This document shows, piece by piece, positions 1-60,799 of a stretch of 60,799 bases of DNA. Source of the stretch: Basidiobolus meristosporus CBS 931.73 (taxonomy: Eukaryota > Fungi > Basidiobolomycota); contig MCFE01000537.1 of the NCBI GenBank assembly GCA_002104905.1, positions 1 to 60,799 of the forward strand. The letters run 5' to 3'. How positions within the stretch are numbered: the first letter of the stretch is position 1; every line of letters starts with the position of its first letter. Under the pieces are notes generated by a model. The model was not told the DNA's origin. It did no database searches and saw only the letters and a list, made by a program, of their open reading frames with translations. Made by a program: the position numbers and the translations under genes.

Positions 1-800
1 GGATTAGCAGAAGATATATAACATGATAATTAGATCAGAATGCTCTAGGAATATACTGGAAGGTTCTATGTTAATACTTTGTATCATCAATCAGGTATCA
101 CTGATCTAATAAGTGAATAATTAGCAACAATATTTATGGCATAGGAATAATGCAGGTAGCAACATGCATATAAGCCCAGTGTAACCAATACTAGCATGGG
201 CACCTGCCTGGTATAGATACTGCTACTGATCACATAGCTAGATAGCTCATGAAAAAACTAATACCAGTGACCAATTTCATTTTGTAGCATGTAAGGGTAA
301 TGCTGGAAAGCTGTAGAGGTACAATATTGACAGGAGAAAATTTGAACAAATGTGGTATAGTAGCCATATTAGTCAGCTTGTGTTTGGGAGGTATGTCCAC
401 ATTACTACACAGGTTATGGACATCAGCTGCATTTGCATATGCAATTACTTCATCAAAGTGTTAATTAGCTTCTCTTATGACATTATTCTGATATAATACA
501 TCAATGACTGCAGATAGACAAAGTTACCCTATGTTTGGTGCTGCAGTGGGGTGTTCAACTATTATGCTATCTATATTGATTTTCTCTTGACAACATTGCT
601 CAGGATTCTTGTGCAGCCAATGTGGGGAGAAGTGGCAGTGTAATACAATCATAACCATATGGTTTTGTACAATGATGACCATCATTAGGGGATAAAGGTT
701 TCACAGCTGCCATAAAGTTCTCCTGAGTACAGCAAATTAAGACTGTCCAGGTGCTTTCTAGCTAAGCAATTGATTTCAGACTACAAAGCCTACTTCTTGG
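1..800. mobile_element. Degenerate, CpG-free repeat-like block (family not identified)
   Basis: I see no CG dinucleotide before 803, and there is no ORF of 60 aa or more before 762. Composition matches the decayed TE region beyond 33.2 kb. No domain recognised. Confidence 0.4.
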
Positions 801-903
801 CACGTGAAGGTCAAGAAACTCAGCCCATATCACTACAGTTATATATTGGAAAATCCCACCAATGCAGTGTTGTAATATTGCACTAGTTGGTGAATCTTCC
901 GCA

Positions 904-1506
904 ATAAAATTCACGCTTTTATCTGCTGTAGCTGCCGCTACTCTTTTGGTTGCCAACGCTGCACCTGTAGACAATGAGCTTGGCCAGCCATCAGCCACTT
1001 GAAGGCAATCATTACTTGCAATTGTGACTGACAATGAGCCATGTTTACCACTCAGTCAAATATGGTCACAAGCGACCTCCATGGATTGGGAGAACTATGA
1101 AACAAGTAATTCTGACCGGTTTTCACCTCTCCTCAGCACCACGTGTACAGCACCGCGCTGCGACAAGTCAGTAACTAACGGGCTTGCAAGTTAGATAAAA
1201 GATGGATGTTCTCAGGATGTATCACAAAAGGTAGTAAAGATGATCTCCTATGTACTGGAGAACTACGAGCCATTGATTGCATTTGAGTGCACACAAAATT
1301 CCCAGCAAGAATACTGTCTCTTGTTGGAATGGAAAGATCTGCAAGATAGCATGGACGCAGATCTGTCTGAGGTGCCAGATGATAAATTATGCACCGAATG
1401 TGTCCAAAACTGGGTCAAGATGTACGATCAATATGCCGAAATCTACGCTGACTTATTCTCCAACGCAACCGATGTCCAACAGGTCAAACAGCGCTGCGGC
1501 TATTAA
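904..1506 (+). pseudogene. Pseudogene of a secreted cysteine-rich protein
   Basis: One frame from ATA (904) to TAA (1506): (I)KFTLLSAVAAATLLVANAAPVD signal-peptide-like start, then Cys-rich helical region (CLPL, CTAPRC, ECTQNSQQEYC, LCTECVQNW). In-frame stops TGA 1000 and TAG 1192; no ATG at the start. The ORF track sees only the 1240-1506 tail. Confidence 0.7.
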
Positions 1507-2404
1507 CAGGCCTAAAGCCTCATTCTTCAAGTCATCCATTACTGCCAGTCAATACAATCATCATCAATAAATATCCATGTCTCCGACTGAATAGAAAGTA
1601 ATAGGGCCACAGTGGCGGCTCACCTAGTAGCTGCCCAATGCATTAATGAGGCATTATCGCTTGTTTACCCAGAAAATATGGAGGATCCTGAACAAACCCT
1701 TCCATCTCCTCACATAACCTGAATTGTTTGGAACGAATTATGTTTCATTACACGTTCAAGCGACCAAGTTATTATTGATTGAATGCTCAAAATTCATCAT
1801 TTTTGATTGGTACAACAAGGGATTTCACGCATTCCGTTTGGCATATTTATAAAGCGATACTTAGTTTGCAGTTGTAAGAGGAGACTGAAGCTGAATTTAG
1901 AGTACAGGTACTATTTTTCACCCGTACATACTCAGTTTCTGTGGACTGAAAATCGGAAATACGTGGGGCATATACCTTCGATATTGATTGCCATGTGACT
2001 AAGAGTTCGTATTTGTGCTGAAATAATGTTAGGGCACTTCTCACGCACGTTAACCAGATTCTGACCCAACTAACATCGGTTATATTTAGTTTAGTGGCCA
2101 TACAAACTGCCCCATATATCATTCCTGGATGTGGGGCTCACGATTCTCTAATTAGATATGTTGGAATAACATTCGCGTAGTTCCCTGGCACCCAATCACA
2201 TTGGGTACAAGGATATTGCAAAAAATATGTATAAGCATTTATGAAGTAGGGATTGTACACTGGGATTAAATACATGTAAATTAGCTTGAGATATGGAGCC
2301 GTCTCAGAGATAGGACCGGGAAGCCCAAGTAGATTAGAACAAATACACATCGATTAGAAATAAGTAGGTTGTAACATCAAGGCCAAATCTAACATTTCAT
2401 GAAT

Positions 2405-3325
2405 TTACATCTGGGCCAACTGGTTTTGAACGACTGCCTTGTGGATTGCATTCCCACCGGAACTCTGCTCAAGAGGCATGAAGATCACTTTGGTTCCTGG
2501 GCTCTTGCTCATTGAGCTTAATGTTTCCAAATAGCGTATTTGCATGGCGGCAGGTGTATTCAAGATCTCGGCCGCTTCACGCATTAATTTTGCCGAGTCA
2601 ACCTCGGCTTGAGCAGATATGACCTTGGACTCACCAATTCTCTTTTGGGTAGCCGCACTCGAAAGCGACTCCTGCAGCTCTTTGGAGAACTCCAAGTCCT
2701 TGATCAGTATTGACTCAATGGTAACGCCCCATTCCCTAGCTGGGATATCAATCATCTCACGGATATCATCGGCGATAGTTTCTCGATTTTCAATGCAATC
2801 CTGTAATACCCGAGTTCCAAGGACGCCCCTCAGGGTGGTTTGGGTTCGCTCCATGAGGGCCTGACGGACGTCACTGACCCCAAACAATGACTGGTATGGA
2901 TCTACGACGTGATAGTAGACAACCGAATCTATTTTGATATTCACATTGTCCTTGGTCATGATGCGGATGTCTTCAATTAAGGCAATTTGGACCTTGATAT
3001 CAACCTGATGCAGCCGCTCCGTGAATACGTTCACGCTAGTCAATCCGGGGTCGACACACTTGTAGACCCGACCAAAACGTGACACTAGGCCGACATATCC
3101 TTGGTCCACCTCCTTGTTAGGGTTAGGACAGCAGAAGCAGCCTGGGATGGATCCAAATGCTCCGAAGAGATTCCCTAGAGATTGCAAAGCAACGCCGTAG
3201 AAACCGGTTACGGGCTCGACAGGGATTTCTTTGGCAAACGATTTCGACATAACATGATTAGTTGGCTGGGAAGTGATCTCGGGTGTGGGTTGCTGTGGAT
3301 TCGATGTGGATGGCCCTTTGGACAT
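2405..3325 (-). CDS. Stomatin / SPFH (band 7) family membrane protein, intronless
   Basis: TKDNVNIKIDSVVYYHVVDP, QTTLRGVLG, WGVTIESILIKD, AAEILNTPAAMQIRYLETL. First ATG in the ORF is at 3325; the track start at 3340 is TTG. Confidence 0.95.
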   Translation of the reverse strand: MSKGPSTSNPQQPTPEITSQPTNHVMSKSFAKEIPVEPVTGFYGVALQSLGNLFGAFGSIPGCFCCPNPNKEVDQGYVGLVSRFGRVYKCVDPGLTSVNVFTERLHQVDIKVQIALIEDIRIMTKDNVNIKIDSVVYYHVVDPYQSLFGVSDVRQALMERTQTTLRGVLGTRVLQDCIENRETIADDIREMIDIPAREWGVTIESILIKDLEFSKELQESLSSAATQKRIGESKVISAQAEVDSAKLMREAAEILNTPAAMQIRYLETLSSMSKSPGTKVIFMPLEQSSGGNAIHKAVVQNQLAQM

Positions 3326-4431
3326 AGCTGAATTAGTCAAGTGGTTTGACTGGATTATGGTAAGTGGTAAGGAGGGCGGATGCGCAAGTCACTTTTATAT
3401 TTCAGAACTGGCGATAGGCTCGAAGCTGCAGCATGCGGATCAGCTATGTCAATAAGAAACACCAGCAATCACATGTATACAATAGAAGTTCCAGTTGTAC
3501 AACCTTAGCGTATCATTATCTACCGTTTGAGCCCAACTGATAGCTGCCTCCATCGATGAGCCAATCAAAAGGGCCTTCTTATTTGCTAGGTTTTAACCGA
3601 ATCCCTTTTGATGAAGCTGCATTGTCCCGCACTCTTTCGTGCCCATTGGGGTCACCTGATGCGTGGAAACAGGGTCGGCCCAAATAGGGAAGGGTTCTCT
3701 TGGCATCAGAGTCAGCACACCCACTCGCCCTATTGACACCGCTCTTATTAGGTGTAAGGTAAGCGAACACAATGTATTCGCGATGCAGCTTGCAGTGAAA
3801 CACTCTACTGAATGGTTGTTTGTTTTCTACCGAATCTATCCCAACCCGCGAGCCATGCCTTGTGCAAAACATAACCGGTCTACACAGCATCTCCTCTATC
3901 CTCAACCTTTGCTAAACATGAAGCGTCGACCGTCCTTACAGGGCCAAATATAGAACTTCTATCCGCCGCCTCAGGCCAAGCTGGATGGCACAGTCCACCT
4001 CCACGGGCGTTACTGATCCATCGGGGCGATGTTTCCTTATTGGATAACAAAGTATAGCCTATGCGCCATGATCCCATCTTACGGACCAGACGTCGCGACT
4101 ATCATGCTCACATACCTCTCCTAGGCCCGGATCAAGTGTGCCATCCTACTTGCCGCATGCCTGGGTGCTACTGCACACCGGTCAGTTTGCATTCCTGAAA
4201 AGGGTTGTGTGGCTGGCTGGGCTAATCCCAGGGATTTTATTACATGGAATTTAGTGGCACCAACGAATCTAAGCATGAATGATCAATATGTCCACTGCAT
4301 CCATGAGATGCTATCTAAAAATGGCCATTATGTTTGGTTTGTAGGAAGGTTGAGACGGCAGGTACATGAGCCCTAATACAAAGATGATCTAATTGAGGTT
4401 TTGCTGGTTCATCTCTATTGTGCCAAAGGAA

Positions 4432-4941
4432 TCAGTGGTTGTTGCTCCCCGAGGGCTTTTTGGTAAAGGTGTTACGCCCCAGCACATCATCTCTGGTGAG
4501 TTCAGCCAGGCACATGATTCGTTCGATGATAGATTCATCAATACACAGGTCGCTGATGGCGTTCCTCAAGTTGTCCATGACAGAGTCGAAGTCAGCATCC
4601 TTGAGATCCAGCACTCGTTTGTGAGCAGCCCTCATATGCTTGGTATTGATAGGCTTTCCTCCGAACAGGTGGATCAAAAATAGGGTTTGCATACGATGCA
4701 AACGCTCTACATTCACGCCGAGAAAGAATTTGCATGTCGCAGGAGAAGTCAAGTTGTAATGAGCGAAATTAAGGGCGATCTTCTCAACCTGCACCTCCCC
4801 AATTAGCTCCAGCAGTGTATCACTCCCAAGCTCCAAGCAGTTGTTGGCGATGGACTCCAGAGAGCCTAGAGCATGGCCCGAGAATGGGCACACCAGTTTG
4901 TCGTCTATAAATTGCTGATTTGAACATTGGGCAGGCATCAT
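4432..4941 (-). CDS. Group I truncated (2/2) hemoglobin with a short N-terminal extension, 169 aa, intronless
   Basis: KFFLGVNVERLHRMQTLFLIHLFGG, MRAAH (proximal His F8), FDSVMDNL, TRDDVLG match TrHb1/GlbN. ATG 4941 chosen because TATAAAAG lies about 53 nt upstream. Confidence 0.9.
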   Translation of the reverse strand: MMPAQCSNQQFIDDKLVCPFSGHALGSLESIANNCLELGSDTLLELIGEVQVEKIALNFAHYNLTSPATCKFFLGVNVERLHRMQTLFLIHLFGGKPINTKHMRAAHKRVLDLKDADFDSVMDNLRNAISDLCIDESIIERIMCLAELTRDDVLGRNTFTKKPSGSNNH

Positions 4942-4993
4942 GGAATCACTTCGCAGAAAAAGAATTTCTTTCGGCAGGTCATGGCCTCTATTT

Positions 4994-5001
4994 CTTTTAT
5001 A
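4994..5001 (-). promoter_or_regulatory. Putative TATA box of the truncated hemoglobin gene
   Basis: TATAAAAG on the minus strand, 53 nt upstream of ATG 4941. Confidence 0.4.
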
Positions 5002-6746
5002 CTCACGCATCCAATACATTCTATGGGAACATTGCATCCTGGGTAGTGCACCATGCTGCCTCTTCAAGAAGAGGACTCCATGCCCACTAGGGATCTGGAT
5101 CTAGTGCCCGTAATACTAAACATATTCGGCGTCATGTTTCTGACTATAGGATCTGCGATCGAAAAATATCAATGGGGAGGCGTGAAGTGAAATGGTTTAT
5201 TTGTTCCATAAGTTCTATACAAGTAATCTGTACACGTTACATTGACCGAACTTTAAATTTTCCGAGTAAACAGACATACATTTCAGCCGCGGCAAGTCAG
5301 GCTGTAGGTCACGAATGTGCCCGTTGGTTGGCGATGGGGAGGATGGTTCTCTACGACTGGAGCGTATTATGAGTAGCCTTCTACCTTAACGACGGAGGGG
5401 TATCACATTTGTTTGCGGGATATTCGGCTTGTGCAGATTGCTCTTTGGATCGTAGCTCTGTGTTGTGTCTCCATTACCAATACTTGTCGTAGTGGAATCT
5501 TAGTGCCTGCATCTATACGTTGATCTATTGAAGCATGTAGTACTAATAGGTTGGTCATTCGATATCCGCTACTCAGAGATTTGGCAATAATGCTGTCATA
5601 CATCAGAGAATTGGCCCCATATGAGAACTAGCAATCAAGCGATTATTTTGGGCCTCTGTTCCATCTCTGATCCTCATGTACCAAGTCAAACGCCGACGTC
5701 GATCTCTGTTATTTGAAGATGGTCCCATATTCTGAATTAGGCATGAGGGCTGGATGCTGCAGCCGCTCCAATTAAAATGGCTGAATGGCTTCTAGTTTAG
5801 AGTAACAGTTGGAGAGAGAGACTAGCAACCCCGCGTATTCTATAAGGATCCCAAGCTTCATCTTGATTCGCGGATTCCCATACGGTTCCTGGAAGAATGA
5901 CGGGATCGTAGTAGATGGATTTAGCTTGAATAATTCAAGGCTTGTGATCTCGGAACCAGCCGAGCGGTGCTACTACGCTTGATAAGATATTGCAACACTA
6001 TCTGGCCATCTCCCACACAGAATCTCTCACCAGAACCTGGCGCCAAATTTACCGCTAATTCCCATCCAACCAATTCAATCTTCGCTGAAACACCACCAAT
6101 AATATCCCAGAGATGGCTAGAGGGAGAGCCTCTCGGCTCAATGGCTTGGTTTCTCCCAGGGGGATCGCAAAACTACTACAAATGGAGCGGGTGGAAAAGA
6201 TATCCAGCTCGGAGCTAAGCTGTATCTTCGCATAGATCGATTCATTCTCTACCATTCCATTTACATCATGCCTATTCTCGCACCCTTCGAGGTGGCAAAG
6301 GTCTCTACGCCTATACCAAGACCACTGTGGCCGGAAGATTTATTTACGGTAGACACGCAACAAGTGCCCATTCATCTCGGATGGAAAGATCGTGGTCACA
6401 CCCAAACGGCCTCTATTCATGGTCACTAGGGTACATCAATGTATACAAAAGATTGGGGTTCGGGCTTTCCACCCGAGGGATTTATAATGGTGGCAAACGA
6501 TATTAAAGATTATACTAAGAGGAAGGCAGCAGGAAACCATGCGAAATTAATTAGAAAGCCCCGGATGTAAAGACTTCCGGACAAGCAAGGCGTGTGTTGA
6601 CCAGGCCAAAGGATATTGACTGTGTATGGTTTCTCCTGGTACGTATCTGACGAGGATGAGAGCAATAGAGTGAGAAGGTACATGGGGTTGATGGTACATT
6701 AGTTTTAAGTGTGAAGTGGAAGGTTTGGGCTAGCAATAGCCGCTCA

Positions 6747-7658
6747 TCAAACCAACGCTACCAAGGCTTGTATGACACCTCCTGCGGGAACGTTGATTTC
6801 TTGGATGGTTGTACTGTTGTTCAGCATCTTACCCATGTAGAAAAAGCGAGCATTTACCCTACTTGGATCTACGTTTTCGACCCCGCATACCTTGCTTTTC
6901 ACCACCTCCATGTTATCGAGCGGACTAACCTTGATTCGAATATCCTTCCCGGTACTTAGCCGGACCACAAGCTCCTCCCCTTCGTCGCTTGTGCTGGTTG
7001 AGGTCTGGGGCATGTACATGGGATAGCCATATGGCTCAGACTCTGCATGTTCGGTGATGGTGATGGTAGGGATTTGTCCAGGGTTGCTTTTGTGGTTAAG
7101 CTCATACTCTGCGCTGGGGTGATTCGGGCTAGAGCCTGGAGTGGGTCTAATGAGGTTCGCGGGCTCAGCAAAGCAATAAATGGGAATGATATAACGGTTT
7201 CCAAGCTCATCGTAGCAACCGTCTGATAAATGGCCGGTGGGAACAGATAAGCGTAGGGAATCAACAATTGATTGCGCCTGGCTTAGATCGGTTGTCTCGC
7301 AGACGGTACGAAGCCTTTGCCAAATTTCACGACGTCCCTGGAAATTCCGACTTGGGGCTTAGATGCGATTGCTAAGGTAAACAAAAATAGCTACTCACTA
7401 CCTCGTATGTGGGTGCAGTCTCCCAGAATTCGTCTCGTTTTGCTTTGAGCTGCTCAAGGGTTAAGGGGGTATCTGAGGTCCAGGTTAAGGATTTCTTCCG
7501 AAGAGGTTTATTGCCTGCCAAGACAACCAGAGTAGGGTTAGGGATTTTGGTGGGGAAGAGTAGGCTTCGAGGGCAAGGAACTTACCTTCGGTGGGTAAAT
7601 AATTCTCTGGGTCATGATTGGTCTCGTTTTCGTCGAGTTGTGAGGAACAGCAACCCAT
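6747..7658 (-). CDS. Ubiquitin domain-containing protein (UBTD1/UBTD2, DC-UbP family), 3 exons
   Basis: Exon 1 MGCCSSQ (donor GTAAGT at 7585). Exon 2 WTSDTPLTLEQLKAKRDEFWETAP. Exon 3 GRREIWQRL...CYDELGNRYIIPIYC plus C-terminal Ubl domain (VRLSTGKDI...RFFYMGKML). Confidence 0.9.
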
Positions 7659-9603
7659 ACTGAAGGCTTGAGAAGAATGACCAGAACGAGATACTCTTTG
7701 GGATTTATTTGGAAGAAATGAGTGTACGCTACTTTCCGGAGCAGCCTTTTATGGCTTAATATAGCGAGTGGGAAGCGGTCGGATAGAGGAGCGAAAGTTC
7801 CTAGAAAATGGAGTAACAGAAACCAATAATCGAATCCACATATAACATTAGTGACCAACATATTCTACATAATCGGAAATGATGACATCAATTTCAAGTT
7901 TGAACCCAAATTGAACCAGAAACCCAGTGTCATCTAACCATATGGAATCAAGATATTGATTCTTTTAACATCTGATTCAACTGGTGATCAGCAGGATTGC
8001 ACCAATGTTCCCATTCAATCCAATTCCAGATCAATGTGAAATCCGCTGCTGGACACAGTGAACTAGGATTACCGGCACGACTAGATTACCACAAACACCT
8101 GGCATGAAGAGGGCGCTAGTCACTACAGAAACTAGGGTTGGCCAATACCAGTCGGATTCCTTGGCCCGGCAGCCCCATAAGGATGGGAGATCGGGTACAC
8201 ATCCATCTGCTGCATATATATTTGCACCATTCCCGAACTACGTTTGGTTCGCAGTCTTGCACCGTCTCCCAAGGACGGATTAAGCACGCCTGGCAATTAC
8301 TACTTGATATGTCTACAGATTGTGCGATCTGATCATCAATACATGTGGGAGCGTAGGGTGACCAGGTTGAGGGAAGAGCTTTCAACCTTGGCCCACCTTC
8401 TGGCAAGACCATTCAAGCACACTGTGGATATCCTACCACACGGCAAAGTGCGATGGACCTGGGCGACGGCCTACAATGTGTGTCTTTATGGCGCTACGTA
8501 AGTCGATGTCTTGTCTTAAGGAATGCCAACAAAGCACTAAAGTGTAGGATATGGGTTACACACCGCAGCCACCCTTCTCAGGCGTTCATTGGGCCAGTTA
8601 TCACGTTCACCAGTGCGCTACGAATGCACCATTCTCCAAGACTCTAGATCGCTTGACCCTGCTTGGACCAAATTGGTGCTACTACAGTCAGACCATCATT
8701 GAATGGCACGGATTTAACTCTGTGCCCGGGTGGTTCATTATGCGCGCCGGAGAGGCAGCCGAAGATTGTAAAACTGATTGACGAAGCACACCTTGGGCTG
8801 ACTAGACTTCGCCAGCATGCTTGGATCTCATGACTGAGTCCAAATTGGAATGTGGTTGTGGTATGCTCATTCCAATGGCACACGACGATTTGATTTGCTA
8901 CGGGTTTGATCGGAAATCAAGCTTAGTCGCTGGGAGAAATTTCCGCGGGCTTCTGAGCAAGAGTACGTAATCGAATCCCACATACCGATTATAAAATAGC
9001 ATTTTCAACAGCGTTGCCCACCACATCACCCTAGCTATTCTCTCGTGGCACCGATTGAAAGAAGTCTGCCCGTTCGCCTTCAACAGAGGCGGATCGGTGT
9101 CAGATTTCCCCCTTTTCATTTGGCTGTTTAACCCGAGGGCAGAAGATTCGTCTTCTTAGGTGTAGATCAATTGAGCATCTCAACGTCCCATCTTTTCTCA
9201 GACCTACGCTGACGAGATACCAGTCTAGGTTCGTTCCTTGGGATACATAATAAACATGGGCATTTACGTGGTCGGGTGGTGGGGAGTAAATTACCCCGAT
9301 GCTCGCCAGCAGTCCTCAATCGAGCTGTAGTGCACTCTTGCTTATCACCCTGCCCGCTGGGAAGTAGCCTGGGCGGTGGCGGTTTATTAATGCTCTTTTC
9401 TGTAAATAACTATGCAACATAACCGAGTACACATAATCCGGGTGTTGTTGAGATCCGCTATATTTCAAAACAATCAACACGGACCCAGTGAATTCGCCGG
9501 GAGTTACATGAGGAAACGGAGAAAAGTAAACCTATCAAATATGGTAAATATATCTGGTCCATCCATTACATGAGGATTAGCGGGTGATTCGGGTGGTCCG
9601 GTA

Positions 9604-11300
9604 TTAGAAATAAACACGTTGCGCCTCACTGGGCATGGAGTCGGATGGGCAGTATGGGCATTTGAAGCGACTAGATGGTGATACTACGGTTAGCGCGTCG
9701 ACAAAGACAGAGCAATCTCCACCCTAGCTATACCTATTCCCTTTGGCGAGTTTATTCAAGCTTTCTTTGCATATAACATGCCCGCACGGCATCATCATCG
9801 GTGGGTTCTCCTCAGTAGCTTGCTCTTTCGACACTGGACAAGCAAACACCGAATGGAAGCGCACGTCATCTACAAGATGGATTTCCACCTAAGAGGGATA
9901 GGTTTGACTAAAGGGTGCATTGATAAACCTCTTCTGCGTCTCTTACCGGCAGCTCGTCTTGCTGACTCCACTCAGCTTTCTTTTCTTTCATTATAGTTGC
10001 CATTTTTATGATGGTAGGGACCGCGGCGGCACCTACGGTAACACTATAGAACCAAGCGATGGTCAGCGTTTTGGTGGAAAATGGACGATCTCTCCAGGGT
10101 ACCTAATATACAAAGGGCTTTCACAAGGCATCCCCAGCAAGCTACAGAAATCCCGCGTGAATGCATGCTGGATGTCAAACCAATGCGAGTTGGATAGCAG
10201 GTCTGCATAGGGTGAGTTTTCCAATCGGTTGATAAAAAGTATAGCGCACATAAACCGCTGAATCTCTATATCCGCACCCAACACACCATGATAAGAAACT
10301 AAACTGAGTGTCGAGAGTTGTTAAGAAGAGCTGATCTACCTGGCAAATGGCGAGTTGCGAAATATCCAAAGTTCAACTTGGCGTAGACCAATGCCTCCGA
10401 TGCCAGTTTCTTACTCAATAGATGCGCAAAATGCAGTCGATGGAGATTAAACTCCAGCGGGCTTCCCTTCTTCTCTAACTCCACGCGATGCTTCTTGGCC
10501 CAACTAAAGAAAGAGGCTCCAGGTCAGTCGACGCATTACAGATGGCGACAAAGAGTGGTAGTAAAAATTCAACGGGAGCATACATCAAGGCTGGCTCCAG
10601 GTCGTGCTTCTTGATGGCCTCCAGGATTTGGTACATTTCCATAAATTGTAACTTGAGTGATTCCGAGGGCTCCATGTGAGCTTCCTATATTGCAGGTGAA
10701 TAAAGCTCCTGGATGAAGATTAAAGAAGCAACAAGCATTTACCCTAACAAACGTGTCCCCAACGTCAAATTGCCCTTGGCGAACAAAATGCTGTGCAATC
10801 GTTTGGTTCAGAACCTTCTCTTTTCCTGAAAAGGCCTGTGGGTTCGAAGCACTTTCCAAATAGCTCTTAAACTTCTAGATATGCCACAGGCGTGTTAAAT
10901 TCCACGGATCAAAGGAGCAGTAACTACCAGAAAAACCAACAAACTAACTTTATCAATTGATTTGCCGTATTTGCTTAGAACAGAATGGAGCTCTTTGTTA
11001 CTATCGGAGACCTGGCCACCAGAATCTTTGACATCTTTGTTCAGCTGCGAGAGGGTATTTTTGAAGGAGGTGGGATCTATATCGAGTGAAATTGGGAAAA
11101 TGTTATTGGATTACTCAGATGGGAGCAGATTAGATTCCAAAGAAAGCAAGAAATAACCAAGATTATAGCAAACCTTGTAAAATGTGCTCTCTAGCTTTTG
11201 TTAACTGCTGAATGACCGTATCAACGTTCTTGTTGACTTCGAGAGAAACTGCTTTTTGCTTTTTTTCAACTTTTTCAAAGTCTTTGAGTAACGAATCCAT
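9604..11300 (-). CDS. RMND5: CTLH/GID E3 ligase subunit RMND5 (Rmd5/Gid2), multi-exon
   Basis: LisH ([18 protein letters not shown]), CTLH ([10 protein letters not shown]), CRA ([10 protein letters not shown]) and degenerate RING ([13 protein letters not shown]...[10 protein letters not shown]...FKCPYCP); stop TAA at 9604. Confidence 0.92.
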
Positions 11301-13573
11301 AATCCGAGCTCTCTTGTCAATTGAGGTTACCGAGTAATCCAAGTAGAGAGTTGTGATATGTGACTGGAGTATTAAGAGGATCTAGAATTTATGTCAATTG
11401 AAAATTCATCCTTTGAATCAACCGATGTCTCGTCGTTAAATATCGCGATGAACCCCTTCAGTAATGCTATTGTGTAGGTTTGATTGGCTTTCTCCAATGG
11501 CGAAAATCAGATAATTTTTCAACACATACGTAGGCGAATAGTTGACGTATCGTCCAGCGAAGCATTACAAACTTGGTGTTAAAACAGTAGCGGGATCGGA
11601 GTGGAATGAGTCGGTCCCACCTTCAGCAAGAATCGCCTGAGTTCTAAAAGAACCTATAACACATCGCCAGACAGGTGGCCACTTACCTCTGTTTGCCATT
11701 TGATTGTCTTGGATGGAACGGTGGAACTTTGTCTACATCTGTGCCGATATAGTGATTACCACTCCTCAATGCAACTAATCATAAAGATAATCGTGGATCA
11801 TATTCACCCTGGACTTCCTCCCAGTCAACTAGTAGCTGGATGGAGAGTAAAGTTCGATGAAGATGCAACAATACAAGGTTCATGTTCGAGAAACTTGATT
11901 GGTTGGATTTTCTTCCCAACTAAGTGATGGAAATCCTCAGCCACAGTCATAGTTGGCAGACTAGAAACTTTGTTGAGCAAGCGACCAAGCGTCTTGGAAA
12001 GTACTTCGCCTTCTGTTAATTCAGGAAATCATGCATAGTGATGCAGCCTTGGGTAGATGCCTGATCTATAACTTCAACATCACTGTTGTTGACCATTATA
12101 ACCAGGCTTATTGGTAAAAACGAAACAAGCAAGGAGGTGCGTTCTCAAAAGGGTCCTCGGTTTGTACACATATAAGCGTGTATACTACCCGGACCACAGT
12201 GTATGATTTCGGAGGTTATCTGCGTGCGTGTTTCACTATCACAGCGCTACGATGGGCCTATGTGTACGAGAGAAAATCCTGGATACCTATGAAAGTAAGG
12301 ATGTATAAGCTTGTAGTAAGCTTTATGTTTTGTTACCCCCAGTTGATTATGATCTCTAGTTAGTTGAGCCATCCCACTGTCGCTGTGTCATCTGTCGGGG
12401 ATCTGAGCTGCCCCAAATGTGCCTTACTATTTCACAATTAGCATTCTGTGTTCAATCAATGATGTTATTAAGCTTGCTTCTAGTGCTTGGAGATGAATAC
12501 TCCATCGAGCATCCTTAGTATCCCGGTCCATCTGCTAGCTCCAAACGAAGTTTGATACAGTACTATTACCATGTAGCCGGCGGCCAATATAGTGTAGTAG
12601 TGATCGGGCTTGCAGCTTATGATACAATCATGGCCTGTGGTTTGCGATTTTGGATTCACTGGGCATTGCGTGACCACTCCATGGTGTTATTTTTCCATGC
12701 CAGTCATTGTTGAGTATATAGACATACATGAACTTGTCTACTGACCGGTTACATGAGTTTAAGGTATTGCACTCAATCAGCGAAAATTCTCTAGGGTCAC
12801 TATTAGCTTGCAGGATATATGTTCATGGTGATCAAAAGATATGTAGCAGGGTAGCAGTATAATCACATCGGAACCCAGCCATCTGTCACATCTGCTCTAC
12901 TGTTTGCACGCTGCATCTTCTAGCCTAGGTGTTTATGTTTCTCACCTCGAGCATATTGATACTGTACTGACAAGTCTTCAAAAAATCAGCATCCCGGTTT
13001 CCCGGCAAGTGCTTCTCCCCCTGTTATTTAATTAGTAAGAGGTGCTATTGATCAGTTGTATGGAGCGGCTGTTCATCTTGCATCAAGACTTTTTAGAAAA
13101 CTTGTTTCCTTTTTTGCAAGTCCAATATCTTCTACCGTGTATGTAGAATGCATCGAGTATCTGTAATCTCGCAGTGAAGAGCTCACCTTTGCTTACATGT
13201 CGATGCGAAGCGATATTACATAGCTTGTATATATTCTTCGTATCCGTATACTTTTGTAAATTCAAGCGTCACGTACTCTCCATTAACAGCGCATTCTCTG
13301 TTGTATGCTGCTGAGTCGAGGGTCGTAGGTGCTACATCTATTTCATAATCAGATTCATGCTACTGGAACGAATGCCCCAAATCTTCACATTTGTAACCTC
13401 GTGACCATGGAAACTACCATTGCTTCGTACACGGCAACCTCTAACTTGGTTTGTCGCTACAAGATACCAAGTGGCTGGAGTTTGTAATGGTGAGATGAAA
13501 GCCGAGATACACACTTCAAATTAGGATTTATTGCGAATCGTAGTATAAACGCAGGGGGCGCATCAGTATTAAT

Positions 13574-14856
13574 TTAAAGGAAAAGTTGCTTAAGGATACT
13601 GATGGTCTCATCAGGATTCTTGACACTATGGCCAGTGACTGCGGGGTGAGTGTAGATTTCATAATCGTTACCACCCTGGAGAAGGAAGTGGTATGAGTCA
13701 AGGCGACAAGACATGGTGGTTTATGCATACAAAAGAATATGAGGTATTCTTGTACTTACTGGGAAGGTCTTGTCACCAAAGAAATGAATGGTTTTGAAGC
13801 CCTCATCAGCAACGTGCTTCAAACAATAGGTCTTGTCCCATCCAGTAGGAAAGACATCAAAAGAGATCTGACCTCCTAAATATCCAGCGGTTGAGTATCC
13901 GCTGTATGTGTGGTCTAACATTAGGAAGCACCAACGTACCAATCGAGAAAGTTAAACCATAATCAGGGAAGTTCTTCTTGAGCTCTTCTACGAATTTGGC
14001 TCTAAGGCCGTTGGCCTGGAACAAGGGTCAGCACAATAGCTGGGACAGAAGCAGGCTATTAGACTTACCAAGTCGAAGGTCTCGAATTCGTTACGCTCTT
14101 CACGGCTGTTCCGAGAGAACATTGTTACTCAACTCCACCCGGGAATTTGTCAAGCCTCATGCCTGCTTACCTGCAGTTTCTACCGATAGGGGAGACGTTG
14201 ATCATACCCTTGCGGAATTCGATGAAAGTACCACTATACAGGCATAAGCGCGCGCACTGGTCAGATACAAATTCCCAAAATTATATGCATTTGTATAATG
14301 GAACGCACCGCTTTCTGGGAATCTCCATATCGGCAATGTATCTCAAGATGAAGTTCACCAATTTGGTATACCTCTCCTCTCCAAGGTATTGAATGAAACT
14401 CTGATAAAGGACAAACATATGGCTCAGTACGACACATATGGTGAGGCAATCTTGTTTAGAAGGCTCACCTGGGCTGGAAGTGGCTTTCCAAGGCGGTAAG
14501 CGGTCAAACCATTCTCGGAGAAAGCGAAATCGAAGCGCTCAGTGACTAATCGAGAGGTATGAGATATTTTCCGGGCGGTCGAGAAAAAAAACCAGCATTA
14601 CCATCATCACCAAGTTGCTCCAATTGTTTGCTGAAATCAGAGCCTCCAACGAATCCGATGACGACCTTTTTACGGAGCTGAGTAAGAGTATCGAGCATCT
14701 CGGGTGAAACCGACTAGAAAGTGTTAACAGGATTGATGAAACTAGATTAACAGGATGTGGTACCTCTCTTGCAGGAGTCAAGGTTCCGTCGACGTCAAAG
14801 AGCACCAAAGTGTCGGGAGATTGGCGGTCAGCCCAGGCGGAAGGTTCGTTAATCAT
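13574..14856 (-). CDS. SEC53: Phosphomannomutase (HAD IIB), multi-exon
   Basis: [49 protein letters not shown]...[10 protein letters not shown] across GT-AG introns. Confidence 0.95.
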
Positions 14857-15358
14857 GATAGTTCGTAGAAGGTTTGAGAAGGAGTTTGTCCTGAACCACT
14901 TTCCTAGCGCCAATTTTATGTCGAGAGAATATCTAAGTGATTGCCAACCAATGGCTATGCTTTTCATTGGTATAAAAACAATTACTGTATCCAACGAAAT
15001 TCGTCCACAATTAATCATTTAGTGGAAGCTAAATACGAATTGCCATGACATAAGCTGCTACGTTAACCATCGTTTCCTGGAGATTAGGGTGATTTTCGTG
15101 ACTGCTGCTACGATGCTTTCGCAGTGATAAGATATGCCCCGAGTGAAGGAATTTCTTGCCAGCGAACGAGTAACCCATAGTCCCAATGTTTAGCACCAAG
15201 AAAGCTGTAACCCTAGGAGAGATACCCAGTTAAAGTGCATAATGATCAATTTATTTACGCTTGGGCGTCAAAAGAATAAAAGCAAGAGGAACGGGGATGA
15301 AGCCAAACAAAGTGGACTAGGAGCGAGCGAGTGATTGATTGTATCCGTTGGCAATATC

Positions 15359-15856
15359 CTAGATTCCCAATTCCTCTCTGGTGGAGACGCCAAGCTCTTC
15401 CTTGACGCTCTTCAATTCCTCGAGATACTGCTTGTATTGTCCTTCGTTCTCGACCTTTTGCTTAAGACCCTCGAAGATACGAACTGCAGTTGCAAAGTCA
15501 TTGACGCGTCTAGAAGCCTTGAGGGCAGATTCGACTACAGAGGGGGATGGAACCATATCGTAGGCGAAGCAGTTGTTGAGACCGCGCTGAAGCTCAAACA
15601 CGTCGTCGACTCCGTCAAAGAATTTTACGTAACGTTCGGTCAAGGTCTCGAAAGATTCCTCCTCGTGGGCGGCCGAATAGAAGCGAGTGGCTAGCAAAAA
15701 GGAACGAAGAACGAGGTTGGTTAGAAGTGGTCACGAAAGGCTGGATATAGATCGGGGGAAGAAAGTGAAGGCGTGTGTAGATACGCTGATATACACGTTG
15801 CTTGGCTTTTGAATTAGGTTAAAGTTCAGGGCAAGTACCTTGGAGGACACGAGCAT
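15359..15856 (-). CDS. COX5A: Cytochrome c oxidase subunit 5A (yeast Cox6); 5' exons uncertain
   Basis: EEESFETLTERY...DVFELQRGLNNCFAYDMVPSPSVVESALKASRRVNDFATAVRIFEGLK. Main exon preceded by CTAAC branch and CTAG acceptor; candidate ATG at 15856. Confidence 0.9.
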
Positions 15857-17765
15857 TTCTAGAGGCGCCAATCACAAGGGAGGGATTACGAACAATAGAG
15901 GCAGTCAAAGAACGAACACCGAACATTGTTGATAATTGGAGTTAACGTAAAGAGAAAGAAACTCGGCGAACGGGTATATCTGTCTGCGCTAGAAAAACAC
16001 CGGATCGTCTTTGGGGTGGATATTTGTGTCTCACATTCAGGGGGTCGCCCCGTTACAATACTTATCGATATTGGAGTGACATGTGGAGAATTCGCGAGGG
16101 GATTTGGGGGATTGAATGGGATTAATCCATGACAAATTGGAATTAAGCTGGGATATTCGGACGGCCCACATTGTTCGTGGGTTGAGTAAATTCTGCCAAT
16201 GGGCCCGAGGTCTAGCCTACGCCATGTGATCGATTTCGAGCACCCGCGTTTCGAAACCGGAGTTTGGATCAATGCACAGTATTTCAACTGGCCGACAATC
16301 AACATTCGCATTGAGCCTCACGTCACCATCCGGAAGGGATCGTCCATTGGTTGGAACGCCGAAATATCAATCGTTTCCGTGGAAATTAGGGCCTCGATTT
16401 TGCACATCAGTTCAGGATGGATGTGCTTCAGGCCCTCAAACAAACGGAACAGGGCCGAACACCAGGCCAGAGGAATGAGATACGTTTCGTCCATCGATTG
16501 GAGAGACGGGCTGCAAGAAGCCAGACTTCCTACACCGAGCAGGGCGAATAGACCGACAGCCAACCCAGCATTGGCACTGAGAAGCCCGCCTCAAGGATGC
16601 ATGGCAGGCCAAATACTGATCTAGGCTATGCCATGGAGTTCCGAATCTTGATTTTTCGTGTCCCACGCATTCATGAGGTGCGTGGAAAGGCCGAGTACAA
16701 TGAGGCAAAATAAGGTTTACTAGACTGGTCATAGAATTAATGGACTGCCACTTCAGGGAACTCCAACCAACGCTCGATACTCTTATTCCTCTTCACGTGC
16801 ATTCGATCCACAGGAACGAGGATTCAGGAATCTATTGGGCATCCAGCGTAGGCAACAAGGGTAACCCCTTGGTGATACCAGTAGCCGAGCCAATTTGGTA
16901 TTCACATCGGGCTTTGCATTCATAGCTCATGAGTGGCTTCTTCTATGGACATCATGGAGCAAGGATGACGGGCTGGAGCGGCTCAATTATAAGTTGAATG
17001 CTACGGCCAGAACTGATTTGAGATACCACGGAGGCTTGCTCCCGGGCAACAGCAGATGATTGTGTGAAGGCCTGCTCTAGGCTGGGATGTGGATCCATGC
17101 CAACAAGACTTGCATTTCGTCCCATGTCTGTACGGAACGTACCCCGTAATTCTTTTCATCGGAAATCAGCTTGTTTCGTACCAGCTCTATGATATTTCCT
17201 TACCAAGGAGGAGGGGAACCTAAGCCCAAAAATGCATTCTCCATGTGCGGCTCAAATGCCAACCAGAGTTATGCAACTTCGTTATTGAATGTGTTCCCAA
17301 GCTAGATGGATTGTTACCCAAATTGCCACCTGAGATTATCATCGATTTCGCATTATTGCGCCAAAATTGCCCAGCCTGGTAAATGTGGTAAATGTGTGGT
17401 TTTGTTGTCTGGATGGAGCCAGTGCCAGTGCTTCGCAAACACAGATCCAAGACTTGATGTTACTCCGGCGCATCGGGTTCCGAGGCGAATTGGCATAGCT
17501 AACACTCCACAATCACGAAGATTGCTTAAAACTAATGCAATTAACCGTACCCAGATCTATTGATGATTGCATATATTATGTGTAGAATCAATTCAATGGC
17601 AAATCTAGTGACTAAGATTTTCATATGCCACGACGAACATTTTGGAAGATTGGCCCACTAACCCCTTAGCATCTAGAGCCTACCATTCTCGTTCTATTTC
17701 TATCCGGACACTTCAACGTGATATTCTATTACAAGTGTTGAGAAAGAATTCAAGTTTTCCAACCT

Positions 17766-19405
17766 ATGTTCCAGTCCATTGCAAATTTCGGCCGACGTCA
17801 CAGGCGAGGTTTCATCATAACCGCTGGGATCATTGGTGGCTTTTACGCCCTAGGACAGTACGCTAAACGAAAAATCGTCGAGCTACAGGAGAAGGCGACC
17901 CGAGAAAACATTGCCAAAGAAAAGTATGTGTTTGGTCTCTGTTATTCTACACTTGAAGCTTTTATTAATCACCTAGCCGTTTGGTCCTAAGTTTGCGAAG
18001 AAGATTTGAGCAGAATCAGCGGGATTGTCTTATGACAGTATTATCGTTGTTACCTACTCTTGGTGAGCAAATGATATCTGAGGTAAACGTTGAGGGATCA
18101 TTGGCAAAACTGCAGCAGAAGCGTGGTGTACGTGCGGCTAATGAGGCTTCAGATGCCCAAGAGCAGGCTATGGACCGAAAGACTAAGCTTCAATTGTGGG
18201 AAGAGTTGAAAATAACAAGTAGGTGTACCTCTCAAACGCAAGCGGGAGGAATTTTCTATGTGGCTTCTAGCTTTTATTGATGGCAGTTTCCTGCAGGCTT
18301 CACGCAAACCATAGCGTCTATTTATCTCACCGTACTTCTGAACATATTCGTGCACATACAGCTCAATCTACTCGGGCGGTTTATCTATATCGACTCGGTC
18401 CTTTCCTTTTCAGAGAAAGACAGAGAAAAGTCCTTCCGTCTGGAACCTTCCAATGACGAAAGACGACGCCTGTCGAGAGAGGTGGAGCGAAAGTTCCTTA
18501 CATTCAGTTGGTGGCTGTTGCATGTTGGTTGGAAACGTTGCGTAGACAATGTGAAATCAGCAGTCGAGGAGGTTCTTGGGCAGTAAGTTGAAGTTCTCGG
18601 CGAAACGATGCGTGATGGACCTGTGCTAACAATCTCAAATCCACAGAACCTCGCTGAAGAAATCTTTCGACTTCAACGATACGGTCAAAACTATACAGGA
18701 TATCCGCAATAGAATTGAATTTGAGGGAGATCCTACCGAGCTTTCCGAGAATCGTACTCCAACCAAGTAATCCTGCCCTTTCTTATCCACCTACTAGTTT
18801 CTGTGCTCATCGCATCTTTACCATTGACAGTATGCGTGATCTTTTGTTACCAGATGACTTGGAGGGCGAGCTACAGGTCCTGAAAGAAGGCAGTGGGATA
18901 GACGACCCCCAAATGGATGACGAGTTGAGGATGCTATTAGACGAGGTGAAAGATTTCTTGGATAGGTTTGTGCGTTCGTTGATGCCTGCAGCTGATGAGA
19001 AGATACTAATGCTGTGATCGCAGCCCAGACTTTGTGGTAGTGCGCCAATCATGCTTAGACGAGGCGTTCTCTTTCCTGAGCTACAACATGCGCAGTACGT
19101 TCGTACTAAAAGGTGCAGACACCCGCCCCTCTCCTAAACTATACGAACTGGACTCCGCTGAGGATCCCATTGCTGACCAAACCACCGAGAGAGCCGTCCC
19201 GCTAGTTTCGTTGCTTCCAGTCATCAGCCGACAGGTCCACCACATCATCAACGGAGTTCCCAATAATTACGTAGAGGTTAGTAGGGGCACACGGGATGTC
19301 AGAGGGATGCGAAGCTAATCTTGTGCTTTCTAGATTCTGTGTTCAGTCAAGGAGCTTCAAAGTTATTCGGCCATCGTTTATTCTTCATTTAATTTGGAGG
19401 ATTAG
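17766..19405 (+). CDS. PEX3: Peroxin 3, multi-exon
   Basis: N-terminal RRHRR plus TM (GIIGGFYALG), LRRRFEQNQRDC, KLQLWEELKI, IQLNLLGRFIY, FLTFSWWLLHVGW, C-terminal ELQSYSAIVYSSF. Confidence 0.93.
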
Positions 19406-19790
19406 CGCAAACCAGTAACCATTTTAGCATCGTAATCCAGGTCTCCATTCCGCACAGGCAGATACTTTAGACATGTATCTCTCACTGGGTTAATTCCTAT
19501 TGCCAACCGTCGTTCGACAGCTCTTTCTATCCCATTTACCCCTTTCTATGTCTCCCATGCTGAATATTAAGATAAAACCCCCCATTGAAGCCAATAATGC
19601 AAACTGATGTGGCCAACCAGCATATAGTGGTGTTGCAATAGCATAGCATGCATTGAAGGGCCGGCGGATCCGTACAGGTGATATATTGGGTGCAGCAGGT
19701 TTATTATATTATTACAAATTCGACAACGTAAGATCAAATTGAGATTCGAGAGATGGATACCATAATATTATATGCGGCAAATAAAAATAA

Positions 19791-22274
19791 TTAATAAACA
19801 GGGGAATTAATTACAAACACCGATTCTTCCTCTTTGCGAACCCACTTTCTTAGCGCGGTAAGGGACGCGATCACGCTTGATTTGGAGATTAGCGGCCCCA
19901 GTGCGGCATATATCTCGAACGTTTGTGAGCTCTAAAGGCAGACTAGAAGCGTTAACATTGAACATGGGTGGACGGGAGGCAGTAATGCTTACCCATCCAA
20001 TAATCGTCTCCGTATTTGTCACTTGGTAGAAGGTTTTCAGTGGCAGCGCTTTACAGTGGATCTGGTCGTGGACGTGCTGATACATACGAAATAGTCTAGC
20101 ATGTGGTCAAGACGAGATCAGTCAGTCGTGCGCATGTACGTTGCCCTAGGTATACTAACCGTCTTTGTTCATCGATAGTATCGTAGTGTGGCAAGTACGC
20201 TGGTGCAGTAATTTGAACATACTGCTTCGATTTGTACAAGAAGTGTCTAAGGCCAGGGATTCCTAGCTCCTCTACAGAAATGGGTGAGTTTCATGGCCGT
20301 GTAGCAGAATCCACCAATTGCTTATTGTTACCAAGGGTGTATTCTTCTGTATCAACAATCTGGACCACCTCCTGAAGTGCACCGGTTTGATTTAGATTCT
20401 AGGCAATGACCAAACATCAGTTGGGGAGTCCAGGGTGCAGGACAATGTCTTATGTAGCCAAACCTCCACAACAAGATCCTTGGATGCCGAGCATTCGAAG
20501 AACATGTCCTTGTCAGGTGAGATTAAAACCAGACATGTTTCCTTGGCAATGAAACAGACGTATGCATGCAGGAAGCCTTTACTGTTGAACTTTGGGAGAC
20601 AAATTGGTGTCCAAGACTCTCCCGAGCAAAACGTCGTTGAGCCGCTCACCATGTTGGTAACCAAATGTAGATCTTGTCCCACTTGTCAGTAGGCTGTCTA
20701 TGAACGAGAGACGAAACTGAGCACAACACACGTACCAGATGGATGCAGGCTTTGTTTTCTTGGCCGAAGCAATGTCACCAGTTTCCCACAGGAGATTAGC
20801 ATGGCAAACAGCACATGCTGGACGGAAAATTTAGGTCCAGAGAAAGCTAATGGAAGCTAGTGTCGCTCCTACCTTGGATTTGATTAGTTGCAATGAGTTG
20901 TTCAGCTTTGCCCTCAAAGATTTCTTCATTTTGAGCGCGTGGATTGCACCCAACATGACACTAGGGTCGTAGGTCATTTCTCTACATAGGCTATCAAGAA
21001 ACACCTCTGTACCTAGAAGTTGTGGGAAATAGGATTTTCGATGTGAGCGCTTGAGTTATCCAGTACGATGAGTTGCAGCAGGGCCTACCGCTTAACAGCC
21101 GACGGAGGTCGAAGTTCACTCGTTGCTCAAAAATCCGAGTCAGCTGTGTGGACGTTATGATGCTTAATACTTGGTTGTAAAGGTATGAGAGTTGAACCCG
21201 AATCTGCCACCGGGTGAAGTCGGTTAGCGCATTGGCACACACAAAATCATCACACCATGACCTACATGACTTTCCGGCTCTCCGGTCTTGGTCACAGCCA
21301 GGAAATAGAGCGGCCCTTTGAGCAAAAACACGAATTTGTGGTCGCCGGCGTTGATGGATCTTTCAAGGCGCATGTATTAGCCGAATTTCTCTGGTACTGG
21401 CAGGGCACTTGTTGCAGCTTACTTGATTGAATCATCCGCATCGGCGAAAAAAGATACGATGGCCTGGACCACGCCCATATAACTGGATAGCTTCGACTCA
21501 TCCCCGAAGCGAGAGTAGATTGGCTTCCCGGCGCTACTTAGGATGAAAAAATGCTTGTTGTGTCCAGCCCAGCTAGGCGAGTAGGGGTCTTCGAGAAAGC
21601 TGCATTAGCATGAGTGCCGAGGGCCACTCGAAAAGTTGGGGATATTACCTTCTTCCGCGTAAATCCGGCGATAGCCACTGGCTTGCTTTGAGCGCCGCTC
21701 CAATGTCTCGCTGCTTACATCGGGGAATTCAGGAATATCCTCCTCTGGGATATCTTTTGAAACGCCTTTGCTTTCTCTGGATCCACTGGACACTGAAGGG
21801 CTCACTACTCGACAAACAGTCAACACCGCAGGTGTAAGGCGCCAACCGTTACAGTGACATACCTGGTATCTCCTGGTCAACTATCTCCTCCAAGGAACTC
21901 AACTCCTCTTTGAAAGAATCGACAAAGAGCTCCTTGGCCATTTCGATGCCCAAACCGGATCTCCTCTTGGGGCTGGTCGGGCCAGCCCTCAACATATACT
22001 CGGTGTCCTCACTTTCCCTTGAACGGAAGCTGGCTGCGTCCAAGAGGATATCGCCACTTAGTCTGGAAATGGCGGAGTAGCTGCTAAGATTGGAAGAGGC
22101 TGATGGGGAGGTTGGCCGTAAAGGAAGGCTATTGTCTACGGAGAGGTGAACGGACGGCTTGGTCTTGAAGGAGTTGAATTTCCCTGCTAGTACAGGGGAA
22201 GAGGATAGTGAGGTGGAGGCCACGTTCGCCTCGATCCCATCTTTGGTGCGTTTTGGTAAAATAGGGGAATCCAT
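19791..22274 (-). CDS. MON1: Vacuolar fusion protein Mon1 (Rab7/Ypt7 GEF subunit), multi-exon
   Basis: Ser-rich N-terminus; KHFFILSSAGKPIYSRFGDE; SGESWTPICLPKFNSKGFLHAYV; last exon FEIYAALGPL...KWVRKEEESVFVINSPVY*. Confidence 0.92.
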
Positions 22275-23630
22275 GAAGGAGGGGGTCTCTATGGGAGGTT
22301 GGCAAGCTTTGGGAATCTCTTCACGAGGATAAAACGAATACTATACTGTGCTAGTGTTAGTGGTGATGGTGTAAGTGTAGGTGTCGGTGTCGGTGCCAAT
22401 CAAAGCTGAGGTTTGGTTAGGGGAGCAATAGGAGCGTAGTACCCAAATCAGAGTAGCTGAATATACATCTGGCTATATTGACGCAGTTGGGGATATGGTT
22501 ATTAGAATATTGGTAATATTTGACATATATGGGCTAGATGACCTGATCTATCCAAAATCATTCCCATGTCAATAACTTTGTGACAAATTAGATGGCATTC
22601 ACCCATCTTCAACAGTACTATTCCATTCATCGACCAATAGAACTCCCCAATCCTAACTGATCATGGAGAATCTGGTTGAGAGCTACGATGAGATGCAGCC
22701 ACTGTACCAAGCCGGAGGCACAATCCTACAGACAAGTAGGCAGTCTGGGTGTTTTTGATATGCACGGTGGTGTGGAGTGGAGAGCCTTTGTCGATGATGG
22801 TTACGTGATGCTGGTTGCCCTCAGCGCGCTCTGGAGCCATACTCCTGGTGGTTCGTGTTCCAACCAAGTCACATCACATGACTCGCATCTGGAGCATACA
22901 TTCAGGTATTCATCAGCAAGCTTGTGTGGTGATTGGTAGACTATCTCCTGCACTTAAGTTGCATGACTTTGGTGAGCATTCCCAAGGTAGAAGGAAGTTG
23001 CATTAAGCCTACTGACGTCCACCTTCGCACAGGTAGCTGTACACGGACCTGCAAGTCTTCGGTGAGGAGAAGTGTCGGCCAGTACATTCGTGCTTCTGAA
23101 TAGCAGTCAGTCGTATGGTCCTAACTTCGATTCTTCCAGTGCGAAAGGTGGCTCATCGATTTTGGACTAGAGGGTGCCCCGAGGTGTTGTGCCGAATACA
23201 AAGCAATGTTACTCAAACGCCCTTCTACAAGTACCTATCACTTCTAGATCAGTACCGTAGCACCCAGTAAGAGTAGCGCAATCAATTCCCGGATAGTAAT
23301 TCTGTGTCCGACCTGATCTCAGGGATCAGGTAGACCGGTTCAAGTCGGTATGAGCACTCCATCGAGACCAGGTGTCATTTCTAAGATCCCAAGGCAACTT
23401 TCATAGAAATGCCGAGATTATTCCGGGGAATGCTATGCGCCTACCAGTGCTGCGAAGCCTGTATCCAGTATGGTCCAATTTATGCACGAAATCAAATGGG
23501 CAAGATTTCATATGTAGTGGTGGATTTTGTGCCAGCGTTGCAAGAGGTGCATTTTTAGGAAGAAACTTGAGGGGCTATAAAAACCGTTTCCCCACGCCTG
23601 TACGCACCTTGGCTGCAAAAAACCCTTGGC

Positions 23631-24719
23631 ATGTCGCAATTCAACGCTCATTCTTACCACCCTACTCAAGGGGTACAACAACAGCACCCATACCCTGGGC
23701 TGTACTCCACGCCTCATTACGGCGCCCTTCCCCCCACCTACAACCAGGCAATTGGAGGTAATACGCGAATTCCTGGAGGTTACCCACCAAGCGAAGACGA
23801 TGACTTCAAATATGGTGTTAGTGTGTCCCAGTGTGAAATGGAGATTAGAATGGGTTGGTGGTAGTTGCTCGATCATATGGTGTGGTTGCTTTTACTTATC
23901 CAGGCTTCCCAGCTTTCATCAGAAAAGTGTATGCCATATTGGCCACACAGTTAGGGGCAACTGCTCTCGTAGGAGGTTTTTTGTTTTTCAATGACCAAGC
24001 TCGTCATTGGGTTCAAACAAAGTAAGTTTAGGGAACTCAACCCTGTAGCTTCATTGGCTAAATTTGCTTTTTAAAGCCAATGGGCCGCTATTGCCTCTCT
24101 GTTTGGAACGGTGGCCGCGATGTTTGCTCTATTCTGGAAGCGGCATTCGACTCCTCTAAACCTCTATCTCTTGGGTGTGTTTACCTTACTCGAAGCTTAT
24201 AGTGTGGGGACCATTGGTTGATATATTCAGACTAGCAATGCATACTGAGCAACATCTAATTGTTCCTTTCCCCAGTGACCTTTTATTCGGCTCGGGTAAT
24301 TTTGCAGGCGCTCATCATCACATTTGCCCTTTTCATCGGTCTGACACTGTTCACGCTGCAATCAAAATATGACTTCAGTGGTATGGGTTCGATGTACGTA
24401 TATTTCATGAGTTCGCACACGGTCAAGTGAATCATACTCATTGTGAGTTGATCCGACTAGCCTCAATGCTGTTCTATGGCTGGTGGTCATCTCCTCTCTT
24501 GTCCAAATGTTCTTTCCTTTCAGCAGTGGGGTTGAACTCGCGATGGCCATCGTGATCGCGCTTTTGTTCTGTGGCTACATCGTATACGACACATACATGA
24601 TCATCAACCGTCTGTCCCCTGATGAGTATATTGTTGCGAGTGTAGATCTCTACCTCGACATCCTAAACCTATTCTTGGCCATCCTAAGAATTCTTAATGA
24701 GCTTACTTCCGATAACTAA
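23631..24719 (+). CDS. BXI1: Bax inhibitor-1 / TMBIM (lifeguard-like) membrane protein, multi-exon
   Basis: Pro/Tyr-rich N-terminus, DDFKYGVSV...IRMG-FIRKVYAIL, TLQSKYDF, YIVYDTYMIINRLSPDEYIVASVDLYLDILNLF. Confidence 0.92.
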
Positions 24720-25055
24720 TCCCCTTAATATCCCGTCAGTGCATATTGGACCTTCGATGGATCAGTAGAATGCTTGCAGGCGATCCCATGTATGAACGAT
24801 ACCAATACCCTACATAACTCCATTGAGCCGACTCTCCATTTTGTTCCTAATCGAGCCGAATCCAGTAAATAAACTCGTCGTCTAATTCCTTCAACCATCA
24901 ACTGCTCCCCGTCGATTCACCAGCGAACTGTGGATCGGTGAGTGTGTGAAGCACCACCGTTCTAAGCCAGTCTGGAGTGGTTAAATAGGTGATTTATTAA
25001 GGGATACTCGCTGGTCTGTGGGCTTTATCTATTGGGTTAAATTAATCGGTTACGT

Positions 25056-26022
25056 CTAAAAGAAGGAAGGAGTGAGATGGCTCTTGATCCAGTCTTCTTG
25101 TGAAGACACGCGGGCAAAGGCTGCTGGCACATCTAGGTCGCAGCCTGCACTATAACTGGTGATCCCTATTAAGCACGGACTCTCGTCGGCACCATATGAT
25201 ACCAATGGTCCACCGGAATCGCCGCTACATACGTCTATCGCAAGAACGAAATAGGGTTAAACGAATGGAACATTACACCGGGGCCTGACTATAATTGGCC
25301 AAGTGAAAAGCAACCTACTTTTTCCAGCGGTGTTATTGCCAACGCACAGCACTGCCGCCGGATCAAATGGCATATCCAAGGCCGTATATTTTTGCACACA
25401 CACATCATCGTCGAATACCTGCATATCTATCTCCTGTAGAAGATCCGGGTATTCAGTAGGAGCGACCAAGCCCCATCCGAGCGCTTTCACTCTGTGCTGG
25501 TTCTTGATCGGCCGGTCCATTCTATGAAAAGCGATGCTTTTCACCGCTGGTGGTGTGGCCTCTGCCAACTTCAATATAGCAACTGACCAACGAAAAATCA
25601 GTTAGTCAAAGTCCCGATGGGTTTATGACCCTGCCAAACCTACAATCGTTGACCGCGCGCTCCCTGTCCCAGCCGGGGTGGATGGAGACATTCACGGCCC
25701 GTATCACCGCTCCTCCCTCATCTTCTGCCTGCTTTCTCAGATCCTGTCTCAATAGATGAACCATCACATCTCCCGGCGGTCTCTCGTGGAAACAATGGGC
25801 CGCGGAGAGGATGGTCGTAGAGTCAAGAACCGCGCCACCGCACCATCGCATGTCTCCCGTTGCGGGATTCCGAAGATAAGTGAACGCCATCCACGGATAG
25901 CTTCTGGAGGACTCCACAGTGGTTCCACCATAGATAAGGTATTTGGGACGGGTGATGCCCGTTGGAATCGAGAGAGTGAGCTGACCGCAGAGGAGGAATA
26001 TCAACAACCGTTGGGGATCCAT
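25056..26022 (-). CDS. Secreted S1 (trypsin/chymotrypsin fold) serine protease, 3 exons
   Basis: Signal peptide, IYGG activation site, CGG...SAAHC, NDFAILKL (across intron 25583-25643), CSGDSGGP (after intron 25235-25318); catalytic triad complete. Confidence 0.92.
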
Positions 26023-26741
26023 TTGTGGGGGGAGTTAAAAGGCAGGTGGGCGGAGGATCATAAAGTGTTCAGTTGGGAAATTTAGTGTTGTCTTCCTGTA
26101 CACCCGGATGCAGCCTGGATCTAGATGTCCAAGCCCTGGAGGGCGATTAAATGGTGGGAAATGCACACAATCTGAAGCGCTTGGGATTGGATCATATCTC
26201 TCAATGAATATGAAACAGACACTTGCATAGGATTAAAGGGGGTTTTCTTACCAATCTGTATATATAATAGTCGTCGCCCTGCCTGAGGAATTCTCCGGTT
26301 GGATAGCATCTTTTGAGCGGACGAAATCTGAGGAGACCGTTGATCGAATGTTTCGAGTTCGCTTGTTTATTGTTAACTACGCGTACAGGTAATCATCGCC
26401 ACTCAGGTGACGCGTGATCGTCCAGTGTGTTCAGTCAGAAAGCGATGTCAAGGCGTTGAACTCCAGATCACCGATATCCCACATCATTTTATATTCAGCT
26501 TGCTCATGTACAACATTATGAGGGGGAGGGGTGGGGAAGATACCTTGGTGATAACAAATACGTGGATGTGCAAGATGGATCGATGCTTATCATATTGTAT
26601 AATACAGTATTCCAGATTCATGGCCTGGGAGTTCCTAAAATTAATCTGATTGGCCAGCCTTGGGGATGGCATTCGGCGTGCCTTACCCATGTTGGACCTT
26701 GCGCTCTGGGTTTCTATCTGGTCTTGAGGAGCGTATTGCCA

Positions 26742-27812
26742 CTACGATTTGGCAAGGGACTTCAGGGCTACGGCACGGCTGATGAAGAGGTCGTACCACT
26801 TATCTAACTCTTGGGACGTAAATCTGCTGATGGCTTCCTGAAACCGCTGATCATCAAGATCTAACAGTGCGAGGGCATTCTTACTGATCCCTCGCAGTTT
26901 CAAGCAGCATCTTGGCCTATGCACCTCTCCGTCCTCTTGAGGGGCATTCCGATGGCAGCCGGGTTTGGGCGTTTCACCATGGGAACCGTAGGACAATTGG
27001 ATCTTCCGACGCAAATGCTCCTCCGCTGTAGCACATTGTTTCTCCACCTCCACCTCTGCCTTCGCCACCGAGTCAACTCGTGGAGGGGGATGCTCAGTGC
27101 GACCGAGTTTGACAGCTTTTTGGCTGAAATGAAGTGGTCGGTGAACCTTGTAGTGCTTGTAATAAAGGCCACACGCGTTACAGAGAGGGTGTAATCTATC
27201 GGATGTACGTCTCCAGAGAGGAGTGGACGTTGTCTGGCAATTCCAACATGCCAGCTCTCGGGTGTCCGACTTGGACTTTTCTGTGGTGTACAGGGGATGC
27301 AATGGCTGTCCATTTAGCGAGCGGGAGTCTGTGTATGGGTATCCGGAGCCCTCGTGCTGGCGGACCGTGAACGGACACCCACGCTGCTTTTTCCGACCTG
27401 GACTTTTGATGGTCTTTTTCTTCTTACTCATAGGCGTGTCCAGGCGTTTCAGTTGTATCTCTTGTGGGGCGCTTTTCAGACAAGCGCTGAATTTTCCGTC
27501 ATCTAATGGGTCCAGAAAACTCGAGGGATAGCTACCGTCGGTGTAGAGGCCGAAGCAGTTCTGGCCAAGGCTGTTGTCTACGTAATGCTCTGCTATGCCG
27601 GGAAAGGCCCTGTATTCCCACCTGGCGGCTTGCGGAGGAACTGGGGTCCCAGACGGAAGTGGATGAAGGAAACTGGTCTCTGCATGAGAGGCAACGAGTC
27701 CGTACTCCAGCCAGGGGGAGTGGCTAGTGTCGGAGGGGGTAAAACGATCGGTGAATGGGTTATCGTCAAGCCCAAGCTGAGGGATGGTATAGTGCTGGCT
27801 ACTAAAACTCAT
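26742..27812 (-). CDS. GATA-type zinc-finger transcription factor, intronless
   Basis: [31 protein letters not shown] (C-X2-C-X18-C-X2-C). ATG 27812 is the first Met within the 437-codon ORF. Confidence 0.87.
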
Positions 27813-30800
27813 TACGACGGTTCCAAATTCTTTCACAGCAATCTGATATGAGTGAAGTTCAGAAAGGCGGGATGTTGGGGGGAAATGTGCAAGAAAGCTA
27901 CTGGACGACTGGGCCCATTTATATTGCGGCCACCCAAGGTCTGGCTGGGAATCCAGGCTGCATACTGGATTTCTTCCGACTGGGCAAATGATAGGCTGCC
28001 GGACCCCATTCTGGCTGGTTGCTCGACCGAAATGCGCTCTGCGATAATCTATCACGGTAGTGGATTCTACATATAGTCAGCTAGCTTTCCCGTGTGGTGT
28101 CGAGTTCTCCAACGGTGCCATCTACACATATTTGGTAGCATTGTCTCAACGATCCAAGTCGATGACGTTGGGACATCCTCCAGTGTCAGGCGGCATCGAA
28201 GCACTGAATTGAACCGTATTCTATGATCGGTATATCGAAGCACAGCGGTGGAGGAGGCATCCATCAATGGGGCACTGCTTTGGCCATCGATCATCGATGT
28301 AGTCGAATACATCCTATGAATGCTGCCTGATTTGGCAGCATTCAGTAGCGTGGTTCCGGACAAATGCATCCTTATGATGTTACGCAAGAGCGAATTTTTC
28401 ATTTTCTTCGGCCGGGAGACGTAACCCTACAGGTATTTTCCGAGGATTGCTGAGGAATCTGTAGCGAGTGATTCGTGTGCAAGCTGACCATCAGCTAATG
28501 TGGTGAGGGATGTCTATTCAGGGACAGGGGATGATGCTCCAAGTCAGCAGATGCAAAGTTCCTGGATCCACCAATGGTAGCGGTGGGGACATGGATGTTG
28601 GTGATCTCGGCGAACTGATGGCCACCTCGTCGTAGAGGATGAAAAATCCAACCCTGGTTGGTGAGATATGTGATGGCGATTTGTTTGGTGCATCACCGCC
28701 CTTGGCGACTCATCGGGCTATCCGAAGCTGGTAGAGATCCATCGCTCACTTAACTGATCGTATACTTCACCAGACATCCGATGACAGTCTGACTTTCTTA
28801 CTGATTGGAAGAAAACTAGGCCTCGGGGAACATGAGCCAACTACGAGTGCGTCCCTCCCATGCATGTGCTTGGGCGTACGTAGAGTATTCTCAGAATGCC
28901 ACCTCCATTCCTAGTGATCTGCGGGGAGTTTTACCGAGGAGCAGAGATCCTAGCCAACATGGTATATAACCTTTATCTACACATTACAGACCGAGTTTAT
29001 CTCGATCACTCGTTTCACCGGCTCAATGTACCCAACCTATTCGGGGCTTGACTAGTAGGGATATGAGGGGATATTGGCTGGTTTCTGAGGAAGGAGCTTG
29101 CTCTCGATTTCCGGGGGAATTGTGGTCGTCGACTCCGTACCATATCGGTCAGAACTGGAAATCATGGAAACAAACGGCTTTGCCGTCTACATATCATCCC
29201 ATCGAAGCATTTAAAACCTCAAGCCTGTGTCCAACGATGGGAAGTTGCCGTAGGGGCCCTGCATCTTTGCGTGATGGGTCAATCGGCATACTTGCTCCTC
29301 TAGATATGGTTCGATTCCTGACTGTTGTATTCCATCCTGCTATGAGTCCCATGGCCGCCCTCGGGAAGAGTCCATACAAAATGGCACACTTCTACTAGCT
29401 ACCTCGGCTGGATTGCATCATGACTGTCGCAAGCAATCGATTTTGCAAGAATGGTCACCGTTAGAACTATGCTGATGGCATAGCTACATTAAGAGCTGGT
29501 GTGATTGGCGAATATGAGAACTAATCTTTTCGTGGCACCGATTATTGGCCAGATGGCTTATTACATTCCTTATGCGAAATATCAAATTTGGATTTCATAT
29601 GGCATTCTGCTGGTGGTTTTCTTTCAATTTTTCAGATGCTATATCTCTAGAATCAGTGAGCTGACTGATATCAAGCATGGTGTGAGGGATCCTCGCGCTT
29701 AAGTCCTTCTAGGAAATATGCCTACTTATACTCAAAGTGGTCAGAACATTGGATATTGAAAGATGTCACTTTTGGGAAATTTGGATTTCTGCTAGTATTC
29801 TGCAGGGATTGGCTCTTAACAGCCTTACTTTCAACTGTTGTTACAGTTTTACCCAGCCATTCTTGTACTAATAATTTATGGGCGATACTGTATACACCTA
29901 CTGAATATGGTCAGTATGACTAGAACTACCGGTAGCAGCAGCGGGAACTTGGGGATGGGGTGGAATGTTTGGATTAATGGAGGTCTTTAACCTATTCATT
30001 CATGAGGTCAAATCAAAAGATTTCTGATTCTGTGTGGACCTTATAAAGCTAAGGCTGCAATGGGCTTTGAGCAGCATAGTGGTGGAGTTTTGGTTGCACA
30101 GTTTTGGCCAATGCCACAACTTTGGAATCTCTGATGATCTTGTAATGGAGAAAGCACTATGTTAAAGATATCAGCAACTATTTGTAGTTCCCATTCAGTG
30201 CAAGCTTGTGTCTAAGAACGGGTGGCAGAGTGAATACTTTATTTCCAGGCCAAACTCTTAAGGCTCAGAACATTTCTTACCAAAGTGGCATGTGCCCCGA
30301 ATTTGATATTTCCCCAAGTAGTCCAAGAGACTGCAAGCACACATTACACACATATTCTTGGAGCATTTCTGGACATACTCTACGAACTTTCTTTTGCAAA
30401 GATCTTGGAATAGTATAAGTATCACACTGTGAAGCACATTTGGAAGCTTCTGCATCCTGTTCACTACAGGCCTCAAAATCAGTGATGAGAAATGCATATG
30501 CTGAGTGAAGCTGTGATGCAGCGTGGGCAGTATTATAAAGCAGAATGTGCCCAAGGGATCCAAATTATCTTGCCAAATTTCAAGAAGCTTAGAGCTAGCA
30601 GAGATGTGGAACACTATTTGGCATCATTGGGACTTTGTGGCACAATCCGAAAAGTGCAAGTCTGCTACATCCCCGAATAAATGCCGAAATCAAAAGGCAC
30701 TAAGGTTGCAAGTGACAACGAGGGCTAAGGAGTGGTTTGGAGTATTTAGATACGTCGAGTTGAAAAAAGGCATTGATACCTCAGTCTGAGCTTTGAGAAA

Positions 30801-31281
30801 GTGCAATAAGATGGGAATGTCACGGGGAAGATTTGAGGAAGTGGTGGGCGATGTTTGAGAAGTTTGGAAATGGCCAGCATTCCCACTATTTGAAGAACTG
30901 GGGAATATCATAGAATATTAGGTTAACATTAGTTTCATACTGAACGATGACAAGAGTGCAAGGGAAAGGTGTGGGCCTAGCAATATCGATGGTTTGGAGA
31001 AGTTTAGACCGATCGAGGAACTGGTGCTGGATGCTAACGGCTAGAGAGCTGCTATTTGATCCAGAGATATGGACTTGGTGGGAATTGCTAGTAATTGTAA
31101 GTTGACAAAATCATTGACCATGGAGCCCCCACCCACGAACATGATGCCGGTTCGCGGACTTGTCATTCACTCCATGAGCAATATTGCATCATTAGGCTTG
31201 GGGATATAGTGGAACCAATTTCGCTCCACCCTACCACGAGACCCAAAAGGATGCGATGTAGAAAATTAAGCAATATACACT

Positions 31282-33129
31282 TCAATGCTCTTCGGGCGTA
31301 ACCTTGCGAAAGATATCGTGAGGAGAGGGTCTAGGGCGGTCTGGGTGGTATTCCGGCCAAAGGTGATCGGTGATATAGATGGAGAATGTGCTCTTGTCTG
31401 TTCCTTGGAACTCGCGCCCCTTAGCAGCCAGGTTGGCATCCATGAGTGCGATCATGTACGGCAGCATGTGGACGTTGTCGACCGTGTTGCGGATGCCGTC
31501 CAAGATCGATAACGGTTCCGGGAAGTCGGAAAAGACCATGGTACAAGGGAATTCCTTCCAGTAGTCGGTCATGAGCGGGGCAGCTCGCGGGTGATGGACA
31601 TCCGTCGCAAGAAAGATCATAGGCGACTCGGATGGCTTTCCCATGCAGCTCTCCAAGAAAGTCGGGTCTACTGCCGGAGCTTCTTTGGGATCCTGTCGAC
31701 GCTTGATGGCGGGCTCTGATGACGATCCTGGCAATGATGATGGTGGCAGAGTGTTGTTGCTGGCGAGGTGCTTCTCCTTATCTTGCTTGACCATCTCACG
31801 CAGCCAGACCACGATATGCTCAATACTCTGAGGAATCACGTTTTTGAATCCGCCATCGGCTGTTCGGAGATGGGCCCCCAAAAAGCCAGCCACAGCCCGA
31901 CCAGTCATGGTGATCCACTGGTCGATTTGAGCCTCTGCAACCTTCGTGGCATCCAAGATCGGCTGGTTCCAAATGTCCAGGCTGTGGGTGATGAATCGCT
32001 GCAGTAGCTGGTTGGATTCTGATCGTGCTTCGACACGCTCAATACCAAAGAGTGATCCAAAGTGGATAACCCGCTCTGTTCGTGCCTTCAGGTCAGAGAG
32101 TAACATGGTGTTGGTGTAGCGCCCCTTCCACGTCGTTGGGTCCCGGGGTGGTTCTGGGTGAGCCCGGTAGTCGTGTTCAGAGTCGTCCAGGACTCTGACG
32201 TGGAATCTTGTCGTGTCGTTGATCCAGTAGATTTCGGTGTCCACGTCTTTGATCCCCAGGCGGTCCGTCATCCATGCAATGGTCACGTTGGGCCGGTCAA
32301 AGACCTGGATTGGTTCTGTTTGACGGCCAACACCTACCACATCTCGCAGGACCTTTGGCAGATCATAGAAATATGTCCAGGGTGTCAAGGTCCAGCCATG
32401 ATACCGCCTGCACTCTGTTTCCCGGAATCTGTCCTTTTTGCTCATCGCCTCGAGCTGTTCCGGTGTCTTTTGGGGGAGTACCGTTGGATCATAGTTTCGG
32501 CAGAGTTTGGCTTGTTCCTGAGTTCGTTCTAAGGCGCTCCATCGTGTGAGTGTTGACGATGGCGGTCCCCAGGGTATGTTTTGAGCCTTATCGCTCAGGT
32601 AAAGAGGTGGGAGAAGCAACGTTCTATTGAGGTACGACGCCAATAAAAGAGCCGACTCGAGGGCCAAGCGCTGATTGTGGAACCCGCTGTGAGGGATGTA
32701 TCCGAGAAAACGTTCCTCATCCAAGGGAGGTCGTTCTGGAAACATGGTCAAAAATGGGTTGTGCGCCTTGTTCCCATCTGCTTGCAAAGGTTCTTCCTCT
32801 TCGTGCTCAGTGGTGCTATTTTCCGGAGGTGGTTCAGGTACGGGAATGGTTGGCGCTGACGCTGACGCTGGTATCGGTGTTGGGGTTGCGAGTGAGTGTG
32901 ACGGATCCTGGTTATGGTGTGAGACTGTTATCAACGGGATGACCACTATTTGCACTGTACCCAGCAGAACGATGAGACAGAGCAGCACTGCGACAGCAAT
33001 GATGACCCAGCGCCTGCGCTTGGAGGGTCGAGCCCCGGTTTTGAATAGTGGCAGGGAAGAAGCATCGGTTGACTCTGCTTCGTGGGTTGTCAGTGCGGAG
33101 TACTTTGGGAACCGAAAGTTGAACCACAT
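31282..33129 (-). CDS. GDP-fucose O-fucosyltransferase-like type II membrane glycosyltransferase, 615 aa, intronless
   Basis: N-terminal TM (WVIIAVAVLLCLIVLLG), YIPHSGFHNQRLALESALLLASYLNRTLLLP, GAHLRTADG, IFLATD, FQGTDKSTFS. Confidence 0.8.
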   Translation of the reverse strand: MWFNFRFPKYSALTTHEAESTDASSLPLFKTGARPSKRRRWVIIAVAVLLCLIVLLGTVQIVVIPLITVSHHNQDPSHSLATPTPIPASASAPTIPVPEPPPENSTTEHEEEEPLQADGNKAHNPFLTMFPERPPLDEERFLGYIPHSGFHNQRLALESALLLASYLNRTLLLPPLYLSDKAQNIPWGPPSSTLTRWSALERTQEQAKLCRNYDPTVLPQKTPEQLEAMSKKDRFRETECRRYHGWTLTPWTYFYDLPKVLRDVVGVGRQTEPIQVFDRPNVTIAWMTDRLGIKDVDTEIYWINDTTRFHVRVLDDSEHDYRAHPEPPRDPTTWKGRYTNTMLLSDLKARTERVIHFGSLFGIERVEARSESNQLLQRFITHSLDIWNQPILDATKVAEAQIDQWITMTGRAVAGFLGAHLRTADGGFKNVIPQSIEHIVVWLREMVKQDKEKHLASNNTLPPSSLPGSSSEPAIKRRQDPKEAPAVDPTFLESCMGKPSESPMIFLATDVHHPRAAPLMTDYWKEFPCTMVFSDFPEPLSILDGIRNTVDNVHMLPYMIALMDANLAAKGREFQGTDKSTFSIYITDHLWPEYHPDRPRPSPHDIFRKVTPEEH

Positions 33130-33379
33130 AAATTAAAGCCTTCTAAGGAAAGGCCCTATATTCGCCACAGGAGTAGGTGTGGGGTAGAGATGAATGATAT
33201 GGAGATTTGATGAATGGAGGCTCTAAGATTGGGAGGTGATCACCTGATAGGTTCGAATTTTACTCCTGAAAAGTAGGTAGCCCTTTTTGCCACTTCAGAT
33301 TCCACAATGGTCATACAAGCCACCATGGCTGTTTCCAAGTATACTGTTAAGTAGGAATGGTTGGAAAAGGTACCTGTTG

Positions 33380-33660
33380 CACATGCCTTCTTCTTCTTAT
33401 ATAGACCTTGAATATACCTGAACTAGCCTTATTTGATAGTCTGGGTACCTCTGTCTATGGTGAACTTTATCCCTAAGTGGTAACTGAACTTGTCTATATT
33501 GGACATTTGAACTCCTAAAATAGGCTGAATTTAGACTCTTGCAATGGTTTTTTGATTATTGGTGGCTATTGGAAGATCATCCACATATAGAGTTAGTAGA
33601 AATGTATTTGAACTATCTGCTTATAATAGATACTATAGTCAGTGTTATATCCAAGAGAAA
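33380..33660 (-). mobile_element. Decayed copia RT fragment
   Basis: Minus strand TDYSILL*ADSSNTFLLTLYVDDLPIATNNQ; nucleotide similarity to 35380-35580. Confidence 0.7.
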
Positions 33661-34175
33661 AGTGTAATAAAACTCCTGAATGAGTTAACTGAACCTAAGT
33701 GATAACTAAGTGCAGAATTTCAGAATTGTCAAGAGTGACAGAAATATTAGCAGAGAGGTTCTGGTCTAATATTGGTCTTGTATATAGCTGAGTTGGGCTA
33801 TAAAGGCAACAGAGTTGGTTTGCTATGCAGGCTAGGCTTGGTGTTCTTGGGAGTGCTAGGTATGCTAGGCTTGGGTAGATACTAGAACAGAATTGTTGAA
33901 CTCTTAATTTTGCTGAGACACAATCTTAATTTTGGTGAGACACACACTAAACCAAAAGGTTCAGTAAACTTTATTTATACTTTTCTGATCAAGTTGAGTT
34001 GGTATGCACCAAGAGACTGGACTAATTGAAATCTGTTGGGGTGTTAATAGGTACATAAGATAAATGAAATTTTGCATCATTAATCAGATGTCTTGGCTAC
34101 TGCTAAGTGGTTGGAGAGATCTCAGATGACTAATCACCTGGAAAGGCTAATCAGATCAGTTCAGGATGTAATGAC

Positions 34176-34523
34176 TGTTGTAAGAGTCTTGGAGATATTG
34201 GAAGTGATTGGGAGAACAAGTAGATTATGTGGTTCTCATTTAATAATTTATTGAATGTAAAAGTAGTATCTATACTTTTACATGGTCTTGGCATAACATG
34301 CACATAGAATGGTTAAGGAAGGTCCCAAGAACATGTGTACAAAGCTTGGGGCTGCTTGGATAACTTTAAGAATTCTCATGTTCTGGGTACCAGGTATCTT
34401 GGTGAAAATATTTGAAGTAAATCCCAACAAGGAATCTAGTCAGAATTCTCTAGGATTTGAAGGTAATGCTTAAAGTGACTCAGTTAGGTGAATATTTAGA
34501 TGGAGTTACAAACTTTTACAACA
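34176..34523 (-). repeat. 3' LTR of copia element
   Basis: TGTTGTAAGA...TTACAACA; colinear with 38500-38848; adjacent PPT on the minus strand. Confidence 0.95.
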
Positions 34524-37500
34524 CTCCCACTCAGCTAAATGTTCATACTGACTAGTCCTAATTTTGACCTAAGATATTCAAACTTGTCTCTAGCTAATGG
34601 TTTGGTAAATATGTCTGCAATCATTTCATCTGAAGGACAGTAAACTAAGCCAACTAAGTTATCCTCTATAGCTTCATGTATGAAATGATGTCTGATATCT
34701 ATGTGCCAAGTTCTTGCATGAAAAATTCGGAATTCTACCTAATTGTATACATCCTTGGTTTTCTTGAAATAAAGTAATAGGCATTTTTGACATAGGCCTA
34801 AATCTGTAAAAAGCTTTCATAACCACATTGCTTCTTTTGTAGCTTCACAGGCTGCCATATACTCTGCCTCTGCGGTAGAAGGTGCTATGGTTGGTTGCTA
34901 TCTTGAATTCCATGAAATTGCTCCTTTACAGTAAAGAAAGGTGTATCCTGTAGTGGATCTTCTGTCTTCCAAAATTTGTCCCCAATCAGCATCAGATTAT
35001 CCCACAAGATCTGGTTCTGAGTCCGTATAAGTGTATCTTAGGCAGATATCAGCAGTTCCTCTTAGGTATCTGAAAATCCGCTTAACTGCTGCAATATGAT
35101 CAGATGCATAGTTCTGATTATGTTGGCTGACAACTCCCCTGAGTATGTGATATCTAGCCATGTTCCAAGCATGATATATATCAGAATACCGGCCATAGAT
35201 TGATAAGGAAAGTCAGAGCTTTCAGATGGCACCAAGCTCTCTTGATTTGGCTGTGTTTTGACCAAGTTAAGGCTTGTCTCCATTGGGGTAGCTGCCAGTT
35301 TACAGTCTTCCATTTGGTACTTCTTTATTATATCATAAATATACTTGGATTGGCTTAGGGTGATATTCTGGGTACTTCTGCCTATGGAGAACTTTATCCC
35401 TAAGTGGCAACTGAGTTCTCCTAGATTGGACATCCTGAACTCCTTAGATAGGCTGGATTAAGTCTCTTCCAATGTTGCTAGGTTATTGGTGGCTAAAATA
35501 AGATCATCCACATTTAGAGCTAATAGAACTAGATTTGCTCTATCTGGATTACAGTATATACTATAATCAGCATTACACCTTTTGAAACTCAAAGATTCCA
35601 AATGAGAATCTTTCTTGCAATTCCAGGCCCTTGAGGATTGTATGAGACCATATAGAGACTTTTTAAGCTTGCAGACCAAATGGGGGTTATCTTGGCCAAC
35701 AAACCAATCAGGCTGCTCCATATGTACATCCTCATCAAGTTCTCCATTCAAAAATGCAGTTTTTATATCCATTTGACGTATGTAAAAGCTGTATTGGCTG
35801 CAATAGCCAATATCAATCTGATGGAATTAATCTTGGCTACCAGTGCAAAGGTCTGAGTATAGTCAAGGCCTTTTATTTGAGAGTCTCCTTTGGCCACAAG
35901 TCTTGCTTTGTATCATTCAATTGTACCATTGGCCTTGTATTTTGTCTTGAAGACCCATCTGCATCCAATTGATTTTTGGTAGATTGGTAATTTGACCAAG
36001 TCCCAAGTTTGATTTTCCATCAGGGCCTGATATTCCTCAGTCATTGCAGATCCCCAAAACTTTGTGTGAGGGCCATTTATGGCCTCTTTTACAGTCAGTG
36101 GCTCATCAATATGGACTGAATAGGCATAGGCTAAGTTTGTACACTCATTGATATAGTAATTTGGGCTATTTCTTGTCTGGTTGGATCTCCAGGCATTTGA
36201 TACTGGGATGATCACTTCTGGGATATTCCTGGGCACAGGTTTAGGCTGAACCATGGTTGTAGAGTCCTCTGGAGTGAAAAAATTTCATTGTTTTGCTCTG
36301 ATTCATTTCTGACAATTGGTGGACTTGAGATCAGATTTTTGTCATCATATGATGTCATTTTTTATGAAAATTTGAATTCTCATAAAGAAACACTTCCCTG
36401 GACTTGATAAGCTTCATTGCTTTGGTATTGTAGAGTCTGTATGCTTTACTCTTAATGCAGTAGCCCAAAAATATGCATTTTACACTTTTTGGCTCAAATT
36501 TTGACTGATTTTGGGGCAGTTTCTTGGCATATGCTATACACCCATTTATTTTTAGATGTTCTGCCATTGGTCTGTACCAATACCATGCTTTAAATGGAGT
36601 AGAATCACAAAGTATTCTGGTATAACTCCTATTTTAAGGTACACTGCTGTGGCAACTGATTCCACCCAAAACCACAGGATAAGTTTTGATCATGGATCAT
36701 AGATCTTGCCATATCAATTACTGATCTGTTTAGATGTTCTACTACTCCATTTTGTTGTGGGAAGTATGGTACAGTAGTTCCTTGCTTTTCCCAGGAATTT
36801 TGCAGAAGTGGCTGAAAAGTTTTGAGGTTTTTTCTCCACCATTGCCAGAGTGTTTTTTCTTGATTTTTTCACCAGTTTCTCTCCCCACCATGGCTTTGAG
36901 CTCCCTGAGCTTAGACAGAGCTTCTTCTTTTCTCCCCATGAAGTAGACCCATGTGTATCTTGTATAATCATCAACAAAAGTTATTAAATACTTCATCCCA
37001 CCTAAGGATAAATTTTGCATTGGTCCACACAGATCTAAGTGAATTAGATCTAATTTTTCTTACTTTGATCAACCCAGAGCTCTGGAACAGTTGTCTGGCT
37101 TGTTTCCCACTTATGCAGGCTTCACAGTGCTTCAAATTAGCAGGGGGATCAATTTTACTCTGGAAATTAGCTGATCTTTGATCAATTTTTGCAAATAATA
37201 AAAGTTGATGTGCCCAAATCTCCTGTGCCAAAGCATTGGTATTTCTTCATTTAAGTTACTTATATTGGCTTCTGAATATGACAGAATATATGTCAACTTG
37301 TATAGATTCTGATCTCTGATACCCAAAGCAATACGGACACCATTTTGAACAGTGATATTTCAAACAGAATTGTCAAAGCTGGAACTGTGTCCTTCTACAG
37401 TGGCCTTGCTCACTGATAGTAGGTTCTTGGCTATTTCTGGTACATAGGGTACATCTCTAAAGGTGAGTGTATGGCTTCCTTCACTGCTTCTAAGGCCTAC

Positions 37501-38499
37501 TTGGATAGTTTCTTGTCCCACTGCATCAAGTGTTCTATCATCACCCATGAAATCCTTGTTGATTGGAATTTCTTAATATTGGGTAAAAAGTTCTTTTTGG
37601 TGTGTAAAGTATTGAGATGCTCCAGAGTCAATATACCATGTCTGAGAATCCTTGTTTGTGATCATATTTAGTGCAGAGATGAATAGTTTCTCCTCAGTTG
37701 TTGCAGTATTTCCATATTTAGGCTTCTTTTGCTGATTATCACTCTTTTTGAGACACCAGCGTGATGTGTGTCCTTTCCTTTTGCGGTAGTTGCCAAACAG
37801 GTTGCTATTGCCTTTGTAAGGTCTTGGGTGCCTCCTTTGTTGGTTATCATTGCTTATTAAAGCCTTTTCTTCTTCCTTCTTATTGGTGCTTCACTTTCTT
37901 GATTCTTTGTCCAGGAGCCTTCCATATATGTAATTTAAGGTCAAATTATCAGTTCTGGACTCTAGGGCTGATACAAGGCCCTTGAGCTTGTCTATCAGGC
38001 TATTCAGGATGGTTACTATCACATCCACTTCAGAAGTTGGTATGCCCACAGATTCCATCTCATCTACCAGCAGGGTATATCTGTTGATTACATTTTTCAT
38101 TTCTTCTCCTGGCTGCATCTTTGTAGTAGAGAACTTTTGTCTCAGATACATTTTCTTAGCAGCTGAACATGACTGGTAGGTGTCTTCTAATGCGTTCCAG
38201 GCATTTTTTGCCATTTTTGATCTTGAGAATTGAATCAGCAATTTGTCTTTAAATCAAAGCAAATGCAGTTAAAGGCACTTTGTTCTTTCTTCTGGTACTT
38301 TAAGGCTTCCTCTCCCACGTTTTTAGGAGGGCATTCTTCTCTCATGACAATATCCCAAAGGCTTCTTTCTTGTAGCAGGATCTTCAACTTCACCTTCCGT
38401 GCTTGGTAGTTAAGTCCATCCAACTTTTCAGCAGAGTGGAAAGTTCCAGTAATAGCAGTAGTTGACATTGCAGAGAGTGACAGCTTGGAGCTCATAGCC

Positions 38500-38848
38500 T
38501 GTTGTAAGAGTCTTGGAGATATTGGAAGTGATTGGGAGGACAAGTAGATTATGTGGTTCTGATTTAATGATTCATTGAGTGTAAAAGTAATACTTACACT
38601 TTCTCATGGTCTTGGCATAAGAACCATGTAGAATAGGCTAAGGAAGGTCCCAAGAACATATGTGCAAAGTTTGAGGCTGTTTGGACTACTTTGATGATTT
38701 TCATGTTCTGGGTACCAGGTATTTTGGTGAAAATATCTCAAGTAAATCCCAACAAGGAATTTAGTTGGTATTCTCTAGGATTTGAAAGTAATCATATAAG
38801 TGACTAAGTTAGGTGAATATTTGGGTGGAATTACAAATTCTTACAACA
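38500..38848 (-). repeat. 5' LTR of copia element
   Basis: TGTTGTAAGA...TTACAACA; followed on the minus strand by GGCTATGAGCTC (PBS-like). Confidence 0.95.
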
Positions 38849-38989
38849 ATGACCACATGAAAATTGATCAGGTGTGACAGCTGAAAATAGATGCTGAGAA
38901 GTGATTGAATAAACCATAACAGAGATTAATTATGTTAAAGTTAGGGAAAATCAGTTAGGGTACTAGATTTTCTAACACAGTGAAATTGG

Positions 38990-39670
38990 CCAAGTTTAAA
39001 TGTTGATGCACAACAGTCAGCAGTATGTCTTAAGAAACTCAGGCACTTCAAATAATCTATCTTGCAATCTGGATTCTTGATAACTCTTTGGGACCATGTA
39101 GAGATTTTTTGAGCTTGCAAAGCGTAGGGGCTTATCTCATTCAATGCACCCATGTGGTTGGCGCACATATGTGCCCTGAGTAGACTTCCCATTCAAAAAT
39201 GCAGTTTGCACACTCATTTGATGAACAAAAACCTTAAATTTGAGTGCACAAGCCATTATTCATCTTATGGTATTAAACTTAACCACTAATGCAAAGGTAT
39301 CAGCGTAGTCTAGCTCATTAGCTTCAGAGTATTGTTTAGCTACAAGTTTGCCTAAGTATCTTCCATCTGTGACAACAGCCATATATTTTGTGTTGGATAT
39401 TCATCTGCATCAACCAATTTGTGGTCAATTGGTGATTTAATCTGGTTCTGAGTATGCATATCTACTTGGGCCTGATACTCTTCATTTATTGCAGATCTTC
39501 AAAGCATTGTCTGAGGGCTATTTAGGGCCTCTTTACTATCAGAGGTGCTTGGTATGGAATTCCTTGGCATAGGCTAGGTATATGCACGCATTAAGATAGT
39601 AATTTGGCCCATCTCTAATATGGCAGAATCTTCTGGCTTGTAATTCTAGAATGATAACATGTCTGGGCAC
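38990..39670 (-). mobile_element. Older decayed copia RT fragment
   Basis: LCKLKKSLHG and a SAINEEYQA-type region, similar to 35600-36200 but more degraded. Confidence 0.75.
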
Positions 39671-39679
39671 ATTGGACTA

Positions 39680-40730
39680 TGTTGCTGTCAAATGTGTGAG
39701 ATCCATAGGGTATATTTCATAGTTCTACCACATTATTGTTATCAAAATGCCAACACCAAGAGCATTGTCTTCCCAGTAAGCAAATCTACAGAAGGCAGCA
39801 TGTAATTGCAGCAAAGTTGGTAAGCTTTCAGCCATTGTCTGGATTACCAAATATATTGGAAACCAGAGATACTTAAGATAGAGGGTACTTGCTAGAGTAA
39901 AGCTTTCCACTAGGTACAATGCATATGATTTCAAAATATCATAATACTAAAAACCAAGTTGTACATGGGTCATTTCTAGCTAAATGTGCCATACAAGATA
40001 CTGGCAAAATTTGAAAGAATTAGCAAGATATTATAGAGTATCTGCTACCCAATGAACTTCTCATGGGCTCCAATGCATATTTATACTCATATGTAACAAT
40101 ACAAATGCAAGGACCGGATGAGCTGGATATGTATATATTCAAGAGCCCTTCTGAAGCCATTTCTACCCAGTGCACATGGGAAGCATTGGGAGTCATATTT
40201 TGACATTGTAGGAATACCTATCCAGAAACAGATCACTAATTTAAGCTTGATGCACTTACAGCTTTTATGCCAGACATTTGTGCCAGGATTTGAGTGGCTA
40301 TACTATAAGCATAAAGCTGAATGCATTGATCACTGTCACTACTGTATCCATTCTCTACTCCATCTTACCTTGTGTGTGGAAAATATTGGTACTTGCTTCA
40401 CCTTGTGGGAATGTTCTATGGAGTGGTTGTGTGGGGAGATACAAAGACAAGTCAAGTTGCAGGTACTATCATACCCCAATCTCATAAAAAATATTACCAT
40501 TGAGACCATCATTGATGTGATGAGTTGTTATATGGAGACACCTATGCCTTTGGCATTATGAAGCTAAGCAGCAGAGTTGGGCAGTGTGCAACAAGCAGCC
40601 AATTCTATTAGGACATATTACTTAAGTATGCCTGGTTTCTCTTTATTACAAGGCAGTTTCTGCACTATTTAATTCAGAATCCACCCACAAAAGTACCAAA
40701 GCACACCTATAAGGGGGACTAGAATCCAAT
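39680..40730 (+). mobile_element. CACTA/EnSpm-like transposase fragment (copy 1)
   Basis: WICIYSRALLKPFLP...FEWLYY...IHSLLHL...IG..FTLWECSMEWLCG; inverted homolog of 41830-42960. Confidence 0.8.
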
Positions 40731-41279
40731 AGTTTTTGTTATTTGAGTTGTAGATGGAATATACAAGGTAGTAGTGAGAAGCAAATAAATTAGGGTGATT
40801 CCAATATACCCCCTATGAAAATAATTGTGATGATCCTGCCAAGAGGCCATCACATCTATACAAAGACTGTTTAAAGGAAATGCACCCCAGATTTCACAAA
40901 AAACTTGTACTAAATTTTTCTTCACAGCAACACATAAGTGCTTTTGATTGATTCTTTGCCAATTATCTCAATTTCTGATCCTAGAGACACATCACCTCCT
41001 ACATTTATGGGCATTGGTTAGCTATTACTTCTTTTTCACACACCTTTCATGCTGACACACCCTATGTAAAATAATTTGATCCTGTGGGTGGATCCAATCC
41101 AGATCATCCAACAAGATCCGGTTTAGAGACCATCATAATAACAGCAGCTTGGAATTAGTGACCCTCCTGACAATCTTGTAACAAGATCATGACGGTGTTT
41201 TGCAAATTTTACAGCCAAATAAAGGGATAAAACTTGACAATTTTTGATTGGTGCTGTGAAAATATTTGCATGGTATTGT

Positions 41280-43480
41280 TGCAGTCTTTCAGCACTCCAT
41301 TACTATTTTAAGTGGATCCAGTTGGCCTGAACTTCAAATTGCCTTATATGGCAAGAAACTTGATGGTATTTTGATGGCCTCACAGCAAGACTCTGATGGC
41401 TTTTTCTTGGCAGTATGACGGCCTGCTGCTGGTTCTGTATGATGCTACCGTACCAATTTACCAAATGGTATTTCCTTTTTCTACCTCCCCTTGTGCAATT
41501 CATGTATTCCACTATATAATCACCTTTCTTTATTTGCTTACCTACTACAACCGTGGATATTCCACAAATAGTTTGAATCAAAAAAAACTATGGCCTCCTG
41601 CCTACTGACCTCTACAAATGCGCACACCTGTTGCAATTGACATACTTCTATCACATCAACTTTATGGCTTTTTAGTGTGATACTTGCAAAGTTGCCATAT
41701 ACCTTGTACTGCTGGTAGCATATGCATCTTGCAAACATATGCTTGGTTGTTGCCACTTTGGCCATGAATACCTCCTGAATATTGGCAAAGAGCTTCTTAG
41801 TATTTAGCCAATATATTCCTTCTCCCTGCTGGATTCTAGTCCCCCTTACAGGTGCGCTCTGGCTTTTGTTTGTGTGAATTCTGTATTGAATGGTGTAGAA
41901 TTTGGCTTGTGACCACAAGAAATCTGGCATATCTTGGTGAAGTTTTCCTGATAAAAATTACTTGCTTGTTGCACCCAACCCAACTTTGCATTACTTGACT
42001 GAATACCCATGCATTGGGGCTGTTTAGCTTTGTAATGCCATAGGCATAGGTGTCTCCATGTGCACATTTGTCCTCAGTACTTTCCAACTCTTTCTGGCTG
42101 TCCTCTATGTGCCAACTCATCACATCCATGACGGACTTGAAGGTAATATTCTTGATGAGATTGGGATATGGTAGTACCTGCAACTTGACTTGTCTTCCTA
42201 TCTCCCACACATCTGCTCCATAGGAAACTCCCAAAAGGTGAAGCAAGGCCCAATATTCTCCACACACCATGCAAGATGGAGTAGAGAATGGATACTGTAG
42301 TGGCAGAGATCTACGCATTCAGCTTTATGTTTGTAGTATAGCCACTTAAATCCTGTCACAAACTCCTCACACAACAGCTGTAGATGTGTCAAGTTGGCAT
42401 TGGTGATCCGCTTCTGGATAAATATTCCTACAATGTCCATATATGACTCCCAATGCTTCCAATGTACTCTTGGTAGGAATGGCTTCAGAACACCACTTGA
42501 ATAAATACATATCCAGCTCATCCAGTCTTTGCATTTGTATTGTCACATATGCATATGAATATTAAGTGGAGCCTGTGAGAAGTACTTAAGGTAGCAGATA
42601 CTCTATAATATCTTGCCAATTTTTTCAAACTTCTCTGGTATCTCAAAGGGCTCATTTAGCTTGAAACGCCCCATGTACAACTTGGTCATCAGTATAGGGA
42701 TATTGTTGAAAAGCAAATGCATTGCTCCCAGTGGAAAGCTTTTGCTCCAACAGATACCCTCTGTCTTAACTATCCCTGGTTTCCAACTGATTCCATATTC
42801 TGGCCAGTGGCTTATAGCTTGCCAACTTTACTGCAATTGCATGCTTGATTCTGTACATTCTCTCTGTGGATAGATGTTGTTTTTAATGCTGGTGTTTGGG
42901 TAATAATAATGTGTGTGAGTTGGGGAGTAAATCCCCTGGATCTCACACACTCAACAGCAATACCATCCATTGTGCCCAGAAAAACCTGTTATCTTGCTGA
43001 TGGCTGGGGTATCCCCAATGCAGATAATTATATGTGCTTTTATATGATGGCCATTAACCGTTATCCTGCTGGAAAGCATACAAAATTTATCCAGCAATGG
43101 ATACAGGTAGCTATCTAGGTTGGATGGTGATTTAGGCCCAGATACCAGTGAGACTACCATTGATTTATTGCTCTGATACTGTAAGGTGGGTGGCAGATTC
43201 AGATTGATGAGAATCAGTGGCTAGCAGAATTTGCTGGTAGAGTACTTGTTTAATGAGAATCCATCAAGTGCTAAAGCAAATGCATGGTCATACATACCTT
43301 CAAAGTAGCCTTTGCTTCTTAGCTGTTTGTAATGTTTGCCATTGAATATATTAGACTTGTCCTTGTAATACTTCCTATGCTGTCTGCATGTTCCATGGCT
43401 GAGAGGCTTGCCACAGTAGCCACATGGGCTTTTTTCTCTTCTCTTATGGCATTGAGTCAAAGTAGTCTTGTCCATGGGGC
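41280..43480 (-). mobile_element. CACTA/EnSpm-like (CMC) transposase pseudogene, most complete copy (copy 2)
   Basis: IFNGKHY...FALALDGF, GPKSPSNLDSYLYPL, IGDTPAISKITGFSGHNGWYCC, HSLLHLAWCVENIGPCFTFWEFPMEQMCG; motifs typical of Transposase_21/DUF4218-type fungal CMC elements. Confidence 0.85.
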
Positions 43481-43697
43481 AAACAGTTTGACCTTCAACA
43501 ATGTGAAGCTATTATATCATTTTTTGGTCAATACTCATGTGAATTTAAGACAGTCTTGTATTTGAGACATTGCACCTACATGAATGTAAGATTCAATGAT
43601 GACCCACCATAGTAAGAATCATAAATAAAATTGTGGCACCACATACACACAAATATGTAACACTATTTCCCCTTTGGTTTGACTCACTTCCATATAC

Positions 43698-45044
43698 ATG
43701 CCACCAAAAAATAAAGCAAAGTTGTCTGGTTCTCAACCAAACCCCACCACTGATGACAACAGAAGAATGGTTGGACAACAGCTTGCTTTGACAATCAGTG
43801 CAACAAGCAGGGCTACATCCAAAAAAGGCCCTGTGGACAGTGTGCCCATTGAAGGTAATAATGTGGACTCCTCAGGCTCTCAGCCAAGTAGGCAATTGAG
43901 AAGCTCTGTGGAGCCATAAGCTGGCCATTATGCTCAGGCAGATTAGAATGTAGCAAATGCAGTACCCTCAGTTGAAGATCAGCAGGTGGCCATGATAACA
44001 TCACCACCACCCATATTAGGAACTATGTTGTCAGCTCATACCAAAGCATTAATGAAGCAATTAGTTGCAGTGGCTGATAGGATAGATGAAATGGCCCAGA
44101 GAGATCAGGCGGTAGTCCAGAAATAGAATGAGTGGATAATACATGTAGAGCAATCAATATCCCAGGTAGGGAAAGCAGTATCTTTGCTGCAGAGAAGGAA
44201 CTCAAGTAGCTCAATGTCACAGCCCAGAATTGAGCCATTTCTTGATGTAACAGCAGAGGAACACCATACAGTCTTTGAAGCACAACAACAGTGCCCAAAG
44301 ATAAAGCCCACAGAAAAAGCTATCACAGTGTGGGAGGGAGACATTGTGGTGTTTATACCAAAGCCTAAAAATCAGAAGACTTTGAAGATCTGTGAAGCTG
44401 TTGAGTGCAATAATAAAGAGTGGGCTAATATATAAGAGGCCGTCAGAAGTCTAGCACACCGTTGCCTTAAGGCCAGCATACCATGGGACCATCAGGAACT
44501 CAAGGCCAAGCAGAATGCACTTGACTTGTTCCATGAGCATTATCCTGGATTCAAACGGGCAAACAAATTTTGGGCCAGCATTGATATGCTAAGAAAGTAT
44601 CTTAAGAATAGCAGAAACTATCAAAGGCAGAAGAACAAGGGTGCCATGGCTAAAAACCAGCAGCTTCTTTGAGAGCCAGTTACATGCAGGGCAAAAAGCT
44701 CCAGACAAGCGTCAAAGAGATGTCAGGCAGCTGGAAGAGTGCCAATTAAGGGCAAGTAGACAGACATGGATGCACCAGCACAATATTTATCAAGGAAAAA
44801 GCGTGGTACCACTCAAGAAGCACCCAGTCAAAGCAGCAGTGAAGGACCTGGCAATGATAAAAACCAGCTGCTTTTACAGGAGCCCATCACAACTACAGTT
44901 GAGAGCTCAAAACAAGATGAAAAGAAATGTCAGGTTGCCAGAAGAGTGCCAATAAGGGACAAGCAGGCCAAAACAGATTTGTCAGAGCAGAATTTATTCA
45001 GGAGAAAACATAGTTCTTCACAAGCATCATCTGTATCCAATTGA
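43698..45044 (+). pseudogene. Decayed 449-codon accessory ORF divergent from the CACTA transposase
   Basis: Track ORFs at 43698, 44184 and 44766 share one frame; 6 internal stops and no frameshift. Coiled coil followed by a helical domain (AVRSLAHRCL...PWDHQ...YPGFKRANKFWASIDMLRKYLKNSRNY). The 3' end runs into copia sequence at about 45025. Confidence 0.75.
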
Positions 45045-47237
45045 TTATTGGTTACTACTAATTTGGCTAAGTCCCAAGTTTGTTTTTCCATATGGGCATG
45101 ATACTCCTCAGTCATTGCAGATCTCCAGAAGTTTGTCTGAGGGCTATTTAGGGCCTCTTTTACAGTCTGGGGTTAATCAATATGGACTGAACAGACAAAG
45201 GTTAAGTTTGTACTACCATTTGTTTAATATGTTGAGCTATTTGTGGACTTGCAAAATCTCTGGGTCTGGGAGACTAAAATGATCACTTCTTGGATGTTCT
45301 AGGCACTGACTCAGGCTGCACTTAAAGTTGCACAGTTCTCTGGAGTGAGGAAATTTTCATTGCATTATTCTGACTTAATTCTGACCATTGGTAGACCTGA
45401 GATATGATACTTGTCATTATCTAGGTCATTTTTTGTGAAAAATTCAATTTATTAAGATAGCATTGCTTGGCTTGCTCAGCTTCTTTGCTTTTGTATTGCA
45501 GAATCTGAAAACCTTACTCATATTGCAAATGCTCCAAAATATGCATTTCACACTTTTGGCTCAATTTTGATGGATTTCTGGCTGGTTTCTTGGCATGTGA
45601 TGTGCACCAAAGTGTTCTTAGATGCTCTCTACCTGGCCTGTATCCAAGACATGCCTCAAATGGAGCAGAAGCACAAAGTAATCTGCCATAGCTCCTATTT
45701 TCAGGATATACAGCGGTAGTAGCTGATTCCACCAATAATCAAAAGATAATTGTAGATCATGGATCATAGATCTTGCTGTATCAATAGTTGATCTGTTTGC
45801 ATATTCTGCCACTCCATTTTGCTGTGAGATGTATGGTACAGTGGTCTCTTGCTTTATCCCAAGAGCTTTGCAGAGTTGGATGACAAGTTTTGAGATATAT
45901 TCCCCACCATTGTTGGAGTGTATTTTCTTGATTTTTGCCAGTTTCTCTCTCCACCATGGCTGTAAGCTTCCTGAGCTTTGACAAAGCTTTTTCCATGCTT
46001 TCCATTCAGTAGACCATATGTATCTTGTAAAATCATCATTCATGGTGATTTCTTGCTTCATCCCACATAAGGATAAATCTTTCATAGATATACACAGATC
46101 TGAGTGAATTAGATCAAATTTTTGCCCAATATGTATCAACCCAGAGCTCTTGATCTGCTGTTGGCCTTGAGTCCCATTTGTGTAGATTTCATAGTGCCTC
46201 AATTCTTCTAGGGGATCAATTTTAACTTTGGAAATTATCAGATCTTTGACCATTTTGCTCAAATAATCACAGTTGATGTGTCCAAATCTTCTATACCAAA
46301 GCATTGATGTTTATACATTTAAGTTATTTGTGTAAATTGCAATACTTGACACCCAAAGCAACATGGGCACCATTTTGATCAGTGATCCTGCATCCAGGGT
46401 AGTCAAACCTGAAACTGAGAATTTCTGCTGTAGCCTTGCTTACAGATATTAGGTTCTTGACTATTTTTGGTACATAGAGTACATCTCTGAAGGTAAGTGT
46501 GTGGCTTCCATCACTGCTTCTGATGCTCACCTGAATAGTTCCTTCTCACACTGCATCAAGCGTTTTAATGTCACCCATGATAGCCTTCTTGATTGGAATC
46601 TCCTCATATTAGGTAAAAAGATCATTTTAGTGTATAAAATGTCAAGACACTCCAGAGTCAGTATACTGTGTCTGAGAATCCATGTATGTGGTCATATTTA
46701 GTGCAAATATGAAAAGTCTATCATCAGTTGATGGAGCATTTCCCTATATAGGCTTTTTGTGGTTACTATCTCTTGTTTGAGATAAAGGCCTGATGTCTGT
46801 CCTTTGCTTTTGTAGTAATTGAAAGACAGGTTGCTATTGTCATAAAGGGACTTGCATACCTCTGTTGTTGGTTATTACTGCTTATTAAAGCATTCTCTTC
46901 TTCCTTCTTGTTTATGCTTAATTTTCTTCATTCAGCATCCAGAAGCCTTCCTCTATGTAACTTGAGGTCAAATTCTCAGTTCTGGTCCCTAGGGCTAATA
47001 CAAGGTCCTGTAACTCATATATTTGGCTCTCACTTGCTAATTAATTTTTATATGGTCTGTGCATAACTATCACATAGAATAGGCTAGCAAGGTTTCAAGA
47101 ATATGTGTGCAAAGTTTGGGTCTGATTGCATAACTTTGAGGTCTTTTATGTACTGCATACCTTATATATTTGTGAGAATATTCCAGATAAGTCCCATCAA
47201 GAAGTTTGGTTAGTATTCACTAAGATTTGCAGGTAAT
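45025..47237 (-). mobile_element. Truncated copia, same family as 34176-38848, with partial 5' LTR (about 47060-47237)
   Basis: LWYRRFGHINC, DLIHSDL, QQNGVAE, SAMTEEY...TWDL. RT core and most of gag deleted; LTR remnant matches 38620-38800. Confidence 0.88.
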
Positions 47238-47615
47238 AGACTTGTTTTGTTGTATAGTGCCACATGAAGCCATGAGTGCCAAATGATACAACAGTGTGCC
47301 AGAGAGGCCAAATGGACCTATATTTATTCACAGAGTGTGAGTCAAAGCTCCTTATCTTCATGCAAAGCAGCCCCTGTGTTTCACCCATTTTGCTGGAGAT
47401 AATCCACTTTTTGACTTTTTTTTGGGACCTGTGTTGTGCAAGATGTTTAAGTGCACAAAAGACTGAATACTTGCATCTGGTACTCAGTACCAATGGCACC
47501 AAAACTCAAGCTTCTGTGGCATGCAACATGTCACAACAATGAATGTCACCATCTTTGTCCACTGGCACTATCTGGCTCTATAAGTACTTTGTGTAAGCTT
47601 TACTTTAGATGTAAT
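47238..47615. mobile_element. Half copy of the fold-back element (one arm plus spacer)
   Basis: AAT|AGACTTG...; colinear with 53121-53500; inserted in the copia LTR remnant. Confidence 0.85.
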
Positions 47616-47629
47616 CCTAACCCTAACTT

Positions 47630-48378
47630 GGAATTGCAAGAAGCAACCAACTCTAGCCCTACTAACAATCAAAGCTGAATATAGGGCTGCTTGTCAAGAA
47701 ACCAAGGAGGCTATATGGCTACAAAAATTATTCAAAGAACTAGGTATTGACTCAGATGAATCACCATATATTTACAAGGACACTCAAAGCTGTATTTGAT
47801 TAGCTAGAAATCCTACTAATCATGCCACAACTAAGCACATAGATATATAACACCACTTTGTGAGTGAAGCTGTATAAAACAAATTAGTAGAGTTAGTATA
47901 CTTCCTAACTGACAAAATGGTGGCAGGTATATTGACAACACTAGCTTGCGCACAATTGGAGAATCTCAGAGAATAAGTAGGATTCAGTAATTATTTAATT
48001 AAGGTGGAGTGTTGAAATACAGGACTATTTGGTATCATTCAGCAGCTAAAAATTTACTTAACAATTCTGGACAAGTCTTGGTCATTGTAGGACAAGCTTA
48101 CAGCCCTAACTGTGCCACTTCCTTCAGATCCATAATCTAATGATTATTACCCAATAGTTAAGTTCAAACTAGCACTTTGACAAAACATTATGTACTAACC
48201 CTGAAAATGTAAGAAAATGCTCCTGAATATTGAGAAACCCTCCTTACTTAGTGTTACAGTTCTATTACTTCTACATTGGTATAAATACTGAGCTTCCTTA
48301 TGAATAAGCAACAGTTCAACCATTATCACTCTTTCTTGATAAGTTTCTTTTATCAAAATAACTTTTTAAATTGCAACA
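47630..48378 (+). mobile_element. 3' end of another copia (RNaseH, PPT, LTR 48010-48378)
   Basis: KKQPTLAL..IKAEY.AAC...KEAIWL...TKHIDI*HHFV...DKMVAGILT; AAGGTGGAG then TGTTG...CAACA LTR of 369 bp containing TATAAATA. Confidence 0.85.
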
Positions 48379-48629
48379 GAGTCTGCATATTTACTCTCAA
48401 TGAGTGCTCTTTTAATATGCCCATCTTTGGATGTAGATATGCTTGTCGCACTGAGTGCAACAGCAGGCTGTAGTCCCACTGTTCTCCTGCTGCTGTTAGT
48501 AGTTGGGTTTGGTTAGGAATCAAAGAGATTGTTCAATTATTTGGTGCCATATATAATGATTTTGGTCAACCAGTTGAGAAATAGTACTACAAATACAGGT
48601 GCATATGGTGCCACTGCTTTATTTATAAT

Positions 48630-48660
48630 AGACTTGTTCCATTGGATATTACTACATAAT
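48630..48660. mobile_element. Isolated terminus of the fold-back element
   Basis: AAT|AGACTTGTTCCATTGGAT, identical to the reverse complement of the terminus ending at 53853. Confidence 0.65.
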
Positions 48661-48714
48661 AGGAAACAAATCCAACAAATGATATCAGCTCTAATATTTC
48701 ATGGGGATATTTCA

Positions 48715-50390
48715 GATTCTTGATGACTTCAATCTTCTTGGGGTTTAGGGTCACACATGTGCTAATCACTATGTGTCCCAGGTAATCAACATGTTCCTTC
48801 AAGAATTAACACTTTGCTAGCTTGCCACAAAACTTGTTCTCTCTTAGCTTTTTCTAGACCTTTTTAGTGTGGATCAACTGTTTCTCATCTGTCTTGTTGT
48901 CTTCCATATGTCATCTAGGTAAGTTACCACAAACCTGTCTAAGCACTCCTGATATTTCATTGCACCAATGACTGATCTTTTGTCTCTTCATCTCTTCCAA
49001 CTCCAATGGACTCATTTTGCAAGGTGTCTTACTCACTGGAGGTCTATCACCTGTATCAATGGCATTATACATATCTTTGAATAGTAGTAGGCTTACAAGT
49101 TCATCTGGAAACCCATCTAAATATTCCTTCAAAGGAGTCTGGACCTTCTGGGGTGCTGAAGTAGTGGAGGCCTCCTGTAATACTGCCAAGCAGAACATCT
49201 GGGTACCTTTTCTAAGTACTCTTCAGAGCTGTTTCTTGCCAAGTTTACTTGTTTCACACATGCTAGAATTGACCAATTATAATCTTGAAGTGCAGGTAAT
49301 AGCTCATAGGTCTTGTTGTTCTTGTGGATATCAGTGACATGGGTTCTCCAGTTGATTGACAAATTACAACAAAAAAGCCAGGCTTTTCCAAATATAACTT
49401 CAAGCTTGCAGCTCCCAAGTATATAGTCCTGTAGGTCATTTTCATAGTCATTGATCTTTACTCTGACAGGCTGAGTAGTATAGTTAATTATATGAGAATT
49501 CCCATCAGCTGTTGCAACCAAAGTTTAATTGGTGGATTCCAAGCTGATTACAGCCTTCAAGGCCAATTGCTCTGACATGTACTCATGTGAGGCTCCTAAG
49601 TTAGTTATGATCATGGCAGGTACTCCATTCATTAATCCACTCAGGTACAATAGCTTTCTTGAGTTTTAGGTCATTTGAGTTGGGAATTCTTTTGTCATAT
49701 GGATGGTGAGTTCTGAGCCTTCTCTGAGTTCTTCCTTCATGTTACTGTGCTCAAGGGCTTCAATAAGGCTGAAGATTCTTGTTATATGGTGTCCATTTCT
49801 TCTCTAAGAGCAGTACTTTGCAATATGTCTATGCTAGTGGCAATTAAAGCAAAGTACTTCATACATCTTCTGAGGGGGATTCTTCTACATTGCATCTATT
49901 TCCATTGGCATTGCTTCTGATGGACTTCTTGAATAGCAATTATAGCCTCTCTGATTAATCATTGTGGGCTTTCCAACTCCAAACATAGCTCAGTCATAGT
50001 CAATGGCAATCTTGATGCCTTCTTTAATAGTCTGAGGTCTTTGATAACTCACTTCCTTGCAAATTCTTTCTTTCAACCAAACAATAATATATTCAACTTG
50101 ATGCAGGGGGTCCATTCTTTGAATATGTCCAAGTATACATCTGTACTCATAGATGTACTCTTGAGCCACTCCTTAGGACTAGGGATTCTTCAACTTCCTT
50201 CTTGGTAGTGTTTGCTAGTATGGGGGTTCAAAAGCATCCTGAATCTCCAAAACAAACTCATCTCAGGTAGAGATTGTAGATTTTCCCATCATGGTAGCTG
50301 ACCTGATCTTGTTCTGGTACCATTGTAAAGCTGCATCTGCCAAATAAGAAGCGGTATAATACAATTTGCTGATATACCAATTGGCTAACC
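48715..50390 (-). mobile_element. Partial Ty3/gypsy (gag, PR, RT remnants), same family as 51655-57312
   Basis: Colinear with 54660-56660 apart from a deletion of the RT core (EEMKRQ joined to RQVC.NLPR); no LTRs seen. Confidence 0.85.
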
Positions 50391-50559
50391 GTAAAGCTGC
50401 TCAATTTGACTAAAGACTGGTCTAATTTACGCATTCAATTAGTAGATCATAAAACAATTATACAATTGCAAGTCCATGTTAAACTGGAGATGTATTTATT
50501 CATATGACATTCTGAAGCAATTTTTACCTAGAGTGAATTGGAACAATCAGGAGTCATCT

Positions 50560-51540
50560 GTTGACATTGCAGAAATATTTATCAAGAAGAAGGTTGCAAA
50601 TACCTATTTGGCTCACCTATAGCTTTTATGCAAGAGGTTTGTATGGAATTTCTGCTGTTAGACTACAAGCATAAAGCTGAACAAGTAGATTGATGCAACT
50701 ACTGCATCCATGCTCTATTCTAACTTGCCTTGTATGTGGAGGATATTGGGCCTTGCCTCACTATTGAGAGTTTTCTACAGAACTACTGAGTGGGGAGTTA
50801 GGAAGACAAGTCAAGTTGCAGGTACTACCATATTGCAATCTCATCAGGAATAAAACCTTAAAGTCCATCAAGGACTTGATGAGTTGGTGCCTTTTGGGCA
50901 ACCAGGAAGTGCCTGAGTACAGAGGACAGATGTTCATATGGAGACTCCTATATCTCTGCCACTAAGAAGCTAAGTAGCTGCTTTGTGTGAGTAACCAGTC
51001 AAATAATGCAAAGTTGGTTGTACACAACATACAGCTAGTTTTTATTGGGACAACTCTACCAAAGTATGCCAGATTTCTTCTCTGCACAAGCAGATTTCTA
51101 CACCATTCAACAAGGAATGCATAAAAGCTAGATCCAGAGCATAACTATAGAGGGACTAGAGTCCAGCAGAGAGAGGGATATCTTGGACAAGTATCACAAC
51201 TAAAAGCAATAATGCTGAGGTAATGTTAGTATGTCAATGCCAGTAGATGTGTGCATATGTAGAGGTAATTAATCTTGATGACATAGGTTTTGTTGATTCA
51301 AGCTCTATGTGAAGTACCCAGAGTAGTAGTTGGTAAATAAGTAAGTTGAAGTAATTCTACAACTTATTATATGGATGGTGCATGGAGAGGCAGTAAAAGG
51401 AAATACTACTTGGTGTATAAATTTTGTGGCATTGTGCAGTATTAGCTGTAGGCTGCTTTACTGCTGTTAAAGCACCAACAGATAGACACAGCAAGGCTGT
51501 CACAATACTGTCAAGCATTTTCTCAATTATGGCAATTAGA
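50560..51540 (+). mobile_element. CACTA transposase 3' fragment (copy 3)
   Basis: Inverted homolog of 41300-42430 (YKHKAE..D.CNYCIHAL; GRQVKLQVLPY). Confidence 0.75.
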
Positions 51541-51542
51541 TG

Positions 51543-51654
51543 TGTTACAAGTCTTGATATAAGGGTTATAGAGGAATGGGGAGTTTGCTAGTCTTGTACT
51601 GACTAAACCTTGAACTGATTTATATTCAGGTTCTGGCAGCTCCTGTTCTACATT
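51543..51654. repeat. 112-bp partial gypsy LTR in tandem with the full LTR
   Basis: TGTTACAAGTCTTG...CTACATT repeats the start of the LTR at 51655. Confidence 0.85.
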
Positions 51655-54600
51655 TGTTACAAGTCTTGGTATAAGAGTTATAGAGGAATAGGGAGTTTAG
51701 CTAGTATTGTATTCACTAAAACTTGAACTGATCTATATTGAGGTTCCAGCAGCTCCTTATGTACATTTTGCCAGATCAATTGCTGACTAATTGTTCTTCC
51801 TAATGTAGGTGGTGGCTGGTGACTCATTTGATTGCATCATCATGACCCAATAAGATCCTACTTAATAAATTGATATCTGTCTGATAAGGATCTGTTGATT
51901 CATATGCTGACTGATGATTCTAATTTGAAAGATAATACTGATATACTGATAAGCTAAACATATAACTAATTCATTTACTAAAAACTGAACTAACTTAAAC
52001 ATTCAAGCGGCAGATCATAACATTCTCCCCTACTAAAGTTGAGAGGGTTCTCCTGAATCTTTTTTTTTGTGACATCAATATCTTGATGGTTCAGTAATAT
52101 CAGCAAGTCTTGCAAGCTTGAGTCTGTCCCTGTGCACTAAGTCTTCCCGGATATTGCCATGTTTGTCCACTAGTTGGTAAGTTACAAATGGACATTCTCT
52201 GATGATCCTGAATGGTCCTGTCTATTGTAGCTCAAACTTCTTCCAAGTGTTGTTTCTTAGCAATACAAAGTTCCCAACTGTCAATGCTGCTAGTGCTATA
52301 GTCTTATCAAATCTCTGCTTCATCTTTTCTGCACATTGAGATACTTTGGTCAGTGCCTCTTGATGTCTTTATTCCAGGTGCTGGTGTCTACTTGGCTGAC
52401 TGAGTTCATCTTCTAAGGCATCTGTAAGCTTTGGTTATGTGAGATCTCCTGGAATCCTTGGTTCACATCCATACACTAAGTAAAATGGCAATTGTTGGGT
52501 GGGGTTGTGTACTCTGACTCTGCATGCAAAGAGTGCTTGGTCAATATACTCATCCCATCTACTGACAACTCCATTTGCATACTTGGTCAGCATTTTTGCA
52601 AATAATCCATTAAACTGTCCAGTGACTCAATTAGTTCTGGGGCAATATGCTGAGGTTTTTAAGTGTTTGATCTGCTGCATTTCCAGGTAAGCTTCCAATG
52701 TCTTTGCCATAACGTTTGCGCCTCTATTGGCTAGAATCTCTACAGGGCATCCAAGCTTCATAAGAATCTCATGGTATAATGAAACTTGCAACTTCTTGCT
52801 CACTGGCTATAGGCATAGCTTTAGCCACTGGCCATTTAGTGGCATGGTCAACTGCTACTAGGATCCAACGGTTGCATTTCCTGGTGGTTGGCATTCTTCC
52901 AATGAAGTCAACACCCCATCTCTCAAGTGGCCTTACAGGCTCCAAGGGTAAGACATCAGCAATTCTCTGTGGTTGGCCTCGGTTGATTAGGCAATTTGGG
53001 CATGTTTTCACTAGCTTCTCAATGTCATGTTTCATTCTGGGCCACCATGCTTGGGCTTTCACAAGGCTATAGGTTCCTTAAATTCCAAGATGTCCATATA
53101 CATTGTGTAGCTTATGTATTAGACTTGTTTGGTTGGATAGTGCCACATTGATCCATGAGTGCCAAATGATGTAATGTGTGCCAGAGAGGCCAAGTGAACC
53201 TATACTTGGCCACAGAGTGTGCTACATAGCTCTGCATCTCCATGCAAAGCAGCCCCTGTGTTTCACCTATGATGCAGGAGAAAATCCAGTTTTTGATGTT
53301 TTTTTGTGGATCAATGTTGTGCAGGATGTATACAAGCACAGAAGAACTGACAACATGCATCAGGTACTCAATACCCATGGCACTTTGAAGCTAGCTCCTG
53401 TGGCTTGTAACATATCACAAAAATGCATGGCACTGTCTTAGTCCACTGGTACCATCTGGCACTATAAGTGCTTTGTATAGATCTTACTTTAGGGCTAACA
53501 ATTAAATAGAGTGCCAGATAGTGCCAGTGGACCAAGATGGTGCCATGCATTTTTGTGACATGTTACAAGCCACAGGAGCTAGATTCAGAGTGCCATGGGT
53601 ATTGAGTACAAGATGCATATCTTAAAATCTTTTGTACTCTCACACATCCTGCACAACATTGACCTACAAAAAAAGGTCAAAAAATGTATTTTCTCCAACA
53701 CAATGGGTGAAACACAGGGGCTGCTTTGCATGAAGATGCAGAGCTATGTTTCACACTCTGGGGCCAAGTATAGACTCACTTGGCCTCCCTGGCACACTAT
53801 GGCATCATTTGGCACTTGTGGCTCATTGTGGCACAATCCAATGGAACAAGTCTATTAAATCCAGGCAATAAGCAATAGGGCTTCCATCAACAGTTTGGTA
53901 GAGTGTTTCATCCTGTACTACAAACTTGCTAGCTTCATCCTGGATTATCTTCTTGATATCTACATCCACCTCATTAGGAATGGCTTGGTCCTCCAAGTAC
54001 TTTGGTATTAGGCTAGGCCAATCTGATTCATGCACCAAGTTGAGTTGTGGAACTTGTTCTAATCTTGATAAGGCATCAGCAGCCATGCTGTTTTTTCCAT
54101 GACAGTGGACAATCTCCTACTCAAATTGCTGAATGTATTCACTCCATCTTGCCATTCTTCTAGAGAGTACCATCTGAGTAGGTATATACTTGAGGGAGGC
54201 ATGATCAGTCTTCACAGTGCATTTGACTCCTTCATTATAGCATCTCCATGTCTTTAGACAGTGTGTTTTACCAGGCCTCTCCTTCTCATGCACTGGATAG
54301 TTTTGTTCTGCTGAGTTCAGCTTCTTGGATTCAAAGGCAACAGGGTGGTCCTTTCCCTTGTGTGCTTAGCTCAACACTCCACCAATTGCATAATCTGAAG
54401 CATATGTGCACAGAGTAAACTCCTTTCTTGAGTCAGGTATTCTTAAGCTTGGCAGCTTAGCAAGTACATTCTTGAGCGTCTGGAAGGCAGTCTCACAAGC
54501 TAGGTCCCACTTGTAGGTATTGACTTTTTTGAGGGTATCAGTTAAAAGGGCTGCAATACATGCAAAGTACTTCACAAATCTCCAATAGTAGGAAACCATT

Positions 54601-57312
54601 CCAAGGAATGATCTGAGCTCTGATATGCTATAGGGCTGCTTCAGAATCTCGATAACTTCAACCTACCTAGGGTCTAAGATTACTCCTGTGCTTGTCACTA
54701 TATGTCCCAGATAGTCATTGTGTTCTTTGAACAATTCACACTTGGGTATCTTGCCATAAAGCTGGTTCTCTCTTAGCTTCTTCAAGACCTTTTCAATGTG
54801 CATCAAGTGATCCTCGTCTGACTTGCTGTATATCAATATATCATCTAGGTAGATTATGACAAACTTGTCTTAAGTACTCCTGGAAGACAGTCTGCATCAG
54901 GGTCATGAATGTTGCAGGGGTATTTGTGAGGCCAAAACTCATGACTAAGTACTTGTAATATCCATATCTGGTCTTGAATGCTGTCTTAGGGATGTCTTCT
55001 GGCTTCACCCTAATCAGGTTGTATCCTGACATGAGGTCAATCTTGCTGAAAATAGTGGCTTCATTGAATTGGTCCAAGAGCTCATCAGTCCAAGGTATGG
55101 GGCTCTTGTTCTTCATTGTAACTGAGTTGAGGGCTCTGTAGTCAATGCACATCCTAAGTGTTCCATCCTTCTTCTTCACAAAAAGTACTGGTGCTCCCCA
55201 AGGTGACTTGCTGGGTCTGATATATCCTTACTCCAGTAACTGATCTATTTGTCTCTTCATCTCTTCCAACTCCAATGGACTCATTCTGCAAGGTATCTTA
55301 CTCACTGGAGGGCTATCTCCTGCTTCAATGGCATGATCCACATCTCTGACTGATGGTAGGCTTACAAGCTCTTCTGGAAATACATCTGAATACTCCTTCA
55401 AAAGAGTCTGGATCATCTGGGGTACTGGAGTAGAGGAATCCTCCTGTAATACTGCCATGAGGAACATCTGGGTGCCTTTTCTTGGTGCTCTACCAAACAG
55501 TGTCTTGCTAAGTTCACTTGTTTCATACACACTGAAATTGACCAAGTCAAAATCCAGTCTGGCAGGTGATAGCTCATAGTTCTTATTGTCCTTTTGGATC
55601 TGAGTAGCATGGGTTCTCCAGTTGATTGATGGATTACAACAAAATAGCCAAGTTTTTCAAGTACAAGGTCCAACTTGCAGTTCCCAAATATAAATGCCTC
55701 TAGATATTCTTCATAGTCATTGATCTTCATCCTTACTGGCTGAGTAATATGGTTGATTATGTGAGAGTTCCCATCAGCTGTTGAGACTGAAGTTGGTTTG
55801 GTGGGTTCCAAGTTGATTTTAGCTTTCAAAGCAAATTGCTCTAACATGTACTCTTGCAATGCTCCTGAGTCAATCCTGATCTTGGCAGGTACTCAATCAA
55901 TTACTCCATTCAGGTATAATAGCTTTCCTGAGTTTGAGGTCATCTGGGATAGGTATTCTTCTGTCATATGGAAGGTGAGTTCTGAGTCTTGTTCAAGCTC
56001 ATGCTCCATGTTACTATGCTCAAGGGCTTCAATATGGTTGATTGTACTTGATGGCTGGAATCCTTCACTTCTCTAAGGGCAGTACTGTGCAATATGTCCC
56101 TGCAGGTGGCAATTAAAGCAAAGTCATTTCTTCTTACATTCTTCTCAGGTTGGATTTTTCTGCATTGCATCTATTTCCATTGGCACAGCTTCTGATTGAC
56201 TTCTAACATAGTGGTTGTAGCCTATCTGATTAGTCATTGTGGGCTTTCAACGCCAAACATAGTTGAGTCATAGTCAATGGCAATCTTGATGCCTTCTTCA
56301 ATAGTTTGAGATCTTTGATAATTCACTTCCTTGCAAGTTCTTTCTTTCAACCCATTAGTAAAGTATTCCACTTGATCCAGGGGGTCCATTTTTTCAATTT
56401 GTCCAAGTAGTCATCCTTACTCTCCAATGTACTCTTGAACCATTGCTTTCTGTCTGAGTGTCTTCAGCTCTCTTCTTAGTAGTGTCTGCTGACCCAGGGG
56501 CTCAAAAGCATCCTGAATATCCAACACAAACTCACCCCAGGTAGAGATTGTAGAGCATCCCATCATGGTGGCTGACCTGATCTTGTTGTGGTACCACTGC
56601 AAAGCTGCATCTGCCAGGAAAGAGGCTACATAATGTAACTTGCTTTCTGGAGCAATTCCTGTAGCCTTGAAAGCATCTTCATTCTGGAAAAGCCAAGTTC
56701 CTAGGCTTTCATTGACTCTACCATGGTGCTGGTTGACCTTCACACTAATGTTGCTCTTGACAGGGTTTTACTGGCTCTGTGCCATGGTGGTCATTCCTTG
56801 TTGCTGCTGGATAAGGATCTGTAGTGGCTGTTGCTGCTGTGCCAGGATTTGCTGCATAGCATTCTTCCATTCTGTATTTTCAGACATCTTGGGGGAGGCC
56901 CTTCTATCTTCAGGAGGGAAGTTTCTGGTTAATGCCACAACCAATGTTACAAGTTTTGGTATAAGAGTTGTAGAGGAATAGGGAGTTCAGCTAATATTAT
57001 ATTCACTTGAACCTGAACTGATTTATATTGAGGTTCCAGCAGCTCTTTATATACATTTCACCAGATCAACTGCTGACTATTGTATTTCCTAATGTAGGTT
57101 GTGGCTGATGACTCATTAGGTTGCATCATCATCACCCAATAACATCCTACTTAATATATCTACTTCTGTCTGATACGGATCTGCTGATTCATTTTCAGAC
57201 TAATGCTACTGATTTCATAGATTACAATGATATACTGAAAGGCTGAGCATGTAACTAATTAATATATCCAAAAACTGAACTAAATTAAGCATTCAAGCAA
57301 TAGATTGTAACA
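51655..57312 (-). mobile_element. Full-length, inactivated Ty3/gypsy LTR retrotransposon (no chromodomain seen)
   Basis: 368-bp LTRs 51655-52022 and 56945-57312. Domain order gag, CCHC (LCFNCHLQGHIAQYC), PR (IDSGA), RT ([15 protein letters not shown]), RNaseH, IN (GHLG, CPNC, WGVDFIG). PPT TAGGGGAGAA; TGG-starting PBS-like site. No TSD found. Confidence 0.93.
53121..53853. mobile_element. Fold-back / MITE-like non-autonomous DNA element, 733 bp, inserted in gypsy integrase
   Basis: Inverted arms about 53121-53463 and 53510-53853, spacer about 46 bp, termini AGACTTG...CAAGTCT, flanking ATT/ATT. Removing it restores the integrase frame (DLIHKLHNVYGHLG). Confidence 0.92.
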
Positions 57313-57399
57313 CACTAATAGATGGTGAGCCTATCTTCCCTAACAACAGCACTCAGCACAATCCTGGCAAAATCCCACTAAAACAATGAGACATCACCA

Positions 57400-58357
57400 A
57401 GGCAAAAAGATGCCAAGGATACTTTATGGAGTCAAATGAGCCCAGTAAACCATGTATTGATGAATGGTGCAATGTTGTGGTTGGAAACGTAGTGCATATC
57501 TACTAATATCAGTAATGGGAGCTTTGAGGGTTTACTAATAATTCTTGCCAAGATCATTCAAAGATGCAACTTACCATGTACATGGTATAAATGGACAACA
57601 GTCTTGCAGTTAGCAACTTATGATGCGGAGACAGTCCTGATACCAGCATGTGGTAACAGTTGCTGGGCACTCATATCAGTGAATACCACCATGGTAAGGT
57701 GTCCAACTTGTCAGAAATCCTCCACCATTGGGGGAAACATTTTTCACACTCCAGGTATTTTCTGATACTACCCCATCTTATGAAGCTCATGCAGTCCCAC
57801 AAATATTGTGAAACCATAAAGTACAGAGCCCAGCATTAATCAAGTGCAACCATGCCCAATATATTTGATGGTAAGCATTACAAGTAGCTAAGAAGCAAGG
57901 GTTGCTCTGAAGGTATGTATGACCATGCCTTTGCCTTGGCACCTTAGGGATCCTCAAGAAACAAGTACACAGCCAGCAAATCCAGCTGGCCACTTATTCT
58001 CATTAACCTAATTTTGCCACCTATCTGATGGTATAAGTGCAGAGATCTGATGCAGGTCTCAATGGTATATGACCTAAGTCACTGCCCAACTAGGATAGCT
58101 ACCTGTGTCCATTGCTGGATGAATTTTATATGCTCTCCAGTAGGATAACAGTAAATAGCTCTTGTGTCAAAGAGCATATTCTTATATACATTGGAGACAC
58201 CCCAGACATCAGCAAGATAGTCAGCTTATCTGGGCAAAAAGGATGGTATGGCTGTAAATGTGACAGATAGAGTAGACTTACTCCATAACTCCCACATTAT
58301 TACAACCCAAACACCAACACTAGGAACCTCATCTTCCCACAAAGAGAACATACAGAT
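57400..58357 (+). mobile_element. CACTA transposase 5' fragment (copy 4)
   Basis: ACGNSCWA...CPTC, NIFDGKHY, YIGDTPDISKIV..SGQKGWYGC; homolog of 42850-43400. Confidence 0.78.
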
Positions 58358-59950
58358 GTCAATGTGAAATTGTATTTCCTATTTCTATCTTCCCTTGCAG
58401 AAGACATATATTCCACTTTAGATTCACCCCACTTCATTGGCTTACCCACTACTCCCTTGGGTATTCCACATATTGTATGAATCAAAAATGTAATGGCCTA
58501 CTGCTTACTAACCTCTACAAATGTACACTCCTGGCCCAATTGACATACTTCTATCACCTCAACTGTACAGCTTTTTAGTGCAATGCTTGCAAACCTGCCA
58601 TATACTTTGTATGGATGGAAACTTATACATTTTGCAAACATATACTTGGTTGCCACTACTTCTGCCATAAATTCCTCCTGAACATCCACAAAGCGCTTTT
58701 TGGTATTTAGCTGGTATATTCCTTCTCACTGCTGAATTCAAGACCCTCTTATAGGTGTGTTCTGGCTCTTGTTTGGGTGAATTCACTACTGCATTGTGTA
58801 GAAATTGGCTTGTGATCAAGAGAAATCCAATATAACTTGGTAGAGTTTTCCTAATAGAAATTAGTTGTTTGCTGACACCAACCAGACTTTGAGTTACTTA
58901 ACTGTTACCCATGCCTAGGGGCTGCTTATCTTCTTAATGCCATAGGCATAGGTGTCTCCATGTGCACATCTGTCCTCAGTATTTTCCAACCTTTCCTGGC
59001 TTGTCCTCCAAGTGCCAACTCATCAAATCCATGACAAACTTGAAGGTAATATTGTTGATGAGATTGGAAAATGGTAATACCTGCAACTTGACTTGTCTTT
59101 ATATCTCCCCACACATCCCCGCCATAGGAAACTCCCAAAAGATGAATCAAGGTTCAATATTTGCAACACACCAAGCATGATGGAGTAGTAAATGGATACA
59201 GTAGCAGCAGAGATCCATGTGTTCAGCTTTATGCTTGTAGTAAAGCTGCTCAAATCCTGTCACAAACTCTGGGCACAAAAGCTATATATTCATCAAGTTG
59301 GCAATGGTGATTTGTTTTGGTTAATATACCTGCAATGTCCACTTATGACTCCCAAAGCTTCTAGTGTACTCCTTGTAGATATGGCTTCAGAGCACCACTT
59401 GAGTAAATAAGTTTCCAGTTCATCTAATCCTTGCACTTGTATTGTTGAATATGCATGTGAGTGTAGATTAGAGCCTGTGGTAAATAGTTAGAGTAGCAGA
59501 TACACTGTAATATCTGGCCAATTCTTTCAAGTTTCTATGGTATTGCAAAAGGATCATTTAGCTTAAAATGCCCCATGTACAACTTGGTAATTAGTATAAG
59601 GACATTTCAAGAAGCAAATGTAATGCTCCCAGTGGAAAGCTTTTGCTCAAACAGATACCCTCTATTTTAAGTATCACCATTTTCTGATTAATTCCATAAT
59701 TGGGGCAATGACCTATAGCTTGTCAGCTTTGCTGCAATGGCATGCTGACTTCTGTACATTCTGTCTGTGGTATGAAGATGTACTTGCTGTTGATTTTTGG
59801 GTAATAATAATTTGTGTGAGCTATGGAGTAAGTTCCCTGGATCTCACACATTTAACAGCAATACTGTCCATTGTTCCTAGAAAACCCTGCTATCTACCTG
59901 ATGGCTGGGGCATCTCCAATGCAGATATTAATATGTGCTTTCTGTGGTAA
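58358..59950 (-). mobile_element. CACTA transposase fragment (copy 5)
   Basis: Colinear with 41450-43040 (KAHINICIGDAP; IHLLGVSYGGDVWG). Confidence 0.8.
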
Positions 59951-60617
59951 TGGAAAGTATTCCATTACTACAATATCTCTAAACCAATATTGCACTCATT
60001 TCTTTATTTTGCTTTTTGCTATTGTAACACACAAGTGAAAGATCAAGAATTTCCAACTTTGAAGAACAAATGCTCCAGACCCTGACAAGCAATCCACCCA
60101 AGAATATTATGTCATACAGAACACATAGTAGCCAACACATGTTTCAAATTACAGCTCATTTGAAGCAGTACTTAAGGAGTTATGACCAAAAGAGTCCAAC
60201 TATTATATATACTATGCCTTATTGCTAGGATTACTATGGTGACTTTGATTGCGTGTAACTTTTGAACCAGCCTGTCAAATCACGTGAAGTTCTCACAGGT
60301 GCTGCGCCTATGTCCAATCTGCGCCACTGCAAAATTTTAGCTTTGTATCATGTGTATTGCTTGCGCAATCACCCAAAAACTTTGATCCTTCAAAATTTTC
60401 ATATATATGACTTCCCCAGCTGAAAAATAAAGGGAGAGCCTCTCTTTCCAGAATCTCCACACTACAATTACAAGTTTAAAGGTTATAAGACTTCCCCTGC
60501 ATCACTTGCACTGTTGAGTATTCTGACTTTGATTGGTACTACATCAGTAAAGAGACTGCAAAGCTCACAAGAATCCAATCTAAGTTCTACAAGAAACTAC
60601 CACTTTTCTGTTGGAAA

Positions 60618-60799
60618 AGTCCCCTCTAAGAAACCCCTTTACTCTAAAGACACCCTTTAGACACCCCTTTAGACACCCCTTTGGTCTAAAGACCCCTTTA
60701 AGAAACCCCTTTACTCTAAAAGAAACCCCTTTAGGCACCCCTTTAGTGTAAAGTACACTTCAGAGACCACTACAAGAAGCCCCTTTACTCTAAAGACAC
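60618..60799. repeat. Degenerate minisatellite (AGA[C/A]ACCCCTTT with interspersed ACTCTAA)
   Basis: About ten C3-4TTT units; continues to the window edge. Confidence 0.85.

What the first reader, a model, noticed from the sequence alone, without database searches (positions are those of the whole stretch)
4432..4941. Fungal group I truncated hemoglobin lacking TyrB10, with an N-terminal CPF motif
Seen: by manual alignment to M. tuberculosis HbN (EDFYVRVL...FF...RLKGKQ), B9-B10 reads Phe-Ala (LNFAHYNL) instead of Phe-Tyr. LeuE7, GlnE11 and HisF8 are retained, and the first GG motif is reduced. A roughly 40-aa extension carries VCPFSGH. The gene is intronless among intron-rich neighbours. Known: TyrB10 stabilises bound O2 for NO dioxygenase activity, Cys-Pro motifs can bind regulatory heme, and TrHb1 is patchy in fungi. 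Inference: a non-canonical ligand sensor or heme-regulated globin, possibly horizontally acquired.
Basis: partly seen in the sequence, partly recalled or inferred. Interest (0 to 1): 0.7.

Follow-up and report, generated by a model that had tools for sequence, protein, structure and literature searches.

The report
Basidiobolus truncated haemoglobin lacking TyrB10
This is an intact gene of the fungus Basidiobolus for a small haem-binding "truncated haemoglobin" that has replaced the tyrosine which normally holds bound oxygen with alanine. It carries a conserved Cys-Pro-Phe motif on a flexible N-terminal arm; the protein belongs to an old family of early-diverging fungi and was not recently acquired from bacteria.

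Summary
Window 4941-4432 (minus strand) is one uninterrupted 169-codon ORF for a group I (N-type) 2/2 haemoglobin. The evidence is Pfam Bac_globin, PDB trHbN hits, and an AlphaFold model with rmsd 1.4-1.8 A to solved trHb1 structures.

Paralogue and profile-to-PDB alignments give these haem-pocket residues:
- B9-B10 = Phe59-Ala60
- CD1 = Phe72
- E7 = Leu81
- E11 = Gln85
- F8 = His107
- G8 = Val121

Tyr62 is B12, not B10. All ten other Basidiobolus family members in the domain alignment read F-Y at B9-B10 (mostly F-Y-H-Y). The B. ranarum orthologue (67% identical, syntenic) also has Ala, with the same GCT codon. Synonymous sites are saturated (pS 0.78) and pN is 0.14, so the gene is under constraint.

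The horizontal-transfer idea fails. The nearest relatives are all Zoopagomycota, then chytrids, and an AU test rejects grouping with the sampled bacteria (p 0.0009). The paralogues checked are also intronless.

The CPF motif is not chance. There are 18 CPF outside globin domains against 0.3 expected, and the motif aligns 21-24 residues before helix A across paralogues. It resembles haem-regulatory motifs; haem binding is untested.

The public gene model covers only the last 67 residues. An earlier unchecked first-reader note (s1-227472) flagged a similar arm elsewhere in this genome.

The parts
4432..4941 (-). Complete single-exon coding sequence, 169 codons plus stop (stop at 4432-4434), of a group I truncated haemoglobin.
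   Evidence: ORF and translation. The orthologue's start is fixed by an in-frame stop three codons upstream. Pfam, PDB and fold evidence.
4822..4941 (-). N-terminal pre-A extension, residues 1-40, predicted flexible.
   Evidence: pLDDT 45-68 over residues 1-40. pN is 0.35 here against 0.14 in the globin domain.
4873..4893 (-). V-C-P-F-S-G-H (residues 17-23). The Cys-Pro-Phe codons lie at 4882-4890. This is the haem-regulatory-motif-like element.
   Evidence: Identical in the B. ranarum orthologue. It aligns in one column with the CP motifs of seven other Basidiobolus paralogues, 21-24 aa before helix A. CPF occurs 18 times against 0.30 expected outside the globin domains of the family.
4471..4821 (-). 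2-on-2 globin domain, residues 41-157.
   Evidence: HMM envelope. pLDDT mostly above 90. Foldseek TM to target 0.87-0.89 against 1dly, 3aq5 and 1dlw.
4762..4764 (-). Codon GCT = Ala60 at topological position B10, which is Tyr in canonical trHb1.
   Evidence: Family and profile-to-PDB alignments. The codon is GCT in both species and TAT or TAC in paralogues.
4687..4701 (-). E-helix distal residues: Leu81 (E7, 4699-4701), Met84 (E10, 4690-4692) and Gln85 (E11, 4687-4689).
4621..4623 (-). His107, the proximal haem ligand F8.
   Evidence: The only invariant column of the 78-sequence alignment. His in 339 of 344 domains.
4432..4635 (-). Extent of the public, truncated 67-aa gene model (starts at Met103).
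   Evidence: P0011 is identical to the C-terminal 67 residues and lies on a contig of exactly 60,799 bp.

Best explanation
The locus encodes a functional, cytosolic, haem-binding group I (trHbN-type) truncated haemoglobin of Basidiobolus. The genome is most likely B. meristosporus.

It is one paralogue of an intronless trHb1 multigene family that Basidiobolus inherited vertically. Related genes occur across Zoopagomycota and chytrids.

After a duplication inside the genus, and before B. meristosporus and B. ranarum split, this copy changed TyrB10 to Ala by two nucleotide changes (TAY to GCT). Almost everything else in the pocket stayed the same: PheB9, PheCD1, LeuE7, GlnE11, ValG8 and HisF8. 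That pocket is otherwise the one of M. tuberculosis HbN.

In LeuE7/GlnE11 trHbN proteins TyrB10 is the only strong hydrogen-bond donor to the bound ligand. The inferred consequence is a more open, more apolar distal pocket with faster ligand entry and much faster O2 release. The copy would then be a sub- or neo-functionalised low-O2-affinity form. It would suit rapid, reversible binding of gases (O2, NO, CO) or other distal-site chemistry, not tight O2 retention for NO dioxygenation.

The flexible N-terminal arm carries a family-wide Cys-Pro-Phe motif at a fixed distance from helix A. The most likely role is that of a haem-regulatory-type motif, as in haem oxygenase-2. It would either bind a second, labile haem through the thiolate or act as a redox-sensitive thiol that tunes the globin's haem occupancy or ligand access.

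Shown: gene integrity, fold, residue assignments, conservation, phylogeny and motif enrichment. Inferred: haem binding, ligand kinetics and the motif's function. The confidence given applies to the whole statement: the gene, family and vertical-descent parts are near certain, the kinetic shift is moderately likely, and the haem-regulatory role of the arm is about one in three.
For: - Intact ORF and globin identity.
- Model and fold matches.
- B10 = Ala: paralogue alignment, a 344-domain HMM alignment and a profile aligned to Tetrahymena Y25.
- Orthologue in B. ranarum: 67% identical, keeps FAHYNLTSP and LVCPFSGH. It is syntenic on both sides, with a ubiquitin-like gene upstream and an SPFH gene downstream.
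- Constraint: pS 0.78 (saturated) against pN 0.14 in the globin domain.
- Specificity of the change: only three residues are fixed in this lineage against residues invariant in the five other core paralogues. They are Y60A, L110V and A120S.
- Codon: the same GCT in both species.
- Tree: WIN plus orthologue 100/99; core Basidiobolus clade 99/98; 22 Zoopagomycota rows split from chytrids, protists and bacteria at 96/84 (taxa).
- AU test: rejects a clade with the sampled bacteria.
- CPF motif: 18 observed against 0.30 expected; proximal copy 21-24 aa before the domain in six proteins and aligned in one column.
- Literature: TyrB10 is the most conserved distal residue and the direct H-bond donor, and in LeuE7 proteins it is the only strong one (PMC7082302). 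TyrB10 and GlnE11 mutants of Mt-trHbN raise kon about tenfold (PMC4720485). CP motifs sit in flexible loops, and a nearby His favours six-coordinate haem (PMC10377097). The HO-2 CP motifs form a redox switch that tunes haem affinity (PMC2742820).
Against: - No expression data: no RNA run was listed.
- Haem binding and ligand kinetics are inferred from homology only.
- The Pfam score is only just above threshold, although PDB and fold evidence are strong.
- About 17-20% of trHb domains naturally lack TyrB10 (PMC4720485). The substitution alone therefore does not force a new function.
- The N-terminal arm is modelled with low confidence and shows no docked conformation.
- The CPF motif is shared by TyrB10-containing paralogues, so its role is not specific to this gene.
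- In HO-2 the CP motifs were first reported not to bind haem directly (PMC2742820). Resemblance therefore does not predict the mechanism.
Confidence: 0.6

Rival explanations
1. The gene is a decaying or non-functional paralogue. On this reading the loss of TyrB10 is relaxed selection on a redundant copy, and the truncated public gene model reflects a dead gene.
For: The family is redundant: at least 11 members were found across the two Basidiobolus species. The public annotation covers only 67 aa. No RNA evidence is available. The branch leading to this pair is longer (0.44) than its neighbours in the tree.
Against: The ORF is intact in two species whose synonymous sites are saturated (pS 0.78), while pN is 0.14. 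Haem-contact residues are all kept. Only three lineage-specific fixed changes exist against invariant paralogue positions. Ala uses the identical codon in both species. Synteny is preserved.
Confidence: 0.06
2. The gene was recently acquired by horizontal transfer from a bacterium, as proposed for other Basidiobolus genes. That would explain the lack of introns and the patchy distribution of trHb1 in fungi.
For: The gene and its paralogues are intronless. A 2012 census found group 1 T globins in only 2 of 165 fungal genomes (PMC3287990). Basidiobolus is reported to have gained secondary-metabolism genes by transfer (PMC7466969, title and abstract only).
Against: All ten nearest proteins whose origin was looked up are Zoopagomycota, and the next labelled relatives are chytrids. 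Verrucomicrobial trHb1 sit far away in the tree, with protist sequences. The AU test rejects Basidiobolus plus the sampled bacteria (p 0.0009). The locus is syntenic between two species and flanked by ordinary eukaryotic genes. GC content there is unremarkable. An ancient transfer into an early fungal or eukaryotic ancestor is not excluded; it is the general model of PMC3287990.
Confidence: 0.04
3. The nearby Tyr62 (A-H-Y) takes the B10 role, so the distal pocket is effectively canonical.
For: A single-sequence phmmer alignment to Tetrahymena trHbN shifted the register by one residue and put His61 under Y25. This shows that pairwise alignment alone is ambiguous.
Against: Eight of the nine other Basidiobolus domains in the first tree, and partial P0018, carry both tyrosines (F-Y-[HNK]-Y) in ungapped alignment with F-A-H-Y. 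Tyr62 is therefore an independent family residue at B12. The 78-sequence profile places the first Tyr on Tetrahymena Y25. Residues two apart on a helix face nearly opposite sides (established helix geometry). Helix B is modelled continuously over residues 49-65 with pLDDT 96-98.
Confidence: 0.03
4. The CPF motif has nothing to do with haem. It could be a docking site for a partner such as a reductase, a metal or lipidation site, or a structural cap of the pre-A region.
For: Haem binding is untested. The extended form CPF-x2-P-[LI]-x-N-P-x-E in several paralogues goes beyond the minimal CP motif. The fixed 21-24 residue spacing from helix A suggests a defined contact with the globin domain rather than a free linear motif. 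The Kickxellomycotina members lack it.
Against: Cys-Pro followed by a hydrophobic residue, in a flexible region and often in several copies (three in P0008), is the published signature of haem-regulatory motifs (PMC10377097, PMC2742820). It is attached here to a haem protein. The motif recurs in N-terminal, linker and C-terminal positions in different lineages, as short linear motifs do.
Confidence: 0.3

Closest known systems
Mycobacterium tuberculosis HbN (GlbN; PDB 1idr) and its TyrB10 mutants (2gkm, 2gl3)
   Same: Group I 2/2 fold. The same distal set except B10: PheB9, PheCD1, LeuE7, GlnE11, ValG8 and HisF8. It also has a pre-A N-terminal extension.
   Different: B10 is Ala here, so the protein is a natural equivalent of an engineered TyrB10 mutant. 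Sequence identity is only about 20%. The pre-A arm is unrelated and carries a Cys-Pro-Phe motif. The first Gly-Gly motif is reduced.
Eukaryotic single-domain trHb1 of Tetrahymena pyriformis (3aq5), Chlamydomonas eugametos (1dly) and Paramecium caudatum (1dlw)
   Same: These are the best sequence and structure matches: 2.4e-8 by phmmer, TM to target 0.87-0.89, rmsd 1.4-1.8 A.
   Different: They have TyrB10 and GlnE7 and no CP-bearing extension.
Chlamydomonas THB family (THB1 4xdi; THB4 6bme; THB11 6td7), which has N- and C-terminal extensions
   Same: A eukaryotic multigene trHb1 family whose members differ in distal chemistry and carry flexible extensions that modulate behaviour (PMC7082302). 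THB11 also has LeuE7 and GlnE11.
   Different: The THB proteins keep TyrB10 and have LysE10, which is the sixth ligand in THB1, 2 and 4. The fungal family has MetE10. No CP motif is described for the THB proteins in that paper.
Haem-regulatory (Cys-Pro) motifs of haem oxygenase-2
   Same: Cys-Pro motifs in a flexible tail next to a haem-binding catalytic core, where they tune haem affinity through a thiol/disulfide switch (PMC2742820). From my own memory, not checked here, both C-terminal HO-2 motifs also read Cys-Pro-Phe.
   Different: The host fold is unrelated. This protein has one CP motif plus a second conserved Cys (Cys6), and up to three CP motifs occur in paralogues. No biochemical evidence exists for the fungal motif.
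Previously reported fungal group 1 T globins (Batrachochytrium dendrobatidis; Allomyces macrogynus; PMC3287990)
   Same: trHb1 in early-diverging fungi. Chytrid sequences are the next labelled relatives outside Zoopagomycota.
   Different: That census predates the Zoopagomycota genomes. It reported no Basidiobolus family, no B10 variant and no CP motif.

Membership tests
Group I truncated (2/2) haemoglobin, trHbN / Pfam PF01152 Bac_globin | Significant sequence match to the family model | tested here: met
   Pfam 22.4 bits against a cut-off of 21. PDB trHbN hits down to 2.4e-8. A family profile hits 3aq5 at 4.9e-49.
Group I truncated (2/2) haemoglobin | 2-on-2 helical sandwich fold (B/E over G/H helices) | tested here: met
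   AlphaFold2 model with pLDDT 84. The top 18 Foldseek matches are all group I trHb, TM to target up to 0.89, rmsd 1.4-1.8 A.
Group I truncated (2/2) haemoglobin | Proximal HisF8 | tested here: met
   His107 is the only invariant column of 78 sequences. His in 339 of 344 domains.
Group I truncated (2/2) haemoglobin | PheB9-TyrB10 pair | tested here: not met
   PheB9 is present and B10 is Ala60. TyrB10 is typical rather than obligatory: 83% of 344 domains here and 80% in PMC4720485. Membership by homology and fold therefore stands, and the protein is a B10 variant.
Group I truncated (2/2) haemoglobin | Gly-Gly motifs at the AB and EF hinges | tested here: inconclusive
   The first motif is reduced to Gly-Glu with a one-residue deletion in the whole core Basidiobolus clade. 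The second, G94-G95, is present and nearly invariant.
Group I truncated (2/2) haemoglobin | Group I rather than group II or III: no TrpG8; PheCD1, GlnE11 and PheE14 present | tested here: met
   G8 Val121, CD1 Phe72, E11 Gln85 and E14 Phe88. Group II structures rank lower.
Group I truncated (2/2) haemoglobin | Binds haem b | not testable with these tools
   Inferred from conserved haem-contact residues only.
Haem-regulatory motif (CP motif) | Cys-Pro dipeptide followed by a hydrophobic residue | tested here: met
   C18-P19-F20. Conserved in the orthologue and in paralogues.
Haem-regulatory motif (CP motif) | Lies in a flexible, exposed region | tested here: met
   pLDDT 57-61 for residues 11-30, outside the globin core. 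This is a prediction, not a measurement.
Haem-regulatory motif (CP motif) | More frequent and better conserved than chance | tested here: met
   35 CP against 10.8 expected, and 18 CPF against 0.30 expected, in 15,702 extra-domain residues. About 11 independent lineages remain after collapsing close relatives (my count).
Haem-regulatory motif (CP motif) | Transient Fe(III)-haem binding through the thiolate (band near 370 nm), or redox switching, with a regulatory effect | not testable with these tools
   Needs spectroscopy on recombinant protein and a C18A variant.
Recent bacterial horizontal transfer | Nearest relatives bacterial; absent from related fungi | tested here: not met
   Nearest relatives are Zoopagomycota and chytrids. 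The AU test rejects a clade with the sampled bacteria.

The most novel reading that the evidence does not exclude
Zoopagomycota truncated haemoglobins would be the first globins with built-in haem-regulatory motifs. The Cys-Pro-Phe arm, at a fixed distance from helix A, would capture labile haem or cap the distal site through a thiolate. It would hand haem to the globin pocket, or gate it, in a redox-dependent way.

In this AlaB10 paralogue the emptied distal pocket, with Met at E10 and a His five residues after the Cys, might allow an internal sixth ligand. That would turn the globin into a haem, redox or gas switch rather than an O2-retaining NO dioxygenase.
Probability: 0.2. Interest if true: 0.7.

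Novelty: new variant of a known kind. Interest (0 to 1): 0.42.

Why it matters
- It corrects a public gene model: 67 aa annotated against 169 aa real.
- It extends group I truncated haemoglobins from two isolated early-fungal cases (PMC3287990) to a vertically inherited family across Zoopagomycota and chytrids. It removes this gene from the list of Basidiobolus transfer candidates.
- Two testable points come out of it. The first is a natural, selected TyrB10-to-Ala variant in an otherwise HbN-like pocket, sitting next to TyrB10 paralogues in the same genome. This offers a clean comparison for what TyrB10 does in vivo.
- The second is a conserved Cys-Pro-Phe arm on a globin. No paper in the searched library holds both 'truncated hemoglobin' and 'heme regulatory motif'. 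If the arm binds haem or acts as a redox switch, it would link labile-haem sensing to globin function.

Tried and rejected
- The single-sequence word search found only the B. ranarum orthologue. The exhaustive profile search was needed to see the family.
- The pairwise phmmer alignment to 3aq5 gave a register shifted by one residue at B10. I rejected it in favour of the paralogue and profile alignments.
- My first column-mapping script was wrong because it mishandled insert characters. It was redone.
- dN/dS could not be computed because synonymous sites are saturated. I report raw pN and pS instead.
- No RNA run was listed. Expression, transcript ends and the absence of introns at RNA level remain untested.
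- The profile word search with the 78-sequence alignment returned mostly generic bacterial trHb1. It served only to supply labelled Verrucomicrobia for the tree.
Side-chain orientation of Ala60 and Tyr62 could not be measured directly.
- The origin of the metagenomic CPF-bearing relative P0024/P0163 could not be determined.
- Rejected readings: pseudogene, recent bacterial transfer, Tyr62 acting as B10, and the CPF motif as chance.
Full report
**What is there**

On the minus strand, window 4941 to 4432 is one uninterrupted reading frame of 169 codons plus a stop.
- It matches Pfam Bac_globin just above the curated threshold: 22.4 bits against 21.
- By phmmer it matches solved group I truncated haemoglobins. 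Tetrahymena trHbN 3aq5 scores 2.4e-8, followed by cyanobacterial GlbN, Chlamydomonas THB1, Paramecium and M. tuberculosis HbN.
- I built a 78-sequence alignment of relatives. The AlphaFold2 model from it has mean pLDDT 84. Most blocks of residues 41-150 are above 90, and residues 1-40 score 45-68.
- Foldseek's best 18 matches are all group I trHb, with TM to target 0.87-0.89 and rmsd 1.4-1.8 A for 1dly, 3aq5 and 1dlw.

The gene is real and the fold assignment is secure.

**Whose gene it is, and its public annotation**

The only close hit in the word search is a 171-aa hypothetical protein of Basidiobolus ranarum, 67% identical over the full length.
- Its locus is syntenic with the window on both sides. 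A ubiquitin-like-domain gene lies upstream and an SPFH/Band 7 gene downstream.
- In B. ranarum an in-frame stop lies three codons before the start Met. This fixes the start and supports Met1/Met2 at 4941/4938 here.
- A 67-aa protein in the public collections (P0011) is identical to the C-terminal 67 residues. It sits on a contig of exactly 60,799 bp, the length of this window. The public model is therefore a fragment starting at Met103, and the B and E helices and the arm are unannotated.
- Paralogues from assembly GCA_002104905.1 (B. meristosporus CBS 931.73) and an earlier follow-up note (s1-231418) point to B. meristosporus as the source genome.

**The B10 question**

The pairwise alignment to Tetrahymena was ambiguous by one residue. 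The exhaustive profile search settled it by finding a Basidiobolus family: ORY06798, ORX97366, ORX88998, ORX94797 and ORY06316 of B. meristosporus, and KAK9766132, KAK9718620, KAK9764879 and KAK9761873 of B. ranarum.
- Most of them read F-Y-H-Y-N-L-T, with F-Y-N-Y and F-Y-K-Y in two lineages, where this protein reads F-A-H-Y-N-L-T, without gaps.
- The profile of 78 relatives puts that F-Y on Tetrahymena F24-Y25. Y25 is the residue changed in the 'Y25F' structure 3aq7. The Q46E and Q50E structures mark E7 and E11.
- The resulting assignments are Phe59 = B9, Ala60 = B10, Tyr62 = B12, Phe72 = CD1, Leu81 = E7, Met84 = E10, Gln85 = E11, Phe88 = E14, His107 = F8 and Val121 = G8.
- The first Gly-Gly motif is reduced to Gly-Glu with a one-residue deletion. 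This holds for the whole core Basidiobolus clade.

**How unusual is it?**

- Among 344 near-complete domains from the best 150 hits and their cluster mates, B10 is Tyr in 284 (83%), Phe in 26 and Ala in 4.
- Most non-Tyr cases lie in giant tandem arrays of protists.
- A published survey gives TyrB10 in 80% of trHbs (PMC4720485).
- Loss of TyrB10 is therefore uncommon but known in the family at large.
- Within Zoopagomycota, this orthologue pair and the two-domain proteins of Syncephalis and Piptocephalis are the exceptions.

**Is the variant selected?**

- Between the window gene and the B. ranarum orthologue, synonymous sites are saturated: pS is 0.78 in the globin domain and 0.93 in the arm. 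pN is 0.14 and 0.35 respectively. NG86 and YN00 estimates of dS fail for that reason.
- Only three positions are fixed in this pair while differing from a residue invariant in the five other core paralogues: Y60A, L110V and A120S.
- Ala is GCT in both species, and paralogues have TAT or TAC. That means two nucleotide changes made once, before the species split.

This is a specific, maintained change in an otherwise conserved HbN-like pocket, not decay.

**Origin**

In a FastTree of all domains, and in an IQ-TREE of 61 domains, the results were as follows.

| Grouping | Support (UFBoot / SH-aLRT) |
|---|---|
| Window gene + B. ranarum orthologue | 100/99 |
| Core Basidiobolus clade of seven | 99/98 |
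| 22 Zoopagomycota rows split from chytrids, protists and Verrucomicrobia | 96/84 |

- The window pair sits inside the core clade, next to KAK9766132 (branch support 98/70).
- The 22 rows comprise Basidiobolus; Ramicandelaber, Dispira, Spiromyces and Mycoemilia; Syncephalis and Piptocephalis; Entomophthora and Neoconidiobolus; and one unlabelled sequence (taxa).
- Forcing the core Basidiobolus clade together with the sampled bacteria costs 43.5 log-likelihood units (p-AU 0.0009).
- The orthologue and the three paralogues checked are also intronless. Lack of introns is therefore shared within the Basidiobolus family, not a mark of this gene.
- GC content around the gene is ordinary.
- Recent horizontal acquisition is not supported. 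An ancient bacterial origin of eukaryotic T globins, the general model of PMC3287990, is untouched.
- The 2012 census found group 1 T globins in only two fungal genomes (PMC3287990). The present data widen that to many early-diverging fungi.

**The Cys-Pro-Phe arm**

- Residues 1-40 are poorly conserved between the two species, except Cys6 and the block L-V-C-P-F-S-G-H, which is identical.
- CP motifs occur outside the globin domain in most Basidiobolus paralogues, with three CPF in KAK9718620.
- They also occur in the linker of Syncephalis, in the linker and tail of Piptocephalis, in the tail of Entomophthora, and in several unlabelled relatives.
- In 15,702 extra-domain residues there are 35 CP against 10.8 expected and 18 CPF against 0.30 expected from composition. 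After collapsing close relatives I count about 11 independent lineages.
- The proximal motif lies 21-24 residues before the domain start in six proteins. It aligns in one column in eight Basidiobolus sequences, the metagenomic P0024 and Piptocephalis domain 2. An extended form, CPF-x2-P-[LI]-x-N-P-x-E, appears in some.
- The arm is predicted flexible.
- This matches the published description of haem-regulatory CP motifs. They sit in flexible loops, coordinate through the thiolate, and a nearby His promotes six-coordinate complexes (PMC10377097). Here His23 follows Cys18 by five residues.
- The closest functional analogue is haem oxygenase-2. Its CP motifs lie in a tail beside a haem-binding core and form a thiol/disulfide switch that tunes haem affinity (PMC2742820).
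- No paper in the searched library holds both 'truncated hemoglobin' and 'heme regulatory motif'.
- An unchecked first-reader note on another piece of this genome (s1-227472) independently flags a truncated globin with such an arm. It is a lead, not evidence.

**How it most likely works**

Shown: an intact, constrained trHb1 gene with all haem-contact residues, Ala at B10, and a conserved CPF arm.

Inferred from established knowledge of trHbN:
- In LeuE7/GlnE11 proteins TyrB10 is the only strong hydrogen-bond donor to the ligand (PMC7082302).
- Replacing it or GlnE11 in Mt-trHbN raises association rates about tenfold (PMC4720485).
- From my own recollection of the HbN mutant literature, not checked here, such replacements also raise O2 dissociation by one to two orders of magnitude.

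The expected phenotype is a low-O2-affinity, fast-exchanging pocket. That suits a sub-functionalised paralogue better than a classical O2-retaining NO dioxygenase. The arm probably acts as a haem-binding or redox-sensitive regulatory element common to the family. I hold the gene and family statements at high confidence, the kinetic inference at moderate confidence, and the haem-regulatory role of the arm at roughly one in three.

**Limits**

- No RNA run was listed, so expression is untested.
- Model coordinates could not be inspected.
- Taxon labels were available for only about 30 of the relatives. The bacterial sample in the tree is limited to Verrucomicrobia plus one related unlabelled protein.

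**Verdict**

This is a new variant within a known family, of moderate interest.

Noticed in passing
window 4690-4692 (Met84, position E10); relatives P0004-P0066: E10 is Met in 24 of 26 Zoopagomycota and chytrid trHb1 domains. E10 supplies the sixth haem ligand (Lys) in Chlamydomonas THB1, 2 and 4 (PMC7082302). His/Met six-coordination in the fungal family is an untested possibility.
   Followed up: partly
window 4432-4635: The public gene model for this locus is only a 67-aa C-terminal fragment starting at Met103 (P0011, on a contig of 60,799 bp). The full 169-aa ORF is not annotated.
   Followed up: yes
P0002, P0155, P0014, P0003, P0010 (no window coordinates): The highest-scoring non-fungal relatives are giant tandem arrays of trHb1 domains. 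Examples are Lacrimia lanifica (1882 aa, 12 domains), Perkinsus olseni (up to 2375 aa, 16 domains) and Astrephomene (640 aa, 5 domains). Most natural non-Tyr B10 domains lie in such arrays.
   Followed up: partly
L005:3462-7190: A metagenomic eukaryotic contig (ENA ERZ4201065) carries two adjacent trHb1 genes. Their inter-domain linker holds K-K-C-P-F-S-N-N-P-I-K-N-P, closely resembling the Basidiobolus arm motif. The organism is unknown.
   Followed up: partly
window 2405-3340 (-) and 6745-7658 (-): The flanking genes are an SPFH/Band 7 protein (311-aa single ORF) and a ubiquitin-like-domain protein. Both are syntenic with B. ranarum contig JASJQH010007420. In B. ranarum the SPFH region is annotated only as a 73-aa gene.
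   Followed up: partly
window 34000-52000: GC content drops from about 0.47 to about 0.38. Another first-reader note places a CACTA-like element at 41280-45044. Not examined here.
   Followed up: no

Follow-up and report, generated by a model that had tools for sequence, protein, structure and literature searches.

Loss of CG dinucleotides on both strands of a transposon nest in Basidiobolus meristosporus, a fungus outside the Dikarya

The window analysed here, positions 1 to 60,799 of contig MCFE01000537.1 from Basidiobolus meristosporus CBS 931.73, joins a genic half to a nest of degenerate transposons in which hardly any CG dinucleotides are left. This raises the question of whether CG was lost from these transposons where they now lie or was already missing when they inserted, and of whether the loss reflects passive decay or a directed, RIP-like process. 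The initial annotation had assigned the host to the non-Dikarya fungi, which agrees with one gene of the window having its best matches in Basidiobolus.

CG content of the nest and the genic half

Dinucleotide counts across the nest (33401-60799, no strand assigned) gave 62 CG against 1063 expected, a CpG observed/expected ratio (o/e) of 0.058, with ~94% of the expected CG missing from this transposon-filled half of the contig, while the genic half used for contrast (1001-33254, no strand assigned) had an o/e of 0.78. The initial annotation had judged by eye that the transposon compartment was nearly CG-free beside CG-rich genes, and these counts bear this out, as does the sliding-window calculation that it had proposed: in 1-kb windows CpG o/e was 0.00-0.18 throughout from 34 kb to the end, and 0.53-1.12 between 1 and 30 kb. 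The boundary is sharp, with the final CG before the nest at 33254, repeat homology starting at 33393 and the next CG at 34728. Within the genic half, CpG o/e was 0.79 in long stop-free stretches (coding-like) and 0.76 outside them (non-coding-like), and this latter value indicates that the contrast is not a coding effect. The deficit is also specific to CG, as GpC o/e was 1.14 in the nest and 0.99 in the genic half, and TpG and CpA o/e in the nest were 1.36 and 1.40, respectively. The counts therefore support a loss of CG that, within the window, is confined to repeats and spares both genes and non-coding-like DNA.

General mutation pressure towards AT, or a distinct base composition of heterochromatin, acting without methylation would match the lower G+C of the nest (39%, compared with 47% in the genic half). 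It is, however, very improbable as an explanation, since CG alone is missing with GpC retained, other contexts differ between copies at similar rates, and arithmetic on the counts shows that, relative to the genic level, the nest deficit of ~768 CG equals the surplus of TG plus CA (~775), a dinucleotide specificity that already contradicts it.

The nest itself, the right-hand 27 kb of the window, consists of old, dead transposons, namely a Ty1/copia and a Ty3/gypsy element that each retain two LTRs, fragments related to each of them, an unclassified family and a fold-back element. The copia element (34176-38848) lies on the minus strand, with its 3' LTR at the low-coordinate end (34176-34523; 0 CG against 9.5 expected), an internal region split into short ORFs (34524-38499; 12 CG against 150 expected) and a sister LTR at 38500-38848 that likewise has 0 CG. 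The two LTRs have TG...CA ends and align over 348 bases with 46 mismatches (86.8% identity), a perfect 5-bp target duplication, ATGAC, flanks the element (34171-34175 and 38849-38853), and the internal domains follow the Ty1/copia order of gag, Pol beta-barrel, integrase core, SH3-like and RVT_2. With LTRs, target duplication and domain order all in agreement, this is a Ty1/copia LTR retrotransposon. A second, related minus-strand copy at 45028-47237 is 77% identical to 35956-37982 and includes an LTR-like piece (47052-47237).

The gypsy element (51655-57312), also on the minus strand, has a low-coordinate LTR at 51655-52022 (1 CG against 10 expected; termini TGTTAC...(C/T)(A/G)TAACA), a degenerate internal region at 52023-56944 (9 CG against 223 expected) and a sister LTR at 56945-57312 (1 CG). 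Its LTRs align over 367 bases with 56 mismatches (84.7% identity), and these two LTRs together with the gag, RVT_1, RNase H and integrase order of the internal domains make it a Ty3/gypsy LTR retrotransposon. The flanks (...CATT and CACT...) match at no more than 3 of 4 positions as a target duplication, and a partial LTR copy adjoins the low-coordinate LTR. A fragment of a second gypsy copy (48656-50370, minus strand) is 77-81% identical to 54585-56644. Between the RNase H and integrase regions sits a palindromic fold-back element of 747 bp (53114-53860, no strand assigned) with arms that are 83% identical and 0 CG against 34 expected. The unclassified family is represented at 41460-43352 (no strand assigned), with other copies at 39662-40728, 50460-51414 and 57858-59941, and a Pfam search of these regions (39.6-43.4, 50.5-51.4 and 57.9-59.9 kb) matched no family. 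All repeat copies in the window are old, at 13-30% divergence. The relatives that a metagenome scan with the longest transposon ORF brought up were all distant, none exceeding 49% identity, and an exact look-up of two window ORFs returned no match.

Reciprocal TG and CA in sister copies

The initial annotation had described two sister LTR pairs, which are real, and had listed four sites where TG in one sister faces CA in the other, all of which we recovered. In the copia LTRs these are CA at 34303-34304 facing TG at 38627-38628 (ancestral ACGT inferred) and CA at 34441-34442 facing TG at 38766-38767 (probably TCGG ancestrally), and in the gypsy LTRs TG at 51769-51770 facing CA at 57059-57060 (probable ancestor TCGC) and CA at 52016-52017 facing TG at 57306-57307 (probable ancestor TCGT). 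The last site overlaps the 6-bp terminal inverted repeat of the gypsy element (TGTTAC...GTAACA), where the annotation had placed it. Column shuffling of both LTR pairs gave a mean of 0.73 such sites against the four observed (P(>=4)=0.005), and the mirror control, AC facing GT, gave 0 sites.

The same pattern extends to the other repeats. Counted over every repeat pair of the window, TG/CA discordances numbered 116, compared with 24.0±4.9 in shuffles (maximum 41), and a non-redundant repeat set had 53, with AC/GT as the control giving 13 (p=7e-7). Likewise, the second copia copy differed from the first at nine TG/CA and two AC/GT sites, and an alignment of three copies of the unclassified family had 12 columns mixing TG and CA and two mixing AC and GT; the three copies shared GC at 16 columns and CG at none. 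Over all aligned pairs, 0 CG and 187 GC were common to both copies. The fold-back elements add nothing to this case, as a TG/CA excess was absent both from the arms (2 versus 1) and from the fold-back family pairs (1-2 versus 1-2). The TG/CA excess in the other repeats demonstrates that CG was present when the copies separated and was then lost from each independently. CG loss therefore continued after insertion, and on both strands. It also ran to saturation, since among aligned repeat copies C/T differences before a conserved G were nearly absent (8, against 526 conserved TG), whereas in all other contexts difference rates were 0.10-0.22.

CG content at insertion and LTR ages

The discordant sites also suggest how much CG the copies carried when they separated. 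For the LTRs, the count implies ~5-6 CG each at insertion, an o/e of about 0.5-0.6, although these estimates rest on small numbers, with two discordant sites per LTR pair. At separation, the coding parts of the gypsy and copia elements are estimated to have had a CpG o/e of 0.21-0.30, the unclassified family ~0.6 and the fold-back family ~0. The elements were thus probably CG-poor already when they inserted, at an o/e of about 0.2-0.6, and the few CG per LTR together with the low values of the coding parts suggest that the sources, themselves CG-poor, passed on a large share of the depletion.

Taken to its extreme, this would mean that the repeats arrived CG-free, because their families had long resided in a methylating host or because selection had favoured CG avoidance, with little loss in place. 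The coding parts and the fold-back family fit such a history, but the LTRs and the unclassified family, both now at an o/e of 0-0.1, would have fallen from ~0.5-0.6 and ~0.6, respectively, and the TG/CA excess proves that CG was there at separation and went independently afterwards. We consider this history improbable as a full account; with CG present at separation, it is a partial contributor and not an alternative. The claim of the initial annotation that CG was lost after insertion to near saturation accordingly holds for loss in place, on both strands and with no CG shared between copies, but not for the large inherited share of the deficit. Its further claim, that LTR divergence would overstate insertion age, has the right direction, but the excess is under a tenth: CG decay accounts for 4 of the 46 copia and 5 of the 56 gypsy LTR mismatches (~9%), and insertion ages are therefore barely inflated in these copies.

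Methylation, sequence context and directed mutation

We regard deamination of methylated CG in the transposons, as passive decay and with part of the deficit inherited, as the best reading of this locus, with a probability of roughly 0.75. Under it, the Basidiobolus host would methylate CG cytosines within repeats and not within genes, and methylated C would deaminate to T, turning CG into TG when the top strand is hit and into CA when the bottom strand is hit. Such hits would be independent in each copy, and over the long life of the copies nearly all CG would disappear. That methylation is the cause, and that the decay is passive, is inferred from the sequence. Discussions of early-diverging fungi usually treat them as organisms that methylate adenine and little cytosine. 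In one of them, Rhizophagus irregularis, transposons are a documented target of CG methylation (PMC8647823), and the passage of the same paper that cites Bewick 2019 gives fungal methylation as highest in repeats. We searched the literature for methylation data on Basidiobolus and found none. In the supplementary data of PMC10538959, the entry for B. meristosporus comprises DNMT1, UHRF1, HELLS and a pair of Dim2-like enzymes, with DNMT3, DNMT4 (RID) and DNMT5 not detected. The window resembles genomes with transposon-targeted CG methylation (R. irregularis, Agaricomycotina, plants and vertebrates) in its repeat-confined CG deficit, its TG/CA surplus and its spared genes, and the species in its listed maintenance toolkit of the DNMT1/UHRF1 type (PMC10538959). 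It differs from them in a marked extra loss of TCG/CGA.

This extra loss is pronounced. In the nest, TCG had an o/e of 0.009, compared with 0.06-0.10 for ACG, CCG and GCG (each ~90% depleted), which makes the loss of T-preceded CG ~ten times as complete as that of the remaining CG. Of the 62 CG surviving in the nest, only 5 carry T on the 5' side or A on the 3' side, compared with 53% in genes, and TCG is the probable ancestral context at three of the four discordant LTR sites. To our knowledge such a strong additional loss of TCG is not predicted by the preferences of CG methyltransferases, and we know of no description of a marked TCG/CGA excess as a feature of passive CG decay. A TCG trinucleotide bias has been reported in Pucciniomycotina (PMC3318451; PMC10502011), and in rusts and anther smuts it was read as the work of a RIP-like process (PMC3318451).

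A dedicated, repeat-triggered mutator of the rust and anther-smut kind, which in the sexual cycle would deaminate TCG, and other CG less strongly, within duplicated DNA, could account for the TCG bias, for survivors that nearly all lack a 5' T and a 3' A, and for the near-total loss of CG. It is nevertheless unlikely here. Of the CG that follow a base other than T, ~90% are gone as well, whereas partial TCG matches in Pucciniomycotina show no elevated mutation (PMC3318451), RID/DNMT4 is not listed for the species (PMC10538959), and among the losses that followed separation T was not enriched, being found at 43 of 185 flanks (23%) with all contexts represented. Furthermore, a runs test along the copies detected no strand clustering of hits (55 runs, with 54.8 expected; z=0.05), and CG decayed roughly 7-10 fold faster than other sites, the excess that methylated CG shows under passive decay. 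The missing strand runs, the ordinary spectrum outside CG and this rate excess together lean towards passive decay over a dedicated mutator, and in this way answer, tentatively, the choice between the two that the initial annotation had posed.

The spectrum outside CG also bears on RIP of the Neurospora type, of which no signature was found. At sites with conserved flanks, transitions were not in strong excess over transversions outside CG (484:415, a ratio of 1.17), no hypermutated non-CG context (CpA, TpC or others) was found in the repeat copies, and C/T differences before A were not commoner than before T, with no CpA-to-TpA excess. The RIP indices of the nest (TpA/ApT, 0.81; (CpA+TpG)/(ApC+GpT), 1.55) both lie on the non-RIP side of the thresholds in common use (about 0.89 and about 1.03, respectively). 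Both systems accumulate C-to-T and G-to-A changes in repeated DNA, but the target in Basidiobolus is CG and not CpA, and RID is not listed for the species.

The TpCpG hypermutation of Pucciniomycotina (Microbotryum, Puccinia, Melampsora and Rhodotorula; Horns et al. 2012, PMC3318451) is closer, being restricted to repeats, changing C to T at CG and preferring a 5' T, with a RID homologue unreported in both groups. However, theirs is reported to be confined to TCG (PMC3318451), whereas all CG contexts are ~90% or more depleted in Basidiobolus with TCG going fastest, and Basidiobolus lies outside the Dikarya. That Basidiobolus has a repeat-directed, TCG-preferring and RID-independent cytosine mutator, sharing its process with rusts and anther smuts, is to us unlikely. 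If true, genome defence by a TCG mutator would be older than the divergence of the Dikarya from zygomycete-grade fungi, and its mechanism would differ from that of Neurospora RIP. The TCG bias ties the Basidiobolus lineage to an unexplained pattern of rust and smut fungi.

Comparison of sister LTRs, from sequence alone, proves decay in place, estimates the CG content at insertion and corrects LTR dating. CG sites are best masked before LTR elements of this genome are dated; the correction is small for old copies such as those described here and is expected to be proportionally larger for young ones. For the organism, repeats with ~6% of their expected CG left, next to genes whose CG is retained, argue strongly, if indirectly, for long-standing CG methylation of repeats in Basidiobolus.

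CpG landscape of the window and content of the transposon nest

A 1-kb scan of CpG observed/expected (o/e) values divided the window in two at about 33.3 kb, with all 1-kb windows across 1001-30000 at 0.53-1.12 and all those from 34 kb to the window end at 0.00-0.18. The nest of old transposons to the right (33401-60799) contained 62 CG against 1063 expected (o/e 0.058), with GpC, TpG and CpA at 1.14, 1.36 and 1.40, respectively. In the genic half CpG o/e was 0.79 within long stop-free stretches and 0.76 elsewhere, which indicates that the contrast with the nest is not one of coding against non-coding DNA. The boundary is sharp, with the final CG at 33254, the earliest detectable repeat homology at 33393 and the following CG at 34728. 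The nest opens here with a 250-bp piece (33393-33642) that is 77% identical to the copia reverse transcriptase region (35320-35570). Some 260 bp separate it from where translation of the adjoining 615-aa gene (31282-33129, minus strand) starts. Two short CG-poor patches were observed in the left part, at 1-802 and about 29.6-30.4 kb. The first has zero CG, is followed by normal density, shows no homology to the right-hand nest, and probably belongs to the margin of a further repeat lying at the window's left end. The second coincides with a probable small inverted-repeat element (29576-30312; about 8 CG in 737 bp), whose 16-nt inverted arms, 94% complementary and 705 nt apart, differ at a single TCG/TTG site (TTTGG versus TTCGG). 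Within the nest, five of the 62 surviving CG lie within 113 bases (60252-60364), near a short tandem duplication at 60616-60794.

The Ty1/copia element (34176-38848, minus strand) terminates in TG...CA and is flanked by an exact ATGAC target duplication; its LTRs, at 34176-34523 and 38500-38848, mismatch at 46 of 348 aligned bases. The fragmented ORFs inside it correspond to gag, Pol beta-barrel, integrase, SH3-like and RVT_2 domains in Ty1/copia order. The Ty3/gypsy element (51655-57312, minus strand) has fragments matching gag, RVT_1, RNase H and integrase; its LTRs, at 51655-52022 and 56945-57312, mismatch at 56 of 367 aligned bases. A truncated LTR copy covering the initial ~115 bases (51537-51655, 86% identical to 51649-51768) sits directly before the low-coordinate LTR and masks the target duplication. 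Nested between RNase H and integrase is a 747 bp fold-back element (53114-53860), and a related half-copy (47233-47608) adjoins an LTR-like piece of the second copia. The remainder of the nest consists of this second copia copy, a fragment of a second gypsy copy, and an unclassified repeat that has no Pfam match and is present four times. Pairwise identity of nest copies is 67-87%, and all are old.

Independent CG loss in separated copies

Sites where aligned copies carry TG against CA were read as CG decayed independently in each copy. The four such differences that the initial annotation had reported between sister LTRs were all recovered exactly, at 34303/38627 and 34441/38766 in copia and 51769/57059 and 52016/57306 in gypsy, with inferred ancestral contexts ACGT, TCGG, TCGC and TCGT, respectively, and the last does overlap the gypsy LTR's 6-bp terminal inverted repeat. 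Random permutation of alignment columns gave a mean of 0.73 such sites (P(>=4)=0.005), and the AC versus GT mirror control, the product expected from reciprocal transitions at GC or AT, did not occur in the sister LTRs. Among adjacent double differences in the window's 27 repeat alignments, TG/CA was far ahead, with 116 occurrences compared with 27 for AC/GT, 4 for CG/TA, 15-26 for the remaining double-transition pairs, and 24.0±4.9 (maximum 41) in column shuffles. A non-redundant subset of alignments gave 53 TG/CA against 13 AC/GT (p=7e-7). Likewise, an alignment of three unclassified-repeat copies had 12 columns mixing TG and CA and none keeping CG in all three, compared with 2 mixing AC and GT and 16 keeping GC throughout. 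No CG was common to two aligned copies in any repeat alignment in the window, against 187 common GC. Together, the TG/CA excess and the absence of common CG indicate that the copies separated with their CG in place and therefore lost it independently, by C-to-T change on either strand. The fold-back family (53114-53860 and 47233-47608) showed no TG/CA excess and so may have been CG-free already when it spread.

CG content at insertion and LTR dating

We estimated ancestral CG content by assuming that a CG, once decayed, is equally likely to be TG or CA in each copy, so that half of ancestral sites are discordant, with correction for AC/GT background and later hits; these estimates are rough, come from small counts and depend on the equal-chance model. 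On this basis each LTR carried about 5-6 CG when it inserted (o/e about 0.5-0.6), and o/e was about 0.6 in the unclassified repeat and about 0.30 and 0.21 in the copia and gypsy coding parts, respectively, against 0-0.1 in all of these today. From these rough figures, one part of the CG deficit was inherited from CG-poor sources and another was added after insertion. The estimates thus do not point to families that were CG-free when young, which would have told against loss after insertion, although they come some way towards that state. The expectation that LTR divergence overstates insertion age proved correct in direction but small in extent, as saturation caps the bias and only 4/46 copia and 5/56 gypsy mismatches are CG-related; without these differences the copia divergence of 13.2% drops to about 12.2%, and the gypsy divergence of 15.3% to about 14.1%.

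Passive decay, directed mutation and TCG bias

The assignment to a fungus of non-Dikarya type held at genus level, through a Band 7 gene (2405-3340, minus strand) with best matches in B. meristosporus CBS 931.73 (90%) and B. ranarum (76-79%), followed by Glomeromycotina and Mortierellomycotina at 69% or less. The 90% match may mean that the gene family is rich in paralogues, or that the strain is not the reference one; more Basidiobolus paralogues match at 68-83%. A supplementary table lists DNMT1, two Dim2-like enzymes, DNMT2, UHRF1 and HELLS in B. meristosporus, without DNMT3, DNMT4 (RID), DNMT5 or an experimental 5mC entry (PMC10538959). In Rhizophagus irregularis CG methylation is concentrated on transposons (PMC8647823). 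For Basidiobolus, our literature search yielded no paper on either CpG depletion or the mapping of 5mC.

The initial annotation had suggested that the loss could be passive decay or a directed process resembling RIP (repeat-induced point mutation). Relative to the genic level, the nest has a CG deficit of about 768 and a TG+CA surplus of about 775, a mass balance that fits simple transitions. Outside CG the substitutions looked ordinary: C/T differences per site were 0.10-0.22 in all twelve non-CG contexts of the repeat alignments, neither CpA nor TpC showed an excess, and the ratio of transitions to transversions stood at 484:415. The classical RIP indices of the nest were 0.81 and 1.55, and by the customary thresholds we take neither value to indicate RIP. 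TG and CA outcomes did not form runs along copies (55 runs against 54.8 expected), and thus offered no indication that single strands were deaminated processively, a trace that repeated rounds could however remove. In each copy a fraction of about 0.04-0.08 of CG survived, compared with about 0.6-0.68 of other dinucleotides, from which CG transitions are estimated to be roughly 7-10 times faster than others, a lower bound because of saturation. This excess is about the same as that at methylated CG in mammals, and since the copies are also old, passive decay is a sufficient explanation.

CG loss was nonetheless uneven between contexts. In the nest, o/e was 0.009 for TCG (CGA on the other strand) and 0.06-0.10 for ACG, CCG and GCG, whereas among CG contexts in the genes TCG ranks first (o/e 0.92). 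CG with a 5' T or 3' A made up 5/62 survivors in the nest against 643/1219 in the genes, and as T accounts for 43/185 flanks at discordant, ancestrally CG sites, this internal baseline puts TCG survival about five-fold below that of other CG. In Pucciniomycotina TCG is given as the target of a RIP-like process (PMC3318451, PMC10502011), but there the other CG contexts are said not to be elevated, while in the Basidiobolus nest about 90% of other CG are gone. We infer that the TCG bias reflects some influence on how efficiently CG is methylated, deaminated or repaired, rather than proving a separate mutator.
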